This document shows, one piece after another, positions 1 through 60,595 of a stretch of DNA of 60,595 nucleotides. Origin of the DNA: an uncultured Candidatus Saccharibacteria bacterium (GTDB lineage Bacteria; Patescibacteriota; Saccharimonadia; Saccharimonadales; UBA7683); NCBI GenBank assembly GCA_964541305.1, contig CAZIPE010000004.1, positions 1 to 60,595 of the forward strand, in the 5' to 3' direction. The notes beneath the pieces were generated by a model, which worked only from the letters and a program-made list of their open reading frames with translations, was not told the origin of the DNA and did not search any database. How positions within the stretch are numbered: position 1 is the first letter of the stretch; each line of letters opens with the position of its first letter. The position numbers and the translations under genes are program-made.

Positions 1-1521
1 GTAATACTAGCAAGAGTATCAACTAAAAAACAAGAGCAAGAAGGCTTGTCGCTGGAAGAAATACAGCTACCCGCCATGCGTGAATACGCCGATTTACATG
101 ACTTTGATGTAGTGCATGAGTACGTGTTTAGCGAAAGTGCCGACACGGGCATCCGAAAAAAGTTCAATGAAATGATGGACTTTGTAAAAAAGCACAAAGA
201 CGTTGAAGCCATAATCGCCTTTCGTGTTGACCGAGCTACCCGTAACTTTGCAGACCACGTTGCTATGGACAACTTGCGTACTGAACACAACAAAGAACTA
301 CACTTTGTCCATGACAGGCTGACTATAACAGCTCGCTCAGTTGGGCGTGATATTACCGATTGGGACACAAAAGTGTACCTAGCCAAACAAATCATCAACC
401 GTCTAAAAGAAGATGCACATAACTCACGCTACGCCAAGCTACGAGATGGCGAATTGCCTGGCATAGCACCGTATGGCTATAAAAATGAACAGATTGATAA
501 ACGAAACAAGACTGTTGTGCCTGTGCCATTCAAAGCCAACATTGTATTAAAAATCTTTGAGCTATATGCCACTGGCACATTCTCGTATAAGTCGCTAGCA
601 AAACGGATGAAAACTGACCATGGTATTGATATGCCCTGGAGTAGCTTCGGCACGATACTCAAAAACCGTTTTTACATTGGCGAGATTTACGATAAAGCAA
701 CTGACAATTACTTTCAGCACCACTACGAGCAGATTGTACCGTACGAGCTGTATTGGCAGGTCCAGGATGTAATTGCTGGTCATGGTAAGAAGAAGATTAA
801 GTACAAAGGCTTGCCTTTCACTTACCGTGGTTTAATGCACTGTAAAAAGTGTGGCTGTGCCATTACGCCAGAGGCAAAGCATAAGAAACAAAAGAACGGC
901 AATAAACATAGTTATGCCTACTATCACTGTACTGGCAAAAGCAAAAAGTATGGTAAGCACAAAGATACCGAATGGCTTGAAGAAAAGGAGCTGGATGGCA
1001 TACTTGCTCAGCTGTTTGATGATTGCAAGATACCTGACAGTGAGCTGCCACGACTTGAACAGACCCTAAAAGAGGCTCATAGCGGCAAGGTGCAATTTAA
1101 CAAAGAGCAGGTCAAATACCACAATACTGAGATTGCAAAACTACAGAACCGCATTGAAGTAGCGTATGAAGATAAGTGCGACGGTAGTATTACTCAGTCA
1201 GAATATGACAATAAGCGGTCTAAGTGGCGTCAGCAGCAAAAGCTCCATGAACGTAAGCTGGCACGGCTATCCCAGGTTGATGAACAGTATTATGTGACCG
1301 TTGCTTATCTGTTAGAAATAGCTAGTCGTGGTAGTGAGCTATTTAAGGCTGCTGAACCAAATGAAAAACGAGAGTTAATCGGTTTGCTTGGTCAGAACCT
1401 GTTATTGGACGGCAAAATGGTCCAAATAACACTTTACAAACCTTTTGACACTCTCGCTTCATGCCTTGATAGTTCTATATGGCTCCGGAGGCCGGGCTCG
1501 AACCGGCAACCCTCTGATTAA
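1..1521 (+). CDS. Large serine recombinase/integrase, 5' end off the window
   Basis: The frame of ORF 46..1521 stays open back to nt 1 (VILARVSTKKQEQEG...), giving the catalytic-Ser motif ARVST (Ser codon 19..21). Further on there is a Zn-ribbon-like CKKCGC...YYHC segment and a long coiled-coil region typical of large serine integrases. The last 42 nt are antisense to tRNA-Asn. Confidence 0.85.
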   Translation, partial: VILARVSTKKQEQEGLSLEEIQLPAMREYADLHDFDVVHEYVFSESADTGIRKKFNEMMDFVKKHKDVEAIIAFRVDRATRNFADHVAMDNLRTEHNKELHFVHDRLTITARSVGRDITDWDTKVYLAKQIINRLKEDAHNSRYAKLRDGELPGIAPYGYKNEQIDKRNKTVVPVPFKANIVLKIFELYATGTFSYKSLAKRMKTDHGIDMPWSSFGTILKNRFYIGEIYDKATDNYFQHHYEQIVPYELYWQVQDVIAGHGKKKIKYKGLPFTYRGLMHCKKCGCAITPEAKHKKQKNGNKHSYAYYHCTGKSKKYGKHKDTEWLEEKELDGILAQLFDDCKIPDSELPRLEQTLKEAHSGKVQFNKEQVKYHNTEIAKLQNRIEVAYEDKCDGSITQSEYDNKRSKWRQQQKLHERKLARLSQVDEQYYVTVAYLLEIASRGSELFKAAEPNEKRELIGLLGQNLLLDGKMVQITLYKPFDTLASCLDSSIWLRRPGSNRQPSD

Positions 1522-1554
1522 CAGTCAGATGCTCTACCATTGAGCTACTCCGGA
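1480..1554 (-). tRNA. tRNA-Asn (anticodon GUU), CCA encoded
   Basis: The reverse complement reads UCCGGAG-UA-GCUC-AAUGGUA-GAGC-A-UCUGA-CUGUUAA-UCAGA-GGGUU-GCCGG-UUCGAGC-CCGGC-CUCCGGA-G-CCA. This is a complete 75-nt cloverleaf with a GUU anticodon and a UUCGA T-loop. Confidence 0.9.
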
Positions 1555-1575
1555 ATATCATAGAGAACGAGGTAA

Positions 1576-1604
1576 ATTATATGGGTTTACGTAACAGTAG
1601 TCAA
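1576..1604 (-). promoter_or_regulatory. Sigma70-like promoter for tRNA-Asn (TTGACT-17 nt-TATAAT)
   Basis: The minus strand reads TTGACT (1604..1599), a 17-nt spacer, then TATAAT (1581..1576), about 21 nt upstream of the tRNA 5' end. Confidence 0.55.
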
Positions 1605-1615
1605 ACTCAGTCAGT

Positions 1616-2050
1616 CTATTTCTCGAGATCTTTGAGACGGCTCTTGAAGGCAACCGCGGCTCCATCAAAGCCAAGAACCGACAGAGCACCCGTGAGAACA
1701 TACAGTTTATCGAGCTCTTTTTGCACAATCTTTGGACTCTTTTCCAAAGCTATGAATTGCGCTTCTATGGCGTCCATTAGCCACTTTTCGTTACCAGCTG
1801 TAATTTTTACTTGGGGGGTTGCACTTTTTTCAGACTCTTTTACTACCTCGAGTGACCGGGCGCTGTGATCACGCTTCGTCAGGTGACCGCGCGCAATGAG
1901 ATTATTGACATGTGCCGCCACGGTTGCGACTGATGTGTAATTGCAACCCCGCATTATCTCCCGATAACTAGGTCCGTAGCCGTGCTCCAGTACAAATTGT
2001 TCAATAAACGTAAGGAGTTCTCGTTGCTTTTTGGTGGGGCGAACGCTCAT
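1616..2050 (-). CDS. LexA-N-terminal-domain-like winged-helix regulator, no S24 peptidase domain
   Basis: The N-terminus (KKQRELLTFIEQFVLEHGYGPSYREIM...SVATVAAHVNNLIARGHL) matches the LexA DNA-binding domain pattern. The 144-aa protein is too short for the Ser/Lys autoprotease domain and lacks it. Its start overlaps the upstream GtrA stop (ATGA). Confidence 0.6.
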   Translation of the reverse strand: MSVRPTKKQRELLTFIEQFVLEHGYGPSYREIMRGCNYTSVATVAAHVNNLIARGHLTKRDHSARSLEVVKESEKSATPQVKITAGNEKWLMDAIEAQFIALEKSPKIVQKELDKLYVLTGALSVLGFDGAAVAFKSRLKDLEK

Positions 2051-2505
2051 CTTTTTCTTCTCCGTATTTTGCGACGTCCTTTTTTATATGAAGGGTGATG
2101 TGCAAAAACCCAGTATTTATACCAAAGAAAGTTCCAGACGGTAAAGAATCCGGCACTTACAAATTGGCCAATGTACGGTGAAATACCTTTTTTTTGAAGC
2201 CCTGCAACAATAAGATAATCAATACCAAAGTTGATAAGGGTGATTATGACGTAGCGTGAACCTCGCCGACGATCATATTGAATGCGAGCTTTACCCTTTT
2301 TGAAGACCCATCTATCTTCGAGAACATAATTGACGCTAAGCCCGATGATGTTAGCAAGTTGCTTTGCAACGAATAGTGGCCATCCAAAAACAGAATCAAA
2401 TAGAGCAAATGCAATATAGCCACTCCAAAAAAATGCACCGCCGGCAACAAAATACTCTATCAGTTGGGTTCCTAAACTTTTAGCTCGGTGTGTTGTGTGC
2501 TTCAT
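2047..2505 (-). CDS. GtrA-family membrane protein (polyprenyl-phosphate-sugar translocation family)
   Basis: Small 4-TM protein with the GtrA-like pattern (YFVAGG...NYVLEDRWVF...WNFLWYKYWVF). Confidence 0.75.
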   Translation of the reverse strand: MKHTTHRAKSLGTQLIEYFVAGGAFFWSGYIAFALFDSVFGWPLFVAKQLANIIGLSVNYVLEDRWVFKKGKARIQYDRRRGSRYVIITLINFGIDYLIVAGLQKKGISPYIGQFVSAGFFTVWNFLWYKYWVFAHHPSYKKGRRKIRRRKR

Positions 2506-3823
2506 GTTTGTTTTTTGTTTTGTTTAAAGGTTGACTATATAGTACCACCGCCAGCGTTCCCCACCAAATATAGGCGAGGGTTTCATCGGCCCAGGTGTGA
2601 AGAAGCAGATTGGCAACTGATAACCCAACTAAACTCGCAAACATCATCAGGGTAAGACTGTCTTTTCTTCTTATATAGAGTTCTCGGGCAACTACGCCAA
2701 TTATTGCTATCAAGAGACCAGCGCCGATTAGTCCTGTTTCTTGGCCGACCTGCACATAGTAATTTTCTGCTATTTTTGCCCCGTTTTCATGCCTGACTGA
2801 GGCAGGTCCGGCACAACCAACCCCACAGCCTAATAGTGGCTCATTTTGTACATCCCTCAATCCTAAATGTAGAGCCTCGATATGACCATTATTTGAACTT
2901 ACTTCCCCACCCTGCTGAGGATCATCATGCAGCACTACATCTCTGACAAACTGTGAATCACGGTACTGATAGCCCATCACACCAAGCACTACTGCACCAA
3001 GCACGCCAACACTGACCAAACCCAGTCGCCACTGTTTGCGCACTGATAGAAATACGTATAGCCCCACAGTAATGGCCGCAGCAATCCAGGCGCTCCGCGA
3101 ATGACTGGCATATAGAACTAGTAGTGTTGCGAAAATAAGTCCTCCAGCCACTATACGCCTCGGGATGTTCTTTACCTTTCCTACAACTACCTGCCAAGAA
3201 CTAAGTATTACCGACAGTATGAATACTAGGTAGGCGCCCAATGTATTCGGTCCGCTCAACGTACCGGCGTATCTAATGACATCTTGCTGTTCATCAATTG
3301 TGAAGTATGGCGGTATCGTTGTTTGCTTGTTGTAGCCAAACCATGTCAGAAAATCTTTCGGGAGCATAAAAAGCTGGAGTAAACCGAATACGACAACGCC
3401 GATACCTGGTATGAGTATTATTTTTAGCAGTTGAGTGCGCGTAATAGGCTTGTAATACAGCACTATCTGAAACAGTACAAAAAAGAGCAAGAAGCGTAGG
3501 TTAATCGCCAACCCTTGGGCCATGGCATCGTAGTCCTTAGGGGTGACGAGGACTATGACACTGTGCCAAAATGCGTATAGCGCAATGAGCTTATTAACCA
3601 GGCGCGCCCACACAACACCGCGAAGTTTCCTGTCTCTGAAAAAATACCACAGCCCTATAGTCAATAGGAGTGCAAGTAATATTTCTTTCCATGCGCGCCA
3701 GAGAAGCAAATTTCCTGCATTTGAGCCAATCCAGGTGGTGAGGAGTGCATGAAACGGCAAGGCAATAATAATACCCATGAGTGAGACTCGCAACAGCCGA
3801 ATACCCGCAGGTTGTGTTTTCAT
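2480..3823 (-). CDS. O-antigen ligase/polymerase family (Wzy_C-type) polytopic membrane protein
   Basis: About 11 TM segments with a central loop ASHSRSAWIAAAITVGLY typical of the O-antigen ligase family, plus a large extracytoplasmic loop. Confidence 0.7.
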   Translation of the reverse strand: MKTQPAGIRLLRVSLMGIIIALPFHALLTTWIGSNAGNLLLWRAWKEILLALLLTIGLWYFFRDRKLRGVVWARLVNKLIALYAFWHSVIVLVTPKDYDAMAQGLAINLRFLLFFVLFQIVLYYKPITRTQLLKIILIPGIGVVVFGLLQLFMLPKDFLTWFGYNKQTTIPPYFTIDEQQDVIRYAGTLSGPNTLGAYLVFILSVILSSWQVVVGKVKNIPRRIVAGGLIFATLLVLYASHSRSAWIAAAITVGLYVFLSVRKQWRLGLVSVGVLGAVVLGVMGYQYRDSQFVRDVVLHDDPQQGGEVSSNNGHIEALHLGLRDVQNEPLLGCGVGCAGPASVRHENGAKIAENYYVQVGQETGLIGAGLLIAIIGVVARELYIRRKDSLTLMMFASLVGLSVANLLLHTWADETLAYIWWGTLAVVLYSQPLNKTKNKHEAHNTPS

Positions 3824-3906
3824 ACACTAATTATACGCGATATATAGCAACACGCGGTTGTTGTACCTTTGTCATCTTAAAGTGATACAATAACGGGTAG
3901 TATTCT

Positions 3907-5325
3907 ATGAAGCAAAACTTTTCCTTCATCTATAAAATTGCGCTGATTGCCGGTGACGCATTCGGTTTGATACTTGGTTTTACACTCGCGTATATTTTGC
4001 GCGTTTCACTTGACCCACGACCCATCTCCACGCCCGTGAAGGCACTTACCTATATATCGCTGATTATGATTCTTCTCCCTTTGTGGTTAGGTATATTCTA
4101 CCTACTCGGTTTATATAACAAGCGGGTGTATAGCAAAAGACCAAAAGAGGCCAGTCGACTGCTCGTAGGTGCCCTTTCGGGTGTACTGCTACTTGTGACA
4201 TTCGATTTCTTCTCACCTGAAGTGCTGTTTCCCGCTAAGCTTGTACCAATCTATGCCGTCCTCTCTTGCTTTATCGTTCTCTGGATTATAAGAACCCTCA
4301 TGCGCGCCTTGAGGCTTTCGCTTCATCATCACAACTATGGGGTGGTACGAGTTTTGCTTGTCGGAAACAGTGATGCAACGTACTACCTTGCAAAGTACCT
4401 CTACAAAAATATTCAATCTGGCTACAAAGTAGTCGGGGTGGTTGCCAATAAAAAATATGTTTTTGAGAAAATGTATGCAAAACAATTTCAGTCACTAAAT
4501 ACCGCAATAAGTTCTTGCAAACCCCATGCCATTATCCAGACAGATAGTACAGATTTAACAAAAGTCTACAACCTCGCAATTGAGAATCATTTAGATTATC
4601 AGTTTATCCCCAGCCATGAAGCACTCTTCACCGCCAAACATTCTGTTGAACTTCTCGGTGCCTTCCCGCTTATTAACGTATACACTACACCCCTCATTGG
4701 CTGGGGGCAGCTCGTGAAGCGAACCATGGATATTATTCTGAGTTCTCTGGCGCTCATCATAACCTCACCCATCATCGCTCTCATTGGACTTATCACGAAG
4801 ATAAGTGACCCAAGAAGCAAGGTTCTCTTTAAACAACCCCGATTAAGTCGATTCAAAAAGACGGTGAACATATACAAATTTCGTTCACATAAACGAGCCT
4901 ACAGCGGACTAAGCCCCGAGGAGGCATTTACTAAGATGGGCAAGCCAGGGCTTATCAAGAAGTACCGGGAAGATGGCGACTTCTTGAAAGATGATCCACG
5001 TATCACACGGCTTGGTCATATACTGCGCAGGACCTCTTTAGACGAGCTACCTCAACTTTTCAATGTACTGCGTGGGGATATTAGCTTGGTCGGGCCTCGG
5101 GCGTTAGTGCCTTCAGAGCTTGAAAACTATGAGTTCAAAAGCCTTATCCTGAGCGTGAAGTCGGGTCTTACTGGTCTTGCACAAATATCCGGTAGACGAG
5201 ATATTAGTTTTGAAGAACGACGCAAAATCGATATGTATTACGTCCAAAACTGGAGTGTCCTTCTTGATCTGCAAATTATTATACGAACCATCTTCATGGT
5301 CATCAGCGGGCGAGGAGCCCGCTGA
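3907..5325 (+). CDS. Polyprenyl glycosylphosphotransferase (WbaP/exopolysaccharide initiating sugar transferase)
   Basis: N-terminal TM bundle, a central nucleotide-binding-like domain and a C-terminal bacterial sugar transferase motif (DELPQLFNVLRGDISLVGPRA). Confidence 0.85.
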   Translation: MKQNFSFIYKIALIAGDAFGLILGFTLAYILRVSLDPRPISTPVKALTYISLIMILLPLWLGIFYLLGLYNKRVYSKRPKEASRLLVGALSGVLLLVTFDFFSPEVLFPAKLVPIYAVLSCFIVLWIIRTLMRALRLSLHHHNYGVVRVLLVGNSDATYYLAKYLYKNIQSGYKVVGVVANKKYVFEKMYAKQFQSLNTAISSCKPHAIIQTDSTDLTKVYNLAIENHLDYQFIPSHEALFTAKHSVELLGAFPLINVYTTPLIGWGQLVKRTMDIILSSLALIITSPIIALIGLITKISDPRSKVLFKQPRLSRFKKTVNIYKFRSHKRAYSGLSPEEAFTKMGKPGLIKKYREDGDFLKDDPRITRLGHILRRTSLDELPQLFNVLRGDISLVGPRALVPSELENYEFKSLILSVKSGLTGLAQISGRRDISFEERRKIDMYYVQNWSVLLDLQIIIRTIFMVISGRGAR

Positions 5326-5789
5326 TGGGGTGTGGGGATTGGTTACTAGTTAATGGGGTTCTAAATGACAAACAGTAAGGTGCAAAATTTCGAAGATTTA
5401 GATGCTTGGAAAAAAGCAATCGACTTGGCCGTTGAAATATACCGTATTACAAAATCCTTTCCAAAAGATGAACTTTTCTCCCTAACCAACCAAATGCGCC
5501 GGGCAGCAAGTTCAGTCTCCGCCAACATTGCCGAAGGTTGTGGCAGATATAATTATAAAGAGAAGTTACAGTTTTATAGAATATCAAATGGCTCACTACT
5601 TGAAGTAAAAAGCTTTTGTTATCTTGGTAACAGACTGGCTTACATAGACGATGCGAGCCTAAAATCGATTCTCGGTGTAATAGTATCGTGTCAAAAACTA
5701 ACAAGTGCTTTAATAAAAGCCATACGAGTAAACAATGAAGCAAAATAGAATAGCCACCCGAGTAACTAATAACCAATCCCCAATCCCCA
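5326..5789. repeat. IVS-like cassette: imperfect 27-nt inverted repeats bracketing the four-helix-bundle ORF
   Basis: The 5' arm at 5326..5352 is tggggtgtggggattggttactagtta. The reverse complement of the 3' arm at 5763..5789 is tggggattggggattggttattagtta, so 24 of 27 positions are complementary. The arms lie 12 nt before the ORF start and 14 nt after its stop. Confidence 0.6.
5365..5748 (+). CDS. Four-helix-bundle protein (23S rRNA intervening-sequence protein family)
   Basis: FEDLDAWKKAIDLAVEIYRITKSFPKDELFSLTNQMRRAASSVSANIAEG is the signature N-terminal half of this family. Size is about 125 aa. Confidence 0.8.
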   Translation: MTNSKVQNFEDLDAWKKAIDLAVEIYRITKSFPKDELFSLTNQMRRAASSVSANIAEGCGRYNYKEKLQFYRISNGSLLEVKSFCYLGNRLAYIDDASLKSILGVIVSCQKLTSALIKAIRVNNEAK

Positions 5790-6901
5790 GTTCGGCACAG
5801 CCGAAGGTGGCGATTGTAGCGGACTGGTTAGTTGGTGGGGGTGCCGAACGAGTGGTGTATGAGCTTCATAGTATGTTTCCTAAGGCGCCGATATATACTG
5901 CCCACTGTAACGAGTCTTCTCAGAAGATGTTTAAAAATGCTGAGATTCACGTCAGCTTTATGCAGAAGTTTCCGTTTAGTAAACTTCGTAAGTTCCTGCC
6001 AATACTTCGTCAACACTGGTTTGAGAACTTAGACTTAAAGCAGTACGATCTTATTATTTCAAGCTCCGGTGCTGAAGCCAAGGCAGTACGTTCTCGTCCC
6101 GATGCGGTGCATATCACCTACTGCCACTCGCCAACGCATTACTACTGGATTCGCTATGATGAATACATGAAGCACCCCGGTTTTGGCATACTTGACCCAC
6201 TGGCGCAAATTGGACTCAAACTACTCGTAAAACCAAATCGTCGCTGGGATTTCGGAGCGGCTCAGCATGCTAATTACGTGATTGCAAACTCAACCGAAGT
6301 ACAGAAGCGAATCGAAGAGTTTTATGATCGTGAATCGAAAGTTATTCATCCTCCCGTAGATACAAAGCGATTTCATTCAAAGTCATCATCCGTAGTGCGA
6401 TCTGGCTTTGTAGTGGTGGGTCGCCAAACACCGTATAAAAAAATCGACCTGGCAGTACGAGCCTGCACTTTGGCTGAGCTCCCACTTACGGTTATAGGAA
6501 ATGGTCCAGAGCATAAAAAACTACAGAAAATAGCCGGTTCGACCATCACCTTTTTAACCGATGTATCAGACGACAAAATAGCGGCTTACTTCCAGAATGC
6601 AGAGGCTTTTATTATGCCCAATGAAGATGATTTTGGTATAACACCTGTTGAGGCAATGAGCGCCGGTACGCCGGTTATTGCATACAAAGCAGGTGGCGCA
6701 CTCGACTACCTTATTCCCGGCACTACCGGTGAGTTTTTCTCAGAACAAACACCAGAAGCATTAGCACAGGTTCTGAAGAACTTTAAACCTGAAAAATATA
6801 ATCATCAGAAAATTGCACGCCATGCTGAAAACTTTTCAATTGAAGTGTTTCATAAAAAAATGGCTGATTTTATTCATCATGTAACAAAAAGGAGTGACTA
6901 A
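5735..6901 (+). CDS. Glycosyltransferase family 4 (GT-B)
   Basis: VAIVADWLVGGGAERV N-terminus and a C-terminal EDFGITPVEAMSAGTPVIA motif. The true start may be GTG 5807, just downstream of the inverted-repeat arm, rather than ATG 5735. Confidence 0.8.
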   Translation: MKQNRIATRVTNNQSPIPSSAQPKVAIVADWLVGGGAERVVYELHSMFPKAPIYTAHCNESSQKMFKNAEIHVSFMQKFPFSKLRKFLPILRQHWFENLDLKQYDLIISSSGAEAKAVRSRPDAVHITYCHSPTHYYWIRYDEYMKHPGFGILDPLAQIGLKLLVKPNRRWDFGAAQHANYVIANSTEVQKRIEEFYDRESKVIHPPVDTKRFHSKSSSVVRSGFVVVGRQTPYKKIDLAVRACTLAELPLTVIGNGPEHKKLQKIAGSTITFLTDVSDDKIAAYFQNAEAFIMPNEDDFGITPVEAMSAGTPVIAYKAGGALDYLIPGTTGEFFSEQTPEALAQVLKNFKPEKYNHQKIARHAENFSIEVFHKKMADFIHHVTKRSD

Positions 6902-8746
6902 ATGTGCGGAATAGTCGGATATATAGGTAATCAAGCGGCTAGTCCACTACTTTTAGATGGTCTTCGTACGCTTGAATATCGAGGGTATGATTCAGCTGGT
7001 GTTGCTCTACTCACTCGTGAGGATAATTCACAGGCTACTATTGAGACTATTAAAAGTGCTGGTCGGATTGGTCAGCTCGAACAACTGCTTAGTGATCGAC
7101 CAAACAACTCGGAGATGCTCGGTATTGGTCATACCCGCTGGGCAACGCATGGACCAGCCAGCACCACCAATTCTCACCCTCATAGTAGCAGCGATGGCTC
7201 TATATCTGTGGTGCATAACGGAATCATTGAAAACTACCAGGTTATAAAGAGCTTCTTACAAAAAGAAGGGTTTGAATTTGTATCTGAAACCGATACCGAA
7301 GTAATCCCCCAACTCATTTCCTATCACTTTAAAAAGTCGGGAGATATTGAAAAGGCCTTTGAAGATACCCTTAGTCAACTGGACGGCGCCTACGCCATTG
7401 TCATGATCAGCACCCACGCACCTGACACCTTATTTGCCGCTAAGCTCTCTAGTCCCCTGTTAATTGGTTTAAAAGATAAAGAGATTTTCCTCGCATCTGA
7501 TGCCAGTGCCCTTCCTCAGGGATTCAATAAGTTGATCTATCTAGAAGATTTTGAGATGGCTGTTATTAAAGACGGTGAGCCTCACCTTACAAACTTTAAA
7601 GAACATGTAGCTGTAGAAAAAGAGCCCGAGGATTTAACTGAATTCTCGCTACGTGCCAGCAAAGGAGATTTCGCTCACTACATGCTCAAAGAAATTCATG
7701 ATGCACCAGAAACGATCCGTGGTGCTACCGCAGGGAGAGTGCGCCTGAGCGATAAAACCGTAAAACTTGGTGGTCTTGAGTCGGTACTAAACCAACTTGA
7801 ACACATCGATCGAATAATAATTGTCGCCTGTGGAACATCGTATTATGCCGGTATGGTGGGTGAATACCTTATTGAAGAAATTGCCGGAATCCCCGTTGAA
7901 GTTCAGCTAGCCTCAGAATTCAAATACCGCAACGAGCCACTTTCAAGTAGTACCGCTGTGCTTGCCATTTCGCAATCTGGCGAAACAGCTGATACGATCG
8001 CAGCCCTAAAAAAAGTTGAAGATTACGGAATTTTACGTCTTGGTATCGTAAACGCACCCGGCTCAACTATTGCTCGCATGACCGATGCTGGCGTATATTG
8101 TCATGCCGGACCCGAACATTCGGTTGCCTCAACCAAAGCCTTTATTGCACAGGTTTCAATTCTAAATCTCATTGCTCTGCACCTTGCAGACTCATCAACA
8201 CCCTTATACATGCCGCTACTGGAAGAACTCTCTCACCTTGATGAAAAAGCACAGGCTATACTTGACCAAGCTGAGACAATTCAAACGATTGCGAAGAAAT
8301 ATGCGGGCATTCAAGACATCCTTTACATTGGTCGAGGCTACGGCTACCCGTCGGCTGTTGAGGGAGCACTTAAGCTAAAAGAGGTGTCGTACATTCATGC
8401 TGAAGGCTATGCAGCAGGTGAAATGAAGCACGGACCTCTTGCTATGATTGATGAGAACTTTCCTACCTTTGCTATTGCCACAGACGACGGACACTTAGAA
8501 AAAACTATTTCCAACATCGAAGAAATACATGCCCGAAAAGGACCCGTCATTGCCCTCATCGACTCAGTAAATGAGAACCTTGAAAATCTCGTGCGAGATA
8601 TTATTGTTGTCCCAAAGACACTCCCTCAAACCCAGCCAATTCTTAATGCCATTGCCTTGCAGTTGTTCGCGTATTACGTCGCGCTAGAAAAAGGTTTCGA
8701 TATCGATCAACCCAGAAACCTCGCAAAGTCTGTCACTGTCGAATAA
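6902..8746 (+). CDS. glmS: Glutamine--fructose-6-phosphate aminotransferase
   Basis: MCGIVGY N-terminal nucleophile, two SIS domains, and the protein ends ...AKSVTVE. Confidence 0.95.
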   Translation: MCGIVGYIGNQAASPLLLDGLRTLEYRGYDSAGVALLTREDNSQATIETIKSAGRIGQLEQLLSDRPNNSEMLGIGHTRWATHGPASTTNSHPHSSSDGSISVVHNGIIENYQVIKSFLQKEGFEFVSETDTEVIPQLISYHFKKSGDIEKAFEDTLSQLDGAYAIVMISTHAPDTLFAAKLSSPLLIGLKDKEIFLASDASALPQGFNKLIYLEDFEMAVIKDGEPHLTNFKEHVAVEKEPEDLTEFSLRASKGDFAHYMLKEIHDAPETIRGATAGRVRLSDKTVKLGGLESVLNQLEHIDRIIIVACGTSYYAGMVGEYLIEEIAGIPVEVQLASEFKYRNEPLSSSTAVLAISQSGETADTIAALKKVEDYGILRLGIVNAPGSTIARMTDAGVYCHAGPEHSVASTKAFIAQVSILNLIALHLADSSTPLYMPLLEELSHLDEKAQAILDQAETIQTIAKKYAGIQDILYIGRGYGYPSAVEGALKLKEVSYIHAEGYAAGEMKHGPLAMIDENFPTFAIATDDGHLEKTISNIEEIHARKGPVIALIDSVNENLENLVRDIIVVPKTLPQTQPILNAIALQLFAYYVALEKGFDIDQPRNLAKSVTVE

Positions 8747-8833
8747 TAGCAGCTCTAAAAACAAAGTCTAATCCTTTTATTATAAATATGCAGTATCATT
8801 ATTATAAGAATATTAACGAGGAAATTATAATAC

Positions 8834-10183
8834 ATGAATCAAACACCACTTTCGGCTATTTTTAAGGCCTACGATGTGCGCGGTAAAGTTGGAACTGAAC
8901 TTTCAAGCGAAGTAGCTAAAAATATTGGCCGAGCGTTGGCAGACTACCTGCCTACCGAAGGGGTGGTGGCTGTAGGTAGAGATATGCGACCCGATAGCAT
9001 GGAGCTTTGTCAAAATGTTATTGCCGGGCTCACTCAACAAGGAAGAGACGTCATTGATCTTGGTATGATAACCAGTGACATGAGTTATTTTGCGGTAGGC
9101 AAATACAATCTTGCTGGTGCGGCTATGGTTACCGCCAGTCACAACCCTGGTGAATACAACGGTATTAAACTTTACTGCGACCAAGTAATTGCCGTCGGGC
9201 TTGATAGTGGTCTCGACATTATTCGTGATGCAGTCTTGAAAGATAGCTTTATCAAGTCTTCAAAAAAAGGCAACGTTTCAAAGAAGGATATAACAAAAGA
9301 CTGGATCTCGCATGCCCTGTCTTTTCTTGGTGGTACTCGTCTCAATTACAAAATAGCTATCGATGCCGGGAATGGGATGGCCGGCAAAATACTTCCTGTG
9401 CTAGAATCTGAATTACCTCTAAGTATTACTCCACTTTTTTGGGAACTTGACGGAACTTTTCCTAATCACGAGGCTAACCCACAAAAACCCGAGAACCTTA
9501 AAGACTTGATTGATGTCGTCTTAAAAGAAAAACTAGATTTTGGCGTAGCTTTTGATGGAGATGGAGACCGGGCGGGATTTGTTGATGACAAAGGTCGGGT
9601 AGTTGCGGGTACCGATCTTATTACAATCGTCGCCAAGCTTTACCTGGATAAGTTTCCGGGCAGCGAGATTGTTCATGAGGTTCGCACCTCACGAGCAACC
9701 CGAGAACATATTGAAAATTGGGGTGGCACACCGTATCGCACCAAAGCGGGGCGAGTGAGTATCGGAACTATTATGCGTGAGCGAAAAGCACCGTTTGGTG
9801 GCGAAACAACTGGTCACCTGTTTTTTAAAGAAAACTACTATGCAGACAGTGGTCTTATTGCTGCACTTATGGTCATGAAGGCACTAGCTGAATCAGGTAA
9901 GAAACTTAGTGAGCTCGTTGATGAATACCATATCTACACGACAACTCCAGAGATTAATTTTGAGGTAAACGATAAAGATTCTGCCATTAAATCTGTCCGT
10001 GAGATGTTCTTGGAAGCAAAAGAAGATTGGCTTGATGGTTTGAGCCTAGAATTTGCAAATGGCAGCTGGCTTAACCTGCGAGCTAGTAACACTGAACCGC
10101 TTCTGCGACTCAACGCCGAAGCTCCTACCGAACAAGAGCTATATACGTTAATAAAAAAGGTTACATCTGTTTTAGAATCCTGA
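8834..10183 (+). CDS. Phosphomannomutase/phosphoglucomutase-family hexose-phosphate mutase (could also act as phosphoglucosamine mutase)
   Basis: Active-site TASHNPGEYNGIK, metal loop FDGDGDR, and GGETTGH sugar-binding loop. Confidence 0.85.
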   Translation: MNQTPLSAIFKAYDVRGKVGTELSSEVAKNIGRALADYLPTEGVVAVGRDMRPDSMELCQNVIAGLTQQGRDVIDLGMITSDMSYFAVGKYNLAGAAMVTASHNPGEYNGIKLYCDQVIAVGLDSGLDIIRDAVLKDSFIKSSKKGNVSKKDITKDWISHALSFLGGTRLNYKIAIDAGNGMAGKILPVLESELPLSITPLFWELDGTFPNHEANPQKPENLKDLIDVVLKEKLDFGVAFDGDGDRAGFVDDKGRVVAGTDLITIVAKLYLDKFPGSEIVHEVRTSRATREHIENWGGTPYRTKAGRVSIGTIMRERKAPFGGETTGHLFFKENYYADSGLIAALMVMKALAESGKKLSELVDEYHIYTTTPEINFEVNDKDSAIKSVREMFLEAKEDWLDGLSLEFANGSWLNLRASNTEPLLRLNAEAPTEQELYTLIKKVTSVLES

Positions 10184-10202
10184 TAATTGGTATACTAGGT
10201 AG

Positions 10203-11786
<1,584 letters not shown>

Positions 11787-11794
<8 letters not shown>

Positions 11795-12644
11795 TTCGAA
11801 GTTCTTTATTGTTGGGGCCAACGGGCAACTTGGTACGGCACTGCGCCAGAAATATCCAGACGCAAAGTATGCAGATATTGATGAGCTAAATATAACCGAT
11901 CGATCTTCTGTCGAGGCATTTGACTGGACCGGAATTGAAGTCATTCTTAATGCCGCCGCCTACACCAATGTAGATGGTGCCGAAACTCAGGAAGGGCGAG
12001 TTACAGCCTGGAAGGTGAACGCTACCGCTGTAGGGTATTTGGCAGAAGTTGCACGAACCTACGACATCACCCTGGTACACATTTCTACCGATTATGTGTT
12101 TGATGGTACAAAAAACATCCACACTGAAACCGAGGATTTCTCGCCTCTTAGCGTCTACGGCGCAAGTAAAGCTGCCGGCGACCTCTTGGTAGGGTCGTTG
12201 CCCAAGCACTTCATACTACGAACGAGTTGGGTAATTGGCGAAGGCAAAAACTTTGTTCGAACCATGCTAGGTTTAGCAGAAAAAGGTATCTCGCCAACAG
12301 TGGTTGCAGATCAAATTGGCCGGCTTACCTTTACGTCCGAACTTGTCAGAGCCATTGATCACTTGCTTTTTACAAACGCAGCATTCGGAACATACAATGT
12401 AAGCAATAGCGGTGAATCAGCCAGTTGGGCACAGATTACCCGTGCTATTTTTGAATATGCAGGAAAGTCAGATTTAACCGTGACCGATACAACTACGGCC
12501 ACATACTACGAAGGCAAGGAAGATATAGCCCCAAGACCACTACAAAGCACTCTCGATCTTTCGAAAATTGAAAGTACCGGCTTTGAAACAACCGACTGGC
12601 AGCACGACCTAAAAAGTTATATTCAAAAGGAGCTTGAATCATGA
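11787..12644 (+). CDS. rfbD: dTDP-4-dehydrorhamnose reductase
   Basis: [10 protein letters not shown] Rossmann motif and YGASKAAGD catalytic motif. ATG 11787 is preferred over 11763. Confidence 0.9.
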
Positions 12645-13504
12645 AAGGTATTATTTTAGCAGGGGGTTCCGGAACGCGACTCTACCCCATTACCAAGGGT
12701 ATCTCTAAGCAGTTGATGCCGATTTATGACAAGCCAATGGTATATTATCCGCTATCGACACTTATGATGGCTGGTATTAAAGATATACTAGTTATTACCA
12801 CACCCGATGATGCAGAAAGTTTCCAGCGCCTACTAGGCGATGGATCGGAACTTGGTATTACTCTCAGCTATGCATCTCAGCCAAGCCCTGACGGCTTAGC
12901 CCAGGCGTTTATTATTGGCGAGGAATTTATTGGTGAAGATAGTGTTGCGCTGGTACTTGGAGATAATATCTTTCATGGATACGGTTTCGGTCAGAGTCTC
13001 AAGGAATGTGTAAATCCTGATGGCGGTGTCGTGTTTGCCTACCAGGTTTCAGACCCTGAACGCTATGGAGTAGTAGACTTTGACGAGAATATGCACGCTG
13101 TTTCAGTTGAAGAAAAACCAGAAAACCCTAAGTCTAATTACGCTGTAGTTGGATTATATTTTTATGACAATAGCGTAATTGAAATCGCAAAAAATATTAC
13201 ACCAAGCGAACGTGGTGAACTTGAAATAACCTCAATTAACGAAGAGTACCTCAACCAAGGAAAGCTCAAGGTACAGGTCATGGACAGAGGCACTGCCTGG
13301 CTTGATACTGGTACTTTTAGCTCTATGAATGATGCCAGTGAGTATATCCGCGTTATAGAAAAACGCACGGGACTAAAAATTGGTTGTATTGAAGAAATTG
13401 CCTGGCGCAATGACTGGATATCGAGTGAGCAGCTAGCACAACTTGCTCAACCGCTCACTAAAAGTGGGTATGGCAGGTATTTATCTCGACTTCTTGAAAC
13501 TTAG
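12641..13504 (+). CDS. rfbA: Glucose-1-phosphate thymidylyltransferase
   Basis: [17 protein letters not shown] signature, with an RfbA-type body and C-terminus. Confidence 0.95.
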
Positions 13505-14991
13505 TGAGGGATGAATATCTTTAGGACATTTTGAGCTTGTTGATTTAGTCGTAAAACAGTATTGTTTTGCCAATACCACAGACTGTCTGATCTAATAATC
13601 CACCCGGATACACCGGCCCCCCATGAGTAAAGTAGGATTACAGCTACCGCTACATACATTTTTGTATTGCGCGACACCTTAACCTGTTTTAATGCTGTTA
13701 CGAATACTAGAAATATGGGCAGTAGAAGCGGGTAGGTATATCGAGCTTGAATAGCATAGGCTGACCCTACTTTTAAATAGCTGGCATAGTTGAATAGCCA
13801 CAATATACCCAAATATATACCTGAGACAATTATTGTCACCCTTATTAATGTGTCTCTCCAAAGTATCTTCCTATAGACAACTATCAATGCGCCACCAATC
13901 ACTACCATGATATACGCAACGGTGATGGGGATAGGCATAATCGGCCTCAGAACTATCGGCCCAAAAGGCTCAAGCGGTGAAACGACGACGGTTGGGGTGT
14001 GACTAAAAATAGCATAATATCCACGCATCATCTTGGTAACCCAGTGTTGGCTATAGCTTACAATATTCCCGAACTCTTTTTCTTTGGTTTGTTCATACCT
14101 AATTTTCGCCTGATTGTTACGATACCAGGGCATAAATTTACTACAAACACTCTCAGTTTGTACAAGCTCACAATTTGGATCAGGCTCTCTATACCTGATC
14201 ATATTAGTCCCAATGCGTTCAGTAAACAAACTACATGCTGCAATAAGAAGCATCACAAGACCTAATTTCATCCATAAAGAGTACTTTGAAAAATCTTTAT
14301 ATATGTAGTTTATTGATTTTTTAAGAGGTCCACTTTTCCGAACAAAAGTAAACAGCACTACGGTAAACAGAATTCCGGAAATGATAAAAAATGTGTACTT
14401 AACTAAAATCGTTAATAGCCCAACAGAAACAAACAAAATCCAATGCTTCGCGCTCAGTCTCTTTTCGTGCATTAGTTGATATGCGAGAAAGAAGCTTACT
14501 GCCGCCCCCAGCAACATGAGGTTGTCGTAGTTCACGTGCGCCGCCAGGAACGGAACTATAGGCGTAAAAACAAAGAGCAATGCCACTACGTTTATTAGCC
14601 GTCGGGGTACTCCAACGCTCATAAATAACTTTCTGAACACAATAATTGCAGCTACAACAAAAGCAATATTAATCAGACGCATTAAGACAACGAGTACTGT
14701 TTCACTATCGATGAATACGTCGAATAACCTATAGGGGAAGCTCATTAGGTAATGGTAAAGGTATGATGGCATGCGCGTAATGTCGCCATAGACACTAGCT
14801 TCAGCGGGTTGCATAGAGATAAACGGCGACCACTGCTGTGAATATATTTTGATAATTCCCGAGTGGTAATATTCATCAAATGGTAGCGGATAAATTGCAG
14901 AGATAGCGAGCCAGATTGATTGAATAATGAGTATACCAACTGATGCAATAAAAAATGTGGTGGACTCCAGCCATTTGTATATATTCTTCAT
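13501..14991 (-). CDS. Large polytopic membrane protein, GT-C-fold-like glycosyltransferase candidate
   Basis: About 12 TM segments. The first extracytoplasmic loop carries an acidic motif FDEYYH, as in polyprenyl-phosphate-sugar-dependent GT-C enzymes. Confidence 0.45.
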
Positions 14992-14997
14992 ATTCTA

Positions 14998-15951
14998 TTA
15001 TTCTATTTGTAAGTTCTCTTTATTTCTGGTTTTTGCGGTGGCTGCCCACATAGCTAGCATTATGAAAAATAATACCCCCCGATCGACAAGGGCGATACTT
15101 AAAACTTCAGGACCGCTTAGTCCTAGGACGGTCGCTGAAAATACATATACTGCCTCTTTTATTCCAATATTTGCTGGGGTGATGTTAATAACAAAGCTAA
15201 GTGAGCCAATTGCACTCATCAAAACGACTTCGGGTAAAGTAATGCCTATCCCTAATGATAGGGCAATTACTTTAGTGATGAAACAACTAGTTGCAAAACT
15301 AAGTGCTGTGACAAAAATTAACTTAAGTAGTAATCTGGTATCTTTTTTGATTATATCCCATCCATTTGCTACTTGATTGAGTAAGCCAACGAGTTTTCTT
15401 AACTTTATAATTTTTATCTTTTCGAGGGTCTGTTTTGATAGAGGTTTAAGCATCATTGTTACCAGTGAGGTGACGAGTATTACGCCGAAAACTAAAGCTA
15501 ACACAGTGAACTGAGGGCTTCTTTCTTGAAATAAACTTGCGAGTGCCAGTAGGCCGAAAAAGCTAGTACAGAAGAAGACAATTACGTAATTACCTGAGAG
15601 CGTTGAGATGTAATCGGTATACGAAAGATTATGTTTCTTTTTCAGGTATATTGCCCTAAAACCAAGACCTCCACCAGCTGGCGCAAAAAAGTTACCAATT
15701 GATGATAGAACCGAAACGTATGTACTTTCCTTTAATGGAAGGATTTTATTAAATGGTTGGACAATTAATTTTAAGAATATGCTGTTGTATAGCATTAAGG
15801 CTACATCAGCTACTGCGACAAGTATAAGGAATGGTATTTTAATATCCAGTATTGGTTTGAAAGATTCCAAGTTAGCAATAAAATACCAAACAAACAGAAT
15901 CAACACCGCCAAAGTTAGAAACTTTTTGGAGTTACTTTTTATATAGTTCAT
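14998..15951 (-). CDS. Flippase-like / lysylphosphatidylglycerol-synthase-TM-region family membrane protein
   Basis: An 8-TM protein with the IGNFFAPAGGGLGFRAIYLKK motif characteristic of this family. Confidence 0.6.
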   Translation of the reverse strand: MNYIKSNSKKFLTLAVLILFVWYFIANLESFKPILDIKIPFLILVAVADVALMLYNSIFLKLIVQPFNKILPLKESTYVSVLSSIGNFFAPAGGGLGFRAIYLKKKHNLSYTDYISTLSGNYVIVFFCTSFFGLLALASLFQERSPQFTVLALVFGVILVTSLVTMMLKPLSKQTLEKIKIIKLRKLVGLLNQVANGWDIIKKDTRLLLKLIFVTALSFATSCFITKVIALSLGIGITLPEVVLMSAIGSLSFVINITPANIGIKEAVYVFSATVLGLSGPEVLSIALVDRGVLFFIMLAMWAATAKTRNKENLQIE

Positions 15952-17141
15952 ACAACACCTCTCTTGGCGCCGACATAGAGGTCTTTGATTTTTTTATTTC
16001 TTTGTTGAATTGAGAGTATCCCCTCATTCGTAAACTTATCTTGAGTGTTGGCCGACAGTCTACCGCGCACAGGGCGATTATTGAGAATATATTCGAGTTT
16101 TTTGTATATTTCAGAAGACATTTCTTCATCTAGATCAGGGCTATCGACTTTTTGAGTTTGTGAACGGGTAGGTAATGGATTGACATCAAGTAGTCCTTTA
16201 TATGGAATCAGTAGGCCGTCTTTTTCATTTGTAATAATCTCTGGAACGGCATACTGTGTCGTAGATATAACAGGCGTAGCTGATGCGAGTGCATCAACAA
16301 AGACCATCCCAAAAGTATCGAGCTTAGTTGGCATAATAAAAAAATCTGTTGGCTTAAAGAAGTATCTAATTATGTCTTCTTTTGAGTAGTTTGGCTTAAA
16401 TAGATAGGTGTTCGTAAGATTGTACTTATTCAGAAGCTGTTGAGCATCTTTTGAAACTAAATATAGCTGAACTGCATCTACACCAAACTTTGAGTTTATT
16501 TTTTTTAGCGCCCGTAGTGTTTCATCTAGCCCTTTTCGATACACATCATTTCCTACGAAGAGCAGTTTTAGTGACTTACTTTTTTTGATGTGGGTATGAT
16601 CTGGTTTTAAGTCAGCAATTTTTTGTATATCCATCGCAGGATATATTACTGTGACCTTATTTTCTATTTTTGCGTAGTCTGCGCTGTATATTTTGCGGAG
16701 TGTGGTCCTGGCGGCGTTACTCATACATATAATTCCCTTGCAATTCGAATGAGATAGAAAAGGCAATACCTTATCATTCATATACTCCGAATCACTAGTG
16801 AAGTTTGCGAGGCCGAGCGGGTGTTCAAACTCAACTATATACGGCTTTTCAGGGATTTTTTCGGCAATAATGTTAATGAAATGAAGGATGTCCGACTCGT
16901 CACTGTTTTCCTTTTTATTTACAAAAAATATGTTTTGAAATGTTTTAATGAACCATCCAACAATAACGTTATCTCCAAATTTACGATATATTTTAATAAG
17001 AGAACCTACATGCTTCATTGGTTTTGGAACAATAAATTCAATGTCTGATGGAGGGCTGGAGATCAACGACTCATGAATTTTGTGAAGTGGTTTATAGTTG
17101 CGATAAACCAGACGTACTTTTATAGCTGACTTATCTCTCAT
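15948..17141 (-). CDS. Glycosyltransferase family 4 (GT-B)
   Basis: LLFVGNDVYRKGLD and FIMPTKLDTFGMVFVDALASATPVIS motifs. Confidence 0.7.
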   Translation of the reverse strand: MRDKSAIKVRLVYRNYKPLHKIHESLISSPPSDIEFIVPKPMKHVGSLIKIYRKFGDNVIVGWFIKTFQNIFFVNKKENSDESDILHFINIIAEKIPEKPYIVEFEHPLGLANFTSDSEYMNDKVLPFLSHSNCKGIICMSNAARTTLRKIYSADYAKIENKVTVIYPAMDIQKIADLKPDHTHIKKSKSLKLLFVGNDVYRKGLDETLRALKKINSKFGVDAVQLYLVSKDAQQLLNKYNLTNTYLFKPNYSKEDIIRYFFKPTDFFIMPTKLDTFGMVFVDALASATPVISTTQYAVPEIITNEKDGLLIPYKGLLDVNPLPTRSQTQKVDSPDLDEEMSSEIYKKLEYILNNRPVRGRLSANTQDKFTNEGILSIQQRNKKIKDLYVGAKRGVV

Positions 17142-18222
17142 GGATTATACTCCCAAACACCTGTTCGTATTGCTTGCTTATAGTGCCCCAGCCAAACTTT
17201 TTTGTGGTGAATATTTTCCCTTTGGTGCCTAGTTCATTTCTATAAGATTTGTTTGTACAAAGTCCCACCAAACTACTAACAAAGCCGTGCTCGTCTTTAG
17301 GGTGAACTAAAATACCATTTTGGTTATGTGTAATTGTCGACGATATTCCCTCAAGATCACTGGCAACTACTGGTCTATTTGACATTGTAGCCTCGAGCAT
17401 TACTAGGCCCTGACCCTCCATGTCTCCACGGACAGGAATGTTTGGCATAATAAAAATATCGGATGCTATATAGAGCTTTTGCTTAGTTGCGTCAGTTACT
17501 CGTCCAATAATGGTTACATATTCTTCTAATTTATTCTCTTTAACAAGCAATTCAATGCGCTTCCTGTAGGGTCCGTCTCCTGCAATTAAATAGTGTATAT
17601 TCTTGTATTTTTTTAGTAGCTTTGGTAAAACTTTTTTGATAAACCAATGAATACCTTTTCTCTCAACAATTCTTCCAAGTGACAATAAAACAACTTTTCC
17701 GGAAATACTTATATTCAATTCACCTTCTATCTCTTGAGTAGCCTGTACCTGACTCATTGCAAGTGTATTCTCCTCCACCCCATATGGTATTACTGCAGTT
17801 CGACACGACTCAACGCCTCTTTTCATAGCTTCTAATTTAGTCTCTTCGCTAATGCAAATGACAAAGTTCATTTTTTTAACAAAACTAACGAAGAATTTTT
17901 GATAAATCCAGTTCTCGTAGGTAAGATCAAGCCCAGCAGCGGTTACGATAACTGGGCGATTGAATAATACTTTTAGCACATACCCCAGCGGCGCCAACAA
18001 ACAATCTTGTATATATATAATGTCACGGCGACTTACAATCATCGCCAAGCAGGCTCTTATAAAGTGACTCGGAAGAACGAATGGAAGATATTTATTTGAA
18101 CCGCCCCATTTTATAAGCTTTACATTATTACGCTTGCTAAGGCTCTCGTTAAGTTGGTATGCAGCGTTCTCAAGACCACCAATGGTGGGAGGGTACTTAC
18201 GCGTGATGAATAATATTTTCAT
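17131..18222 (-). CDS. Glycosyltransferase family 4 (GT-B)
   Basis: KILFITRKYPPTIGGLE N-terminus and FIMPNIP...EGQGLVMLEATMSNRPVVASD C-terminal motif. Confidence 0.8.
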   Translation of the reverse strand: MKILFITRKYPPTIGGLENAAYQLNESLSKRNNVKLIKWGGSNKYLPFVLPSHFIRACLAMIVSRRDIIYIQDCLLAPLGYVLKVLFNRPVIVTAAGLDLTYENWIYQKFFVSFVKKMNFVICISEETKLEAMKRGVESCRTAVIPYGVEENTLAMSQVQATQEIEGELNISISGKVVLLSLGRIVERKGIHWFIKKVLPKLLKKYKNIHYLIAGDGPYRKRIELLVKENKLEEYVTIIGRVTDATKQKLYIASDIFIMPNIPVRGDMEGQGLVMLEATMSNRPVVASDLEGISSTITHNQNGILVHPKDEHGFVSSLVGLCTNKSYRNELGTKGKIFTTKKFGWGTISKQYEQVFGSIIHER

Positions 18223-19181
18223 TTAATAAATTTAGATTTTTTAACTTCTTCGAGTATTTTCTCTTGGTTATTAAGCATTCTACTAAGCATATCGGCCACA
18301 AGTCCAAGCGACCAGATAATTATTGCGAGCGTGATGAAATACATCCCAGCAAAGCCTAGGAACTTGAAAGGACTAAAGCTATCGGTAACCAGCCAGTGAC
18401 CAATAAATATAACTGCTGAGATAAAACCAAGTATAAACGGGATGAGTCCCAGCCAGCCAAAGAATCTAAGTGGTGCAAAATCTCGATATGATCGAAGTAT
18501 ATTCAAGGCACTAATAGCTACGTAACTAAATATGCTGGTAACTACTCGAGATTTTCTACCTGGGTAGTACTTAACTTCAGTGGGTAATGTTGTAATGCGC
18601 AGTCGTTTCATGGCAAGCACCTGAAATGATTCCTGGGTATATGTTTTAGTTCCATTTATATTCAGTGCAATGAGTGCTTTTTGGTTATATGCTCTAAAGC
18701 CACACGTGACATCATTGAATTTCTGTCTACTGAGTTTGCTAACTATCCACGCACCAAGTAAGTTTCCGTAGTACTTCCCTGCTGGCATATTTTTGGGTCG
18801 GTGCTTCTTGCCATTTTTATCAGTAAATCTATCGGCTGCTACAAAATCTGCATCATCACTTACAATTGGCGCAATCATCTCTGGAATGTCGGCTGGATTA
18901 AACTGCAGGTCACCATCAATATTTACGAGGATATCTGCCTTCATATTAAGCGCGGTTTCTACCGCCTCCTTAAAACGAAGTGCAAGTTTTTTGTTTGCAC
19001 CATCACTAATTACCCTAGCCCCTGCTTTCTGTGCTTTCTCTACTGTTCTATCAGTACTTCCATCATCTATAACGACAGCTGCAATTGAATCTACACCATC
19101 AATCTTCTTCGGTACACCATTAATTACATCTGCAATTGTCTTTTCTTCATTCATACATATCGAAACAACAACAAGCTTCAT
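18219..19181 (-). CDS. Glycosyltransferase family 2, polyprenyl-phosphate sugar synthase-like (GtrB/DPM1/ArnC type) with C-terminal TM helices
   Basis: VVSICMNEE...VVIDDGSTDRT...NIDGDLQ (DxD) catalytic core, followed by two C-terminal TM helices. Confidence 0.8.
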   Translation of the reverse strand: MKLVVVSICMNEEKTIADVINGVPKKIDGVDSIAAVVIDDGSTDRTVEKAQKAGARVISDGANKKLALRFKEAVETALNMKADILVNIDGDLQFNPADIPEMIAPIVSDDADFVAADRFTDKNGKKHRPKNMPAGKYYGNLLGAWIVSKLSRQKFNDVTCGFRAYNQKALIALNINGTKTYTQESFQVLAMKRLRITTLPTEVKYYPGRKSRVVTSIFSYVAISALNILRSYRDFAPLRFFGWLGLIPFILGFISAVIFIGHWLVTDSFSPFKFLGFAGMYFITLAIIIWSLGLVADMLSRMLNNQEKILEEVKKSKFIK

Positions 19182-19240
19182 ATATTTGTAACTCCTTAGG
19201 TTGTTTCTATTTTATCAGTTTAAGAGGGTATAATATAGCA

Positions 19241-20530
19241 ATGCATGAAGTAAGTACTAAAAAAGTTGCCGTAATTGGTCTTGGTTATGTGGGACTTCCA
19301 CTTGCACTTCTAGCTGAGCAAAAAGGTTTTGATGTTATTGGTATCGAGGTGAGTACTAAAAAGCTAGGGCTTCTAAGACGACGCAAGCCAATTATTGACG
19401 ATGAAACTGCAAATAAGCAGCTCAGCAAAACAGCTATTACATTTACCGATGATTTTAAATTGCTTGCAGATCGTGACATCGTCGTCGTCTGTGTGCCCAC
19501 GCCAGTTGATGAGCAAAAAAACCCAAACTTGAGGCCCGTGCGCGGAGCGGTGAGTTCGGCTGTAAAGCACATGAAGAAAGGCTCTCTTCTTGTTGTCGAA
19601 TCTACTATCAACCCTGGTGTATGTGATGAAGTGGTAGCGCCACTTATAGAAGCCGAGAGCGACCATATTGTTGGCAAAACCATCTATCTAGCGCACTGCC
19701 CAGAACGAATCAATCCGGGCGACCCCAAATGGCATGTTGGCAATATCAACCGTGTACTTGGTGCTGATAGCAATGAAGGTCTAGAAATCGCGTACGATTT
19801 TTATAGCAATCTGGTTAACGCAAAGGTTAAAAAAATGGGCAGTTTGAAAGAAGCTGAGGCGGTAAAGGTGGTTGAAAACTCGTTTCGTGATGTGAATATC
19901 GCCTTCGTCAATGAGCTTGCTATGTCGTTTAATAAACTTGGTATTAACGTAAATAACGTCATAGATGGCGCTGCAACCAAGCCATTCGCATTTATGGCCC
20001 ACTACCCTGGCATTGGCGTTGGTGGCCACTGTATACCCGTCGACCCCTACTATTTAATTGAATATGCACGCAGCAATGGGTTCGACCATAAATTCCTCAA
20101 ACTAGCTCGTTCCATCAATGAGACTATGCCAGTGTACTCAGTAGACCTGTTGGAACAAGCACTGATTGAAAAAACCACCAAAACATTGAAGGGTGCTGAA
20201 GTCGCTGTACTAGGTCTTTCATACAAAGCTAACGTCGGCGATGATCGCGAAAGCCCCGCCTATGCTGTCGTTAAAACTCTTCAGGAGCGAGGTGCAAAAG
20301 TAACTGCGCATGACCCACATATCTTACATAAGTCTGACGTTAAAACTTTAGATGAAGCACTCAGCAATAAAGATGCGGTAGTGCTGGTTACCTCGCATAA
20401 TGAGTTTAAATCAATCAAACCAACTGACTTAAAAGATATATCCGTTTTCTTAGATGGTAGAAACGCCCTCATCTCTTTGGCGAAAGAAATCCAAGCAAAC
20501 GGTACACACTACATCGGTCTCGGGAATTAA
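19241..20530 (+). CDS. Nucleotide-sugar 6-dehydrogenase (UDP-N-acetylhexosamine/UDP-glucose dehydrogenase family)
   Basis: [17 protein letters not shown] motif and a catalytic Cys in [13 protein letters not shown] chose the ATG at 19241 rather than the ORF-track start at 19136, which overlaps the divergent GT2 gene. Confidence 0.85.
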
Positions 20531-21474
20531 CTTTTTTGTGCGGTGGAAAAGTATTCAATCGTCTTCTTCAAGCCTTCGTCTAGACCGACCTCAGGCGCCC
20601 AAGCAAGTTTATCCAATGCTAATGAGATATCGGGCTTTCTTTGTCTAGGATCATCCCGAGGTAAATCACGATAGACTATCTTGCTGGTAGTCTCTGGTAT
20701 CAAAGCAATGACTCTTTGGGCCAACTCACTGATTGAAAACTCAACTGGGTTACCCAAATTTACCGGCCCAATAAAGTTCTCTTCGTTTTCCATCATTAGT
20801 ATCATTCCTCTTACTAAATCATCCACATATTGGAAACTTCTAGTTTGCGAGCCATCTCCATATATAGTTATATCTTCGTTATTAAGCGCCTGAACAATAA
20901 AGTTCGATACTACCCGGCCATCATCAGCTCGCATGTTTGGCCCATAGGTGTTAAATATCCTAATTACGCGAGTATCTGTTTTATATTGACGGTTGTAATC
21001 AAAAAATAGGGTCTCAGCACAGCGCTTGCCTTCGTCATAACAAGACCTTATACCAATAGGATTGACCTTACCCCAGTAGTTTTCGGGCTGAGGGTGAACA
21101 TCAGGATCTCCATAAACCTCGCTTGTAGAAGCTTGTAGAATTCTAGCACTATTTTTTTTTGCAAGCTCTAGCATATTCAGCGCCCCCATAATACTAGTTT
21201 TCATAGTCTGCAGTGGATCCTTTTGATAGTGTGGCGGAGAAGCTGGACACGCCAGGTTATAAATTCTATCTATTGGACCTTCTATTGAAATTTTATCAAT
21301 TATGTCCTGCTCGATAAGTTCGAAATCATGAAGACCGTGTAACGCATCGATATTCTGCCTTCTGCCGGTATAGAAGTTGTCGAGACATATGACACGACCG
21401 CCTTCATCTAAAAGCTTTTTACACAAATGTGAACCAATGAACCCAGCCCCACCTGTTACTAACGAAGTTTTCAT
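20527..21474 (-). CDS. UDP-glucuronate decarboxylase-like short-chain dehydrogenase (UXS family)
   Basis: [29 protein letters not shown] and YDEGKRCAE motifs are typical of UDP-xylose synthase-type enzymes. Confidence 0.85.
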
Positions 21475-21620
21475 TTTTGTGACTTTCTATAATTTAAGGT
21501 TGTCTAACACAGGTTTCATAATAGCAAACTGTGTTGGTTGTTGATAAATATACTACGCTAATCTTGAAATATAAGCTTAATCGGTATATAATAGCGAGGT
21601 TATATGATAAAACAAAAACT

Positions 21621-22199
21621 ATGAATCAAATTGTACATAAAAATACCAATAAAAAACGAAATATAATACTGGCAGGAGCCTCTATTGCGATTCTCGTTGG
21701 CGCCAGCTTAGCTGTTGCGTATGTAGGTAGCGTTGGTCCTTTTTCAGAGAGTGAAACAGTGTCAGACTCAACCATAGACTATGAAGAGCCGACCGATGAG
21801 CAAAAGACAGCTGGTGAAGCCACAAAAGAGGAGACTGTAAAAAACGAAGAGGCCTCGAAGCCCAGTTCATCAAGCGCTGGATCTTCAACCCCAACAACCC
21901 AAGCCAACAATACGGTTGGGGTTGAGTTTACCTCTGGTCCAGAAGTAGCTGATGGAACGCTCTATGTCGGCACAGTTGTCCAAGAAGTAAACTCCACAGG
22001 AGTATGTACCCTCACGCTCAGCAAGTCAGGTAAAACGAGTGTCGTAAAAACCGCCAAGACACAGGTTTCTGGTAGCGTCGCAACCTGCCAAGGCTTCACT
22101 ATTGATGTTAGTAAACTTGCAAAAGGATCATGGAACGTGCAGTTGAGCTATAAAAGCAATAAATCTCAAGGCAAGACTTCGGAGAGTATAACAATATGA
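21621..22199 (+). CDS. Membrane-anchored surface protein (N-terminal TM, acidic/Ser-rich linker, small beta domain with two Cys)
   Basis: I chose ATG 21621 (MNQIVHKNTNKKRNIILAGASIAILVG...). No recognisable family. Its stop overlaps the next start (ATGA). Confidence 0.5.
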   Translation: MNQIVHKNTNKKRNIILAGASIAILVGASLAVAYVGSVGPFSESETVSDSTIDYEEPTDEQKTAGEATKEETVKNEEASKPSSSSAGSSTPTTQANNTVGVEFTSGPEVADGTLYVGTVVQEVNSTGVCTLTLSKSGKTSVVKTAKTQVSGSVATCQGFTIDVSKLAKGSWNVQLSYKSNKSQGKTSESITI

Positions 22200-23701
22200 A
22201 ATTTACGCTTAATGGAAATCACGCCCGCATAAAACCCTTTATACTACCACTAGCAATAGTCGGATTATTCGCGCTCCTCTTTTCACAGACAGCACAAGCT
22301 GGAGCAGTAACAGGTTTTGATGCGGGTCGGATAATGGACGACGCTATTTTTACAAATGAAAACTCAATGAGTGTTTCTCAGATTCAAAACTTCCTTAATT
22401 CTAAAGTGCCTAATTGCGACACAAACGGAACGCAAACTTCAGAATACGGCGGTGGAACACGGGCACAGTACGGTAGATCGCGCGGATATCCACCACCATA
22501 CACTTGCTTAAAAAATTATTCGCAGGGTGGAAAATCCGCGGCCAGGATTATTTACGATGCCGCAAAAGCAAACGATGTTAATCCGCAGGTACTCATCGTA
22601 CTGCTCCAAAAAGAACAGGGTCTAGTAACAGACACCTGGCCGTGGAGTATTCAATACCGCTCTGCTACTGGCTACGGATGCCCTGATACAGCAGCCTGCG
22701 ATAGTGACTACTACGGCTTCACCAATCAAGTAAACAGAGCTGCAGACATGTTCCAGGCAATTATGACCCAGAGGAATGGTTGGTATACTCCTTACCGCGT
22801 TGGAAGTAACCGCATATATTGGCACCCCGACACATCACGCTGCGGGTCTTCTACTGTAAACATTCTAAACCGAGCTACTGTAGCACTGTATAGCTACACA
22901 CCTTATCGACCTAACCAATCTGCCTTGAATGCAGGGTATGGCACGGGTAATAGCTGTAGCTCATACGGCAACCGCAATTTCTACCAATACTTCAAAGATT
23001 GGTTCGGTCCCCCTAACGTTGACCGTTCAAAAGATAGAGTGCTTTCTGGAGACTGGAATGGTGACGGAGAAACCGATACGGGTGTTCGACGTAGCAACGT
23101 TTTCTATCTAGATTATGACAATGACGGCACAGTCGATCGTGAGTTTAGTTTTGGGAAATCTAGTGACTTTCCGCTAGTAGGAGACTGGAATGGTGACGGA
23201 ACAGATACGATAGGTGTTCGACGCGAACCAAATATTTTTTACTTAAATAATGGGTTTGATGGCACACCCGAGGTTAGTTTTAAGTATGGTAGCTCAGGCT
23301 ACTTCCCTTTAGCGGGAGACTGGAATGGTGACGGAACAGATACGATAGGTGTTCGACGTGGTGATAAAACTTTCTTGTTGAATAATAGTAATGACGGCAG
23401 TGCAGACATTAGGTTTGATTATGGTAGCTCAGGCTACTTCCCTTTAGCGGGAGACTGGAATGGTGACGGAACAGATACGATAGGTGTTCGACGTGGTGAT
23501 AAAACTTTCTTGTTGAATAATAGTAATGACGGCAGTGCAGACATTAGGTTTGATTATGGTAGCTCAGGCTACTTCCCTTTAGCGGGAGACTGGAATGGAA
23601 ACAATACAGACACAATTGGCGTGAAACGAGGGGGTGAAACATTCCTTCTAAATAATGGCCATGACAGCACTTCAGACATGCAGTTTAAATACTTATATTA
23701 A
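22196..23701 (+). CDS. Secreted protein: N-terminal Cys-containing domain (possible wall-hydrolase-like) plus five FG-GAP/VCBS-like Ca-binding repeats
   Basis: A signal peptide ends ...QTAQAGA. A LIVLLQKEQGLV segment is present. There are five repeats carrying the loop GDWNGDGxTDxxGV(R/K)R (a DxNxDGxxD pattern). Confidence 0.6.
   Translation: MKFTLNGNHARIKPFILPLAIVGLFALLFSQTAQAGAVTGFDAGRIMDDAIFTNENSMSVSQIQNFLNSKVPNCDTNGTQTSEYGGGTRAQYGRSRGYPPPYTCLKNYSQGGKSAARIIYDAAKANDVNPQVLIVLLQKEQGLVTDTWPWSIQYRSATGYGCPDTAACDSDYYGFTNQVNRAADMFQAIMTQRNGWYTPYRVGSNRIYWHPDTSRCGSSTVNILNRATVALYSYTPYRPNQSALNAGYGTGNSCSSYGNRNFYQYFKDWFGPPNVDRSKDRVLSGDWNGDGETDTGVRRSNVFYLDYDNDGTVDREFSFGKSSDFPLVGDWNGDGTDTIGVRREPNIFYLNNGFDGTPEVSFKYGSSGYFPLAGDWNGDGTDTIGVRRGDKTFLLNNSNDGSADIRFDYGSSGYFPLAGDWNGDGTDTIGVRRGDKTFLLNNSNDGSADIRFDYGSSGYFPLAGDWNGNNTDTIGVKRGGETFLLNNGHDSTSDMQFKYLY
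23048..23640 (+). repeat. In-frame tandem repeat, 135-bp period (45 aa); two units are 100 percent identical
   Basis: Units 23288..23422 and 23423..23557 are identical at every base. The third unit is identical for its first ~41 nt and then diverges. Older diverged units start near 23048 and 23180. Confidence 0.9.
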
Positions 23702-23735
23702 ATACTTTACTCGTGTTAAGTGTTAGAATTTTAGA

Positions 23736-25808
23736 ATGCCTTTTCATAATATGAGTCTAAAAAGTGTTATACCCAAGAGGGAAGAATATGTAAGGAGTTT
23801 AAAGGGTCTATCCACAACACCGTGTGACATTATCGGGCTAGTTCTAATAGTGGTTGCCATGGTAACAAAAAACCCTTTAGTAACCATATTTCTTTTCTTA
23901 CTTTATCCTAGCGTCATCTTAATCCCTTTAACTGTTAGAAACTTTCTTATTACTCTTCCACTAGTAATCGGGCTCAACGTCTCCTTACTCACAACAGTGG
24001 TAATACTAGTAAATGCATTTTTTAAACTTAGTATTTCATTATCATCAGTCACTAATATCTTGCTACTTCTCATGACAGCGTGTTTAGTTGCAAAGTATCT
24101 CTTTGGTGTCAAAATTTACGACTTTTTTGCTAATCTCAGAAAGATTGACTATGTGGCCATTTCAATTATTTATATATTCTTCGTACTTGCTCTTTACTCG
24201 CGGGTAGCCAGTGTATTCGACGCCCCAGTACCCTTAGTGAGTGATCCAGAGGCTCATGCATTCTGGGCTCGTCGAATAGTGTCAGAGAGATCAATCAATT
24301 ACTTCTACTCTCCGGGATTACATTTATGGAGTGCCTTTTCTTCACAGCTATCTGGCTTAGATGTGGCGAAGTCAGTAAATATCATCACTAATCTATTGAG
24401 TGCGGCTGGCGTGTTGTATTGGGGACTTACGAGTTATGTGGTATCAAAAAAACGATTATTCTCGGTGGTAGTGGCCTTCTTCTTGCTTGTTTCACCTATA
24501 CCCACAAACCTGTACTACATTGCTGGGAAAAATTCCCTCATTACTGCTCTCACACTTTTTTCTGGCTTAATTATAGCTACTGCATGGTATGCCGAGAAAC
24601 CTCAACTTAAGCGTGCGAGCATACTGCTTCTTTCTCTGCTTTCAGTTGGACTGGTCCACTACCCCGTTTACATTTTTGCGATATGCTTCAGCTCTTTGTT
24701 TATACTTATCTACTCCCCTAAAAATGCTGGGAACAAGACATTTCTTCTGCGTAGTGTCTACTACTTAAGGTCGATAGTTCCAATTTTTATATCACTGCTT
24801 CTGATTGGTGCAACTGCATATATCACCAAGACGAGAGAGGTGCCAATTATTTCTTTTCAAGATCACGCTTCAGCGCGCGTATTTCACGAGTCATTTTCAA
24901 CTCATCAACCTTCATATGTTTCTGAATATTCAGCCCCTACTACAAAAAAAGATGCTGTTGATTTAAGAAACCCCTTGAAACAACTATCTGGATACCCAAA
25001 GGAAATTCTCGCACTTACTAATAAAGTTGGGGGCCATACCGGGTTAGTTATCATCGGCATCGTACTTGTTGCCATTATCTACATAATTACTGCGAGTGGA
25101 TTCGTAAAACCTCGATATGATACCGAAAGGAGAGCAAAGCAGTTGGCGATAGCCTTACTTTTATGTATACCTCTTGTAGTTCTACCTCTTAAGATATTTT
25201 CTTTTTCTTCCTTTGAAATAATACCTGATGCTGGAAGTTTTCTTATTTTCACCTTCGCTTCTTTTAGCGTGGGCTTATTATTTTCTGGGATTGTTCAAAA
25301 ATATAGAACGCTTTTCTGTTTAGGCCTAATGTTGGTTGCGATAATTTCAAGTCTTTCAGTTTATAGGCTCTACAGCACACGTCAGGAGAAGAGTGTGGTA
25401 AATATGTATGATGAGATGGCTTTTGAGTGGATAGACAAGAACGTAGTAGATGGTGTGGGCTTTATCGGAACGGCAAAGCTTAATCCAACTCGCAATCAAG
25501 TAGTCTACCCCGTGGACGGTTCATTGTGGTTGCCGGTTATAACAGGCAACCCTATTGCAACTCCTTTTCAAGAAGGTAGTTTCACTGCAATACAGTCACA
25601 CATCAACTACGAGTACCTAGATGACCTCTCTAACCCTGATTTACAGAAAAACTCGCTTGTTTATTTTTACAAAAACAACTATAAATACATCTACATTGAT
25701 GGCATTAAACCTTATGAAATATTTAATGTCGATTCTTTGCTTAAATCAAATCTTGTAAGAATAGTTTATCGAAATGATGATATACAGATAGCAGAAATTC
25801 TTAAGTAG
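23736..25808 (+). CDS. Large polytopic membrane protein (about 14 or more TM) with a C-terminal soluble domain; GT-C-like candidate
   Basis: Hydrophobicity pattern, and an SDPEAH motif in an early loop. No firm family assignment. Confidence 0.45.
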   Translation: MPFHNMSLKSVIPKREEYVRSLKGLSTTPCDIIGLVLIVVAMVTKNPLVTIFLFLLYPSVILIPLTVRNFLITLPLVIGLNVSLLTTVVILVNAFFKLSISLSSVTNILLLLMTACLVAKYLFGVKIYDFFANLRKIDYVAISIIYIFFVLALYSRVASVFDAPVPLVSDPEAHAFWARRIVSERSINYFYSPGLHLWSAFSSQLSGLDVAKSVNIITNLLSAAGVLYWGLTSYVVSKKRLFSVVVAFFLLVSPIPTNLYYIAGKNSLITALTLFSGLIIATAWYAEKPQLKRASILLLSLLSVGLVHYPVYIFAICFSSLFILIYSPKNAGNKTFLLRSVYYLRSIVPIFISLLLIGATAYITKTREVPIISFQDHASARVFHESFSTHQPSYVSEYSAPTTKKDAVDLRNPLKQLSGYPKEILALTNKVGGHTGLVIIGIVLVAIIYIITASGFVKPRYDTERRAKQLAIALLLCIPLVVLPLKIFSFSSFEIIPDAGSFLIFTFASFSVGLLFSGIVQKYRTLFCLGLMLVAIISSLSVYRLYSTRQEKSVVNMYDEMAFEWIDKNVVDGVGFIGTAKLNPTRNQVVYPVDGSLWLPVITGNPIATPFQEGSFTAIQSHINYEYLDDLSNPDLQKNSLVYFYKNNYKYIYIDGIKPYEIFNVDSLLKSNLVRIVYRNDDIQIAEILK

Positions 25809-25820
25809 GGTAGCCTGATT

Positions 25821-27284
25821 TTACCCAGCAGTCCCTTGTGGTGTTCGTTTTGCTAACTGAAACAATGCAATACTCAATAACACCCCTCCCGCAAAAAATA
25901 TTACAACGAGTATACTAGGTACTATTGGATATATATGATTTGCAATTGCAGCCTCATTCAACCCCATAATACCACCCTTACCTCTGTGAATTATTGTTGT
26001 GACTCCTAGTATTACACTCGCAATCGTTACAAATTGATTTCTTGAAACTTTGAAAGCGAGTAATCCCGCAGATAGAACCAGCGAAATCGGTAAAGTTGCA
26101 GGAAGAAGATAGCGATGATAGAATCCACCCGTACCTACTGCCCATTCTATTTGTGTTAAAAATACTCCAATGAATGAGGCTGTTAGTAGCAGCGCAGTAC
26201 TGGTAGCTTTTTTATCTGCTAATAGTCTTCTCGGGGAAAACTTCTCCATAATTACAAATAATCCAGCTAAGGAAAAAATTGATAGTATGTTTGATATATT
26301 TGCACTACTAGAGTACTTGCCATAAAGCAACGACCACAATCCACTGCCAAGCATCACATCTTGTAGAGATTTTGGCTTACGAAGGCTCCCGTAGTCACCG
26401 GGCATTGCGCTCATAAAATTGCCCGTTGACTTGTAGTTGCGTAGATAGTAAAACCATCCAATAGATACGGCTACTGAAGCGAGGATTGCCATACATGTAA
26501 TTAACGATTTTTTTACTAGTTTAATGGTTAGATTCTTATTTTTGAACGGGTTATCGATATATAATCTTAGAAATACAGCAAATATAGAGACACCTATAAA
26601 AACAATATACGAGACTTTGGTCGCCATACCCATTGCGCCTAGAATACATAAAGATACTGCATACCTATTGTTGAGGCCATTTTGTAGAATCTTAATACAT
26701 ACTATGAGTGTTAGTGTTGTGAAAAGAATTAATAACACATCAACTGCATAGTTTAAGTTGAGCGAGGTAAAAGTATAAAATGAGCCTGCTATCGCAGGGA
26801 CTGCTACAGCAAAGGTGTGCTTTCTCTCTCCTCCCAATATCCAACCACCCCACGACAGGGCAAGAAGACACAACACTCCCAGGAATATGTTTAGTGTATG
26901 ACCAATCATTACTCCTTTTTGCCAATGCCCATTACTAAGTGACGGCCCAACAAAGGGTGCATGTATCAGGTAAAATAGTGGTGGGTTGGATGCAGCTCCT
27001 TGATCTCGGTAAATCCCTTTTGAAAGTTCTTTTATCTCAGGCTGCCTAAACCCATCTTTAAATTTTGGTAAGTCGCCATTATAAACTCTGTATACGTAAT
27101 CAATGTGCCTTGGCGCATCACCACGGCCCAAGAACCAAGGGCTGGTCGTAGATATGATTCCGGCTACTGCCACATACATAAGGATGGTCGAGAATATGCC
27201 TAAGAAGACGTATTTAGGAATTTTATTTCCTATAAATTTTACATCTCTCGACATACTTATCGTAAGTTTGTTAATAGTTTTCAC
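25821..27284 (-). CDS. Polytopic membrane protein, GT39/ArnT-like (GT-C) glycosyltransferase candidate
   Basis: About 12 TM segments. The first loop reads GRGDAPRHIDYVYR, followed by the loop and TM arrangement seen in phospholipid-carrier-dependent glycosyltransferases. Confidence 0.5.
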   Translation of the reverse strand: MKTINKLTISMSRDVKFIGNKIPKYVFLGIFSTILMYVAVAGIISTTSPWFLGRGDAPRHIDYVYRVYNGDLPKFKDGFRQPEIKELSKGIYRDQGAASNPPLFYLIHAPFVGPSLSNGHWQKGVMIGHTLNIFLGVLCLLALSWGGWILGGERKHTFAVAVPAIAGSFYTFTSLNLNYAVDVLLILFTTLTLIVCIKILQNGLNNRYAVSLCILGAMGMATKVSYIVFIGVSIFAVFLRLYIDNPFKNKNLTIKLVKKSLITCMAILASVAVSIGWFYYLRNYKSTGNFMSAMPGDYGSLRKPKSLQDVMLGSGLWSLLYGKYSSSANISNILSIFSLAGLFVIMEKFSPRRLLADKKATSTALLLTASFIGVFLTQIEWAVGTGGFYHRYLLPATLPISLVLSAGLLAFKVSRNQFVTIASVILGVTTIIHRGKGGIMGLNEAAIANHIYPIVPSILVVIFFAGGVLLSIALFQLAKRTPQGTAG

Positions 27285-27312
27285 TTAACACTATTATATA
27301 CTAGGTTAAGTA

Positions 27313-28617
27313 ATGAAAAAACAAATGCCTAAGCGCAACACACTAAAGAACCTCCTTTCGTTTATGAAGACTGGAGACTTTATTGAAATTTTAAAAATTC
27401 TGCGCAGAAGAGCGCTCAACACAGTTAGGTTTGCTCGGCACCATGCTTTGCGTTTCATTGGATCCGTTTATAACCTTGAACCTTTGAAAGTCGCTCGCCA
27501 AAAAAGACAGCTCAATTATGTATTAAGAAATTTTTTTGGTGTTGCTGAGTCTAATAACGAAAGTAAGAAATGTAATATTGCAGTTATTGTACGCGATGGG
27601 AATGCGCTTCCCAAAAGCTCAACTTTTATTCGCTTAATTTCCCCTTTGACAACAGGTAGTTTGGGCAAGAAAACATCAGTACATTTATACCCCGAGGATT
27701 CACTTGAGGTAGATGCTACTACAAGTGTCTGTATTGTACAAAGAACGGCCTACGACAACAGTGGGGATGCGTTGATGCTTATTAAATACCTCGCGGATTG
27801 TAAAATACCCCTCATTATCGACACAGATGATGCTTTTAGTGAAATTGACAAAAAACATCCTGAACACAAAGAACAGCAGGCAAGACTCCAGGCAAAAGAA
27901 CTGCTGCTACAGCATGCTTCACGGGTGTGGGTATCTACTCCTCAGCTACGTTCAATACTACCTGCTGACATTCAAAAAAAGACGTTGGTGATAGAAAATA
28001 CTCTAGACGAACGGCTCTGGAAGAAGCAAGGTAAGAAACGAACACGCAAGCAAAGCACCAAACTTCAGCTTCTTTATATGGGCACCGCAACACATGATGG
28101 CGACTTCGCTCTTATATTGCCAGCTCTAAAAAACCTTCACGCCAAGTATCCAGGTAGGTTTGAGCTAACAGTTATTGGTGCGGTCAATAATCTTCCTGAA
28201 TTACCCTGGATAAAACGACTCGTTCAAAAAAGCTCCATGTACCCTTTATTTGTGGAGTGGTTCTTAGAAAGGTCTCATAAATTTGACATTGGGTTATCGC
28301 CACTTGTTGACAGTGCGTTTAACAAGGCTAAGTCAGACATTAAATGTCTCGATTATCTTGCCGCAGGGGTGGTTCCTTATGTTTCTAACCTTTTGCCCTA
28401 CTCTTCCAAGGAGTTAGACGGCCTTGTTGTAAGAATAAATAACTCTCCTACTGAGTGGAAGAATGAGATCGAAAAGGCAATTATTGATATTATCGGCTTC
28501 AGAGATAAGAAGAAAACAATAATTCAGAAAGGTCAGGATTATATTTGGTCGAAACGATCTACCGAAAAAGCGTCGAGGCTCATGGAAGCTGAAATTAATA
28601 AACTCCTAGGTTCTTAG
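27313..28617 (+). CDS. Hypothetical protein, possible GT-B-fold glycosyltransferase
   Basis: Two Rossmann-like halves (NIAVIVRD...IIDTDDAF; LLYMGTATHDGD...LTVIGAV). The context is a glycan locus. Confidence 0.4.
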   Translation: MKKQMPKRNTLKNLLSFMKTGDFIEILKILRRRALNTVRFARHHALRFIGSVYNLEPLKVARQKRQLNYVLRNFFGVAESNNESKKCNIAVIVRDGNALPKSSTFIRLISPLTTGSLGKKTSVHLYPEDSLEVDATTSVCIVQRTAYDNSGDALMLIKYLADCKIPLIIDTDDAFSEIDKKHPEHKEQQARLQAKELLLQHASRVWVSTPQLRSILPADIQKKTLVIENTLDERLWKKQGKKRTRKQSTKLQLLYMGTATHDGDFALILPALKNLHAKYPGRFELTVIGAVNNLPELPWIKRLVQKSSMYPLFVEWFLERSHKFDIGLSPLVDSAFNKAKSDIKCLDYLAAGVVPYVSNLLPYSSKELDGLVVRINNSPTEWKNEIEKAIIDIIGFRDKKKTIIQKGQDYIWSKRSTEKASRLMEAEINKLLGS

Positions 28618-29490
28618 TCGTTTATATATAGCTGTTTTCTTTATCTTGTTCTTGAGTTTCTGTATATTAGAAATCTCGCCAGTAATTGCACCTTCACGTA
28701 CGAGTGCCTCACTCATGTAATCTCTTACTTCCTGACGATAATCTGGCCAACGCTCCCATATAATTTTGTTGTTTGCCTCAAGCAGCTTAGCTTTCATTTC
28801 AAGTGAGAAGCTACGAGCCTCTTGGTGAAATACATACGCATGATTTGCCAGGGCGCACAGATACCCCGTTTTCATTATGCGCTGACAGAAATCTACCTCT
28901 TCGCCATAACCTTTGCCAAAAACCTCATCGAACAGTCCATACTTGTTTATAACTTCACGTCTAATAAGCATACAAAAGCCATGGGCAGTAGGTGTGATAC
29001 TAAATTCAGACAACTTTGAGTTTATCTTCTTGAAAAGCGTGTATGACTCTTCTGGACCAATGCCTTTTGTTGGTGCAGAAGAAAGAGGGATGGTGCAAAT
29101 TGTTGCATTATTCGAACGAGGCGAGACCACTCCAATCTTTTTTTCGCTTTTTAGCACGCTTTGCATCTCTTCAAGAAAGCCTTCGGTCACTTTTGCATCG
29201 CTATTTAGCAGTAATATATCATTATCAGTTTTATCTAAGTTGTTTACCGCGTTATTGCAGTTCTTTAAAAAGCCATAATTCTTTTTATTACGAAAATACT
29301 CGTATCCTTTTTTTGTGCCGATCATACTCTTTATGTTTTTCTCAATTGTATCAGCTTCTGGTCCACAGTCGTTTACTAACATTACTTTATGAAAAGGTGT
29401 GTCGACAAAATTTAAAAGTGACTCAATACACTCTTTGAGTGATGGCCAGTCGCCATACACAGGCACAATTATTGTTACATTTTTCTTCAT
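28606..29490 (-). CDS. Glycosyltransferase family 2
   Basis: VTIIVPVYGD...VMLVNDCGPE...LLLNSDAKV (DxD-type) motifs. Confidence 0.85.
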   Translation of the reverse strand: MKKNVTIIVPVYGDWPSLKECIESLLNFVDTPFHKVMLVNDCGPEADTIEKNIKSMIGTKKGYEYFRNKKNYGFLKNCNNAVNNLDKTDNDILLLNSDAKVTEGFLEEMQSVLKSEKKIGVVSPRSNNATICTIPLSSAPTKGIGPEESYTLFKKINSKLSEFSITPTAHGFCMLIRREVINKYGLFDEVFGKGYGEEVDFCQRIMKTGYLCALANHAYVFHQEARSFSLEMKAKLLEANNKIIWERWPDYRQEVRDYMSEALVREGAITGEISNIQKLKNKIKKTAIYKRLRT

Positions 29491-29493
29491 ATC

Positions 29494-30852
29494 TTACTTT
29501 CCTGTTACCCGTGATTTTATTGTCCGCGCCTTGTGATAGAAGGATTTTGCATGTTGTCGTGCTTTATTTTTAAGCTTTTTATGTAGTGGGATATCCTTTT
29601 CAATGACTACTAACTTATCAATCTGTTTTTGATATCGTGATAATTGTTCTGTCATGTAAATTGGTGGGCCGCTCGGTAGTGGCTCTTTTTGAGCTGCAAT
29701 TTTCTGGATCTTTAGATAGAGGGAGTCTATATTATCGGGCCCGCTCATTAGTTCCTTTGCTTTAATAACTGAGTTTTTTGCATGTATCTTAATTAAACTT
29801 GGTTTTTTTGCATACTGCTCAATCGCTAAGACTAGCTCTTCTACTGAATCAGCTTGAAACAAGAAACCATTCTTCCCTTCATCAATCATTTCGGGGGTAG
29901 CACCAGATTTTGCACCTATTACTGGTTTTCCCAGTACAAGATATTCGAATGTAACCCTCCCAAAGCCCTCCATGCGTGATGCCATAACTCCTACGTCTGC
30001 ATGCTTTACAAATGCCAGTAGATTACTCTGAAAGCCAACCATGTGCACTCTTTCAGAAATGTCATACTCGCCAATCACCTTCTCCACTTGACCCATGAAC
30101 GGAGGTTCTCCGTTTTTGCCAACCACACAAAGTTCGATGTCGTAACCTTTTTTTGTAAGTCTACCCACCGCCTCTATAGCACTCAGCTGTCCTTTTGATG
30201 GCGCCATATTGCCCGCTATTATAAGCTTCAGACTATCTCTGTATTTATATGGTGACTTAACCTTCGTTTTGGATTTTTTTATAATTTCATCGATCTTAAA
30301 CGGATTATACAAAACTGTAACCTTATCTTTTGGTATGTATTTTATGAGATGACTTTTGAGCGACTTTGATATAGTAACCACTAGTTCTGAGAGATTGCCA
30401 ACATCAGCCAGTGTCTTTTCCCTACCAATTTCAAACACTCTTCCGTGGTCTAGGTCACCATACTCTCTCACAAACCATACGTGCGGTAATCCTTGAGAAT
30501 GAGCAGCAAGTGCCGCCCAAGGACACACTATAGAGTTTGTCATGACAATATCAGGTTTTGTTGATTCAATTATTCTTGAGATTTTCTCAATCGCCTTGAT
30601 ATTTATGGTGACATTTCGTAGTATGTCCGCCTCTTTTTTTGGTGGGTTGCCATCTGACCAGAAGGTATAGGGTAGTGAACTATACCTCCAGCCCCGCCTT
30701 TTCATTTCACCGGCCAGACCTCTGACAGGCTCTCGTAAAATAAATTCCGGCTTTATGTTGTACTTGGCTGATAGTACATCAAAAACATCTAACATAGACA
30801 TCTCTGCCCCCCCTAATATATCTCCCGTATGCGATAGCACCATCACCTTCAT
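29494..30852 (-). CDS. Glycosyltransferase family 4 (GT-B)
   Basis: MKVMVLSHTGDILGGAE N-terminus and ASRMEGFGRVTFEYLVLGKPVIG motif. Confidence 0.85.
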   Translation of the reverse strand: MKVMVLSHTGDILGGAEMSMLDVFDVLSAKYNIKPEFILREPVRGLAGEMKRRGWRYSSLPYTFWSDGNPPKKEADILRNVTINIKAIEKISRIIESTKPDIVMTNSIVCPWAALAAHSQGLPHVWFVREYGDLDHGRVFEIGREKTLADVGNLSELVVTISKSLKSHLIKYIPKDKVTVLYNPFKIDEIIKKSKTKVKSPYKYRDSLKLIIAGNMAPSKGQLSAIEAVGRLTKKGYDIELCVVGKNGEPPFMGQVEKVIGEYDISERVHMVGFQSNLLAFVKHADVGVMASRMEGFGRVTFEYLVLGKPVIGAKSGATPEMIDEGKNGFLFQADSVEELVLAIEQYAKKPSLIKIHAKNSVIKAKELMSGPDNIDSLYLKIQKIAAQKEPLPSGPPIYMTEQLSRYQKQIDKLVVIEKDIPLHKKLKNKARQHAKSFYHKARTIKSRVTGK

Positions 30853-30924
30853 TTATATCATCCTACTCTTGTTTATTAACTAAGTGAATCATAGACTCTT
30901 TTAATTATGGCATAGATATCGGGC

Positions 30925-31641
30925 TTATTTCTTTATTATGTAGGCCTGGCCATTGAGATTTTGTATGAATAATTTATCTTCATCATCTTTTATTTCATCG
31001 ATGTAGCGCTTTATACCACCACACGCAGATATCATGCCGTAATCATCAAAAATGACAATGCCCCCTCGACTTACCCTACCCCACACATATTCGAATGATT
31101 CTTTTGTAGATAGGTATACATCAACATCTAGGTATACTAATGCTAATTTATCTGCAATCAGCTCCTTGCCAGTCTTATCCGGGAATACACCCTTCAAAAT
31201 TTTGTAGTTTGAAACTTGTATCTCGTTATTAAGATATTCGCTTACCAATTTATGACTAGTGTCGGCATGCGCCTTATCGCTATAGTGCTCCCAATCTGAA
31301 GATTTTACGACACCCGCAAAAGTGTCGGCAAGATAGACTGTTTTTTTAGGTAAAACCTGGGTAAAAATTGATGCTGTACCTCCGCGCCATACACCAACCT
31401 CCAGAACGTCTCCGTCTATGGACCGAGCTTCTTGTGCCAAAAGATAAAGAGCATAGCACCTAACTCTATCTACTAGCGTATTTTTCCTGGCTTTGTTATA
31501 AAGTTTTGTAAATTCGGGATCAGTTAACCACGGCGAATCATAGGGATAGCTGTGTAATGGCATATCATCATACCTTATAAGTGCATATCCTTTTTGTTTG
31601 TATAATTCTCTTAATTTATTGATATTCTTCATCATGTACAC
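30925..31641 (-). CDS. TylF/MycF-type class I SAM-dependent (O-)methyltransferase
   Basis: LEVGVWRGGTASIF, YLADTFAG and DVDVY...GGIVIFDDYG motifs are typical of macrocin-O-methyltransferase-like sugar methyltransferases. Confidence 0.75.
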   Translation of the reverse strand: MYMMKNINKLRELYKQKGYALIRYDDMPLHSYPYDSPWLTDPEFTKLYNKARKNTLVDRVRCYALYLLAQEARSIDGDVLEVGVWRGGTASIFTQVLPKKTVYLADTFAGVVKSSDWEHYSDKAHADTSHKLVSEYLNNEIQVSNYKILKGVFPDKTGKELIADKLALVYLDVDVYLSTKESFEYVWGRVSRGGIVIFDDYGMISACGGIKRYIDEIKDDEDKLFIQNLNGQAYIIKK

Positions 31642-31654
31642 CTCACTTTGACAT

Positions 31655-32926
31655 TTACTTAATAAGTCCTTCTAACATATGGGCATCGAAAACAGGTATC
31701 TTTATTTTTGATTGGACATTTTCACGCTCTGCAAAAGAGTCATCTATAAATATCGAATTGGGGTGTTTTATGTAATCAGATTTTTCTTTGAACTGATCAA
31801 CTGTAATTATTTCATCAAATAAGTCTGAAATACGAAACTTACTTAGTGTCTCGTCAAGATTGTTTTCATGTCGTGTTATTAAGTGAATCTTTTTTCCTTC
31901 ATTGATTGCCTGAAACATGAGCGACACAACACTGGGGTTGACTTTGTCGTTAAAGATTATTGTGTCATCAAGATCTACATATATATGGTCGTAGTCGTAG
32001 TCAATTTTATATCTGCTGGATAAGGCCCTGTCGATGTTAATACTATACTCGTTTTCGCATATACTAACGCTAATATCTGCAGCGTCAAATACGCTCAGAA
32101 GTGGTAAGTTTACACCCTTACAGCGAACCAAGCCCATCGTTCCTGCTGTACGAGGAGAAAATTCCATTAAAACCAACTCGCCCGACTCCCGTGCTTTCAG
32201 CTGGAAAAACCATACACCCCTGAATTCAAGAGCGTCATTCATTTTTTTCGCAATAGCAGAAAATTCTGGTTTATCAATTTTTTCAGAGTGGACACTAATG
32301 CCATTTGAAATTCTTTTTCTTGATCTTCCTTCTGAGAATAGTAGTTCGCCATTCTTATTAGTAAAACAATCTACCGTATATTCATCTCCTGGTAAAAACT
32401 CGGTTAGAAGTAAGTCTTTGTTCTTATTCTTGTAAAATAAAGCTTCTTCTTGGTTGTGGGCTATATGTACACCCCGGGAGCCTTGACCAACATTGGGCTT
32501 CATAAAACAAGGCCATTTATCGCCAGCCTCATTGATATTATCGTAGACCTTTGGAGTTGGAACTATGTCGACGAGCTTTTCATACGTTAGTTTTTTTGAT
32601 CTTGAAATTTCACATGTTGATAAGGGTGAACTAATAATATCGCACTTGAGATTATTTTTTTGTTGGGCTAGCTTTAGAACAACCGCATCATGTGCAGGAA
32701 ACACGAAATCAATTTTGTTTTTTTCTATGACTTTATTAAGGACTTGGATAAAATTTTCATCTTCTACGAACGGCAGATCATCTGTGTAATTCATGTATTC
32801 ATAAAGACCGTGATCGCTTACAGACGAAGCACCAAATAGCTGTATGTGTGTTGAGAACTTTAGAGACCTACTTATCTCAAGGCCCACTTCAGTACCACAA
32901 GGAAACACAAGTACATTATATTTCAT
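31655..32926 (-). CDS. ATP-grasp ligase fused to a C-terminal HAD-like domain
   Basis: ATP-grasp motifs FMKPNVGQGSRGVHIA, LLTEFLPGDEYTVDCF and VLMEFSPRTAG. A HAD motif I-like YVDLDDTI and later FIDDS follow in the last ~110 aa. Confidence 0.7.
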   Translation of the reverse strand: MKYNVLVFPCGTEVGLEISRSLKFSTHIQLFGASSVSDHGLYEYMNYTDDLPFVEDENFIQVLNKVIEKNKIDFVFPAHDAVVLKLAQQKNNLKCDIISSPLSTCEISRSKKLTYEKLVDIVPTPKVYDNINEAGDKWPCFMKPNVGQGSRGVHIAHNQEEALFYKNKNKDLLLTEFLPGDEYTVDCFTNKNGELLFSEGRSRKRISNGISVHSEKIDKPEFSAIAKKMNDALEFRGVWFFQLKARESGELVLMEFSPRTAGTMGLVRCKGVNLPLLSVFDAADISVSICENEYSINIDRALSSRYKIDYDYDHIYVDLDDTIIFNDKVNPSVVSLMFQAINEGKKIHLITRHENNLDETLSKFRISDLFDEIITVDQFKEKSDYIKHPNSIFIDDSFAERENVQSKIKIPVFDAHMLEGLIK

Positions 32927-34038
32927 GTGTCTATAATCTCACATATTTTCTTTATAGTCTGTTTTTTCAAACCTGAGTATAAGGGTAGGCACAATATTCG
33001 CTTTGATATGTCCTCGGAAATAGGGCACTTATCGTTTGATCTTATGTAAGAAATTGTATTCAGTGAAGGATAGAAATACCTCCTTGGATATATCCCGTCT
33101 CTATTCAATCGTTGAACCACCTCAGAAAGCTTTTTTTCACTATCGAGTAAGATGGGAAGATACGCTGAGTTATGACCTGCATCTTCTAAACCACTTGATA
33201 GTGTACAGCTTTTCGGTAAGAGGTTCGTGTAAAGTTTCGTTAGTTTTTTTCTTTCTTTTATAATATCGTCAATGTACTTCAAGTTACAAAGCCCCATAGC
33301 CGCTTGCACTTCGGTGGCTTTTGCATTAATGCCAAGCATTAGATGTGAATCGCCGTTATGACCAAACCGTTTGAGAAGATCCACCTTTTTACTCATCGCT
33401 TTGCTTTTAGCTACAACACAGCCACCTTCAATTGTATGAAATAGTTTAGTAGCGTGAAAACTAGAAATTGAGATGTCTCCCTGATTAAAGATTGACTTGC
33501 CCTCGTATTTCACTCCAAAAGCGTGTGCGGCATCATAAATTACTTTAAGATTGTGCTTTTTTGCAATTGCAGAGATCCCCTTGATGTTACATGGAAAGCC
33601 AAAAACATGAACTGCTAGAATAGCTCTAGTTTCTTTATTAATTGCTTCCTCGATTTTCTCAGAATCAATGCAATAGGTTTCTGGTTCAATGTCAACATAA
33701 CGTGGCGTAAAACCTTCCCATAAAATTGCTGACGATGTTGCCACATAAGAAAATGGGGTGGTAATAATTTCTCCCTGCTCCAGTCCTAGTGCGCGTATCG
33801 CAAGCTGAAGAGCGAGCGTGCCATTTGTAACAAAGTGCAAATTCTCGACTCGCAAATATCGCTCAAGCTCTTCCTCTAGCTCGAGAAGTACAGGACCTTG
33901 GTTTGTTAATTGCCCACCGTCCCATATCCTTCTCAGATATTCAAAGTATTCCTCTTTGGGTGGTAAGAAAGTTTTAGTTACGTTTATTTTGCTCACAATG
34001 CTCCAATTAGACTCTACATTACTCTCACTAGTGTACAA
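32923..34038 (-). CDS. DegT/DnrJ/EryC1/StrS-family PLP sugar aminotransferase
   Basis: The PLP-lysine motif SFHATKLFHTIEGG and the overall family pattern. Confidence 0.9.
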   Translation of the reverse strand: MYTSESNVESNWSIVSKINVTKTFLPPKEEYFEYLRRIWDGGQLTNQGPVLLELEEELERYLRVENLHFVTNGTLALQLAIRALGLEQGEIITTPFSYVATSSAILWEGFTPRYVDIEPETYCIDSEKIEEAINKETRAILAVHVFGFPCNIKGISAIAKKHNLKVIYDAAHAFGVKYEGKSIFNQGDISISSFHATKLFHTIEGGCVVAKSKAMSKKVDLLKRFGHNGDSHLMLGINAKATEVQAAMGLCNLKYIDDIIKERKKLTKLYTNLLPKSCTLSSGLEDAGHNSAYLPILLDSEKKLSEVVQRLNRDGIYPRRYFYPSLNTISYIRSNDKCPISEDISKRILCLPLYSGLKKQTIKKICEIIDT

Positions 34039-34045
34039 TTAATCT

Positions 34046-35266
34046 GTGGTTTCGAAAAATCTAATTGTCTACATTGTGCCAGACCGTAAAGAAGTAAACG
34101 GTGGAGTGTTATCGATATTTTCGCAGGCAAAAGAAGCTAGAAGATTTAAACATATCCATAATTCTGAAGTAATTATCTGTACATATCCTGGTCGTAATTC
34201 TTATGGGAAAAATGACCTATTTAAAAACGCCGAGGTGATCTATAGCTTCGATGAGGTAGTTATGAAATGGGGTCAGTTAAAAAACTTACTGATTCACATA
34301 CCTGAGTGTGGTGTTAAAAATGCAGCCACCGTCCTAAACAATAATTACTACAAATACCTTTCGACAATCGAAAATATTCACATCAACATAATGATGCAGA
34401 ATATTGAGCTAGCTCCTTCTGTTGCCGATTTCGTTGAACTTTTCCGAATTACTCCCGAGATCACACAAACCACCGCACATGATAGATACACAACACAAGA
34501 CCTTAGCAACACGTACCAAACCCCAGTGCATCATCTTTCAACCTTTGTTGACGTAAGTCAGTATGAGTTATCCTTATTTAAAACAAAAAAAAATCTTATT
34601 GTATACTCGCCGGATAATAATCCCGCAAAAAAAAGAGTCTTGGGCCAACTCAAGCTTTTAGGAAACTTTAAAATGGTGGAGATTAAAGATCTGGCCTACG
34701 ACGACTATAAAAGACTTACATCATCAGCGAAATTTTGTATTACTTTCGGTGAAGGGTTTGATGGGTATTTTTTAGAAAGTTATTTCTCTGGTTCAATAGG
34801 ATTAGCTGTTTATAATTCAACATTTTTTCCTAGTAAGGAGTTTTTAGAAAAGCTTCCTGGTGTATTTAATTCGTATGATAGTATGTACGAAAACATAGTT
34901 AAGGTTATTAATTCTCTAGAAAGTAACGAGGAGCTTTACAATTCAATATCGAAGAGGGGTAGGAAAATGATGGGCAGTCTCTATAAATATGAGAAGTATG
35001 TTGAGAACATTCAACGGTTTTACAAAAAAGAGTACGATATATATCCGAATGATGACCGCTTCAAAAATTTTCTTATCACCCACCTTCGTAGTGAAAAAAC
35101 ACAACGAGAACGGGATTCAGTAAGCAAACTTATGCGAGCGGAAAAAGAGTTGGCTGAACTCCGTGAGGTCAACAAAAAAATGAAACGTGACCTGACCTCA
35201 ATTATTGAATCACGAAGCTGGAAACTCACAAAACCACTCCGTTTAGCAAATAAAAAACGACCCTAG
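34046..35266 (+). CDS. Hypothetical glycan-locus protein with a C-terminal coiled coil ending in an SWKLTKPLR motif
   Basis: GTG start. The central FGEGFDGYFLE segment is reminiscent of GT-B C-domains. The last ~60 aa are heptad-like (EKTQRERDSVSKLMRAEKELAELREVNKKMKRDL), followed by SRSWKLTKPLR. Confidence 0.4.
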   Translation: MVSKNLIVYIVPDRKEVNGGVLSIFSQAKEARRFKHIHNSEVIICTYPGRNSYGKNDLFKNAEVIYSFDEVVMKWGQLKNLLIHIPECGVKNAATVLNNNYYKYLSTIENIHINIMMQNIELAPSVADFVELFRITPEITQTTAHDRYTTQDLSNTYQTPVHHLSTFVDVSQYELSLFKTKKNLIVYSPDNNPAKKRVLGQLKLLGNFKMVEIKDLAYDDYKRLTSSAKFCITFGEGFDGYFLESYFSGSIGLAVYNSTFFPSKEFLEKLPGVFNSYDSMYENIVKVINSLESNEELYNSISKRGRKMMGSLYKYEKYVENIQRFYKKEYDIYPNDDRFKNFLITHLRSEKTQRERDSVSKLMRAEKELAELREVNKKMKRDLTSIIESRSWKLTKPLRLANKKRP

Positions 35267-35313
35267 TCAACACACTTGCCGCGTCCAGGATCGTGTTTAT
35301 AAGCAATGACTTT

Positions 35314-36516
35314 TTAAACTATAGTCACCCCTATTTTAGGATGGGTTAAGCTTTTTTGGTGATACATGACACCATTGACTATAAATTTGCCCGCCGACTC
35401 TTGTTTGAAAACCACCCTAGCAGCTTTCTCCGACTCTTTACAATCAGCCACCCCGATATTTACCGTGTATAGACCATTCGTTAAAGAGTTGTTTATTTTA
35501 AATCGAACTGTTTTCTTTCTGCCTTTATTCAACGGTACTGTCCCAATATTAGCCACCGTATCCGTCATTATTAGCAGGTTTTTGTCGTGATTTTTAATAT
35601 TAAAACCGATATTCGCTTTTTCAAGTTCTATCTTACTGACTATTTGAATCTCTATTTCAAACTCCTCAAATGCATCTACCTCGTCGGTTGGTCTACCGTT
35701 TTGAAGTATGTTTAAACTTTTTACTTCAATCAAATCTATCCCCTCTGTTTGTGTTTCTGTTATTTTTTTTGCTTCCTCCCTTAAGAACATTGTTTCGTAC
35801 AATTCACCCACTTCAGTACTGTTTCCAATCTTTTTGATTTTACCGTTCTCTAGTAATAGGGCGCGATCACAAAATTGTTCAACTGCTTGCATGTTATGCG
35901 ATACCAAAACCACAGTTCTGTCTTCTTTTTTCAGTGCATTAAAATAGTCGTAACATTTTTGTTGAAAAGCGGAGTCTCCGACAGCTAGGACCTCGTCCAA
36001 AAGTAAAATGTCGCTCTTTGCACGTATGGCAATTGAAAATGCCAGCCGAACCTGCATGCCGGAAGAGTAGTTTTTTAGTAACTGATCCATAAAATCTTCT
36101 AGTTCTGCAAATTCTACTATCTCATCGTACATAGCATTCACCTCGCGCCGAGTAAAGCCTAGCAGAGCCCCATTGAGATAAACGTTATCTCTTCCTGAAA
36201 GCTCCGGGTTAAAGCCAACCCCTAGCTCTATGAATGGAACTAGTGTGCCATTGATCTTAATCGATCCTGAACTTGGGGTATATACTCCTGCTATGCACTT
36301 AAGGAGTGTGCTTTTACCACTACCGTTTCTGCCAACTATCCCAAAAAATTCGCCTTTTTTAATTGTAAAAGATACGTTTTTAAAGGCAGTTTGTTTTTCT
36401 GCAGATATCTGTTTGAATGGGTTAACAAATACTGATTTTAGTGTATTCTTCTTCGCATGAGGTAAAACAAACTCTTTCTTAAGGTCCTTAACGATAATCG
36501 CATCTTTGTTCATCAT
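35314..36516 (-). CDS. Polysaccharide ABC exporter ATP-binding protein (Wzt/TagH type) with a C-terminal beta-sandwich glycan-binding-like extension
   Basis: Walker A GRNGSGKST, signature SSGMQVRLAF, Walker B ILLLDEVLAVGD, plus ~150 extra C-terminal residues. Confidence 0.9.
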   Translation of the reverse strand: MMNKDAIIVKDLKKEFVLPHAKKNTLKSVFVNPFKQISAEKQTAFKNVSFTIKKGEFFGIVGRNGSGKSTLLKCIAGVYTPSSGSIKINGTLVPFIELGVGFNPELSGRDNVYLNGALLGFTRREVNAMYDEIVEFAELEDFMDQLLKNYSSGMQVRLAFSIAIRAKSDILLLDEVLAVGDSAFQQKCYDYFNALKKEDRTVVLVSHNMQAVEQFCDRALLLENGKIKKIGNSTEVGELYETMFLREEAKKITETQTEGIDLIEVKSLNILQNGRPTDEVDAFEEFEIEIQIVSKIELEKANIGFNIKNHDKNLLIMTDTVANIGTVPLNKGRKKTVRFKINNSLTNGLYTVNIGVADCKESEKAARVVFKQESAGKFIVNGVMYHQKSLTHPKIGVTIV

Positions 36517-37376
36517 ACAATTTCTCCAAAACCACTAACTCTTTTTTTGAAGTAAAAGATGCTAAAAGATAACATGGCTATGACAAGTCCTATGGGAATT
36601 AATATTACAAATTTGCTCGGGAATAGGTCAAAAATAGTTTGAGTGCCAGAATAAGTAGTAACTTTGCGAGCCTCTTGAATAATTTGTGTAAGTGGATTTA
36701 AAGAAATGAGTTCCTGAACGCGAATATTAGGGATCTTGCTGAGCGGGTATATTATTGGGATGGTGTAAAAGAGTGCTTGTTTGATAACATCCCAAACATG
36801 GTCAATATCACGAAATCTCACGTATGTGGCGCTCAAAAATATACCAAACCCCACCGAAAGTAGGATTAATTCAACAATGAGTAGTGGGAATATTATCAAA
36901 GTATCCCAAGACAATGCATGCGGGCTTGTGCTGAAAAGGAGAATGAATATAAACACAACGACTAGATTCAGAAGAAGGTTGATCAAAGCTGACATTGCTG
37001 TGGAGATTGGAATTAAATATATTGGAATTTTGATTTTTCTTATAAGACTACCCCTGCTGACAATAGACTTGAGTGAGTTGCTAGTAGCCTCTACGAAGAA
37101 TGTCCAGAGAATAATTCCTAGCAAAAGTGATGTTGGGTAATTAGGAACTCCTTTGCCAAGGTTCAAAAACTTCGTAAACACAATAAAAAGAATCCCGAAA
37201 AGCATAAGTGGCTTGAGAAGCGACCATACATATCCAAGAGCAGACCCTTGATAACGTAGCTTAAAATCGGTCCTGACTAGCTCAAAAAATAGTGCTTTAT
37301 TTTCTTTCGAGAATATTTGCTTTGGATTTATCATATACGGTGTATTCATTATAGAATAGATGAATGAAGAAGTCAT
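36513..37376 (-). CDS. ABC-2-type polysaccharide exporter permease (Wzm/TagG type)
   Basis: A 6-TM ABC-2 pattern. Its stop overlaps the start of the downstream ATPase gene. Confidence 0.85.
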   Translation of the reverse strand: MTSSFIYSIMNTPYMINPKQIFSKENKALFFELVRTDFKLRYQGSALGYVWSLLKPLMLFGILFIVFTKFLNLGKGVPNYPTSLLLGIILWTFFVEATSNSLKSIVSRGSLIRKIKIPIYLIPISTAMSALINLLLNLVVVFIFILLFSTSPHALSWDTLIIFPLLIVELILLSVGFGIFLSATYVRFRDIDHVWDVIKQALFYTIPIIYPLSKIPNIRVQELISLNPLTQIIQEARKVTTYSGTQTIFDLFPSKFVILIPIGLVIAMLSFSIFYFKKRVSGFGEIV

Positions 37377-38377
37377 CGGTGGTGGTCATAGTTTTAAACT
37401 GGAACGACGCCAATCTACTGTCTAAATCAGTTGGATCTCTCTTAGGGCAGTCGGAAAAGTGCGATATTGTTATTGTAGACAATGGGTCTGAAGATAACTC
37501 GAAAGAAGTTATTGAATCTTATGGTGGAAAAGTGGTGGCTCTATACAACAAAAAAAACCTTGGCTTTGCTGGTGGTGTGAATACGGGCATAAAGTGGGCG
37601 CTAGAAAATGACTATGAGTATATTGCACTTCTCAATAATGATGCGGTGGCAGATAAAAATTGGCTGAAAGAACTAAAAGCTGAGTTTGATGATTCTAAAA
37701 TAGCGGGCGTGACCTGTTCAATAATTCGAGAAGGTACCGCAAGATATGACAGTTCGGGTGAAGGACTTACTACCTGGGGACTTCCTTACCCTAGAGGAAG
37801 AGACGAGAAGGTGTCTGGTCGATATAGTAAAGAGAGGGATGTTTTTGGTATATCAGGGGGGGCAAGTATGTACCGGGCTTCTTTTTTCAAGGATGTAGGG
37901 CTGTTTGATGAAGATTTCTTTGCTTATTATGAGGATTTGGATTTAAGTTTTCGCGGTCAACTTGCGGGCTGGAAGTTTCACTATGCTCCTAAAGCTATTG
38001 TTTACCATGCAACCGGCACAACCAGCGGGCGAGTGAAGGGTTTTACGACCCATCAGACATTAAAGAATCTGCCGTGGCTATTCTGGAAGAATGTTCCATT
38101 TAATCTTTTTCCAACTATTTTGCCTCGCTTTATTATTGCTCATAAACTGTTTGCTCTGCGGGCTCTTTCGCGCGGGCATATTTGGATTACCTTCAAAGCT
38201 TTGTTTATCTCACTCGCACTTTTGCCCAAGAAACTTATTCAGCGGCGTTCTATTCAGAAGAATAAACAAGTGAGCGACGAGTATATTAAATCTATCCTCG
38301 CCTGGGATCTCCCGCCAAATGCTACAGCTCTCAGAAAACTCCGATCAAAATGGTGGAAACTCAGAGGTAGAGCATGA
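37364..38377 (+). CDS. Glycosyltransferase family 2 (rhamnosyltransferase-like)
   Basis: VVVIVLNWN...IVIVDNGSEDNS...LLNNDAV motifs. Confidence 0.85.
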   Translation: MKKSSVVVIVLNWNDANLLSKSVGSLLGQSEKCDIVIVDNGSEDNSKEVIESYGGKVVALYNKKNLGFAGGVNTGIKWALENDYEYIALLNNDAVADKNWLKELKAEFDDSKIAGVTCSIIREGTARYDSSGEGLTTWGLPYPRGRDEKVSGRYSKERDVFGISGGASMYRASFFKDVGLFDEDFFAYYEDLDLSFRGQLAGWKFHYAPKAIVYHATGTTSGRVKGFTTHQTLKNLPWLFWKNVPFNLFPTILPRFIIAHKLFALRALSRGHIWITFKALFISLALLPKKLIQRRSIQKNKQVSDEYIKSILAWDLPPNATALRKLRSKWWKLRGRA

Positions 38378-39480
38378 AGCGAATTGTGATTGATGCGCGG
38401 GAATATCCGACCAGTACAGGGCGATATATCCGCAAACTCCTGGAATATCTTGAGAAGATTGATGGAAATAATGATCAGCGTGAATATGTGATTTTACTTA
38501 AATCTGCAGATTTTGATACGTACCAACCAAAAGCTAAAAACTTTAGCAAAGTACGGGCTGACTTCAAGGAATTCACCTTCTCTGAGCAAATAGGATTTTT
38601 GCGACTTATTCGCAATTTAAAAGCTGACCTGGTTCATTTTACGTTAGTGCAACAACCAATCTTGTATAGTGGCACCGTGGTCACTACCCTGCAAGACTTC
38701 ACTACCCTGCGCTTTGATAACCCTACAAAAAATAAGGTAATCTTCAAATTTAAGCAGCTTGTCTATAAATGGGTTAATCATCGAGCCGCCAGGAAGTCCG
38801 GGCTGCTGATAACACCGACTGAGTTCGTAAAACAAGACGCCGTCAATCTGTTGAAGGTTGATCCGGCGAAGATTACTGTGACACTAGAGTCGGCCGACAA
38901 AATTAACGTTGTTGCTGAGAAATATACCGAGCTCGTGGGCAAGAAGTTCCTCATGTATGTTGGCCGATCACAGCCACACAAGAACTTACAAAGACTTCTT
39001 GATGCAACAAAGCTCATCCAAAAAAGCGACCCGAATGTAGGCCTAGTGTTAGTAGGTAAAACAGACGAGCTTTCTCGAATGCTACAGAGTCATGCCGATA
39101 AGATCGGTTTGAAAAACTTCTACATGACTGGCTACGTTAGCGAGGGTCAGTTGAGGTGGCTTTACGAGAACTGTGCCTGCTACTGCTTCCCTTCTCTCTC
39201 CGAGGGCTTCGGCCTACCTTCACTAGAAGCGATGATGCACGGTGCACCCGTAGCTAGCTCAGATGCTACGTGCCTACCCGAAGTAAACGGTGACGCGGCC
39301 CATTACTTCAATCCGCTCGACGTAACAGATATGGCAAAAAAGATTACCGGGGTATTAACAGATAAGAAATTAAGAAGCGAACTCATCAAAAAAGGGTCGC
39401 GACAAGTGAAAAAGTACTCGTGGGAGCGCATGGCGAGGCAGACTTTAGAGGTATATAAAGAAGTACTAGAAGAGGGTTAA
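38374..39480 (+). CDS. Glycosyltransferase family 4 (GT-B, mannosyltransferase-like)
   Basis: FPSLSEGFGLPSLEAMMHGAPVASSD motif. Confidence 0.85.
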   Translation: MKRIVIDAREYPTSTGRYIRKLLEYLEKIDGNNDQREYVILLKSADFDTYQPKAKNFSKVRADFKEFTFSEQIGFLRLIRNLKADLVHFTLVQQPILYSGTVVTTLQDFTTLRFDNPTKNKVIFKFKQLVYKWVNHRAARKSGLLITPTEFVKQDAVNLLKVDPAKITVTLESADKINVVAEKYTELVGKKFLMYVGRSQPHKNLQRLLDATKLIQKSDPNVGLVLVGKTDELSRMLQSHADKIGLKNFYMTGYVSEGQLRWLYENCACYCFPSLSEGFGLPSLEAMMHGAPVASSDATCLPEVNGDAAHYFNPLDVTDMAKKITGVLTDKKLRSELIKKGSRQVKKYSWERMARQTLEVYKEVLEEG

Positions 39481-39957
39481 CTACTTCTCTTCTTGTGCAA
39501 GTTCCAAAACAATGTGGCGATCTCGGCCTTCGCCTTCAGAATGACTAGTGATATCACTGAAGTCCTGTAGACAACGGTGGATAGTGCGTCTATCGGCAGG
39601 ATTCATTGGTTGAAGAGCTTTAGTCTCTTTAGATTCACGCACTTCTTTTACCCAACCATCGAGCTGTTCGAGTAGCTTCTCGGCTCGGTGCTTTTTGTAG
39701 TCGGCAATATCTATGTTGACGCGCGTCAGGGCTGCCTCGGCGTTCTTGAGCATGGTGCCGACAAGTGCTTGTAGGGCGCGTAGGGTTTCACCGTTATGAC
39801 CTATCAGAAAGCCGTTGAGATGGGTAGAAGGTACACTGAGCTCGATGACATCCTCGTCGTGACTCGACGTAACGACGGCGTTTAGGCCAAAAAAAGAAAG
39901 GATGTCTTCTAGGTATCCTCGGGCTTTTTCAATGGCTTGTTCTTGTTCGTCATTCAT
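39481..39957 (-). CDS. jag: Jag/EloR-like KH + R3H RNA-binding protein
   Basis: A KH-like segment (GHNGETLRALQ) and an R3H segment (ADRRTIHRCLQDF...SEGEGRDRHIVL). Conserved position downstream of yidC. Confidence 0.8.
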   Translation of the reverse strand: MNDEQEQAIEKARGYLEDILSFFGLNAVVTSSHDEDVIELSVPSTHLNGFLIGHNGETLRALQALVGTMLKNAEAALTRVNIDIADYKKHRAEKLLEQLDGWVKEVRESKETKALQPMNPADRRTIHRCLQDFSDITSHSEGEGRDRHIVLELAQEEK

Positions 39958-40943
39958 CGCTTCTTCCTCTTCTTATGCTTCTTACCGGGCTTAGCAGTGG
40001 TGGTAGCTGGTGAAATAATACGAGTAGTGGTCGTAACCTTGCCTTTATTTACTTTCTTTTGAGATTCATTATTTACTTTTTCCTCAGGTGCGTTTGCTGG
40101 GCGCTTCTTTACTGAGACTACTTCGGCAATTTCTTCTAGCTCCTTGGTATCCTTCTTAAAGATAAGTGACTGCTGGAAGATACCGATCGCACCGCTGGCA
40201 AGGAGATACATGACCATCGCACCAGTAGAATACAGACCAAACATCAGGGTCATGACCGGCATAAGGTAGAGCATCGTACCACCCATAGCGGCAGACATAT
40301 CTTCTTGTTCGGGTTGCTTGCCATTGGCCGATGACTTAAGTAGGTCTCTGAGTTTCTTCTTTTCTTTTTGTTCAGGCAGTATTTGTTTCGCCTGATAATA
40401 CGACAGTACCGTTGCTACGAGGGCTAGGGCAAGAACCGGCAGGTACACCGTTCCGTTATCAAAGCCTTTTTTACTCAGATCAATAAAGCCGAAGCTGACG
40501 TAGTTAAACAGACTGTTATCGGCGATAACCTGTTGAATATGAGGAATGTTACGCACGAACGGGTAGGTAAAGGTTGAGAGCTTATCCAGATCCGTCGTTA
40601 AATCGCGGGCAGCCTCGAAGACACCAATGAAGAGCGGAAGCTGAATGAGAGTTAGCCCGATTGAGCCAAAAGGACTAATTCCCTTTTCTTTAAAGAGTTC
40701 CATTTGAAGGGCGGCAGCTTTTTGTCTGTCGGTGCCAGCAGCTTTTTTAATCTTGGCGAGCTCTGGCTGCAGGTCGCGCATTTTCTTGCTTTGGTGTAGT
40801 TGTTTTTTCAGTAGTGGCCAGAGCGCTAATCGCACTAAGACGGTGAATATAATGAGACTTACGCCAAGATCATGCCCGGGCAGGATACCGTAGATGGCAA
40901 CAACAATGTTATAGAGTGGTTGAACAATAATTGTTTGAAACAT
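39954..40943 (-). CDS. yidC: Membrane protein insertase YidC
   Basis: The short monoderm-type YidC pattern (IIFTVLVRLALWPL...), a Lys-rich C-terminal tail, and synteny with rnpA/rpmH. Confidence 0.9.
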   Translation of the reverse strand: MFQTIIVQPLYNIVVAIYGILPGHDLGVSLIIFTVLVRLALWPLLKKQLHQSKKMRDLQPELAKIKKAAGTDRQKAAALQMELFKEKGISPFGSIGLTLIQLPLFIGVFEAARDLTTDLDKLSTFTYPFVRNIPHIQQVIADNSLFNYVSFGFIDLSKKGFDNGTVYLPVLALALVATVLSYYQAKQILPEQKEKKKLRDLLKSSANGKQPEQEDMSAAMGGTMLYLMPVMTLMFGLYSTGAMVMYLLASGAIGIFQQSLIFKKDTKELEEIAEVVSVKKRPANAPEEKVNNESQKKVNKGKVTTTTRIISPATTTAKPGKKHKKRKKR

Positions 40944-40987
40944 TACATACTATAATATCACATCTGGTATCGAGTGATCACTAGTAA

Positions 40988-41338
40988 CTACCTCTTGTAT
41001 ACCTCAGCCTTGTGAAGAAGCTCTACGACGAGTCGATTCAATTCGCTGTGGTCGATAGTGGCCACACGATCATCAAAGACCGTAATAACCAGATCATACC
41101 CCGGTGCAATCATTGACCAGTGAGCCCGCACTACCTCATATACTCTCCGGCGAATACGGTTGCGTACTGGTGCCTGCTTAACCACTTTTTTTGAGACCAC
41201 AACCGCGACCCGACTCTCTTTGTTTCGAGAGTTGGGGGTGTATTTAAGTTGAAGGCAGTTGACGCGAGCTAATGCACCCTTACTGTAAACATAGCGAAGG
41301 CTGTTGTGTCCGTGAAACCGAAAAGCTTTAGCAAGCAT
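40988..41338 (-). CDS. rnpA: Ribonuclease P protein component
   Basis: A basic 116-aa protein with the RNR-type motif (VRNRIRRRVYE), immediately downstream of rpmH. Confidence 0.85.
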   Translation of the reverse strand: MLAKAFRFHGHNSLRYVYSKGALARVNCLQLKYTPNSRNKESRVAVVVSKKVVKQAPVRNRIRRRVYEVVRAHWSMIAPGYDLVITVFDDRVATIDHSELNRLVVELLHKAEVYKR

Positions 41339-41375
41339 TATGGGTACGTCCGTCCTTTACTTTATCTTTTGTTGT

Positions 41376-41513
41376 TTAGTAGCTAAGTCGTGAACGGCCT
41401 TTGAGGCGGCGGCTTTTGAGAACTTTTCGTCCTGCTGCACTGCTCATTCGAGCACGAAAACCATGAACTCTTTGGGCATGACGATTCTTTGGTTGGAATG
41501 TTCTTTTTGGCAT
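41376..41513 (-). CDS. rpmH: 50S ribosomal protein L34 (not in the supplied ORF track)
   Basis: Hand translation of the minus strand gives [45 protein letters not shown] followed by a stop. This is the canonical L34 sequence, 45 aa. Confidence 0.9.
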
Positions 41514-41573
41514 ATCTGTTGTAACTCCTTGTTGGTTGATATTTTATTGTTCCTATTGTATCACATTGTGGGC

Positions 41574-41705
41574 TTATCCACACAAGATACGGTAGTTTCC
41601 ACAGGACTTCATCTGGAAACCCAATACTGTGGATAAGTGTGGTTCTTCGGTGTTTTTTTATCTGTAAGTATGGGGTTGTGGAAAAGTAGTGAACTTTTGT
41701 ATAGT
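41574..41705. promoter_or_regulatory. DnaA-box cluster and candidate dnaA promoter (possible oriC half)
   Basis: Perfect TTATCCACA at 41574..41582 and its inverted copy TGTGGATAA at 41628..41636. Near-consensus boxes lie at 41595..41603 (GTTTCCACA) and 41677..41685 (TGTGGAAAA). A TATAGT -10 candidate sits at 41700..41705. Confidence 0.55.
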
Positions 41706-41737
41706 TGAATGTAGTCACAAATGTGAGAGGGAACACA

Positions 41738-43060
41738 ATGCACGATGGGGTTTGGCGAGCGGTTTTAGCAGAGATTGAGGTCACTATTTCTCATGGCAAT
41801 TTTATCACCTGGTTCAAAAATACTGAGCTGATTGATGAAAGCAATGGTCATGTCACGATTGCCGTACCAAACGTGTTTGCTCGACAACAATTTGAAAGTA
41901 AGTACGACAGCACTATAAAAGAACTTCTCATTAAGCACGGCGTGCAGGTGACGCGTATTTCCTACGCTTTTTCCGGTTCAGCCAAAGCCAAGCAAGTTAC
42001 TCCCCCGCCACAAGCCGTGGTTCAACAACAATCTCGCCCATCCAAGCAGATTGCCCTCAACGAGCGCTACACCTTTGACACCTTTATTGTGGGTGCCGGC
42101 AACGAACTAGCCTATGCCGCCTGTCAGGCGATTGCCGCCAACCCAGGCACGAAGTATAACCCGATGTTTATTTACGGCGGAGTTGGTCTTGGCAAGACTC
42201 ACCTTATTCAAGCAGTGGGTAATGGTATTGTGCAAAACCGACCCGGTGCCAAAATTGTCTACGTTTCGACAGAAACCTTTATCAGTGAGTTCCTTGATAG
42301 TATCCGTTTTAAAAAGCAGGGTTTTGCCGATAAGTATCGTAGCGCTGATGTACTAATTGTTGACGACATTCAGTTTATCGCCGGTAAAGAAAAGACCCAG
42401 GAAGAGTTCTTCCACACCTTTAATGCGCTTCATCAATCGAACAAACAAATTATTCTCAGTAGCGATAAGTCTCCTAAAGCTATTCCTACCCTAGAGGAGC
42501 GACTACGCAGCCGTTTTGAGTGGGGTATGGCCATAGACATTCAACCACCAGACTTTGAAACCCGACAGGCAATCCTGCAAGCTAAGGCACATGTACACGG
42601 CGTAGAACTTGATCCAGAAGTTATTGAATACTTGGCAAAGAATATCCAGACAAATATTCGTGAACTCGAAGGGGCGCTCAATCAGCTTCTCGCCTTCTGT
42701 GAGCTAAGGCAACTCAAACCCGACCTCGCAACCGTACAAGCACTCCTAAAGGGCCGTCAACACCGCTCACGAAGTATTACGCCCAAGACAATAGTAGAGC
42801 GGACAGCTCAGCATTTTGACATCTCTATAAAGGAGATTATCGGGCCCAAGCGAGACAAGGACATTGTTGTCCCCCGCCAAGTCGCCATGTACCTGCTTCG
42901 CAACGAGCTTCACTTGAGCTTCCCCAAGATTGCCCGTGAACTCGGTCGATCCGACCACACCACTGCCCTTCATTCGGTAGATAAAATCGAGACTATGCTC
43001 GGCAGTGATTATGTTATGCGTCAACATATGGAAGAAATTAGGGAGAAATTGCATGTGTAA
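41738..43060 (+). CDS. dnaA: Chromosomal replication initiator protein DnaA
   Basis: Walker A GGVGLGKTHL, box VII/sensor motifs, and a C-terminal DNA-binding domain (RQVAMYLLR...DHTTALHS). I chose ATG 41738 rather than TTG 41705. Confidence 0.95.
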   Translation: MHDGVWRAVLAEIEVTISHGNFITWFKNTELIDESNGHVTIAVPNVFARQQFESKYDSTIKELLIKHGVQVTRISYAFSGSAKAKQVTPPPQAVVQQQSRPSKQIALNERYTFDTFIVGAGNELAYAACQAIAANPGTKYNPMFIYGGVGLGKTHLIQAVGNGIVQNRPGAKIVYVSTETFISEFLDSIRFKKQGFADKYRSADVLIVDDIQFIAGKEKTQEEFFHTFNALHQSNKQIILSSDKSPKAIPTLEERLRSRFEWGMAIDIQPPDFETRQAILQAKAHVHGVELDPEVIEYLAKNIQTNIRELEGALNQLLAFCELRQLKPDLATVQALLKGRQHRSRSITPKTIVERTAQHFDISIKEIIGPKRDKDIVVPRQVAMYLLRNELHLSFPKIARELGRSDHTTALHSVDKIETMLGSDYVMRQHMEEIREKLHV

Positions 43061-43321
43061 AAATTGTGTTCAAACCCAGGAAAACGGACGGAAAAAAATG
43101 GGGCAAACTCGCTCTTATACACAGCTACTCACATTTTTGTGTTCAATAAAAAAGCTATCCACTCTTTCTTGCAAAGCTTTGCCGCGACTTACGCACACAA
43201 AAAATATCGCTTCCTACCCCTGTGTATGCAGCGCCTTTTCCACCCTATCCACACCACCTACTATTACTACTATTTATATAAATAATACTAATAACAATAA
43301 GCAACCAATAAGGAGTATCTA
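43061..43321. promoter_or_regulatory. dnaA-dnaN intergenic region with degenerate DnaA boxes and an AT-rich stretch (candidate oriC/DUE)
   Basis: TTATACACA at 43115..43123, CTATCCACT at 43155..43163 and CTATCCACA at 43245..43253. About 45 nt of almost pure A/T with short TAC/TAT repeats follows (43259..43305). An AAGGAG SD at 43310..43315 precedes dnaN. Confidence 0.45.
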
Positions 43322-44419
43322 GTGAACATTCAATTAACCCAGCCTAATTTGCAAAAAGCACTCAGCACCATGTCACGTGTAGCTAGCAGCAAAACTGCCC
43401 TACCGATTCTCTCCAACGTACTTATTAAAACGACCGACGAAGGCATTGAATTCTCGGCTACCAATCTTGAGGTAGCCGTTACCCACAAAGCAAGTGGAAA
43501 AGTCACTAAACCCGGTCAACTCACCGTTCCGGCCCGTCTGTTACATGAATTCATTACCCAACTCCCCAAAGATACTACCGTTTCTTTGGCGTTTGAAAAG
43601 AACAAGCTAGCCATAAAAGCTGGTACCTATAGCTCACACATCCAAGCGACTGCAGTTGACGACTTCCCCGCCCTTCCTGAAGTTCCCACAAAAAACAGTA
43701 TCGACGTAAATGCTCAGCTCCTTCAGGAGGCACTCACAAAAACAATCCTTGCCTCATCCCACGACGAGACCCGTCCGATTCTGACTGGTGTATATATCCA
43801 CACCTTCAAAGACCAGCTCTATTTTACCGCTACAGACGGCTATCGATTGGCAGAAATGAAGGTCGGCCCATGTTCGAGTACTATCGAGTGTGTGGTGCCC
43901 TTACAGGCGCTTCAGGACGTACTTAAAATTGCTCAAGACGCCGATAGTGAAACCTGCCAATTATTTTTCAGTGATGGCCAGTTCGCCATAAAGACGGGCG
44001 ATACTCAGCTGATGAGTCGACTTGTTGAAGGACAGTACCCCGAATATCGAAAGCTTATTCCTGAGAACAGTGAGATATCGTGTGAGGTAAGTCGAGAAGA
44101 ACTACAGACGGCCGCAAAACTAGCAGGGCTGTTTTCTCGAGAGAGTGGCGGTAGCATTACTCTCACCGCCTCCGGAGAGGATCAAAAATTTACTGTAGCT
44201 TCTGTTGCTTCTCAGGTTGGAGACAACAGTTCACATATTGATGCGAAAGTTACCGGTAGTGGCGATGTAGTGGTGAATGTCCGCTACCTTAATGATGCGC
44301 TCAGCTGTTTTGGGAGCAAACTCATCACCTTCCGGTTTGGTGGCTCGCTTGCCCCGTGTGTATTAACAGCAAAAGAAGAACCTAACTACCAACACATAGT
44401 TATGCCGCTTAAAAGCTAA
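43322..44419 (+). CDS. dnaN: DNA polymerase III beta sliding clamp
   Basis: GTG start behind AAGGAG. Three-domain clamp pattern (LSNVLIKT..., ATDGYRLA..., MPLK end). Confidence 0.95.
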   Translation: MNIQLTQPNLQKALSTMSRVASSKTALPILSNVLIKTTDEGIEFSATNLEVAVTHKASGKVTKPGQLTVPARLLHEFITQLPKDTTVSLAFEKNKLAIKAGTYSSHIQATAVDDFPALPEVPTKNSIDVNAQLLQEALTKTILASSHDETRPILTGVYIHTFKDQLYFTATDGYRLAEMKVGPCSSTIECVVPLQALQDVLKIAQDADSETCQLFFSDGQFAIKTGDTQLMSRLVEGQYPEYRKLIPENSEISCEVSREELQTAAKLAGLFSRESGGSITLTASGEDQKFTVASVASQVGDNSSHIDAKVTGSGDVVVNVRYLNDALSCFGSKLITFRFGGSLAPCVLTAKEEPNYQHIVMPLKS

Positions 44420-45965
44420 TAAATTCTTCTGCAGTCCTTAGGTCGGTATCGACATATAGTTTAGTATTTTTGATACCGATGCTTTCCAGGTATTTTTGTG
44501 CCTCTATTTTTCGTCTGGTTATTTCTTGTTCCTTCTTTTGTTTGTCTTCATATAAGGGGTCATTTGGTCCTTTAGCAAGAGGATATAGGTAGATCACACC
44601 ATTAAATGCATCAAGATGGTATGTGCTTTTTGTGCAGGGAATAGCATCACTGATAACCCGAGCTTCTTTATTTGAATCAGAATTTATAAGAAAAACCATC
44701 CTACCCGGATCTATATTCTTTCCGGGAGTTTTTAGATAAGCACTCAACTTAATCTTATTGTTAGACAGTACTTGATATGTAGAGTAACTAAGTAGAGGGC
44801 TTTGAAATAAACTATATGCAGAATTATTCTCTATGTTTAATGCCCTCAGGCCAAGTGTTGGGTCGAGGTAAGAAAGAGTGTCACCGTTTAGCCACTGAGT
44901 ATCAAGATCGGTATTATCAAAATTAACCCCCCCTATTTGTTTTCCGTTGCCATCTAAGACGACCACTCGTTTATCGCTAGTTGATAATGCGACTAGGTTA
45001 TTATCAGGTGATAAGACTATCCTTGAGACAGAATAATTTGAGTCCTTCTTGAAGCTTTTCACTTTGTTAGTTGAAGGACTAAGATAGGTAACAGAATACT
45101 CTGCACTTGAATCCTTTTCATCTTCCCTATACTCTTCTAACGAGGGATCGAATACCTTGCCGCTATATGCAACGAGCGTGCCGTTACGGTAATCTGCTAG
45201 GCCTGTTTCGTATAGTTTAGTACCAGGAGACAAACCCAGTCTCTTACTAGTGGTTAGGTCACCACTGTAGTATCGTGTCTCACTTTTTGTGCTTACAATA
45301 AAGCTATCCTCCGTTTGATTAGAGAAGAAGCCAATTTTATTCAAATCCTCATAGGGTATGATCGGACTACTTTTTAAAACGAATAGCTTGTTCGTTTTTG
45401 GGTTAAGCGCAGCAAGTACATTACCATCACCCTCTCGATTATAGGTTGTTCCTAAAAAAAGCGACTGAGTCGACGCTAGTGCCTCGAAGTGGGCAACGGT
45501 GTTAGTTGGTTCGTCGGAGCTGTAAGGGAATCTGTTCGTAGGACTGTGCTTAGTAAAAGAACTTTTAGGCCCACTGTCTCCTAGCTTCATAGTGTATACG
45601 GTCTTATCTGATAAAACGCTTAGCTCATCGGTGTTATTAGCCAGTTTAACACCGGCCAACTGTTGACCAACAAAAGGCTTAACCTGTACTGAACTCATGA
45701 ATCGAGGCACTTTTACTTCTACGGTGTAGTTGCCCGTATTGTTCGATAGATTCAACAGGTAGGTGCCGCTTTTTAATGGTCTTCCTATACTGTAGTTCTC
45801 GAAAGAGCCCTTAAGGGGCTTGATTGTTGCCACCCACGACGTATTACTATCTATAACAATCCTGCCGTGACTGGCTACCCAAAAGAAAGTGCCTGCAACT
45901 ATTGCAACAACAAACAACAAAATGGCGTATCGACCAAACCTACTTTTCAGTGAAGACATTATCAT
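44409..45965 (-). CDS. N-terminally anchored, beta-rich extracytoplasmic protein; last gene of the T4SS-like operon
   Basis: A single N-terminal TM (YAILLFVVAIVAGTFFWVA), then ~480 aa rich in short beta-strand repeats (propeller-like). Its start overlaps the upstream stop (ATGA). Its 3' end overlaps dnaN by 11 nt. Confidence 0.5.
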   Translation of the reverse strand: MIMSSLKSRFGRYAILLFVVAIVAGTFFWVASHGRIVIDSNTSWVATIKPLKGSFENYSIGRPLKSGTYLLNLSNNTGNYTVEVKVPRFMSSVQVKPFVGQQLAGVKLANNTDELSVLSDKTVYTMKLGDSGPKSSFTKHSPTNRFPYSSDEPTNTVAHFEALASTQSLFLGTTYNREGDGNVLAALNPKTNKLFVLKSSPIIPYEDLNKIGFFSNQTEDSFIVSTKSETRYYSGDLTTSKRLGLSPGTKLYETGLADYRNGTLVAYSGKVFDPSLEEYREDEKDSSAEYSVTYLSPSTNKVKSFKKDSNYSVSRIVLSPDNNLVALSTSDKRVVVLDGNGKQIGGVNFDNTDLDTQWLNGDTLSYLDPTLGLRALNIENNSAYSLFQSPLLSYSTYQVLSNNKIKLSAYLKTPGKNIDPGRMVFLINSDSNKEARVISDAIPCTKSTYHLDAFNGVIYLYPLAKGPNDPLYEDKQKKEQEITRRKIEAQKYLESIGIKNTKLYVDTDLRTAEEFISF

Positions 45966-47428
45966 TCCGGTAGTCCACCATAGGCCTTGATAAGAACTGG
46001 CTGGACATTAAGAAATGCATATCCACTACACGCGGCACCACTACATCCTGGCCGATTGGTTGCGGGTGGTGGTTGCATGTCAAAATGGAGATGTGGGGCG
46101 GTACCACACGCCTTTTCACCCACCTGTCCGAGAGGTGTCGCTGCTTCAACAGACTGTCCTTTAGCTACCTTTATCGATCCGAGCTGCATGTGGGTGTAAT
46201 AGTATACATTACTGTCTGAACCAAGAATAACAACGCTAGAACCACAACTACTAGCCCTATCTCTAGACAATACAACAGTCCCCTCCTTAGCTGCTATTAC
46301 AACCGTCCCTACTGGCACATGTATATCCGCTGCATTATAGTCATGATGACAGTTTGCTTGACTAGAATAACACCATATTCCACCACCTACACCAGTTTTG
46401 ATGGCACCCTTCGTGGTTACTAGAGGAAATGTGAAGCCGTCAACTTCTGCGACACCACCCCCTCTACCACCCGGAGTCCCATCATCACAACCACTGCCCG
46501 AAGACGAATCACCACCCGTTTCTGTTTCTTTGTCAGGACTTGCTTCATTGCCAGAGCTATCACCAGAATTATCGTTTTCTACAGGCGCTCCTCCGCCGTA
46601 AACCAGCTTACTCGGATCCCTAGCTCCTGTGCGCTGTTCATATGCCTCAGTACCAATAATTGTTGATGCCCTATTACGATAGTTTGATTTCATTCCCCTT
46701 AAAAAACCCATCATTTTTTGGTAATAAGCTTCTTCGCCATCTATCTTATTTTGCTCTGCCCACCATCCATTGCCCGGGAATTGCGTGTAGTGCGTGTAGT
46801 TGTACAGTACTTTAGATGCGTCAGAATTTTTGTCGAGAAGAGCTTCAATAATTCGAGTGTACCTAGGCAACAACATGGTTCCACCAGTAGCCTTTATGCC
46901 GACATCAAAACTTGCATATGCCTGACGTCCGTCACCACCTCCATTAGCGTAGGGCATCGCTTCAGGATCGTCACGAAGAGCACTAGTATTAAAGAGGTTA
47001 AATACCGACCTGTTATTGATGTCGCCACCCTCACCCCAGGCGAAGGCGAGGAGTGCTGCGGCGTGTTCCTCGGTAACAACATCTTCTCTTGGTGCCCCCT
47101 TGAAATCTGCTATATACTTCAATACTTCAATGATATACTGCTCCATAATGTAGGGACCTTCAATCCCACTGTTCCAAGCAACGAAAGTCTCTCCCGCACT
47201 TGGGCTTCCGCCGGTTCCACCACCCGTAGCGCATTTCCCGTTTTCATCATCACCATTTGATCTATATGCTGGCCAACCACTCCTCAAATCCTTAAGGTCA
47301 CTATCTGATATGGCATTAATAACGCCAGTGTTAGTTGCCGACAGCACCAAGATGACAAGGGTATACAATAATCTATGCAGTGCCTTTTTAGAAGCGCACA
47401 TTCTAAAGAAGTGTGTAATCAATGACAT
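45962..47428 (-). CDS. Secreted two-domain protein with a C-terminal M23 (LytM-type) metallopeptidase
   Basis: Signal/anchor sequence, an unknown ~270-aa N-domain, a Gly/Ser/Asp linker, then M23 motifs HHDYNAADIH and APHLHFD. Confidence 0.8.
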   Translation of the reverse strand: MSLITHFFRMCASKKALHRLLYTLVILVLSATNTGVINAISDSDLKDLRSGWPAYRSNGDDENGKCATGGGTGGSPSAGETFVAWNSGIEGPYIMEQYIIEVLKYIADFKGAPREDVVTEEHAAALLAFAWGEGGDINNRSVFNLFNTSALRDDPEAMPYANGGGDGRQAYASFDVGIKATGGTMLLPRYTRIIEALLDKNSDASKVLYNYTHYTQFPGNGWWAEQNKIDGEEAYYQKMMGFLRGMKSNYRNRASTIIGTEAYEQRTGARDPSKLVYGGGAPVENDNSGDSSGNEASPDKETETGGDSSSGSGCDDGTPGGRGGGVAEVDGFTFPLVTTKGAIKTGVGGGIWCYSSQANCHHDYNAADIHVPVGTVVIAAKEGTVVLSRDRASSCGSSVVILGSDSNVYYYTHMQLGSIKVAKGQSVEAATPLGQVGEKACGTAPHLHFDMQPPPATNRPGCSGAACSGYAFLNVQPVLIKAYGGLPE

Positions 47429-50400
47429 TAGGGCACCCCGATATGAATGTGGTTACAACTATCCGTATGAAGACGAACCTGATTTATTGGGTTAATTGGA
47501 ATGTTTGAACAGTTCACTTCACCCATTGAAGACCCATCTGGTAATATGCCGGTTATCGCCTGCATAAACGGCCTGTCTGAGTCGCCACCAGTGGCCCTCC
47601 TGCCGTTTACAGTATTTATATCTGCAGCCCGTCCTTTGTAGTGAAGTGATCCCGAGGTATGACAGCCGTTTGTAATATACCCATACCCTACAGCGTAACT
47701 CTCACTTATTTTAAGCATTACCCCTAGTAGGGTTTCACTGATCGGCGTAGAAGAGCCTGCATTACACCTTGCTTCTATTGCAGCTGGTTTTCCTTGTGCT
47801 ATAGCCTCAATTCCAGCTCTTGCTAACGGGGTTGTAAAGGTTATGTTAGGGGTGTCAAGAATTTTTTGAGCAAGACTTTGCGCGTCTCCAGAAGGGAGCT
47901 CACCGTTAGACCCACCCGAATCACCACCCCCACCATCTGTACCAGAGGGGCTGGTGCTACTCACGTTTTGTAGGTCAATAAGTTGTCCAAGCGTTCCTTG
48001 ATCGGGATCCACTTTTTGTGCATCGTCACTTAACCCACCATCCTTTCGATAGAGGCGATACCGGAAAGCACCCTCTGTTTTCATTGCAGACTCACAATAT
48101 TTTCTTACTGTTCTACCATCACGGACTTTATTCAGACCGTACAGATATAGAGGTGTTTCGAAACAGACATTATATGCCTCGTGTAAATCTAACAATCGTC
48201 TACCTTGTTCTACCCATCTCGCATTCTCTCTTGGCCAGTACGACGGTTCCTGCATCTTGGCCAGCTCAGCTTCGCTCCAGCCCACACTAATGGTGCCATA
48301 GGCTCGTGGATTATTGTATTCATCACCACCAACTGCATATACCAATCCTGAACCCGAGCTTGTGGCTATAGCCATCCTGTTTTGTGCGTTTGCAATTGAG
48401 GCTAACGGATTTAATGATTTGAAAGCAAACTGTCGCGTCTTTTCCAGTAGACTGCTTGGTCCAGTGGGGAAAGAAACAGCAAACTGACTACCCGTAGAGT
48501 ATGGGTTATCTAAACTTGCAAGCCGATGCCAGAGTGATTTCTTCTGCAGTAGAGCTGTTCGCCGCTCTTTTGTTACTTGATCGAGACGACCCAGTTCTTG
48601 GACGCTTAATTCTCTGCCTCCGCCCTGTAAACCCTCTTGGTTGGATAGTAACTTAAATCCGGCATCTTGTTTTCCGATTAATCGACGCTGATCATCAGTT
48701 CCAGGCTGACTTGTTCCTTTGAGTTGTTCAAGAAAGATATTAAACGCGGCTGCAATACCAAACTGTGTGGCTACCTCAACAGATCCTTTTTTTACGAATG
48801 CCAACGAGAACCTCTTCAGAGATTCTTTAAAGGTTAATTTTACGGCAGTCTCAACTCCAACTTTTGCTCCCGTACTGGCTGCGGCACTTGTTCCTCCGCT
48901 TGGAATCGCAGCAGCGGCCTGGAGGGCTACTTCGCCTATAGCAAGTATGAGTTGCCCAGCATTACTGTTTAACGCCTTACATACCCGAGCAATGTATGCG
49001 TTAACAACATCCTGTACCGCGTCTCCAACCCCAGGGATCCAGCCTGCGACACCTTGTAGGGCTGTGATGCCAGTCGCCCCTTCGACAATAGCAACTATTG
49101 CCGCAAAGAACTTGTAAATAATAGTGTCGGTATCAACACGAGGGCTATCAGCGATATCAATATCTTCAGATTTATCACTTAGTGTTTCAACACCAACAGC
49201 ACGTTGATAAGCGTATGATTCTTCAAAACTCCCTTGACGCTTGACTTCGGCGTCAACCGCTTCAGCCGTAGTGTCGCCGTTTGCTGTTTGGTCTGCTGCA
49301 CTGGATAGTAGCGCGGCACCCCGCATCATCTCATCGGATTTATTTTTTGCAACAGATGGGAGCTGGGTCATATAGTCTTTTGCGCCACAATATAATGTTC
49401 CAACCAGTGCCGCGATACTTACCTTTCCCGCTATTTGTCGGATAGTAGATTGTCCAACAGATCTTGCCGATGCCTTGGCAGCAGCGCGCGTAACGTCATC
49501 AGTGCTGTCTAGTTCTTCAGCAAATTCCTTAGCGAATTTCTCGCCACCCTCCTCTACTGGTGGCAGGCTACTGTTCAGTTTTCTGGTTGTCATTCTCTCA
49601 TAGGCGCTAAGAATTGCATCTTTAAACGTCTTTATTTTCCGTGCTTTGTTTGCCCAGTAACTGAGCCTAATGTTAGCTGATTCCATAATAGCGTTGGCGG
49701 TCTTGGTGCGATAAAACCTACTTTCTTCGGCAAAAAGGCTTGATTCTTGCATGGCAAGGTCAAGCTCTTTTAGTAGTTTCTTGTCATTTTTATAGTTACC
49801 AACAAAATTCACTTTTGAACTTTGCGAGAGCTTAATTTCTTGCCCTCCAACAGTTATGCTAGTAATTCCCTGCTTGGGACCCCTTACCCACCGGTTTTTA
49901 ACGGTTCCAGTATTGAATGTTAGTGCATCGGCGTCACCCAGTGTCTTGAGTGATTTCTGTGCATCAAAACGGGACAGCCTATCAAGTACACTTCTTCTCC
50001 CAAGAGCATTTAGTCGTGCACCCCCAGTAGACTCCTCGACTGATTCTTGCAGTGCATACTGTGTCGATCTTTTATAGTTCGCTAGATGTAGTCTCGCGAA
50101 ATTATATGTCTGAAGTACTTGTGCAAGTTGTCTCACTCCGAGCCCACTACTCAAAAACATTATTAAGAAAATGAGCGCAATGATTGCTCCGCCACCACCA
50201 AGCCCACCAGCGGCTATCAGCACCTTCTTTTTAGTTGATGCCTTTTTGAATATACTACTTAGCTTTCCTATTTTCCCATCACCCCCGGACTTCAACAAGC
50301 TTGACTTCTCTGTACCAGAAGTACTTGACGTTATATCGCTACCGCTACTCTCAGCATTCAGCAAAGCATCACGGTCTTGGTCTCCTGTGTATCTAAAACC

Positions 50401-50544
50401 GTCACTGATTCCCGCATCAATTTGGTCGTCCAGAGCTTTGTTCTCTGGGCTATTGACCATTTTGTTAAATTCTTCCTCGTACTTGCTCTGAGCTGGGTTT
50501 CTATCCGGGTCGAAATCTATCTCATTATCAAGCTTTGTCTTCAT
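47428..50544 (-). CDS. 1038-aa membrane-anchored protein with a C-terminal LAS/M15-type (VanY/Hedgehog-fold) zinc peptidase domain
   Basis: TM at about aa 110-135 (GGGGAIIALIFLIMFL). A long helical/hydrophobic middle is followed by a poly-Gly/Ser linker. The C-terminal motifs are SLHYKGRAADI (H-x6-D) and NHIHIG (HxH). Confidence 0.65.
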   Translation of the reverse strand: MKTKLDNEIDFDPDRNPAQSKYEEEFNKMVNSPENKALDDQIDAGISDGFRYTGDQDRDALLNAESSGSDITSSTSGTEKSSLLKSGGDGKIGKLSSIFKKASTKKKVLIAAGGLGGGGAIIALIFLIMFLSSGLGVRQLAQVLQTYNFARLHLANYKRSTQYALQESVEESTGGARLNALGRRSVLDRLSRFDAQKSLKTLGDADALTFNTGTVKNRWVRGPKQGITSITVGGQEIKLSQSSKVNFVGNYKNDKKLLKELDLAMQESSLFAEESRFYRTKTANAIMESANIRLSYWANKARKIKTFKDAILSAYERMTTRKLNSSLPPVEEGGEKFAKEFAEELDSTDDVTRAAAKASARSVGQSTIRQIAGKVSIAALVGTLYCGAKDYMTQLPSVAKNKSDEMMRGAALLSSAADQTANGDTTAEAVDAEVKRQGSFEESYAYQRAVGVETLSDKSEDIDIADSPRVDTDTIIYKFFAAIVAIVEGATGITALQGVAGWIPGVGDAVQDVVNAYIARVCKALNSNAGQLILAIGEVALQAAAAIPSGGTSAAASTGAKVGVETAVKLTFKESLKRFSLAFVKKGSVEVATQFGIAAAFNIFLEQLKGTSQPGTDDQRRLIGKQDAGFKLLSNQEGLQGGGRELSVQELGRLDQVTKERRTALLQKKSLWHRLASLDNPYSTGSQFAVSFPTGPSSLLEKTRQFAFKSLNPLASIANAQNRMAIATSSGSGLVYAVGGDEYNNPRAYGTISVGWSEAELAKMQEPSYWPRENARWVEQGRRLLDLHEAYNVCFETPLYLYGLNKVRDGRTVRKYCESAMKTEGAFRYRLYRKDGGLSDDAQKVDPDQGTLGQLIDLQNVSSTSPSGTDGGGGDSGGSNGELPSGDAQSLAQKILDTPNITFTTPLARAGIEAIAQGKPAAIEARCNAGSSTPISETLLGVMLKISESYAVGYGYITNGCHTSGSLHYKGRAADINTVNGRRATGGDSDRPFMQAITGILPDGSSMGEVNCSNIPINPINQVRLHTDSCNHIHIGVP

Positions 50545-50546
50545 TC

Positions 50547-52424
50547 TCAGGATCCTTGGTTGGCAGCAATATTACCAACATTATTACCTTGAGTCATCAC
50601 CTGAAAAGCCTCTTGTGCACGCTCTGCTACCTCTTGCACCTTCTTAATTTCTTCTGGGTTGGTGGTGATAAGGCTCGTTTCGGTTGGGCTGGCAATAATC
50701 TGCATGTGAATGTGGTTTTGGCCTGCAAATAACAACCCTTGGCCAATTGGGAATTGGCTGAGTCGTTTGGTTTCCTCGCTCGTAAGCTTAAACACCGAAG
50801 AGAGTACATCAACCGCCGAGGTCGACTGTTTGAGAAGAATTTGCATAGAGGAGTTAGAGACAATTGCACGGCCAACAGGACTGCTCATCATATCTTCTAC
50901 ATCCTGACTGATAGTGGTAAGTCCCAGGTAGTATTTGCGGGCGCGTTTAGCCACCGAGAACATGAAATTGGCGGAGTCGGGGTACTTCAAAAGTTGCCAG
51001 GCCTCATCAATGATTAAATTACGTCGACGACGATCTGATTTTGTTCTGTTCCAAATGTGATTAAGCACAATATACATTGCTACGGGCCTTAATTCGTCTT
51101 CAAGATCACGGATATTGAAGACCACCATGCTGTTGTTAATCTCAACATTACTTTGTTGCGAGAATATGCCCGCAAAGGTACCAGTAGTATATTTTCTGAG
51201 CCGTTGGGCCATGCTTGGGCCAGTACCCTGCATGTGAAGCAGGGTCTCGTATAAGTCGCCGATAGTCGGAGGCGGAGTTTGGTGAGTAAGCGGGTCGCTG
51301 GTGATACCCGCCTTGGTATAGGTATCAATTAACGCCTGATCCAAATCAGCCTCTTCAACAGGGTTGAGCGCGCCCCCCATCATGAGTCGCATGAGACCAT
51401 GTAAGGTAATGAGTACCGACCGCAGGGCATTGGCAGACTCTTCTTTATCCGTAACTTGGGGTAGATCGAACGGATTTATACGAGTTGTTGAATCAAGACT
51501 CATGCGTATATAGCTTCCGCCAACCGCATCACACAGTCGCTCATATTCATTTTCGGGGTCAATAATAACAATTTCAGTTCCGAGCATCATCGAACGCACC
51601 GCCTCGAGTTTCACCGCGAATGATTTACCCGCACCAGATTTTGCAAAGACCACCATGTTAGCGTTCTCGAGAGTAAATCTATCAAACAGAACCAAACCAT
51701 TATTGTGCATATTAATACCGTAGAGTATGCCGTTTTCCTGCGTAAGATCGGCACTGGTGAACGGAAAGCTGGTGGCAAGAGCACCGGTGTTCATGTTGCG
51801 TCGTACCTGAAGTTGGTCGGTAAATTGTGGCACGGTCGAATTAAGCCCCTGCTCCATCTGTACAGTGGCTGGTTTTGAATAGACGAGCTGTTGACCAAGC
51901 ACGGTCTCAACTTTGTGTTGGATATATTCAAGCTCTTCTAGGCTCTGTGAATACAGAGTAATGTACAGACCAAAACGGAAAAACCGCTCTTCACCAATTT
52001 GTAAACTATCTCTTAGTGACTCGGCATCAATAATAGCTGCTTGTTTACCAGGGTCGCGCACCCGACCCTTCTCGGCATCTATCTGTAAGCCAGCTTCAAG
52101 TTGACTCACTTTTTTACGTAAATTTTCCAACACTACACGAGAAGCGACCGGGTAAATGAACATCGAAACATCCACCTCCTCATCCATATTAATGATTGAA
52201 GACAACCAACCTGTATAGAGTTGCCGTGGATATCCGTAGACGTAGTAAGCACGGGCGTAGCGAGTGCCTAGGCGATAATGACCAGATTCTATCTCTAAAC
52301 TACTTGGCGCAACAAAGTCGCGCATCTCGGAAATACCTTTGCGAAACGCCTCCTCGACTTCAATTTGCTCACGGACGCGTTGTTGTTGTGCCTGGGTAAG
52401 TGCGTTTGGCTTCTTTTTTGCCAT
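50547..52424 (-). CDS. virB4: VirB4/TrbE/PrgJ-type type IV secretion ATPase
   Basis: Walker A VFAKSGAGKSF, Walker B NLIIDEAWQLL, and the VirB4-type N-domain (YARAYYVYGYPRQLYTGWL). Confidence 0.9.
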   Translation of the reverse strand: MAKKKPNALTQAQQQRVREQIEVEEAFRKGISEMRDFVAPSSLEIESGHYRLGTRYARAYYVYGYPRQLYTGWLSSIINMDEEVDVSMFIYPVASRVVLENLRKKVSQLEAGLQIDAEKGRVRDPGKQAAIIDAESLRDSLQIGEERFFRFGLYITLYSQSLEELEYIQHKVETVLGQQLVYSKPATVQMEQGLNSTVPQFTDQLQVRRNMNTGALATSFPFTSADLTQENGILYGINMHNNGLVLFDRFTLENANMVVFAKSGAGKSFAVKLEAVRSMMLGTEIVIIDPENEYERLCDAVGGSYIRMSLDSTTRINPFDLPQVTDKEESANALRSVLITLHGLMRLMMGGALNPVEEADLDQALIDTYTKAGITSDPLTHQTPPPTIGDLYETLLHMQGTGPSMAQRLRKYTTGTFAGIFSQQSNVEINNSMVVFNIRDLEDELRPVAMYIVLNHIWNRTKSDRRRRNLIIDEAWQLLKYPDSANFMFSVAKRARKYYLGLTTISQDVEDMMSSPVGRAIVSNSSMQILLKQSTSAVDVLSSVFKLTSEETKRLSQFPIGQGLLFAGQNHIHMQIIASPTETSLITTNPEEIKKVQEVAERAQEAFQVMTQGNNVGNIAANQGS

Positions 52425-53278
52425 TATAGTACCCCACCATTCATTGTTGAACGCGGATTTTCACCTTGTCCCCTGGTGACCACCGGCACGGTTAGCTGAA
52501 CATTCTGCTTGAGAGTTTGCCGAGTAGCAGTGTCAGGGTTATAGGTGTTGTAGTAGAGTTCAATAAGTTCTTGGGTGTCTAGGGCCATAGACTGCACACC
52601 CATCTGTAGTAAGCCGCTCACCACACTTTGCACGCGGTTTTTGAGCTCTGTCTTAGCTTTTTCTAGACTCATTTCATCAATAGTCACCACACCCTTTTTA
52701 TTCCCAAACAACCCGCCAAATAACCCCTTACCTGCTTTCACGGCTTTGCCAGCATCTAACTCTGCAACATACGGTATAACAATATAAAACTCTTTGCTCA
52801 TGATGTTGGTTTGCTGGACAAGGTCGTCAATAAAGTAGATGTAATCTTCCATTAACATACCAAGGAGCATATTTTCCATTTCCATTCGCACCTTACCGAG
52901 TTTTTCAAGATATGGTTGCATATCTATCTTACGTGAGCGTACCAGAATCTGAATGTCAAAGTAGAGAGAGTTTAAGAACCCCATATACGCATATTCTACG
53001 GCATCTCTTTCTTGGGGGCTCATGAGGTCAAAGTTTATACTTCTTGCCATTACCACAGCGCGAAACGTACCATCTTTGAGGATGGCTATACCATCTCGAA
53101 TCGCTGCAATTTGAAGAGTGTTTTGGGTGCTGTTTTGGGTATTTTTTGCCCCCTTTTTGCCACCCTTTTGCGTGGCTACACGCTCCACTTTAGTGCCTGG
53201 TGCAGACTTTTTATTCGGGTCAGCCTGATAGTGTGGCTGTCGAGATTGGAGTTGTGTGGGGGGTTGATTTGGTTGCAT
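52424..53278 (-). CDS. T4SS-associated hypothetical protein (disordered Q/K-rich N-terminus; body resembles a VirB4 N-terminal-domain-like module without an ATPase)
   Basis: IAAIRDGIAILKDGTFRAVVMARSINFDLMSPQERDAVEYAYMGFLNSL resembles, from memory, the start of Gram-positive VirB4 N-domains. No Walker motifs. Its stop abuts the virB4 start. Confidence 0.45.
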   Translation of the reverse strand: MQPNQPPTQLQSRQPHYQADPNKKSAPGTKVERVATQKGGKKGAKNTQNSTQNTLQIAAIRDGIAILKDGTFRAVVMARSINFDLMSPQERDAVEYAYMGFLNSLYFDIQILVRSRKIDMQPYLEKLGKVRMEMENMLLGMLMEDYIYFIDDLVQQTNIMSKEFYIVIPYVAELDAGKAVKAGKGLFGGLFGNKKGVVTIDEMSLEKAKTELKNRVQSVVSGLLQMGVQSMALDTQELIELYYNTYNPDTATRQTLKQNVQLTVPVVTRGQGENPRSTMNGGVL

Positions 53279-53377
53279 GTATATAAATATCTATCTAACT
53301 TCGACTTAAGCTACTTCTTATGCTTTAAATTATGTCACATCAAGAGGAAAATATGAAGTCCTGGATGGTGTTGATGC

Positions 53378-54304
53378 TTAGTGTAGTTTTATCTCTATGG
53401 ACCCGTCGTCATTTTTGTGCGGAACGTCTGCTAAATCTGATTTTATTGGGTTACCCTCATTGTCTTCAGTACTTACACTAGGTGATTCATTGTCGGGCAC
53501 ATCATCATCTGCCGACGCAATAGGACTTGCTGGTGGCTGTGTAATTATAGGTGTAACTTGTGGTGCTGTGTCTTCGAGACGATGAACAGGAAGTGGTTGT
53601 GGATTAGGGTGACTTAATTCTAAGGGTTGATCTCTTTTCTGCGCTACATTTACTGCATGTTGTCGCATCGAGGTATCGGCAATGTTTAGCCGGGCATCAA
53701 ATTTTTGATTAATAGTGTTTCTTTCGTCATAGGGATCGCTCGGCTGCGTGTACACATCAATACTTGCTGGCTGACTTTGAGCTATGTCATGAACAGCTAT
53801 AAGCCTATCAGAATCTGTTGCATAATGTGCGAACTGTGGATTCTGCCAGTCGTAGGGCTGCTTGCTTGCCCAGCCGCGCGAGTCCATCATCAGCGAAAGT
53901 CCGCTCAATCTGCTTACTGCCTCATCACCACTGAAATCTTTTGTAAGATGCTTTTCGACCACTGGCGGTGCGGTAATCTTTACGCGCTCCTCGTACCCTT
54001 CTTGACCCCAAATTCGTACACGAGGCTTAAAGTAGTAGCCAATTGCCGAAGCTAAATATACCTCAACCGGCTGATCTTTCCGTTGATATAGACCAAGTAC
54101 TAAAAACATAAGAGTAAACGGTAGCCACAGAAGCGCAGATACAGGATGTACTTTTGTGAAGAAGAAATAGGTAAGATATCCAAATGCAAGTCCAACAATA
54201 GTAAAGATAAGTTGCTTCAAGCTTAAAAAGCCAACAATCTTGTCTTCTGCTTCTACATCCTGAGGTACTTTATGCGTTGCCATTTTATTTGAAAGATCTC
54301 CCAA
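53378..54304 (-). CDS. PrgI-family (VirB3-like) T4SS membrane protein with a long Pro/Asp-rich C-terminal tail
   Basis: HKVPQDVEAEDKIVGFLSLKQLIFTIVGLAFGY followed by two TM helices is the PrgI-family signature. The start may be at M8 (54283). Confidence 0.7.
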   Translation of the reverse strand: MGDLSNKMATHKVPQDVEAEDKIVGFLSLKQLIFTIVGLAFGYLTYFFFTKVHPVSALLWLPFTLMFLVLGLYQRKDQPVEVYLASAIGYYFKPRVRIWGQEGYEERVKITAPPVVEKHLTKDFSGDEAVSRLSGLSLMMDSRGWASKQPYDWQNPQFAHYATDSDRLIAVHDIAQSQPASIDVYTQPSDPYDERNTINQKFDARLNIADTSMRQHAVNVAQKRDQPLELSHPNPQPLPVHRLEDTAPQVTPIITQPPASPIASADDDVPDNESPSVSTEDNEGNPIKSDLADVPHKNDDGSIEIKLH

Positions 54305-54310
54305 TTAATT

Positions 54311-57300
54311 TTATAGTGTAATGCCGTTTCTGGTAGCGTAGTCCTCGATTATCTTCTGTGCAGCTTGAAGTTTGGGTGCAGTGGTTCGTGCTTTCTCTGG
54401 CGAGAGTCCATTTATCTTAGCCTGCAGTCCAGCATGTGCACCTCTAAGTTCATGCTCAGTTCTTGGGGAGCCAGTTGCATTAAGCCAGGGAGTAACCTTG
54501 TCGTTACCAGCCTCAGCGCTTAGTACAGTTTGTCCAACTGTACTACCCGCTAAAGTAGCGGTTGCTTGTTCGGTTGATGTATTAAAATAACTTGCTGCAT
54601 CACTCGGCATAGACCCACTAAGTACGGGATTACTAAGAACATTCCCAACGCTTGCTTGTGATGCAGCGGGAGCAACCTGATTGAATTTCTGCCAGCCTTC
54701 CACCTTCATGCTGGCTTTGTTTTGTTCTGTAGCCCCCAAGAATGCCTGAGCATATTTGGCCTCCATGGTTGCGTCAGTGTCAGATGCTGTTACGTCAGTT
54801 GCAAGGTGCGGCGATATAGCCTTCATTTCAGAGAAGTTTTTACCCATTGCATCGTTCCATGTCTTGAGGCTATTAGGTTTACCAGCCTTACCTTCTTTGA
54901 GCATTTGTTTTTGCACTTTCTCTAATCCATTAACGTCCTTATATTGGGTCATTAAGGCTATTGCTGCTGAGCGTTGAGCATCGGAATAGTTTCCTGCACC
55001 AGCAACACCACTCTCATCTTTATTCAACGCGACTTCAGATAGCTTATCCTTTGCTTGGGTGATATCCATTCCACGCACAGATTCTGCAAGACCCTGAACT
55101 TGTTGTTTATGGATTGCTTCTTCAGTTTGTCCAAGCATCGATGCACGGACAGACTCAGAACGTTGACGATTTTTAGACCCAATTCCCTTCATACCAAAGG
55201 CCTGGTGTCTTCTATATTGTGCTCGCCTACCATCGCCCTGCAAGCTTTCGAATAATTCCTGTTGACCTTTCTGCTCTTTTCCTGCCGCTTTAAGCTTCTT
55301 TCTGCGACCATATTGAGAAGAATTGTCCCGGTAATTCTTACTCCTATCAATCAAGCCCTTCGATCGGTCATTAATCATACCTGTAATATTGCCCAGTGCC
55401 CCACCAGCCGCTTTAAAGAGGGTCGGAATTAAGAAGTAAGGTAGAACTATGGCTACGAATGCCATTGCAGAAGTCATTAGTCCCAGTCCAGTCGATGGAC
55501 CAGTTTTTGTTATAAGCCAGGACACAAAGATTCCAGAAGCAAATGCCGCCATAATCATCGGGTACATTAAAAGCATTTGTATGAATAGCTTCCACCATCT
55601 TTGGAACCACTTTTCACCACCCGGTAATGCCCAAAGGACAAAGGCGATTGGAGCAAAAACAATTAACATTATTATTAGAATACGCCTTAATAGTAATACG
55701 GTTAGGGCAACTATTGCGGCAACAAATACAATTGCCATAACAGGTAGCAGTATCGCTCCACCACTGGCTATTGCAAGATAGACGAGCGTTCCGAGTCCTG
55801 CCACTACTGCGGTTTGAAATGCACCAGAACCATCCGCGTTAATTGCATCTGTAAAAGCAATTGTTGCTGCCTCACCCTCACCCACCACCTTTATGCCTCC
55901 GCCCGCATTCCCGGCGCTGGTTATAGGCGCTAATATAATTTCCTTCGCCGCTCCACCAAGAGTATTTGTTATTGATATGAGGTTAGCACATATTGAAAAT
56001 GAAAGATTAGCTAAAATAAGGGCAATAATCACTCGAGGCAGCAGCTTCTTAACAGTGTAATTACTGAAAATTCCAAGATCTAATGCCGTAGATATGATTA
56101 CGATAAGAAATGCAACGATAAACAGTATATTGGCGGTTGTGAGTAGGCCACTCCAAACCTCTTTTAGTGCTGACTGTCCATCTCCTTCGGTTGGATTAAA
56201 TTCTAACAATGACTCTATCCCCTTGTTTACGCGGTCTATTGCATCTGCAAGTAGTTGACTAAGACCACACACAATCCATTTAATAGGGTTCTTTGGGACT
56301 AACCCAAATAGAGTTTTTCCACCGTCATAGCATTTTTCCCCACCAGGGTCATCATCAAGATTTTCCTCATCGTCTTCGGCGGTGCTTGGAGGAGCCTCTT
56401 CGTCTAGGGCGGTTTCTAAGTCTTCACCATATGCATTAAATAAACACTCTTTTATGGCTGCAGTCTGTTCTGCGGTAGTGTATCCCTCTGGCTGACCGTT
56501 ATAGGGAGGGTAGTATATCTGCGTGTCACCATCTACTAGCCATTTTGCAATAATTTTCATCAGGTCTACCATAGGTATTCTGGCCATTGCTGGGTTATTT
56601 GCTGCGACACAGGCTAGGAGCTTGTCGGTACCTTCAGCTAAGAACATCCCGAGTACGTTTTGATATTTTTCTTCATCGCTTAGGTCATCATATTCATCAT
56701 CTATATTAAAGTCCAAAAGACGGTTACTGAGGACAGCATCCTTTAGCTCGTCGCAGTTCATAACCCCGTCTTCGTAGTTGGGCCTATCTTTCCCATACAG
56801 TGTTTCAACAAGGAATCCCACATTGTTGCTGTCGTCTCTCCCGTCCTTAGGCACCCACAACTCTTCGTTGTACTGATTGCTCTCATCTCGCTCTTCTGGG
56901 TTCGCAGGGTCGTTCCACTCCCACTTCCAGCACTGGTTGAATTTTGTAAGCAGGATGTCTTTTGCGTATGCTATGTACCACTCTTCAGCTCCATCGTTAA
57001 GAGCTGCGGCATATGCAGCCATATCGTTTCGTAGTTTGTTCCGCGCGATTAATCTAGCTGCTGAATCTATACCCGGGCACTGAATATCCCCCTCACTAAT
57101 GCAGTCTTTAAGGTAATACTTTCCACCCCGTAATGTTGTATCGTAGAATGAATTAAGGAAAGCAATGCGACCAGAGTTTCCTGTACCATATTTAGACTCG
57201 ACGTAGCGTTTAATTACGGTTTCACAACGCAGTGTCTCATCCCTGCCATCTCCCAAATTAATGTCTGTCTTGGCGCTCACTGCGAAAGACTTATCACCAG

Positions 57301-57640
57301 AAAAACCGTAGAAGCTAGATGAACTATAATCAGATGCCGATATAGATGTTGGAATACCAAGCCACTCTAGCCCGCTTTGGGTGTCGCTAGTACCTTCAAT
57401 GCACGAACCGGCATTAGAGCCATCTGGGTCTTTAGTAAAACCACCCCTTATTGCGTCGTATAGCGCAATTTCTTTATTGCTAGGAGTCGCTGCAAGCGCA
57501 CTCTGCATGTAGAGTGGACTCACCAGGCTCAAGATGAGCGCAGTGAAGAATATTGCACAGAATAGTGATGGTACCCGTTTAATTTTTTTCAGTGATAATG
57601 TTCTAAATATCCACATAATGTTAATCAAATGTAATTTCAT
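54311..57640 (-). CDS. VirB6/TrbL/PrgH-like polytopic T4SS channel protein (1109 aa) with a Cys-rich ectodomain and a ~350-aa hydrophilic C-terminal tail
   Basis: Signal/anchor sequence, a ~450-aa Cys-containing extracytoplasmic domain, about 6-7 TM segments including VFAPIAFVLWALPGGEKWFQRWWKLF (TrbL-like), then a long polar tail. Confidence 0.6.
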   Translation of the reverse strand: MKLHLINIMWIFRTLSLKKIKRVPSLFCAIFFTALILSLVSPLYMQSALAATPSNKEIALYDAIRGGFTKDPDGSNAGSCIEGTSDTQSGLEWLGIPTSISASDYSSSSFYGFSGDKSFAVSAKTDINLGDGRDETLRCETVIKRYVESKYGTGNSGRIAFLNSFYDTTLRGGKYYLKDCISEGDIQCPGIDSAARLIARNKLRNDMAAYAAALNDGAEEWYIAYAKDILLTKFNQCWKWEWNDPANPEERDESNQYNEELWVPKDGRDDSNNVGFLVETLYGKDRPNYEDGVMNCDELKDAVLSNRLLDFNIDDEYDDLSDEEKYQNVLGMFLAEGTDKLLACVAANNPAMARIPMVDLMKIIAKWLVDGDTQIYYPPYNGQPEGYTTAEQTAAIKECLFNAYGEDLETALDEEAPPSTAEDDEENLDDDPGGEKCYDGGKTLFGLVPKNPIKWIVCGLSQLLADAIDRVNKGIESLLEFNPTEGDGQSALKEVWSGLLTTANILFIVAFLIVIISTALDLGIFSNYTVKKLLPRVIIALILANLSFSICANLISITNTLGGAAKEIILAPITSAGNAGGGIKVVGEGEAATIAFTDAINADGSGAFQTAVVAGLGTLVYLAIASGGAILLPVMAIVFVAAIVALTVLLLRRILIIMLIVFAPIAFVLWALPGGEKWFQRWWKLFIQMLLMYPMIMAAFASGIFVSWLITKTGPSTGLGLMTSAMAFVAIVLPYFLIPTLFKAAGGALGNITGMINDRSKGLIDRSKNYRDNSSQYGRRKKLKAAGKEQKGQQELFESLQGDGRRAQYRRHQAFGMKGIGSKNRQRSESVRASMLGQTEEAIHKQQVQGLAESVRGMDITQAKDKLSEVALNKDESGVAGAGNYSDAQRSAAIALMTQYKDVNGLEKVQKQMLKEGKAGKPNSLKTWNDAMGKNFSEMKAISPHLATDVTASDTDATMEAKYAQAFLGATEQNKASMKVEGWQKFNQVAPAASQASVGNVLSNPVLSGSMPSDAASYFNTSTEQATATLAGSTVGQTVLSAEAGNDKVTPWLNATGSPRTEHELRGAHAGLQAKINGLSPEKARTTAPKLQAAQKIIEDYATRNGITL

Positions 57641-58163
57641 TTAGTTTGAAAGACTTCACTATCTCCGGCGCGTATTTTGATAGCGTTGAATCGCGGTCGT
57701 AGGAAAAACGTATTTGCCATATGTATTTTCCGCCATCTACATAGTATTCATCGGTATTCCCACCTTCGGTCGAAGTTTTAAGTGCCTTTTTGTTGTCAAT
57801 TGTTACTCTAGAAACGATAGTGACTTTTGAAGTGGCAATTTCTTTTTCTAGTGTATCTAAGCCAACGGTTGACGACTTCTGGATAGCCTTAGTAATCTCG
57901 ACTTTATCTGCTGACTTAGGATCAGTACTCTGAAATACAGCACCACTTGCCTGTCGCTTACCCGAGAAAGTCGCAGGGTGCTTAAGAGAAAACTCTTCAG
58001 TCTTAAAGTCTAAGTACTTTGTTCTGTCCAATAGTCCAGGACCACCACCAATAGAGCTCACGATGCTCACTATAATAAATAATAGTACAATGCACCCAAC
58101 AACAATAAGTATTTTTTTTCTCATATTCCCCTGATTGGCCCCGAAGGTTGACGATGGATACAT
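57621..58163 (-). CDS. Bitopic membrane protein; first gene of the T4SS-like operon (VirB8/PrgL-topology candidate)
   Basis: Short N-terminus, one TM (ILIVVGCIVLLFIIVSIVSSI), then a ~135-aa alpha/beta ectodomain. The start may be ATG 58124. Confidence 0.5.
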   Translation of the reverse strand: MYPSSTFGANQGNMRKKILIVVGCIVLLFIIVSIVSSIGGGPGLLDRTKYLDFKTEEFSLKHPATFSGKRQASGAVFQSTDPKSADKVEITKAIQKSSTVGLDTLEKEIATSKVTIVSRVTIDNKKALKTSTEGGNTDEYYVDGGKYIWQIRFSYDRDSTLSKYAPEIVKSFKLNEITFD

Positions 58164-58330
58164 AAAACTAAAGAATCTCTCCTGTGTAGATAATGTTTAT
58201 ATAATACCAATAAGCATGAACATATTCTATAACGTAATTTATGAACTCGTTTATACCCAAAAAACAAAAAAACACCTTCGTTGCAATAAAGGCCTTGATT
58301 ATGATGTTAATTTGAGTGACTATATAAAAC

Positions 58331-58840
58331 GTGATGAATAAAAAACACGCGATACCCATACTAGTTATTGCGCTACCATTGCTTCTGATATTGTCAAATT
58401 TTATGGAGGTTCGTGCTGATCCGCAATTTACAGAAGTAACCTGTGCAGATGGCTTTGTGGCTCAGGTTGAAAAGGATGACCCTATACTTGACGCAGAAGA
58501 TTTTATTGCAGCATGTGGCAGTCATGGGTACAATGAATCTGACACCCCTCCCACTCCGCCTACCTCTAATACTATCGAAGAAACAGAAGATGTGGGGGGC
58601 ACTGGATCAAGCGAGCTTGACTCGTTGCTAAATAAAGTAATAAATGGGCTTTCGGCCCTTGTTGGTTTGGTTATAGTTATCAGCCTAATTGGCGCGGGTA
58701 TACAGTATATGACCGCTCGAGATAATGCTTCACAAGTCGCTGCCGCTAAAGGAAGAATAGTGATGACGATACTGGCATTTGTATTGTTCATGATGGGCTA
58801 TGCACTACTGCAGTGGTTAATTCCGGGTGGAGTCTTCTAG
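58331..58840 (+). CDS. VirB2/TrbC-like T4SS pilin paralogue 1
   Basis: Signal peptide, a two-Cys head (VTCADG...AACGSHG), a Pro/Thr linker, then a hydrophobic hairpin GAGIQYMTARDNASQVAAAKGRIVMTILAFVLF. Confidence 0.65.
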   Translation: MMNKKHAIPILVIALPLLLILSNFMEVRADPQFTEVTCADGFVAQVEKDDPILDAEDFIAACGSHGYNESDTPPTPPTSNTIEETEDVGGTGSSELDSLLNKVINGLSALVGLVIVISLIGAGIQYMTARDNASQVAAAKGRIVMTILAFVLFMMGYALLQWLIPGGVF

Positions 58841-58926
58841 TTACTTGTTCGATTGTATACAAAGCGGTATTATCGTGTAGAGGCGAATGATTCATGACGA
58901 GTAACTTATGAAAGCAAAAAACTAGC

Positions 58927-59361
58927 ATGATTAAAAAAATAAAAGCAGCTGCCATTAGTCTTGTGCTTGTCGCAGGTTTTTTTGCTGGTGGAGCGACGGC
59001 TTTCGCAAAATGTGAGCCAGGAAAGGGCAGCTTACCTCCCGCAGTTTTTGTCCCTTGGTATGAATATCTTGAGGGTGAAGATGTGGGTGGTAAATGTAAG
59101 CCCGTTCTCGGCGATGACTATGTAAAATCAGTCAGCCTTATTGGTCTTGCAGTCATAGGCACGCTCATGAGAATTTCCGGTATCCTTGCAACGGCGTATT
59201 TAATCTGGGGTGCAATCCAGTACATTACGAGTCAGGGTGATCAGAACGGAATTGCGAATGCTAAAAATACCATCTTGAATGCAATTGTCGGGCTTGTGAT
59301 AGTTCTGTTATCGATTGGTATAGTTCAGTTCGTCGGGAATCTTGCAAGGAGTTCGCCATGA
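58927..59361 (+). CDS. VirB2/TrbC-like T4SS pilin paralogue 2
   Basis: Signal peptide, a two-Cys head (AKCEPGKG...GGKCKPV), and the hairpin WGAIQYITSQGDQNGIANAKNTILNAIVGLVIV. Confidence 0.65.
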   Translation: MIKKIKAAAISLVLVAGFFAGGATAFAKCEPGKGSLPPAVFVPWYEYLEGEDVGGKCKPVLGDDYVKSVSLIGLAVIGTLMRISGILATAYLIWGAIQYITSQGDQNGIANAKNTILNAIVGLVIVLLSIGIVQFVGNLARSSP

Positions 59362-59636
59362 TTGAGTCAGCTAGTATAGTAATGAGTATTTTGGGCGGCT
59401 TGCCAAAAGTTGATTTTACCGCAACAGTTACCAACGTATTTCAGGTGGTGTTTGGCATAATTGGTATTCTTAGTGTTTTGTTTGTTGCCTTCGGAGGTTT
59501 TAAATATGTTATTTCAGCAGGTAATCCTGAAGGTATTCGACAGGCAAAAGACACGATCCTCTACGCATTAATTGGCTTGGCGATTGGTATATCTGCGAAT
59601 ATCATCATTGCCTTTACGCTTGGGCGGCTTGGATGA
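59358..59636 (+). CDS. VirB2/TrbC-like T4SS pilin paralogue 3 (minimal, no Cys head)
   Basis: The 92-aa protein has the hairpin FGGFKYVISAGNPEGIRQAKDTILYALIGLAIG. Its start overlaps the upstream stop. Confidence 0.6.
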   Translation: MIESASIVMSILGGLPKVDFTATVTNVFQVVFGIIGILSVLFVAFGGFKYVISAGNPEGIRQAKDTILYALIGLAIGISANIIIAFTLGRLG

Positions 59637-60016
59637 AAAAAGTTATTCTAAGTATTTTTGTAATGACTTCCCTTGTCTTTGCTGTGGCGGTGCCAGTTTC
59701 TGCTTACGACCCCTTTGAGGAGCCGTGTTCGGCTGGGGGCAGTAGTGATTTTTGCAAAAGTGCCACTCAACAAGCGAGCGAAGATCGCATCGTCGGACCA
59801 AACGGTATTTTGACGAAAATAACCCAGTTCGTAGTGTTTCTAGCGGGCGGTTTTGCGGTAATTATGGTTACACTGGGCGGTGCTAAATATACTTTTTCAG
59901 CAGGAGACCCAAACGCTATAAAGTCTGCCAAAGACACAATCCTCTACGCCCTCGTTGGCCTGGTCGTTGCAATATTCTCGCAGGCGATGGTTGTATTTGT
60001 GCTTTCAAAGCTATAA
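59633..60016 (+). CDS. VirB2/TrbC-like T4SS pilin paralogue 4
   Basis: Signal peptide, a two-Cys head (EPCSAGGSSDFCKS), and the hairpin LGGAKYTFSAGDPNAIKSAKDTILYALVGLVVA. Confidence 0.65.
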   Translation: MKKVILSIFVMTSLVFAVAVPVSAYDPFEEPCSAGGSSDFCKSATQQASEDRIVGPNGILTKITQFVVFLAGGFAVIMVTLGGAKYTFSAGDPNAIKSAKDTILYALVGLVVAIFSQAMVVFVLSKL

Positions 60017-60053
60017 AGTGAAACTAAATCATTAGCAGAAAGGTATAGATATT

Positions 60054-60595
60054 GTGAAGAAGTACATACAAAGTTTCATAGCAATAATGCTTATTACAAC
60101 TGGTCTCATTGGCTCATCATTGTTTACGGTTTCAGTATTTGCGCAAGCACCACCAACCACACCGCCACCAACCACAGGAACACCGGCCAGCTCAGCTTGT
60201 GATGGCATCAAGGCTGCGGGTGGGTCATGTGATACTGCTGCGGGTAACGAAGGATTTTATAATCTTATGAAAGTCGTTGTAAACACACTTAGCGTTGTGG
60301 TCGGTGCGGTGTGCGTAGTGATGATTATCGTTGGCGGCTTTCGTTATGTTATTTCGGCCGGTGATAGCAACGCATTAGGTGCTGCCAAGAACACCATTCT
60401 CTACGCCCTCGTTGGCCTGGTTATTGTATTGTTTGCTCAGGTGATTGTTCAATTTGTTTTTGTAAATGCCAACCAGAGCGCTACTCCCACTGGTGGTTCA
60501 TGTGATCCTGCTGATCCCGCCTGCGCCACACCGCCACCAACCACACCGCCACCAACCACACCGCCACCAACCACACCGCCACCAACCACACCGCC
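60054..60595 (+). CDS. VirB2/TrbC-like T4SS pilin paralogue 5 with Pro/Thr-repeat extensions; 3' end off the window (not in the supplied ORF track)
   Basis: Hand translation from GTG 60054 gives MKKYIQSFIAIMLITTG...FAQAPPTTPPPTTGTPASSACDGIKAAGGSCDT...VGGFRYVISAGDSNALGAAKNTILYALVGLVIV...GGSCDPADPACATPPPTTPPPTT... The frame is still open at the window end. Confidence 0.6.
   Translation, partial: MKKYIQSFIAIMLITTGLIGSSLFTVSVFAQAPPTTPPPTTGTPASSACDGIKAAGGSCDTAAGNEGFYNLMKVVVNTLSVVVGAVCVVMIIVGGFRYVISAGDSNALGAAKNTILYALVGLVIVLFAQVIVQFVFVNANQSATPTGGSCDPADPACATPPPTTPPPTTPPPTTPPPTTP
60526..60595 (+). repeat. Perfect 15-bp tandem repeat (ccacaccgccaccaa; encodes PPPTT), at least 4.6 copies, running off the window
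   Basis: Direct reading finds identical units at 60526, 60541, 60556 and 60571, and a partial unit at 60586. A related copy lies at about 60148..60176 in the same gene. Confidence 0.9.

Follow-up and report, generated by a model that had tools for sequence, protein, structure and literature searches.

Intervening sequences (IVSs) of 23S rRNA that carry an open reading frame (ORF) are the closest described relatives of the element considered here. The IVS of Coxiella burnetii, located in helix 45, encodes an S23p ORF and contains three GACAGAT heptamers, and RNase III cuts it at the first repeat (PMC4990558); ORF-bearing 23S IVSs are mentioned in that account for Leptospira as well (PMC4990558; Ralph and McClelland 1993 as cited therein). 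Tandem heptamers have also been described elsewhere. G-rich arrays of GGGNATC and GGGGA(C/T)T occur in Xanthomonas and Nostoc (Rehm et al. 2015, PMC4692102), with 70-75 convergent (inverted) array pairs noted in Xanthomonas (PMC4692102), and tandem heptanucleotide elements are present in Geobacter metallireducens (PMC2700814). For 30 years, the 23S IVSs with their S23p ORF, and likewise the excess of heptamer repeats in bacteria, have been without an explanation. The locus analyzed here links the two as one cassette design, which is also found in ordinary operons of CPR genomes, ultra-small genomes in which sequence is at a premium. It lies in the window, a stretch of 60,595 nt (contig CAZIPE010000004.1, forward strand) from an uncultured Saccharibacterium, and consists of a PF05635 gene, closed by inverted heptamer arrays of about five units each, that resides in a glycan operon, at the 0-nt junction between the translationally coupled WbaP and GT4 genes. 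Cassettes of this type, which have the anatomy of the ORF-bearing 23S rRNA IVSs, are widespread.

The earlier note on this DNA had called the locus an IVS-like cassette in an mRNA, and that description holds because the Coxiella IVS shares the ORF, the heptamers, and the stem. Both elements encode a PF05635 protein and are of like size (428 nt in Coxiella and approximately 464-474 nt here), both have a long closing stem of inverted flanks with tandem heptamers adjacent to the ORF, and both lack a promoter of their own and are sporadically distributed. They differ in the host, which here is the junction of a protein-coding operon rather than an rRNA helix (25 or 45). In addition, the flanks here are apparently read by ribosomes, with an upstream ORF (uORF) running across the 5' arm and GT4 across the 3' arm, and excision by RNase III would be harmful. 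Finally, the Coxiella ORF is decaying, whereas the ORF here is under purifying selection.

Other known systems resemble the cassette in part. Like the arrays of Xanthomonas and Nostoc, the arrays here have tandem 7-nt units with a G-tract, approximately four or five in number, and co-oriented ORFs on either side, and the GGGGATT unit of the 5' arm is the Nostoc GGGGA(C/T)T repeat (PMC4692102), although only three tracts are of G4 length. However, no gene has been named between the paired arrays of the earlier studies, which were read as G-quadruplex or regulatory elements (PMC4692102, PMC2700814), while here a gene cassette has such arrays as its two arms, and the heptamers of most cassettes are not G-rich. 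The four-helix-bundle (4HB) protein encoded by the cassette belongs to a homologous fold family with Avd of the diversity-generating retroelements (PMC10053308) and gives a weak match to NF033474. Nevertheless, identity with Avd was rejected on the score (22.7 bits versus an equivalog cut-off of 80) and on the WbaP and GT4 neighbors, and there is no reverse transcriptase and there are no template or variable repeats beside the 4HB gene. In cas operons, 23S_rRNA_IVP genes likewise sit tightly between operon genes, for example cmr3 and cmr2 (Zhang et al. 2013, PMC3936711), but these were read as having a possible Cas-associated function, and neither inverted heptamer arrays nor an insertional origin was described for them.

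MITEs, REP elements, and integron cassettes are also small, repeat-bounded, promoterless intergenic units, and the site considered here accepts toxin-antitoxin pairs as well. However, the 4HB cassettes have no shared terminal sequence, target-site duplication, cognate transposase, RAYT, or integrase, and an integron cassette has a single 3' attC rather than two arms around its ORF. Identification as an IS element or MITE was rejected on the lack of a duplication, the presence of five different arms, the uniqueness of the arm in the genome, and the 4HB ORF as the sole gene encoded. In the full-text literature searched, whose coverage is incomplete, no account of 4HB cassettes outside rRNA that carry inverted heptamer arms was found. 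At approximately 520 nt, the locus offers a compact, conserved test system for whether the arms act in RNA or DNA, for translation through the arms, and for the tie to downstream expression.

The cassette gene and its heptamer arms

The 4HB gene (5365..5748, + strand) encodes 127 amino acids, and its assignment to the 23S rRNA IVS protein family, made in the earlier note, is borne out by PF05635 (E 6e-35, 120.2 bits versus a cut-off of 33.8) and TIGR02436 (112.7 versus a cut-off of 24). By sequence similarity alone, residues 8-121 match PDB 2GSC (E 2.5e-17), a structure deposited with five chains and described as a homopentamer (PMC4990558). The R-x3-S-x3-N-x2-E motif that is conserved in the 4HB family (PMC3936711) is present in the protein (sequence QMRRAASSVSANIAEG); R46, S50, N54, and E57, together with Q43, A56, and G58, are invariant in an alignment of 13 sequences. 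Relative to its orthologue in the genome G006, the protein has 85% amino-acid identity but only 56% third-position identity at identical codons, a difference that indicates purifying selection on the 4HB protein.

By direct reading, the arms that bracket this gene are tggggtgtggggattggttactagtta (5326..5352) and taactaataaccaatccccaatcccca (5763..5789). As had been claimed, 24 of the 27 positions of these arms can pair; the exceptions are a 2x2 internal loop and a single C5346-A5769 mismatch. The placement of the arms is nearly symmetrical, 12 nt upstream of the ATG at 5365 and 14 nt past the 4HB stop at 5748. A repeat search lengthens the pair to 34 nt on the + strand (5326..5359 and 5756..5789), of which 29 (85%) are complementary. 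Each arm then consists of approximately five 7-nt units: TGGGGTG, TGGGGAT, TGGTTAC, TAGTTAA, and TGGGGTT in the 5' arm, and ACCCGAG, TAACTAA, TAACCAA, TCCCCAA, and TCCCCA in the 3' arm, with the variant units in mirrored order between the two. The long arm stem is the dominant predicted fold of 5300-5820 and is present in both the MFE and the centroid structure (z = -3.55, 0 of 100 shuffles as stable), as the earlier note had anticipated. A scan of the locus with Rfam gave no match and no rRNA, and a search of the locus for promoters and terminators gave no signal above shuffles.

Heptamer arrays are over-represented in bacteria and are often intergenic (PMC4692102), and it might be supposed that the arms are chance or slippage-born simple-sequence repeats unrelated to the gene; the few arrays of this genome that sit away from 4HB genes could be counted in favor of that idea. 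However, when arm pairs were scored without gaps (+1/-2) against a null of two 120-nt flanks 312 nt apart, placed at random 1500 times in the same genome, the pair scored 19 versus a null mean of 6.8 and a maximum of 11, and 0 of the 1500 placements reached 12 or more. Each of the genome's five 4HB genes has such a bracket (scores of 11-19 versus the null maximum of 11), with arms of five different sequences, and the same arm design surrounds the 4HB genes of relatives. In 78 loci from more than 12 phyla, 60 upstream and 61 downstream flanks match themselves best at a lag of 7 (approximately 77%), compared with 47 of 538 control windows (9%). Furthermore, the left heptamer is the reverse complement of the right one at 6 or more of the 7 positions in 29 of 43 cassettes, versus 4.8% of permuted pairs. 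With the mirrored order of the variant units added to these counts, an origin by chance or slippage is scarcely credible. A search of the 870-kb genome, allowing up to three mismatches, found no match to the arm besides its partner; consequently, the arm is not a common intergenic motif, a possibility that the earlier note had raised against its own reading.

The arms are also conserved around orthologous 4HB genes, as that reading requires. Although synonymous sites are close to saturated, 29 of the 34 nucleotides of the 5' arm are the same in the G006 orthologue. Similarity of the protein is associated with similarity of the heptamer (Mantel test, 0 of 2000 permutations as high). It has been considered that the arrays might be binding sites of a pentameric 4HB protein, one subunit per heptamer, serving autoregulation or the packaging of its own RNA or DNA. 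Avd, a 4HB homologue, binds nucleic acid. The approximately five units per arm would match the five chains of 2GSC and the described homopentamer, and the arms are kept by conservation of sequence rather than by compensation. However, common descent can explain the association between protein and heptamer, and the heptamers vary widely while Q43, R46, S50, N54, and E57 are invariant; protein pairs of 65-69% identity often share just 4 to 5 of 7 heptamer positions. Binding of this kind is consequently considered unlikely.

Gain, loss, and exchange at the WbaP-GT4 junction

The upstream host gene (3907..5325, + strand) encodes a WbaP-type polyprenyl-phosphate sugar phosphotransferase (PF02397, E 1.5e-55; TIGR03025, 326.7 bits, above cut-off) and ends with a TGA at 5323-5325, and the downstream neighbor is a GT4 glycosyltransferase; the cassette therefore lies where it had been placed, between a WbaP-like gene and the next glycosyltransferase. 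WbaP adjoins GT4 in 30 of the 30 Saccharimonadales loci examined. In the two closest relatives (L145 and L146), which are fully syntenic and have GT4 proteins of 89% and 87% amino-acid identity, the two genes overlap as TAATG with nothing between them. The comparison of orthologous loci thus yields both filled and empty junctions and upholds the claim of an insert. Relative to these empty alleles, blastn and junction alignment place the insert at 5329..5802 (+ strand), 474 nt replacing 7 nt (AAGGTAA). An empty-type junction is also found on a metagenome unitig whose GT4 is 99.4% identical.

The GT4 tree places the genome and the empty L145 as sisters (support 99/94), and its starred branches require at least 7 state changes at the junction. 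Ten orthologous cassettes, with 4HB proteins of 69-85% identity, all lie at WbaP|GT4. Elsewhere in the order, three cassette types and two toxin-antitoxin pairs (in G027 and G040) occupy this junction, and sister genomes have different types. The junction is thus a hot spot for the gain, loss, and exchange of both cassettes and toxin-antitoxin pairs. The cassette arrived by insertion, and its lineage has since been inherited with the operon, with both protein and arms under purifying selection. The divergence from G006 is similar for the cassette (78% nucleotide identity) and its flanks (69-71%), which favors a loss in L145 and L146 over a gain here; such a loss would need to have been nearly precise. 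Recent import by homologous recombination from a G006-like donor was rejected, since the flanks remain L145-like up to approximately 10-15 nt from the junction and the cassette has only 78% identity to that of G006; no extended recombination tract was found around the cassette.

These observations can also be accommodated by a mechanism at the level of DNA, in which the arms would be the terminal inverted repeats by which a factor supplied in trans moves a mobile element, perhaps in single-stranded or cruciform DNA, and their pairing in RNA would be incidental; at the old WbaP|GT4 site, the arms would be decaying or co-opted. The filled and empty alleles of close relatives and the repeated changes of state and type at one junction are in line with such an element, and 4HB copy number ranges from 0 to 9 per genome among 41 relatives. 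In addition, inserts are found in both orientations within conserved operons (for instance, rpsP and a KH-domain gene flank the C5 copy, which is antisense), heptamers track proteins, an inverted-repeat score of 12 or more is reached in only about half of the cassettes (39 of 78), and the mismatches in the arms lack the wobble bias of an RNA stem (see below). However, no mobilizing enzyme (transposase or recombinase) was found in or beside the cassettes, and no target-site duplication is recognizable at the filled/empty boundary, where flank identity is 83-86%. Furthermore, the five copies of the genome have five different arms, unlike the ends expected for one enzyme, no identical copies mark a recent transposition, and the arms are conserved among orthologues far above the neutral expectation. 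A mobile DNA element with such ends is therefore a possible, but not the favored, account.

Derivation of the arms from the target site was a separate candidate and was rejected as a general rule: the complementarity of arrays to flanks is 4.79 versus 4.18 for shuffled partners (70 downstream and 55 upstream arrays), and an arm-to-outside-flank complementarity score of 8 or more occurs in 1.4% of cases versus 0.9% of controls. This idea had been prompted by a heptamer that, at several loci, resembles the reverse complement of the GT4 VAI codons.

Reading frames across the arms

At the upstream edge of the insert, a 12-bp hairpin (CAUCAGCGGGC-GAGGA-GCCCGCUGAUG; 5300..5328, + strand) contains the WbaP stop and an ATG at 5325-5327. 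Its predicted dG is -24 kcal/mol (z = -5.6, 0 of 200 shuffles as stable), and it is weak or absent in the closest empty alleles, L145 and L146. From this ATG, a uORF of 17 codons (MGCGDWLLVNGVLNDKQ, followed by a stop; 5325..5378, + strand) can be read whose first base is the A of the WbaP stop (TGATG); it spans the whole 5' arm and terminates 11-13 nt within the 4HB ORF. An equivalent uORF is present in 8 of the 10 orthologous cassettes, where it starts -3 to +2 nt from the WbaP stop and ends -1 to +16 nt relative to the 4HB ATG; it is absent from the other two (L154 and L156), and L155 has merely a 27-nt gap.

At the downstream edge, the earlier note had preferred the GTG at 5807, just outside the cassette, as the start of GT4, and this preference has not stood up. 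Read from the ATG at 5735, GT4 (5735..6901, + strand) shares 14 nt with the 4HB ORF, and the 3' arm supplies its codons 8-19. Each of the 8 filled junctions of GTDB relatives leaves the GT4 frame uninterrupted across the 3' arm, as far back as an ATG overlapping the 4HB stop, and in 7 more orthologous contigs that reach that far (L149 and L151-L156), the called downstream gene overlaps the 4HB stop as well. The agreement of gene callers on the upstream ATG is weak evidence because callers favor the longest ORF, and the orthologues share descent, so that counts of loci overstate their independence. The 3' arm has no stop codon in the GT4 frame and two in each of the other frames; 9 of 9 orthologues keep the GT4 frame open, versus 9 of 18 for the other frames; and the length of the spacer from the 4HB stop to VAIV, the residues that begin at GTG 5807, is 3n+1 nt in every case (52 to 79 nt) despite the 7-nt units. 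In addition, neither L142 nor L135 offers a start codon where VAIV begins.

The GTG at 5807 is, moreover, base-paired within a junction hairpin (5781..5816, + strand), whose inner stem is 5791-5796/5800-5805 (UUCGGC-ACA-GCCGAA) and whose outer pairs join 5781-5789 with 5808-5816, and the sole SD-like run (GAAGG) abuts that GTG. This hairpin pairs the end of the insert with the first conserved GT4 codons. The inverted copy that forms it follows the codons of its own host (own-partner score 7.56 versus cross-partner 5.17; 0 of 20000 permutations as high) and is absent at 18 empty sites (mean score 3.78). The mean dG of the junction is -13.4 at filled and -8.0 at empty sites (p = 0.006).

These findings bear on the proposal that an RNase III stem excises the 4HB segment from the operon mRNA, splitting or destabilizing the transcript, with GT4 then translated from GTG 5807. 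The anatomy is that of the Coxiella IVS, for which excision by RNase III has been shown (PMC4990558), and the stem is stable in both predicted structures. In addition, RNase III is encoded in the genome (C5:22907-23290), a GTG is found at the 5807 position here and in most filled loci, and the hairpin at 5791-5805, just downstream, could shield a processed 5' end. However, cleavage of the stem would remove the start codon of GT4 at 5735, an ATG that all filled loci retain over the 4HB stop together with the open frame across the 3' arm, and the lack of any start at VAIV in L142 and L135, the variation of spacer lengths by multiples of 3 only, and the paired state of GTG 5807 with its abutting SD-like run are also contrary to the proposal. 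Furthermore, selection on the stem as sense-strand RNA was rejected, since the arms of 73 cassettes have 57 G:U-type versus 82 A:C-type mismatches and thus no excess of wobble pairs. Compensatory coevolution of the arms was not detected among nine orthologues either, in which own arms pair no better than swapped ones (p = 0.14, 0.08). The search for RNA runs matching the locus returned only two unrelated metatranscriptomes, with a word share of 0.00. Judged from the frames, the reading with RNA processing and a start at GTG 5807 is weakened, and the apparent passage of ribosomes through both arms argues against simple RNA excision. Excision as a regular event is thus improbable, although the long stem could still be efficiently cleaved in this genome, with GT4 then made from GTG 5807.

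Taken together, these results have led to an explanation, regarded as moderately probable, that combines a resident inserted cassette, inherited under selection, with a translational relay. In this model, the cassette, having no promoter or terminator of its own, would be co-transcribed with the operon. A ribosome finishing WbaP would melt the 12-bp hairpin, reinitiate at the ATG at 5325, and translate the uORF across the 5' arm, stopping beside the 4HB start. The 4HB ORF in turn would stop 11 nt past the GT4 ATG at 5735, from which translation would proceed through the 3' arm and through the hairpin that masks the first conserved codons. Because translation would be relayed through the cassette in this manner, 4HB and GT4 protein would be obtained only from intact, actively translated RNA. 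The long-range stem could form only on untranslated RNA, where it would be a substrate for RNase III as in an rRNA IVS, and its cutting would kill GT4 expression; consequently, cleavage would be conditional at most and never constitutive. Each step of the relay is proposed from reading frames and their conservation.

A further, rather doubtful suggestion is that the cassette is retained because it has captured the downstream translation start, a form of addiction through translational coupling that would need no toxin. In that case, the GT4 start would lie on the 4HB stop, the first GT4 codons and the upstream stop/restart would be locked in hairpins, and GT4 would be made only by ribosomes fresh from the uORF and the 4HB ORF. 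A mutation that halts 4HB translation would then be polar on the glycan operon, and the heptamer stem would be a fail-safe that destroys untranslated RNA. For annotation, the locus shows that genes 3' of such cassettes can begin inside the cassette and that their N-termini may be repeat-encoded. If true, addiction through translational coupling could extend to the quarter of cassettes with a downstream start on the 4HB stop: in the broad set, the downstream ORF starts there in 26 of 108 cassettes, mostly as ATGA.

Heptamer arms around the four-helix-bundle gene

Direct reading bore out the anatomy given in the earlier note. The stop codon of the upstream sugar phosphotransferase gene (WbaP, 3907..5325) lies at 5323-5325 and is followed at once by the first of two arms, 5326-5352 and 5763-5789, which are complementary at 24 of 27 positions. 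The 5' arm stands 12 nt before ATG 5365 and the 3' arm 14 nt past the stop at 5748 of a plus-strand ORF (5365..5748), which is a clear member of the PF05635/TIGR02436 four-helix-bundle (4HB) family of 23S rRNA intervening sequences (IVS) and is related to PDB 2GSC. A repeat search lengthens the arms to 34 nt (5326-5359 and 5756-5789, 85% complementarity), and folding 5300-5820 recovers the proposed stem in the MFE and centroid structures alike (z = -3.55). The arm pair scores 19 by a simple ungapped measure; when flanks of equal spacing were placed at random 1500 times in the same genome, the highest score was 11. No other copy of the arm sequence was found elsewhere in the genome.

Beyond what the note had described, each arm is an array of heptamers, a trait shared across the 4HB family. 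The 5' arm reads TGGGGTG, TGGGGAT, TGGTTAC, TAGTTAA, TGGGGTT, and the 3' arm is its mirror. The 870-kb Saccharibacteria genome holds five PF05635 genes: between rpsR and efp, between rpsP and a KH-domain gene (antisense), between ybaB and recR, 3' of a response-regulator gene, where the copy is frameshifted, and between WbaP and the downstream glycosyltransferase gene, GT4. All five are bracketed by inverted repeats (scores 11-19) with a different heptamer in each, and 4HB cassettes in relatives are of like design. The frameshifted copy, in two pieces at 43613-43893 of contig C3, retains an 18-nt inverted repeat of TAGATCT-type heptamers and is a decaying cassette. A broader sample took in 78 4HB loci, from Patescibacteria, Bacteroidota, Proteobacteria, Planctomycetota, Acidobacteriota, Verrucomicrobiota, Nitrospirota, and others. 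Seven nt was the best self-match period for 60 of their upstream and 61 of their downstream flanks, compared with 47 of 538 control windows. Of 43 well-defined cassettes, 29 had left and right units that were reverse complements of each other at 6 or more of the 7 positions, vs 4.8% of permuted pairs. The 23S IVS of Coxiella burnetii carries the same ORF after three GACAGAT heptamers (PMC4990558). Inverted pairs of heptamer arrays, with no gene named, are on record in Xanthomonas, and the window's unit GGGGATT is the Nostoc unit of the same study (PMC4692102).

Filled and empty junctions

WbaP and GT4 are adjacent in all 30 Saccharimonadales genomes examined. Eighteen of these junctions are short (6-89 nt), the GT4 ATG usually abutting or overlapping the WbaP stop, with a leader MKDxxxLK running into GT4's first conserved residues, VAIV. 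4HB cassettes of three kinds fill eight junctions: the window type, also present in relative G006; an ATCAAAT-armed type (G012, G013); and a divergent subfamily with CATTTNN arms (G010, G009). Two further arm types stand at the junction in G026 and G033. Genomes from two further families of the order have toxin-antitoxin pairs there, both assigned by eye (G027, locus L126, with a two-gene pair; G040, locus L141, with a PIN-like toxin and an antitoxin), and two other genomes have unrelated genes. In G027 an array of four CCACCTA units and the junction hairpin described below persist and code for the GT4 N-terminus, which suggests that the toxin-antitoxin pair took the place of an earlier 4HB gene.

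The closest relatives found, Logan contigs L145 and L146 (GT4 89% and 87% identical in amino acids; flanks 83-86% identical in nucleotides; full synteny from Wzy to GlmS), both have empty junctions, reading ...AAG TAATGGAAGGTAAGAAAGT... There, 7 nt stand in place of the 474 nt at 5329-5802, confirming that the window's cassette is an insert. Comparison of the window with these two contigs revealed no target-site duplication at the boundary. In addition, a metagenome unitig whose GT4 part differs from the window at 3 of 498 positions has an empty-type junction before it; this is one contig with a 61-nt overhang, and an empty-type allele beside a near-identical GT4 is suggestive only.

In the GT4 tree the window genome groups with the empty L145 as its sister (support 99/94), and the more distant G006 has the window's cassette type. 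Because the well-supported branches of this tree, a gene tree at a locus prone to exchange, force at least seven state changes, and because sister genomes carry different cassette types, the data indicate that cassettes have been gained, lost, and replaced at this junction. Since cassette (78% nucleotide identity) and flanks (69-71%) diverge similarly from G006, an old residence in the window lineage is favored, with a later near-precise loss in L145 and L146; the alternative is a fresh gain from an unsampled donor. The arms could also be read as DNA-level terminal repeats. The insert itself is in keeping with such repeats, but no mobilizing enzyme, duplication, or identical copy was found for the 4HB cassettes.

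Ten orthologous cassettes, which are non-independent samples, all lie at this junction, with 4HB identities of 69-85%. In comparison with G006, amino-acid identity of the protein is 85%, identical codons agree at only 56% of their third positions (44% for GT4, 47% for WbaP), and 29 of 34 positions of the 5' arm are retained; in all ten orthologues the arms are variants of GGGGAT, TGGTTAC, and TAGTTAA and their complements. This conservation indicates purifying selection on the arm sequences as well as on the protein. Tests for selection on the arms as an RNA stem were negative. Arm mismatches in 73 cassettes comprise 57 that are G:U-type in the sense RNA vs 82 A:C, which are wobble pairs in the antisense strand only, giving no support for sense-strand wobble. 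In nine orthologues, a cassette's own arms showed no pairing advantage over arms exchanged between cassettes (p = 0.14 for energy; 0.08 for Watson-Crick score). Arm complementarity is kept through conservation of both sequences, without compensation. Such a pattern is one that protein-binding arrays might also leave; a stem function is compatible with these negative tests, which lend it no positive support.

Translation through the arms

Ribosomes appear to read through both arms. The earlier note preferred GTG 5807 as the GT4 start, which does not fit the comparative data: each of the eight filled junctions of GTDB relatives keeps the GT4 frame free of stops upstream of VAIV, across the 3' arm and as far as an ATG that overlaps the 4HB stop (in the window, ATG 5735 and stop 5746-5748), and GTG 5807 is buried by the junction hairpin. 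In seven more contigs reaching that far (L149, L151-L156), the downstream gene is called from 11-14 nt inside the 4HB ORF. Furthermore, at the VAIV position L142 and L135 lack any ATG, GTG, or TTG, and in these two GT4 must therefore start inside the cassette. In a set of nine orthologues, 9/9 have an open GT4 frame, vs 9/18 open for the other two frames, and the spacers from 4HB stop to VAIV (52, 52, 52, 52, 55, 55, 58, 58, and 79 nt) are all 3n+1 despite the 7-nt units. The G027 3' array, as noted, appears to have outlived its 4HB gene as coding sequence. In the broad sample, a long downstream ORF begins on the 4HB stop, mostly as ATGA, in 26 of 108 cassettes, and in at least 10 of the 26 the array falls inside that ORF.

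On the 5' side, a 17-codon uORF starts at ATG 5325, whose A is also the last base of the WbaP stop (TGATG), spans the full 5' arm, and ends at 5376-5378, just within the 4HB ORF. Equivalent uORFs with related peptides (MG.GDWLLV...) are present in 8 of 10 orthologues, ending -1 to +16 nt from the 4HB ATG. A 12-bp hairpin (dG -24) encloses the WbaP stop and ATG 5325; a stop and restart codon within a hairpin is the classic layout of termination-reinitiation coupling.

The junction hairpin is a newly described element. At filled sites an inverted copy just upstream pairs with the opening 9-14 nt of GT4's conserved coding sequence (K-V-A-I-V; in the window GTGGCGATTG, with the inner stem at 5791-5805). 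The host codons vary by locus (GTTGCACTTGTGC, GGTTGCAATAGTAC, ACTGCGATTG, GTTGCCATAG), and each inverted copy matches its own host, scoring 7.56 vs 5.17 with swapped partners (0/20000 permutations as high); the 18 empty sites score 3.78. Mean hairpin dG is -13.4 at filled and -8.0 at empty sites (p = 0.006). Compensatory covariation of this kind marks the hairpin as functional.

These features suggest that translation is relayed from WbaP through the uORF and then the 4HB gene to GT4. The two local hairpins would gate this relay, and the long stem would be confined to untranslated RNA, where it may then be a target for RNase III. Coupling within the operon is tight throughout, in keeping with such a relay; GT4 ends at 6901, directly abutting the glmS ATG at 6902 (6898-6904). 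The earlier note's IVS-like cassette in an mRNA is upheld. Its processing mechanism does not fit the comparative data: cleavage of the long stem would cut off the start of GT4. Constitutive RNase III excision of the cassette is a less likely rival reading, with a precedent in RNase III cleavage at the first GACAGAT heptamer of the Coxiella IVS (PMC4990558).

Other arrays and inverted repeats in the genome

Heptamer arrays without a nearby 4HB gene lie inside long ORFs at 25554-25581 of contig C10 (TGGTAGA, TGGTAAA, TGGCAAA, TGGAAAA) and 66530-66557 of contig C5 (CAACTAT, CAACTAC, CAACTAC); these may be relic arms taken into coding sequence, as at GT4. The sole RNase III gene (C5:22907-23290) lies about 900 nt from the antisense 4HB cassette between rpsP and the KH-domain gene (C5:24208-24516), probably by coincidence. 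Beside a tRNA gene at 67864-68200 of contig C1 (L148), a 27-nt inverted repeat (GATTTGTACCTTACTAGGCTGACGGAA and TTCCGTCAGTCTAATATGGTACAAATC) surrounds 283 nt with no convincing ORF and an Rfam match to the tRNA only. Finally, about 500 nt from the 4HB cassette of contig C17, a 97-aa GIY-YIG-type ORF (MRSYFVYILTNKPKGTLYIGITNDIERRGNEH..., assigned by motif only; 1683-2033, L001) lies between the arms of a 26-nt inverted repeat (GTCATCCTGGACTTGTTTCAGGATCT and AGATCCTGAAGCAAGTTCAGGATGAC), which are non-heptameric. With a score of 20 the repeat ranks first in the genome at such spacing, and the locus may represent a second kind of hairpin-bracketed small-gene cassette.

Follow-up and report, generated by a model that had tools for sequence, protein, structure and literature searches.

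A chromosomal, origin-adjacent type IV secretion locus of the Patescibacteria type in an uncultured Saccharimonadales bacterium

Among the type IV secretion systems (T4SSs) of Saccharibacteria, that of Southlakia epibionticum ML1 (SEML1_0004 and SEML1_0006-0019; Wang et al. 2023, PMC10633639) provides the closest described counterpart to the locus considered here. In that organism the system is essential by Tn-seq, and its cluster contains neither a coupling protein nor a relaxase (PMC10633639). A subsequent Patescibacteria-wide survey described pilin arrays of 2-11 divergent VirB2 genes, the TrsD protein, the missing relaxase and the proximity to dnaA (Quiñonero-Coronel et al. 2025, PMC12102498), and the architecture has been included in a review of T4SS nomenclature (PMC12857230). 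The role of these systems was termed "completely unknown" in a 2024 perspective (PMC11665869).

The DNA analyzed here, referred to as the window, is a 60,595-nt stretch from an uncultured Candidatus Saccharibacteria bacterium (GCA_964541305.1, contig CAZIPE010000004.1, positions 1-60,595). It carries an operon of eight minus-strand genes and, divergent from them, at least five VirB2-type pilin genes, the whole adjoining dnaN, dnaA and rpmH (Table 1). The best explanation of the locus as a whole, with a probability of roughly 0.85, is a chromosomal T4SS of Saccharibacteria (the Patescibacteria-clade T4SS) derived from monoderm MPF-FATA conjugation machinery. The initial annotation held, in a hedged closing remark, that this was not a characterized T4SS architecture, a view that has to be given up because the architecture is already on record from S. 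epibionticum, where it is essential, and was then surveyed phylum-wide. The locus is real and biologically important, and represents an already known type of origin-adjacent Saccharibacteria T4SS. What the present comparisons add is a motor more conserved than DnaN, envelope parts that evolve very fast, including hydrolase heads swapped between genomes, and a predicted beta-propeller in the last operon protein.

Layout and comparison with described systems

The close packing of eight minus-strand ORFs between 58163 and 44409, with overlapping or abutting junctions, was claimed in the initial annotation and is borne out by an ORF check of the window, which found all eight at the coordinates first given. 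The p180 and VirB6 genes overlap by 20 nt, gaps of 6 and 99 nt separate VirB6 from PrgI and PrgI from the 284-aa gene, and a 2-nt gap separates VirB4 from p1038. A single nucleotide is common to p1038 and the M23 gene, the M23 gene overlaps p518 by 4 nt, and the stops of p518 and dnaN overlap convergently by 11 nt (44409-44419), as was also noted at the outset. The 284-aa gene and virB4 likewise have 1 nt in common, and this sharing between the stop of one and the start of the other suggests translational coupling. A bidirectional promoter is presumed, from the gene layout, to lie in the region between the operon and the pilin array, where a promoter scan gave weak sigma-70-like matches only.

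Table 1. Features of the T4SS locus and its chromosomal context
Feature	Position	Strand	Evidence
rpmH (context, outside the machine; context region 41376..44419)	41376-41513	-	
DnaA-box cluster (context)	41574, 41628, 41677		
dnaA (context)	41705-43060	+	family search
dnaN (context)	43322-44419	+	family search
p518, last operon gene; anchor TM 14-32, PEGA/Ig-like first domain, predicted beta-propeller region ~290-390	44409..45965	-	
Secreted two-domain wall hydrolase; N-terminal domain ~60-320, M23 (LytM/ShyA-like) metallopeptidase 364-452	45962..47428	-	
p1038; membrane-anchored (TM 119-137) ~1000-aa scaffold plus LAS (M15/VanY, Hedgehog/DD-peptidase) zinc peptidase ~862-1038	47428..50544	-	
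VirB4 ATPase, C-terminal part (motor domain), monoderm CD1110/MPF-FATA type, 625 aa	50547..52424	-	NF045971, PF19044, PDB
TrsD-like protein, 284 aa; equivalent of a detached VirB4 N-terminal domain	52424..53278	-	NCBIfam, PF26593
PrgI/VirB3-like; TM 23-41 and 55-73, ~200-aa C-terminal extension without domain match	53378..54304	-	PF12666, TM scan
Extended VirB6/TrbL-like polytopic protein	54311..57640	-	PF19590, orthologue TrbL matches, TM scan
p180, first operon gene; bitopic (TM 18-36), ~140-aa ectodomain, lineage-specific	57621..58163	-	
Divergent intergenic region, machine operon to pilin array	58164..58330	none	gene layout
VirB2-type pilin 1; signal peptide, Cys-containing variable region, two-helix hairpin	58331..58840	+	PF18895 4.3e-9, PF04956 1.5e-5, TM scan, alignment
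VirB2-type pilin 2	58927..59361	+	PF18895 1.5e-9
VirB2-type pilin 3, shortest, without long N-terminal region	59358..59636	+	PF18895 1.6e-11
VirB2-type pilin 4	59633..60016	+	PF18895 3.3e-10
VirB2-type pilin 5; Pro/Thr-rich C-terminal repeat, cut by window end	60054..60595	+	PF18895 9.9e-12

The layout of the ML1 locus is the same, with dnaA and dnaN followed by a minus-strand operon and then a divergent plus-strand pilin array, and the order of the operon is also that of the window: small anchored proteins, a hydrolase, a ~1000-aa protein tailed by a Hedgehog/DD-peptidase domain, VirB4, a ~290-aa TrsD-like protein, PrgI and VirB6. Relaxase and coupling protein are absent from both clusters, and VirB4 of the ML1-type loci L054 and L066 is 74% identical to that of the window. 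The match to SEML1_0004-0019 is gene for gene except that SEML1_0011, a second ~1000-aa protein, and SEML1_0012, an NTF2-like protein, occur only in ML1, while the lineage-specific p180 stands in their place in the window. The two loci differ further in that ML1 has recF between dnaN and the operon, in that the M23 hydrolase of the window corresponds to a lysozyme/lysozyme/cysteine-proteinase protein in ML1, and in that two small genes end the ML1 operon whereas a single 518-aa protein, with the same N-terminus and the predicted propeller, ends that of the window.

All hallmarks of the Patescibacteria-clade T4SS (PMC12102498) are found in the window, namely an MPF-FATA-related VirB4, an adjacent TrsD, a PrgI-type VirB3, VirB6, an array of pilins, the lack of a relaxase in the vicinity, and a position close to dnaA and dnaN. 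There is no difference in kind, although the hydrolases of the window are of the LAS and M23 types rather than VirB1 (SLT/CHAP) homologues. With the Gram-positive MPF-FATA systems (pCF10 PrgH-I-J-K, pIP501, pGO1 TrsC-D-E and CTn2 CD1110) the locus shares a VirB4 scoring above the CD1110 equivalog cutoff, PrgI, TrsD, VirB6 and anchored wall hydrolases, as well as the lack of a VirB7, VirB9 and VirB10 outer-membrane core. In contrast to conjugative members of that class, it has five VirB2 pilins, lacks a nearby relaxase, coupling protein and PrgB-type adhesin (a Pfam scan of the window proteins detected no PrgB-like protein), and is chromosomal, origin-adjacent and, it appears, vertically inherited rather than carried on a mobile element. 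A diderm VirB/D4-type system (MPF-T) is rejected, as no matches to VirB5, VirB7, VirB9, VirB10 or VirB11 were obtained in the family searches of the window proteins and the best PDB match of VirB4 is the monoderm-type 4AG5 (5e-47), compared with just 8.5e-5 for TrwK.

Motor, envelope proteins and pilins

The initial annotation proposed a Gram-positive-type core made up of a VirB4 ATPase, a PrgI/VirB3-like protein and a 1109-aa VirB6/TrbL-like polytopic protein, accompanied by a 284-aa unknown, and the MPF-FATA character of VirB4 and PrgI upholds this reading except with respect to the unknown. Both Walker motifs (A, GAGKS; B, IIDEAW) occur in VirB4, which scores 374.7 bits against the NCBIfam CD1110 family NF045971 (cutoff 325) over model positions 172-732 of 752, and matches PF19044 in a Pfam scan (3.9e-30). 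The 284-aa protein matches positions 2-120 of the same model (E = 2e-8), the TrsD/TraD family NF041427 (4.8e-7) and, in precomputed annotation, the TraC-like PF26593; because this TrsD-like protein is a copy of the N-terminal domain of VirB4, VirB4 is split in this locus. In a species-representative genome collection, 551 candidate stretches were found to encode a relative. In the 80 best loci, which come almost entirely from Saccharimonadales MAGs, VirB4 identity is 71-92%, and by these identities the source organism is a Saccharimonadales bacterium. Together with the CD1110 model, they indicate that the window VirB4 belongs to the Patescibacteria clade, the sister group of MPF-FATA. In 99.6% of genome pairs, VirB4 shows higher conservation than DnaN.

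The TrsD-like gene adjoins virB4 in 50 of 50 related loci with enough flank, and PrgI and VirB6 occur in 49/50 and 48/50 related loci, respectively. PrgI is assigned by a Pfam-scan match to PF12666 (E = 1.9e-14). The window VirB6 protein gave no direct match to a VirB6/TrbL family in the Pfam scan, but the same protein carries a PF19590 (TrbL_3) match in precomputed annotation and the transmembrane regions of 11/20 of its orthologues match PF04610 (TrbL, best 4.9e-6); a weak match (0.0025) to the NCBIfam CD3337/EF1877 mobilome membrane protein was also obtained. A TM scan suggests a signal or anchor, a ~450-aa N-terminal ectodomain, 5-6 transmembrane segments (498-733) and a ~375-aa hydrophilic C-terminal domain, and gene-caller output starts the protein 44 codons downstream of the longest-ORF start, giving 1065 rather than 1109 aa.

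The envelope proteins were first described as a 1038-aa anchored protein ending in an M15/LAS peptidase, a secreted M23 peptidase and a 518-aa anchored beta-rich protein, all of which stand, and a bitopic protein of 180 aa, which is indeed bitopic but is given as 167 aa in gene-caller output (start at Met14, 57621-58124). The M15/LAS assignment of p1038 is based on the peptidase motifs SLHYKGRAAD and HIHIG (SxHxxGxAxD and HxH), on weak matches to the Hedgehog N-domain in profile searches, and on a PF02557 (VanY) match of an 87% identical homologue (P0006). The protein is the positional orthologue of SEML1_0007, in which the Hedgehog/DD-peptidase domain lies at 951-1105. A gene of ~950-1100 aa is found downstream of virB4 in nearly all related loci, and the C-terminal head of this ~1000-aa protein is of the LAS type in 12/51, of the M23 type in 12/51 and without a family match in 27/51. 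The separate M23 protein matches PF01551 (E = 1.5e-16, Pfam scan) and, in the PDB, ShyA (1.2e-7). Domain searches assigned no family to its N-terminal domain, for which a single sharer (L004_g2_838) was found.

The anchored surface proteins at the two ends of the operon are fast-evolving near-orphans. In a search of 5.8 billion proteins each retrieved itself and only one homologue, 77% identical for p180 and 84% for p518. Comparison of p180 with the upstream ORFs of 51 related loci gave no match even at E = 10, and the closest relative (L002) has no same-strand ORF of at least 70 aa between VirB6 and the first pilin. For p518, 23 representatives were found among 1.84 billion proteins, and the family profile matches WD40 propeller blades (E = 2e-8). 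Its residues 1-83 match proteins of ~210 aa that occupy the corresponding position in ML1-like loci; in ML1 itself the counterpart is SEML1_0005, for which the annotation gives a PEGA domain. AF2 models of p180 (pLDDT 48.6) and p518 (pLDDT 34.7) were unusable.

At least five VirB2-like pilin genes read divergently from the operon had been claimed, and all five exceed the PF18895 cutoff. Their pairwise identities are 16-36%. Pilin 2 also matches the NCBIfam Mbov_0395 pilin-like conjugal transfer protein below cutoff (5e-7). The count is a lower bound as the fifth gene, which contains a 15-nt tandem repeat, runs into the window end; public contigs break at the same place.

Possible functions of the machine

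The proposal that the machine is a candidate device for host contact, effector delivery or uptake is supported as a candidate reading. In the mechanism envisaged here, the motor and a membrane translocon composed of PrgI/VirB3 and the extended VirB6 would assemble a VirB2 pilus or conduit across the cell's own wall and towards the host bacterium, with the hydrolases opening the epibiont's own wall for its passage. The T4SS would then be a host-contact conduit serving the epibiotic lifestyle rather than conjugation, in line with the non-conjugative reading published for S. epibionticum (PMC10633639).

With respect to direction, the analysis leans tentatively towards the import of macromolecules from the host, especially nucleic acids, because the combination of VirB4, VirB2, VirB3 and VirB6 without a nearby coupling protein or relaxase is the subtraction seen in ComB and Ced, and because Saccharibacteria are unable to make nucleotides. 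Helicobacter pylori ComB and archaeal Ced, both established DNA importers (cited in PMC12102498 and PMC11665869), resemble the locus in combining an ATPase of the VirB4 type with a VirB2-like pilin and membrane components, and in having no coupling protein or relaxase. ComB is, however, a diderm system with VirB7, VirB9 and VirB10, and neither importer shows a specific sequence relationship to the locus past the common VirB4 fold. The weak profile-search match of the window VirB4 to CedB (1.9e-13; that to CedD, at 1e-5, is also weak) can be counted for import, yet it is far below the similarity to conjugative VirB4 and therefore provides no specific importer link. Also counted for import are the finding that the T4SS is essential whereas comEC is not, together with the ComB precedent (PMC11665869, PMC12857230), and the uptake of host RNA by a Minisyncoccota parasite in which tubular structures may be T4SS pili (bioRxiv 10.64898/2026.06.21.733656).

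Export of effectors ranks next after import, as a somewhat more doubtful possibility. The T4SS would in that case inject or release proteins, the LAS and M23 hydrolases possibly among them, into the host bacterium or onto its surface, breaching its envelope and reprogramming it, for which the T4SSs of pathogens and the Streptococcus suis 89K system provide precedents. This was the function favored in the first descriptions (PMC10633639, PMC11665869), and it is consistent with the two wall hydrolases in the operon, which might just as well serve to attack the wall of the host, and with surface and pilin parts that evolve fast, as a host-facing interface would. Against it, ordinary Gram-positive conjugation systems also carry such hydrolases, which open the donor's own wall. 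Most effector T4SSs, moreover, require a coupling protein, which the cluster lacks and of which the distant homologue in ML1 is not essential (PMC12102498), and no candidate effector with a recognizable signal was seen in the window.

A machine that merely builds VirB2 pili to anchor the epibiont on its host, with no passage of substrate, is unlikely. The large and diverse pilin array would suit such a role, and resembles the arrays of pilin paralogues in Bartonella and Anaplasma that have been read as surface variation (PMC12102498), but Saccharibacteria already attach and move by type IV pili (PMC12857230, PMC11665869), and a full translocon (VirB3, VirB4 and VirB6) with hydrolases is kept under very strong constraint, as the 99.6% figure for VirB4 relative to DnaN indicates.

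Inheritance and mobility

The remaining 39 ORFs of the window make up a surface-glycan cluster and the series jag-yidC-rnpA-rpmH-dnaA-dnaN. As initially reported, no relaxase, coupling ATPase or integrase flanks the locus, as judged from scanning the remainder of the window, and family searches found no relaxase or coupling protein among the ORFs of the entire 60.6 kb. A repeat scan revealed no bracketing direct or att repeats on the dnaN side or inside the locus, the far boundary of which lies past the window end. The sole tRNA (tRNA-Asn) and, next to it, the sole recombinase, a large serine recombinase, are 43 kb from the locus at the far window end; rpmH, dnaA and dnaN, together with a glycan cluster of 36 kb, separate the recombinase from the T4SS.

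Synteny with dnaN across related genomes, suggested as a check in the initial annotation, is kept in 50/55 related Saccharimonadales loci, in which dnaN is convergent with the cluster and 5.4-8.8 kb from virB4. Pairwise identities of VirB4 and DnaN are strongly correlated (r = 0.93, Mantel p = 0.001), a co-divergence that indicates vertical inheritance, and virB4 and trsD have the same GC3 as dnaA and dnaN, in agreement with the similarity in composition noted earlier. From these comparisons the locus appears to be fixed beside oriC and inherited vertically, which accords with the earlier view of a core, vertically kept machine rather than an ICE. An ICE is rejected on the combined grounds of no bracketing repeats on the dnaN side or inside the locus, a recombinase and tRNA 43 kb off across core genes, kept synteny, co-divergence and native GC3. 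That the cluster serves an integrated element as its mating-pair-formation module, or is a domesticated remnant still transferring DNA by means of a relaxase and coupling protein encoded elsewhere, is highly improbable, for although its core has homologues in MPF-FATA conjugation systems, a serine recombinase does sit beside tRNA-Asn, and VirD4 homologues with a few relaxases occur elsewhere in some Patescibacteria genomes (PMC12102498), the gene content of the window, the core genes and glycan cluster that separate recombinase from T4SS, and the synteny, co-divergence and composition just described all argue against it. A VirD4-like protein or relaxase could be encoded elsewhere in the genome, beyond the window. 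VirD4 homologues are present in many Patescibacteria, mostly distant from virB4. Relaxases, in the same dataset, were found in only 103 Patescibacteria genomes compared with 2,474 virB4 genes (PMC12102498).

A known class of T4SS beside the replication origin

The secretion locus next to dnaN, a genuine and biologically important feature, is a Patescibacteria T4SS whose accessory set is a variant one, and belongs to a class that has already been characterised rather than to a new one. Its architecture is published (PMC10633639, PMC12102498), so that the initial annotation was right about the biology and wrong in remarking that this was not a characterised T4SS architecture. In Southlakia epibionticum, Wang et al. 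(2023) described an "apparent T4SS (SEML1_0006-0019)" that is essential in Tn-seq, is closest to Gram-positive conjugative systems, has an essential pilin series and is without coupling or relaxase proteins (PMC10633639). Their tables place it beside dnaA and dnaN in the order seen in the window, with a 1113-aa protein carrying a Hedgehog/DD-peptidase tail, VirB4, a 293-aa protein, PrgI, TrbL/VirB6 and six pilins (PMC10633639). In the phylum survey of Quiñonero-Coronel et al. (2025), VirB4 forms a clade sister to MPF-FATA and TrsD is its most frequent neighbour; PrgI and VirB6 occur, pilins form 441 arrays (2-11 genes each, mean identity 25%), relaxases are rare and the systems lie near dnaA and dnaN (PMC12102498). 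A 2025 nomenclature review enters the Patescibacteria systems as a special monoderm case (PMC12857230). The class is the only T4SS known as essential to its own bearer and is kept across a huge uncultivated radiation. Compared with the known layout, that of the window is a second and simpler one, with a single protein of VirB6 type and a propeller-encoding last gene; it also differs in its hydrolases and is without an NTF2-like gene.

The eight ORFs on the minus strand and the small ORFs read divergently from them lie at the positions first reported. Junctions within the operon are tight (overlaps of 20, 1, 1 and 4 nt; gaps of 2, 6 and 99 nt), and the last gene, encoding the 518-aa protein p518, ends inside the convergent dnaN. 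Profile searches upheld the names PrgI (PF12666, 1.9e-14) and VirB4 (CD1110 family; 374.7 bits, above the curated cutoff of 325); the 625-aa VirB4 also has a TraG P-loop/AAA_10 match and the Walker motifs GAGKS and IIDEAW. The 284-aa protein initially left as unknown is TrsD-like, with a precomputed TraC-like Pfam match. As it aligns with positions 2-120 of the CD1110 model and the 625-aa protein spans positions 172-732, covering successive parts, VirB4 is split between two adjoining genes, which look translationally coupled.

The VirB6 assignment of the 1109-aa protein stands, both from PF19590 (TrbL_3) in its public gene-call record and from PF04610 (TrbL/VirB6), matched by 11 of 20 orthologous TM regions in related genomes. 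Our own Pfam scan of the window protein gave no match, and nothing was found with the TM-region profile or the single sequence against PDB sequences, or against PHROGs. An ectodomain, 5-6 TM helices and a large C-terminal hydrophilic domain make it an "extended VirB6", in the term of PMC12857230.

Five divergently read proteins lie above the PF18895 T4SS_pilin cutoff, as their annotation as pilins had implied, and two also match TrbC/VirB2. Both public contigs with the locus end in the fifth pilin gene, just past its tandem repeats, so that the repeat probably breaks assemblies; the full array may be longer than five genes. When the divergent region was scanned for promoters and terminators, all consensus matches were weak.

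Vertical inheritance and contrasting rates of divergence

Relatives of VirB4 were sought in a one-genome-per-species collection, yielding 551 candidate stretches, the best 80 of which are almost all from Saccharimonadales MAGs (71-92% identity). Where at least 9.5 kb of downstream sequence was available, dnaN is convergent and 5.4-8.8 kb from virB4 in 50 of 55 loci; among the 50 loci whose upstream sequence extends 9 kb or more, TrsD is present in all, PrgI in 49, VirB6 in 48 and recognisable pilins in 39. The origin-adjacent layout is thus common, not universal, since five of the 55 related genomes (L007, L009, L030, L033 and L067) have no dnaN within 10 kb of virB4; L007 is also without recognisable PrgI, VirB6 or pilins nearby. 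Across 51 genomes, pairwise identities of VirB4 and DnaN are correlated (r = 0.93, Mantel p = 0.001), and conservation is greater in VirB4 than in DnaN for 99.6% of genome pairs. The locus is vertically inherited under very strong constraint.

No relaxase, VirD4/FtsK-type ATPase or VirB11 occurs within the 60.6 kb window and no integrase flanks the locus, in agreement with the initial annotation; no bracketing direct repeats were found on the side visible in the window. A reading of the locus as an ICE is rejected on its synteny, on the co-divergence of VirB4 and DnaN and on the lack, within the window, of a relaxase, coupling protein and bracketing repeats, the nearest recombinase and tRNA being 43 kb off. 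The native base composition that had been claimed holds for virB4 and trsD, whose GC3 equals that of dnaA and dnaN; the accessory genes are somewhat lower, and the real compositional outlier of the window is the glycan cluster. Three Saccharimonadales-type virB4 loci (L030, L032 and L046; 72-74% identity) lie on contigs of MAGs labelled Woesebacteria, Flaviaesturariibacter and Acidobacteriota, most likely through binning contamination and not transfer.

Against the nearest relatives, the motor is conserved beyond the replication proteins (VirB4 86-90% identity, DnaA 71-75%, DnaN 57-60%), whereas the envelope parts diverge almost to orphan status (PrgI 53-59%, best-matching pilins 32-57%, VirB6 25-32%, the 1038-aa protein p1038 about 27%). 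What deserves to be kept is this contrast, together with the modularity of the hydrolase heads; the rate pattern indicates which parts to swap or deplete in tests of host range and cargo.

Putative host-facing parts and direction of transport

Both wall hydrolases were correctly named. The M23 protein (PF01551, 1.5e-16) has an unassigned N-terminal domain whose sole other copy among the related loci is in L004. The LAS/M15 tail of p1038 is borne out by the zinc-site motifs SLHYKGRAAD and HIHIG, by weak Hedgehog N-domain matches and by a VanY match (PF02557) on an 87% homologue. A homologue search with p1038 returned the query and one close homologue; its comparison to a phage tape measure found no support, the PHROGs search being empty. 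In nearly all related loci the gene after virB4 encodes about 950-1100 aa, and its C-terminal head is LAS in 12 of 51, M23 in 12 and unassigned in 27, so that the hydrolase module is exchanged between genomes.

Among the best 80 related loci, homologues of the 180-aa protein p180 and of p518 are essentially undetectable; each of the two proteins has one close homologue among 5.8 billion proteins. Neither matched PHROGs, and no ORF upstream in the related loci matched a p180 profile, even with the threshold relaxed to E = 10. AlphaFold2 models from two-sequence alignments reached a mean pLDDT of 48.6 (p180) and 34.7 (p518). Already described as anchored and beta-rich, p518 has a small-family profile matching WD40-type propeller blades (about residues 295-385, E = 2e-8). 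Its residues 1-83 match proteins of about 210 aa at the equivalent position in other genomes; SEML1_0005, their S. epibionticum counterpart, is annotated as a PEGA-domain protein (PMC10633639).

What is established here is which parts are present, and that the set is conserved and fixed in the chromosome; its essentiality is shown in S. epibionticum (PMC10633639). In the machine that these parts suggest, the membrane translocon would consist of split VirB4, PrgI and VirB6, the wall would be opened by the LAS and M23 enzymes, and the VirB2 paralogues would reach towards the host as a pilus or conduit, with p180 and p518 as exposed accessory parts. Import of host macromolecules into the epibiont is the direction to which we lean, with a probability of about 0.4. 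As in ComB and Ced, a VirB2 pilin is kept while coupling protein and relaxase are missing from the locus. S. epibionticum (ML1) can do without comEC but not without its T4SS (PMC12857230, PMC11665869), and a Minisyncoccota parasite is reported to take up host RNA and to show tubular structures, possibly T4SS pili (bioRxiv 10.64898/2026.06.21.733656). Effector export is nearly as likely as import; a role in adhesion only is improbable, and conjugation very unlikely. More doubtful than import itself is its modular elaboration, in which a nucleic-acid or macromolecule importer would feed a nucleotide-auxotrophic epibiont and would combine an ultra-conserved cytoplasmic motor with a rapidly replaced host-facing set that fixes which host is tapped; that set would comprise the pilin array, the swappable LAS/M23 heads, near-orphan p180 and beta-propeller p518.

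Surroundings of the locus

Features of the T4SS locus and its surroundings
Feature	Position (nt)	Description
Large serine recombinase	46-1554 (with tRNA-Asn)	491 aa; Resolvase, Recombinase and Zn-ribbon domains
tRNA-Asn gene	1480-1554	opposite strand; overlapped by recombinase 3' end
LexA-like protein	1616-2050	144 aa; LexA DNA-binding domain
PF05635 "23S rRNA-intervening sequence protein" gene	5365-5748	E = 5.8e-35; between sugar transferase and glycosyltransferase
Surface-glycan cluster	~36 kb	rmlABCD, glmS, glmM, many glycosyltransferases, Wzy, Wzm/Wzt
Low-GC block in glycan cluster	~13500-37400	GC 0.36-0.41 vs 0.44-0.49 either side
Large ORFs without confident Pfam, low-GC block	22196-23701, 23736-25808, 25821-27284, 27313-28617, 34046-35266	first ORF: SH3 match, sub-threshold only
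Genes after glycan cluster		jag, yidC, rnpA, rpmH, dnaA, dnaN, in order
One-mismatch DnaA boxes	43115, 43245	near palindrome
AT-rich palindrome	43262-43293	dnaA-dnaN spacer; 20-nt arms 90% complementary
p518-dnaN overlap	44409-44419	11 nt
T4SS operon	58163-44409	eight minus-strand genes
Repeat region of fifth pilin gene	60150-60595	Pro/Thr-rich 15-nt tandem repeats (PPTT units) either side of hairpin

An integrated element may lie leftwards beyond the window, with its border at the recombinase and tRNA-Asn; the recombinase is unrelated to the T4SS. A peptidase S24 domain was not reported in the domain scan of the LexA-like protein, and Rfam at gathering thresholds found nothing besides tRNA in the whole window. 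The low-GC block, which also encodes ATP-grasp, TylF methyltransferase, DegT aminotransferase and Wzm/Wzt proteins, has the look of a glycan island that varies and may have been exchanged. Profile searches showed dnaA and dnaN to be genuine, and the rpmH-dnaA gap holds two perfect DnaA boxes and one near-perfect, so that origin adjacency is real; the AT-rich palindrome possibly serves as an unwinding element or as a further segment of the origin.

Follow-up and report, generated by a model that had tools for sequence, protein, structure and literature searches.

Classical T4SSs have one major pilin, which forms a homopolymer. What, then, does a bacterium do with a row of different pilin genes? 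The question is raised by positions 58331-60595 of a 60,595-nucleotide stretch of DNA (hereafter the window) from an uncultured Candidatus Saccharibacteria bacterium, where five tandem pilin genes, here named p1 to p5, lie on the forward strand and the last is truncated by the window end (Table 1). All five open reading frames listed by an initial annotation are present and intact. In our preferred reading, to which we give a probability of about 0.55, p1-p5 would be the first five members of a PF18895 operon of six to eight genes, belonging to a chromosomal, relaxase-less, monoderm-type T4SS of Saccharimonadia (TM7), and the different classes would co-assemble into a mixed structure.

Table 1. 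Features of the pilin array and the adjoining T4SS locus in the window (L003, closest related locus; dot, no strand)
Feature	Position	Strand	Details
dnaA and dnaN	41705..44419	+	Pfam matches; T4SS locus adjoins replication origin region
M23 peptidase	45962..47428	-	PF01551 60.8 bits
1038-aa protein, same operon	47428..50544	-	no Pfam/NCBIfam match; L003 orthologue has VanY peptidase match
VirB4-type ATPase	50547..52424	-	PF19044 TraG P-loop 105 bits, AAA_10, DUF87
TraC-like / TrsD-like	52424..53278	-	precomputed PF26593; NCBIfam TrsD and CD1110 family, N-terminal part, sub-cut-off
PrgI family (VirB3-like)	53378..54304	-	PF12666 54.4 bits
VirB6-like polytopic membrane protein (TrbL_3), large N-terminal extracellular part	54311..57640	-	precomputed PF19590 on identical Logan gene
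Membrane-anchored (N-terminal) 180-aa protein	57621..58163	-	no Pfam match; position conserved between VirB6-like gene and array
Divergent intergenic region, A+T-rich	58164..58330	.	between T4SS machinery operon (-) and pilin operon (+)
p1 (class 1)	58331(GTG)/58334(ATG)-58840	+	168-169 aa; PF18895 36.8 bits, PF04956 25.5 bits
p2 (class 2)	58927..59361	+	144 aa; PF18895 38.2 bits
p3 (class 3)	59358..59636	+	92 aa; PF18895 44.5 bits
p4 (class 4)	59633..60016	+	127 aa; PF18895 40.3 bits
p5 (class 5)	60054..60595 (window end)	+	at least 180 aa; PF18895 45.2 bits
PPPTT-coding 15-nt tandem repeat	60526..60595	.	perfect, 4.7 copies (Tandem Repeats Finder)

Two details of the initial annotation need adjustment at the DNA level. 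Overlapping stop and start codons exist as claimed, ATGA at 59358-59361 (p2/p3) and at 59633-59636 (p3/p4), and involve three genes, not two. The 24-mer said to be common to p4 and p5 is exact at 59941-59964 but has one mismatch, at its first base, at 60398-60421; 23 of the 24 bases are identical between the copies, with none expected by chance (100 shuffles). A promoter role is presumed for the intergenic region between the two operons. The promoter and terminator scan of 57500-60595 gave weak consensus matches only, nothing interpretable, and the Rfam scan found a tRNA-Asn only and nothing within the array.

The earlier count of "at least five" copies was correct and conservative. In the closest relative, L003, seven pilin copies are followed by an HSP20 gene; tandem copies number six in L005, L006, L008, L009, L011, L012 and L016, and eight in L015. 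Two public assemblies, found through p4 and p2 and 100% identical to the window, end within repeats of the array, L001 at 60555 within the 15-nt PPPTT repeat and L002 at 60414 within the second copy of the p4/p5 24-mer. Given the seven copies and the HSP20 gene of L003, the window array probably extends beyond the end of the window.

The initial annotation had made the pilin assignment depend on a profile match to the T4SS-pilin or TrbC families. With this search run, all five proteins exceed the gathering score of Pfam PF18895 T4SS_pilin (26.6 bits, whole protein), at 36.8-45.2 bits. For PF04956 TrbC/VirB2 (gathering score 27.9 bits), p1 (E 1.5e-5) and p5 (18.6 bits, E 0.0022) have significant E-values at scores below the cut-off, and p2-p4 have no match in the Pfam scan; precomputed PF04956 matches are also found on many homologues. 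Judged by these profiles, p1-p5 are related to TrbC/VirB2 but not assignable to PF04956. Moreover, all five match the 80-residue NCBIfam model NF045849 (Mbov_0395 pilin-like) over nearly its full length (E 3e-8 to 1.9e-5), at 24.3-33.2 bits against a cut-off of 40, and are in this sense relatives rather than members (24-33 bits vs 40) of that family, whose protein, from Mycoplasma ICEs, is likewise a hairpin belonging to a monoderm T4SS. To our knowledge, the Mbov_0395 family has one copy per element. The NF045849 match is a hint that monoderm systems may have a VirB2-like component of their own, not one taken from diderms.

In the hairpin alignment, G, Y, A-K and I do not vary among the five copies. 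Of the C-terminal module described earlier, the part (K/R/Q)-Y-x-x-(S/A)-x-(G/D)-(D/N) occurs in all five copies, but in place of the G-G before it p1 has AG and p2 has GA. The AlphaFold2 model of p4 has two helices (57-88 and 93-126; pLDDT 85-92) and a head in coil (pLDDT about 50-65), that is, a two-helix hairpin with a short charged loop, whose motif is conserved. A helical hairpin fold is not diagnostic. Foldseek of the p4 model against PDB gave no match at E <=0.001 (best E 1.8), and the conjugation pilin of Aeropyrum pernix (8dfu) was the second match (E 2.1, TM 0.53), among unrelated hairpins. A sequence profile of the five pilins against PDB gave a chance match only (E 1.3). The p5 hairpin had no tblastn match in 72,556 plasmids; a search of this sensitivity shows no connection with known conjugative plasmids.

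Upstream of the hairpins the proteins differ. N-termini were judged by our own heuristic (a positive N-terminal region followed by a hydrophobic core, with small residues at -3/-1), and signal-peptide-like N-termini were found in p1, p2, p4 and p5 and not in p3. Behind the predicted signal peptide, p1 has a 69-aa head with two Cys, the hairpin and a conserved C-terminal ...LQWLIPGGVF; p2 has the head C-x14-FVPWYEYL-x9-C and the hairpin; p4 has the head YDPFEEPCSAGGSSDFC... and the hairpin. In p5 the predicted signal peptide is followed by a PPTT stretch (APPTTPPPTT), a Cys-pair head, the hairpin, a second Cys pair and the tandem PPPTT repeats, so that the Pro/Thr repeats reported on both sides of the last copy are indeed there. 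The Cys pair claimed for four heads holds as well, with exactly two Cys in each; p3, described as headless, has no head, and also no predicted signal peptide and no Cys. The heads are mutually unrelated between paralogues, and the Cys-pair heads are probably disulfide-stabilised surface loops. In the relatives L012 and L016, p1 carries Cys-rich domains of about 200 aa.

The array adjoins a divergent VirB6-like / PrgI(VirB3) / TraC-like / VirB4 operon, at about 6 kb from virB4 and about 15 kb from dnaA-dnaN. The VirB4, PrgI/VirB3, TrsD/TraC-like and VirB6-like genes by which a patescibacterial, MPF-FATA-like T4SS is recognised are all present and close to dnaA, and the pilin genes are also linked to VirB3/VirB4/VirB6 genes in L003, L012, L014, L016 and L019. 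The 180-aa protein has positional counterparts, of 203 aa in L003 and of 177 aa in L014. The M23 peptidase may be the cell-wall hydrolase of the T4SS, in the role of VirB1. In the Pfam scan of the 60 kb window, which covered its 47 ORFs of 120 aa or more, neither a relaxase nor a coupling protein (VirD4-like) was found.

This neighbourhood bears on an earlier reading of such genes as a "Sec-secreted array" in TM7x, by which the proteins would have no connection with the T4SS and would be either effectors secreted through Sec or small membrane proteins of an ordinary kind. It would account for the predicted signal peptides in four of the five (own heuristic), and three of six TM7x array genes are up in stable symbiosis, the TM7x paper calling them putative effectors. 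Every copy, however, ends in two long hydrophobic helices and exceeds the T4SS pilin cut-off, and the linkage to VirB6/VirB3/VirB4 genes is tight and conserved, which makes this reading scarcely credible.

The pilins of F, RP4 and the Ti plasmid (TrbC/VirB2, PF04956) are likewise small, with a signal peptide, two hydrophobic helices and a short charged loop, and are encoded with VirB3, VirB4 and VirB6 homologues; the HMM match to them is significant though below threshold. Unlike those diderm systems, the present one belongs to a monoderm and has six to eight divergent classes that carry extra heads, and no VirB5 or outer-membrane core. The saccharibacterial T4SS is, as far as we know, the only monoderm T4SS with pilin-like genes.

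A closer counterpart is the array of Southlakia epibionticum ML1 (SEML1_0014-0019), in which the VirB6-like gene SEML1_0013 is followed by six pilin genes of 399, 558, 312, 381, 384 and 417 nt and by Hsp20 on the opposite strand (PMC10633639). Both loci have VirB4, TraC-like, PrgI and VirB6-like genes on one strand and PF18895 genes on the other, then Hsp20 (on our side seen in L003); in both the third gene is the shortest (312 nt in ML1), and both adjoin the chromosome start, or origin region, and have no relaxase or coupling protein. They differ in copy number (six in ML1, at least five in the window, seven in L003) and in VirB6-like genes (two in ML1, one in the window). Gene order and gene lengths incline us to regard the window locus as orthologous to the S. 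epibionticum T4SS, as part of the explanation that we prefer. The six pilins of S. epibionticum are each essential (Wang 2023 Table S1, PMC10633639), and an unlinked seventh, SEML1_0024, is not (PMC10633639); in Tn-seq of single small genes, polar effects within the operon could contribute in part. The T4SS as a whole is essential for the epibiotic growth of S. epibionticum, the one Saccharibacterium in which this was tested, and its function has been described as completely unknown (PMC11665869).

Are the copies interchangeable? In the Saccharimonadales loci examined, the order of classes is fixed: p1 (PGGVF end), p2 (FxPWYxYL head), p3 (neither head nor predicted signal peptide), then p4-p6. 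The p1 tail PGG(V/I)(F/L/W) is present in 11 of 11 loci; across 23 homologues the p2 head keeps W, Y and L without exception and its first Cys almost always. The third gene of related arrays is in every case a headless copy of 86-104 aa, and 16 of the 19 closest homologues of p3 are 86-101 aa long. For p5, the orthologue P0001 (196 aa) is 80% identical. Across genomes, hairpin identity for p1-p3 is 0.45 within a class vs 0.26-0.42 to other classes; the hairpin alone separates p4-p6 poorly (0.47-0.61 within a class vs 0.46-0.52 between the p4-p6 classes). These data favour old, distinct classes in fixed order over interchangeable variants. Recent tandem amplification was rejected for p1-p4 because of their class conservation; it is possible for p5-p7(8), since p5-p7 resemble each other within a genome.

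Divergence was measured against one relative, L003, with dS saturated. The comparison of heads with hairpins that the initial annotation had proposed gives dN/dS of 0.05-0.32 for heads and 0.01-0.10 for the hairpins of p2-p5 (p2 0.03, p3 0.01), no region exceeding 0.64. The p1 hairpin has dN 0.157, its ratio not being computable at saturated dS. Where the ratio is computable (p2-p5), the hairpins are under purifying selection. Decaying duplicates were rejected in view of the intact reading frames of all copies and the conservation of the hairpins.

Amino acid identity of heads between orthologues is 94% for p4, 78% for p5, 63% for p2 and 34% for p1, and hairpin identity is 99% for p3 and 80% for p1. 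The heads had been called hypervariable, which is true between paralogues, but between close relatives only the p1 head varies fast. Its surroundings vary too: the block 54287-59200 (VirB6-like gene, 180-aa protein, p1 and p2 head) is 25-72% identical to L003 in DNA, compared with 71-97% for the T4SS genes flanking it. The VirB6-like protein is 35% identical overall, with a well conserved transmembrane core and poorly conserved N-terminal 440 residues. By these comparisons, the p1 head and the VirB6-like gene make up the fast-evolving part of the locus and are the best candidate for host-specific contact.

The initial annotation took a multi-pilin set to be a departure from classical systems, but such T4SS arrays were published already in 2023-2025 (Wang 2023; Quiñonero-Coronel 2025), and the window holds one more. 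The larger survey reports 441 arrays of 2-11 VirB2-like genes in 383 patescibacterial assemblies, an array being at least two PF18895/PF04956 genes in tandem or one gene apart, near virB4 and of low identity (Quiñonero-Coronel 2025, PMC12102498). The five tandem genes of the window fall under this definition, and share with those arrays the Pfam models, the tandem position near virB4 and the occurrence in Saccharimonadia, where they are common; full-length identity of the other copies to p1 is 16-29%, vs a mean of 25% in the survey. That study reads the arrays by analogy with antigenic variation and mentions neither conserved classes nor a headless class nor fusions, whereas the present data point to co-assembly.

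Under the published reading, the copies would be interchangeable variant pilins, with one copy or a changing subset in each filament and antigenic or host-range variation as the outcome, as proposed for the VirB2 paralogues of Bartonella and Anaplasma. Those clusters also consist of several tandem VirB2-like genes in T4SSs for host interaction, not conjugation, and are thought to serve antigenic variation (as cited in PMC12102498). Wholly different paralogue heads, the fast divergence between close relatives of the p1 head and of the VirB6-like gene beside it, a copy number ranging from 6 to 8, and the likeness of p5-p7 within a genome, with identical DNA stretches that permit recombination, all suit this reading. 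The recent interchangeable copies and diversifying selection of the Bartonella/Anaplasma type were, however, not found here: the classes look ancient and ordered, are kept in the same order across distant genomes and have dN/dS values all below 1; the p4, p5 and p2 heads are conserved in orthologues; and all six copies are individually essential in S. epibionticum (PMC10633639). Repeat and promoter scans showed no silent cassettes, invertible promoter or switching-type repeats, and a single-chain fusion of neighbouring classes would be senseless for alternatives. We consider the variant-pilin reading quite improbable.

Such fusions occur in nature. The p2 module is fused to the p3 module in five diverse proteins (P0160, P0171, P0176, P0181, P0183/4), P0237 is a p3-p4 fusion and P0214 a p2-p3-p4/5 fusion; the module order always equals the gene order, and in L019 one fusion occupies positions 2 and 3 of the array. 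Single chains with 6, 8 and 11 hairpins also exist, one of them located inside a pilin array. A model of the p2-p3 fusion (alignment A6) is of modest confidence (pLDDT 71, pTM 0.44); another alignment (A5; fusions, p2-class and p3-class) was discarded for modelling, as the p2 hairpins fell on the second hairpin of the fusions. The fusions show association, and neighbouring classes probably contact each other; filament, ring or channel are not distinguished by them.

From the above, of the two options left by the initial annotation, the heteropolymeric one fits better and the switchable or antigenic one worse, given the conserved class order, the six essential copies of S. epibionticum and the fusion of neighbouring classes in gene order. 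For co-assembly we propose the following course. Proteins p1, p2, p4 and p5 would be exported through Sec and their signal peptides cleaved, and p3 would insert without one. In the membrane, each of the five would form a hairpin of two helices whose ends both face outwards and whose conserved (K/R)Y..S.GD...AK..I loop lies in the cytoplasm, a topology suggested by the p2-p3 fusions and the positive loop, the hairpin itself being modelled. The VirB4/VirB6-like machine, whose genes lie on the other strand, would then assemble the different classes into one mixed structure, most likely an extracellular or wall-spanning conduit or pilus reaching the host cell.

A more specific form of this proposal is tentative, and we hold it with considerable doubt: the six to eight classes may be successive subunits of one ordered mixed filament, stalk or ring, with gene order as neighbour order, as suggested by the colinear fusions (p2-p3, p3-p4, p2-p3-p4/5) and the chains of 6-11 hairpins, and with the p1 head and the VirB6-like ectodomain as an exchangeable host-recognition module.

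The mixed structure could also stay in the membrane, as a ring or channel of the T4SS without extracellular filament, comparable to helical-hairpin rings or to a pilus-independent role of VirB2 in transfer. The 6-, 8- and 11-hairpin chains hint at a closed assembly with a set number of subunits, fixed class order and the essentiality of each copy agree with it, and monoderm T4SSs are mostly without pili (PMC12102498). There is a weak likeness to ATP synthase subunit c (Pfam E 0.21 for p1; PDB E 2.3; ECOD label of SEML1_0018 in Wang 2023 Table S2), but it is not significant. The Cys-pair heads, the Pro/Thr spacers and the Cys-rich p1 domains of about 200 aa in L012 and L016, however, look surface-exposed and away from the membrane, and the family is homologous to TrbC/VirB2 pilins. 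We regard a purely membrane-embedded assembly as unlikely. According to 2025 reviews, a filament or other assembly of these proteins is unseen in any Patescibacterium, and a pilus is a possibility (PMC12857230).

By itself, the window array is a routine addition to the published ones. The fixed class order, headless third class, colinear fusions, purifying selection (where computable) and fast-evolving VirB6-like/p1 block make co-assembly a testable alternative to the published antigenic variation, and p1 and the VirB6-like ectodomain are the places to look for host specificity. If an ordered mixed assembly is true, the T4SS conduit of these bacteria would be made of many different VirB2-like subunits, unlike conjugative pili, which are generally known as homopolymers.

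In the final 2.3 kb of the window, five VirB2-like pilin frames (p1 to p5) follow each other in tandem, with ATGA overlaps at p2/p3 and p3/p4. A C-terminal module of about 70 residues (the hairpin) is common to all five, and its G, Y, A-K and I are invariant in the MAFFT alignment. The PPPTT units at the end of p5 are encoded by a perfect 15-nt tandem repeat, and with the frames, overlaps, module and repeat all seen, the five-paralogue array described in the initial annotation stands. Two details of that description need correction: the loop motif holds in the alignment, but its "G-G" reads AG in p1 and GA in p2, and the 24-mer reported for both p4 and p5 is exact at 59941 but carries one mismatch at 60398 (none is expected by chance). 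By a simple heuristic, p1, p2, p4 and p5 each have a signal-peptide-like N-terminus and a segment upstream of the hairpin (head) with exactly two cysteines, while p3 has neither, as had been read from the sequence (four Cys-pair heads and one headless paralogue). The Cys pairs would form disulfide loops.

Pilin array and type IV secretion system (T4SS) genes at the 3' end of the window, the latter in their order away from the array
Feature	Position	Strand	Remark
p1	58331/58334-58840	+	reading frame
p2	58927-59361	+	reading frame
p3	59358-59636	+	reading frame
p4	59633-60016	+	reading frame
p5	60054 to window end	+	reading frame, no stop codon reached
180-aa membrane-anchored protein		-	diverging from array
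1109-aa VirB6-like protein		-	TrbL_3
PrgI/VirB3-like protein		-	
TraC/TrsD-like protein		-	
VirB4 ATPase		-	
1038-aa protein		-	no assigned function
M23 peptidase		-	
518-aa protein		-	no assigned function

All five proteins score above the curated cut-off of Pfam PF18895 (T4SS_pilin; 36.8–45.2 bits vs 26.6), and the minus-strand genes diverging from the array, followed by dnaN and dnaA, place it beside T4SS components. The earlier identification of the genes as VirB2-like pilins forming a T4SS array, for which a pilin HMM hit had been proposed as one test, is therefore correct on both family membership and gene linkage. No relaxase or coupling protein was found among 47 window ORFs of at least 120 aa scanned against Pfam. 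Homologues with a source name come from Saccharimonadales/Saccharibacteria. For TrbC/VirB2 (PF04956), p1 and p5 match with significant E-values, below the cut-off. NCBIfam NF045849, a pilin-like conjugal transfer protein of Mycoplasma ICEs, is matched by p1 to p5 over nearly its whole length, yet below its cut-off; this likeness hints at a VirB2-like hairpin protein native to monoderm T4SSs, whereas the published suggestion is that such a protein may have been co-opted by Patescibacteria from diderm systems. In the AlphaFold2 model of p4 (123 family members), the signal peptide is helical, the head is unstructured, and two long helices at 57–88 and 93–126 have pLDDT 85–92. Searching PDB folds with this model gave nothing informative (best E 1.8; an archaeal conjugation pilin came second, among unrelated helical hairpins), and a profile search of PDB sequences gave no match.

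The pilin copies are conserved classes kept in a fixed order. Across the eleven loci compared, the first gene always ends with ...LQ(W/F)L(I/V)PGG(V/I)(F/L/W), and its head varies from ~25 to ~200 residues with 0–6 cysteines, always an even number. The head of the second is always C...F(L/V)xFPxWYxYL...C, and the third gene is always 86–104 aa, without head, Cys or signal peptide. The fourth has a short Cys-pair head and the genes after it are mutually similar. Hairpin identity for p1–p3 is 0.45 within a class across genomes vs 0.26–0.42 to other classes, and the hairpins of p4–p6 (p6 being a later copy in relatives) are less well separated by class. Headless proteins make up most of the matches in a database search with p3, and 16 of the best 19 are 86–101 aa long. 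In two p1-class pilins (L012, 4682-5533; L016, 4670-5533) a Cys-rich head of ~200 aa precedes the hairpin, and the precomputed Pfam annotation did not call these proteins pilins.

The hairpins of p2–p5 are under purifying selection. Compared with L003, the nearest relative in which this region is assembled, dN/dS is 0.01–0.10 for the hairpins of p2–p5 and at most 0.64 in every region, ratios that are rough because dS is saturated for several segments; for the p1 hairpin (dN 0.157), dS saturation leaves no computable ratio. The heads had been called hypervariable, which fits p1, whose fast-evolving head is 34% identical to that of L003 in amino acids and differs from it by insertions and in its number of cysteines, but not p4 (94%), p5 (78%) or p2 (63%). 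Decay of some copies was also considered and rejected, none of them decaying. In a sliding DNA comparison with L003, the VirB4, TraC-like and PrgI genes are 71–97% identical and the rest of the array after 59200 is 65–92% identical, while 54287-59200 (VirB6-like gene, 180-aa protein gene, intergenic region, p1 and p2 head) reaches only 25–72%. This block suggests either that alleles were replaced through recombination or that a module contacting the host diversifies fast.

Neighbouring classes also occur joined in one protein. Matches of 225–251 aa to p2 (P0160, P0171, P0176, P0181 and P0183/P0184) contain a p2-class head and hairpin followed by a headless p3-like hairpin in a single chain, and class-specific HMMs assign module 1 to p2 and module 2 to p3 in every case. 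By the same HMMs, P0214 is a p2-p3-p4/5 fusion and P0237 a p3-p4 fusion. One of the p2-p3 fusions (L019, 6001-6678) lies exactly at array positions 2 and 3, in an array adjoining a VirB6-like gene. The fusions join neighbouring classes in the same sequence as the gene order, which is a classical sign of physical association. Judged from the p2-p3 fusions, the C-terminus of p2 and the N-terminus of p3 would lie on the same membrane side, so that p3 would need no signal peptide. The model of the P0160 fusion (AlphaFold2) has four long helices at modest confidence (pLDDT 71, pTM 0.44). When 1.84 billion representatives were searched exhaustively with a profile, 71,011 proved to be family members at E ≤1e-3 and 20,680 at E ≤1e-10, and about 64 of the 150 best-scoring ones carry 2–11 hairpin modules per chain. 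P0203, P0207 and P0219 are single chains of 6, 8 and 11 modules, the first of which (L020, 1777-3435) has a single signal peptide and a single Cys head and is located within an array of single pilins. A membrane ring is also possible, since chains with several hairpins would fit a closed assembly.

By analogy with Bartonella and Anaplasma, antigenic variation or host-strain adaptation has been suggested for arrays of this type (Quiñonero-Coronel et al. 2025, PMC12102498). The idea that the copies are switching or antigenic variants is weakened here, because the fixed class order, the selection data (a fast-evolving head in p1 only, and no high dN/dS) and the gene-order fusions speak against it. 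We infer that the pilins are exported and membrane-inserted, and that different classes would instead co-assemble into one mixed structure, probably an extracellular or wall-spanning conduit, while the head of p1 and the ectodomain of the VirB6-like protein would contact the host.

Over 10.8 kb the window is matched at 100% identity by two independent public assemblies, of which one (L001) stops inside the PPPTT repeat (60526-60595) and the other (L002) inside a 23-nt stretch common to p4 and p5 (second copy, 60398-60421). With assemblies ending inside internal repeats of the array, short-read metagenomes probably contain such pilin arrays in incomplete form and under-count them. The array of the window probably continues beyond the window end, where two or three further PF18895 genes and then an opposite-strand HSP20 gene are expected: L003, whose p5 is 80% identical, contains seven tandem PF18895 genes with HSP20 behind them on the opposite strand, L015 contains eight copies, and seven more distant Saccharimonadales loci contain six.

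Elsewhere in the window, 1-39480 is a large surface-polysaccharide region with rmlABCD-like genes, many glycosyltransferases, a Wzm/Wzt ABC exporter, an O-antigen-ligase-like protein, and GlmS and GlmM-like genes, including low-G+C blocks at 14–18 kb and 24–37 kb (0.37–0.40 vs ~0.44). For five consecutive long frames at 21531-28617 (222, 501, 690, 487 and 434 aa) Pfam gives no match at E ≤1e-4, and a gene of the "23S rRNA-intervening sequence protein" family (PF05635, 120 bits) sits amid polysaccharide genes at 5365-5748. A large serine recombinase gene (46-1554; Resolvase, Recombinase and Zn-ribbon domains) overlaps at its 3' end an opposite-strand tRNA-Asn, a junction that may mark one end of an integrated element truncated where the window begins.

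Multi-pilin arrays are already published as a kind, and the window holds a further member: 441 arrays of 2–11 VirB2-like genes were reported in 383 Patescibacteria assemblies, their copies being 25% identical on average (Quiñonero-Coronel et al. 2025, PMC12102498). In Southlakia epibionticum, whose T4SS is essential, six genes (SEML1_0014-0019; 399, 558, 312, 381, 384 and 417 nt) were each scored essential, with Hsp20 next to them on the other strand, while a seventh, unlinked pilin (SEML1_0024) is non-essential (Wang et al. 2023 and its Table S1, PMC10633639). The latter is paralleled by an extra unlinked, Cys-less pilin encoded on the opposite strand, a few kb away from the array, in L005 (3788-4204) and L011 (1088-1507); none was found elsewhere in the window. 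The role of the T4SS was called "completely unknown" in a 2024 perspective (PMC11665869), and a pilus an "intriguing possibility" in a 2025 review (PMC12857230). The classes and their order, the selection and the fusions were not found in Wang et al. 2023 or Quiñonero-Coronel et al. 2025, which describe these arrays. The interest of the array lies in these comparative points and in the biological question that it touches, rather than in the novelty of its kind.
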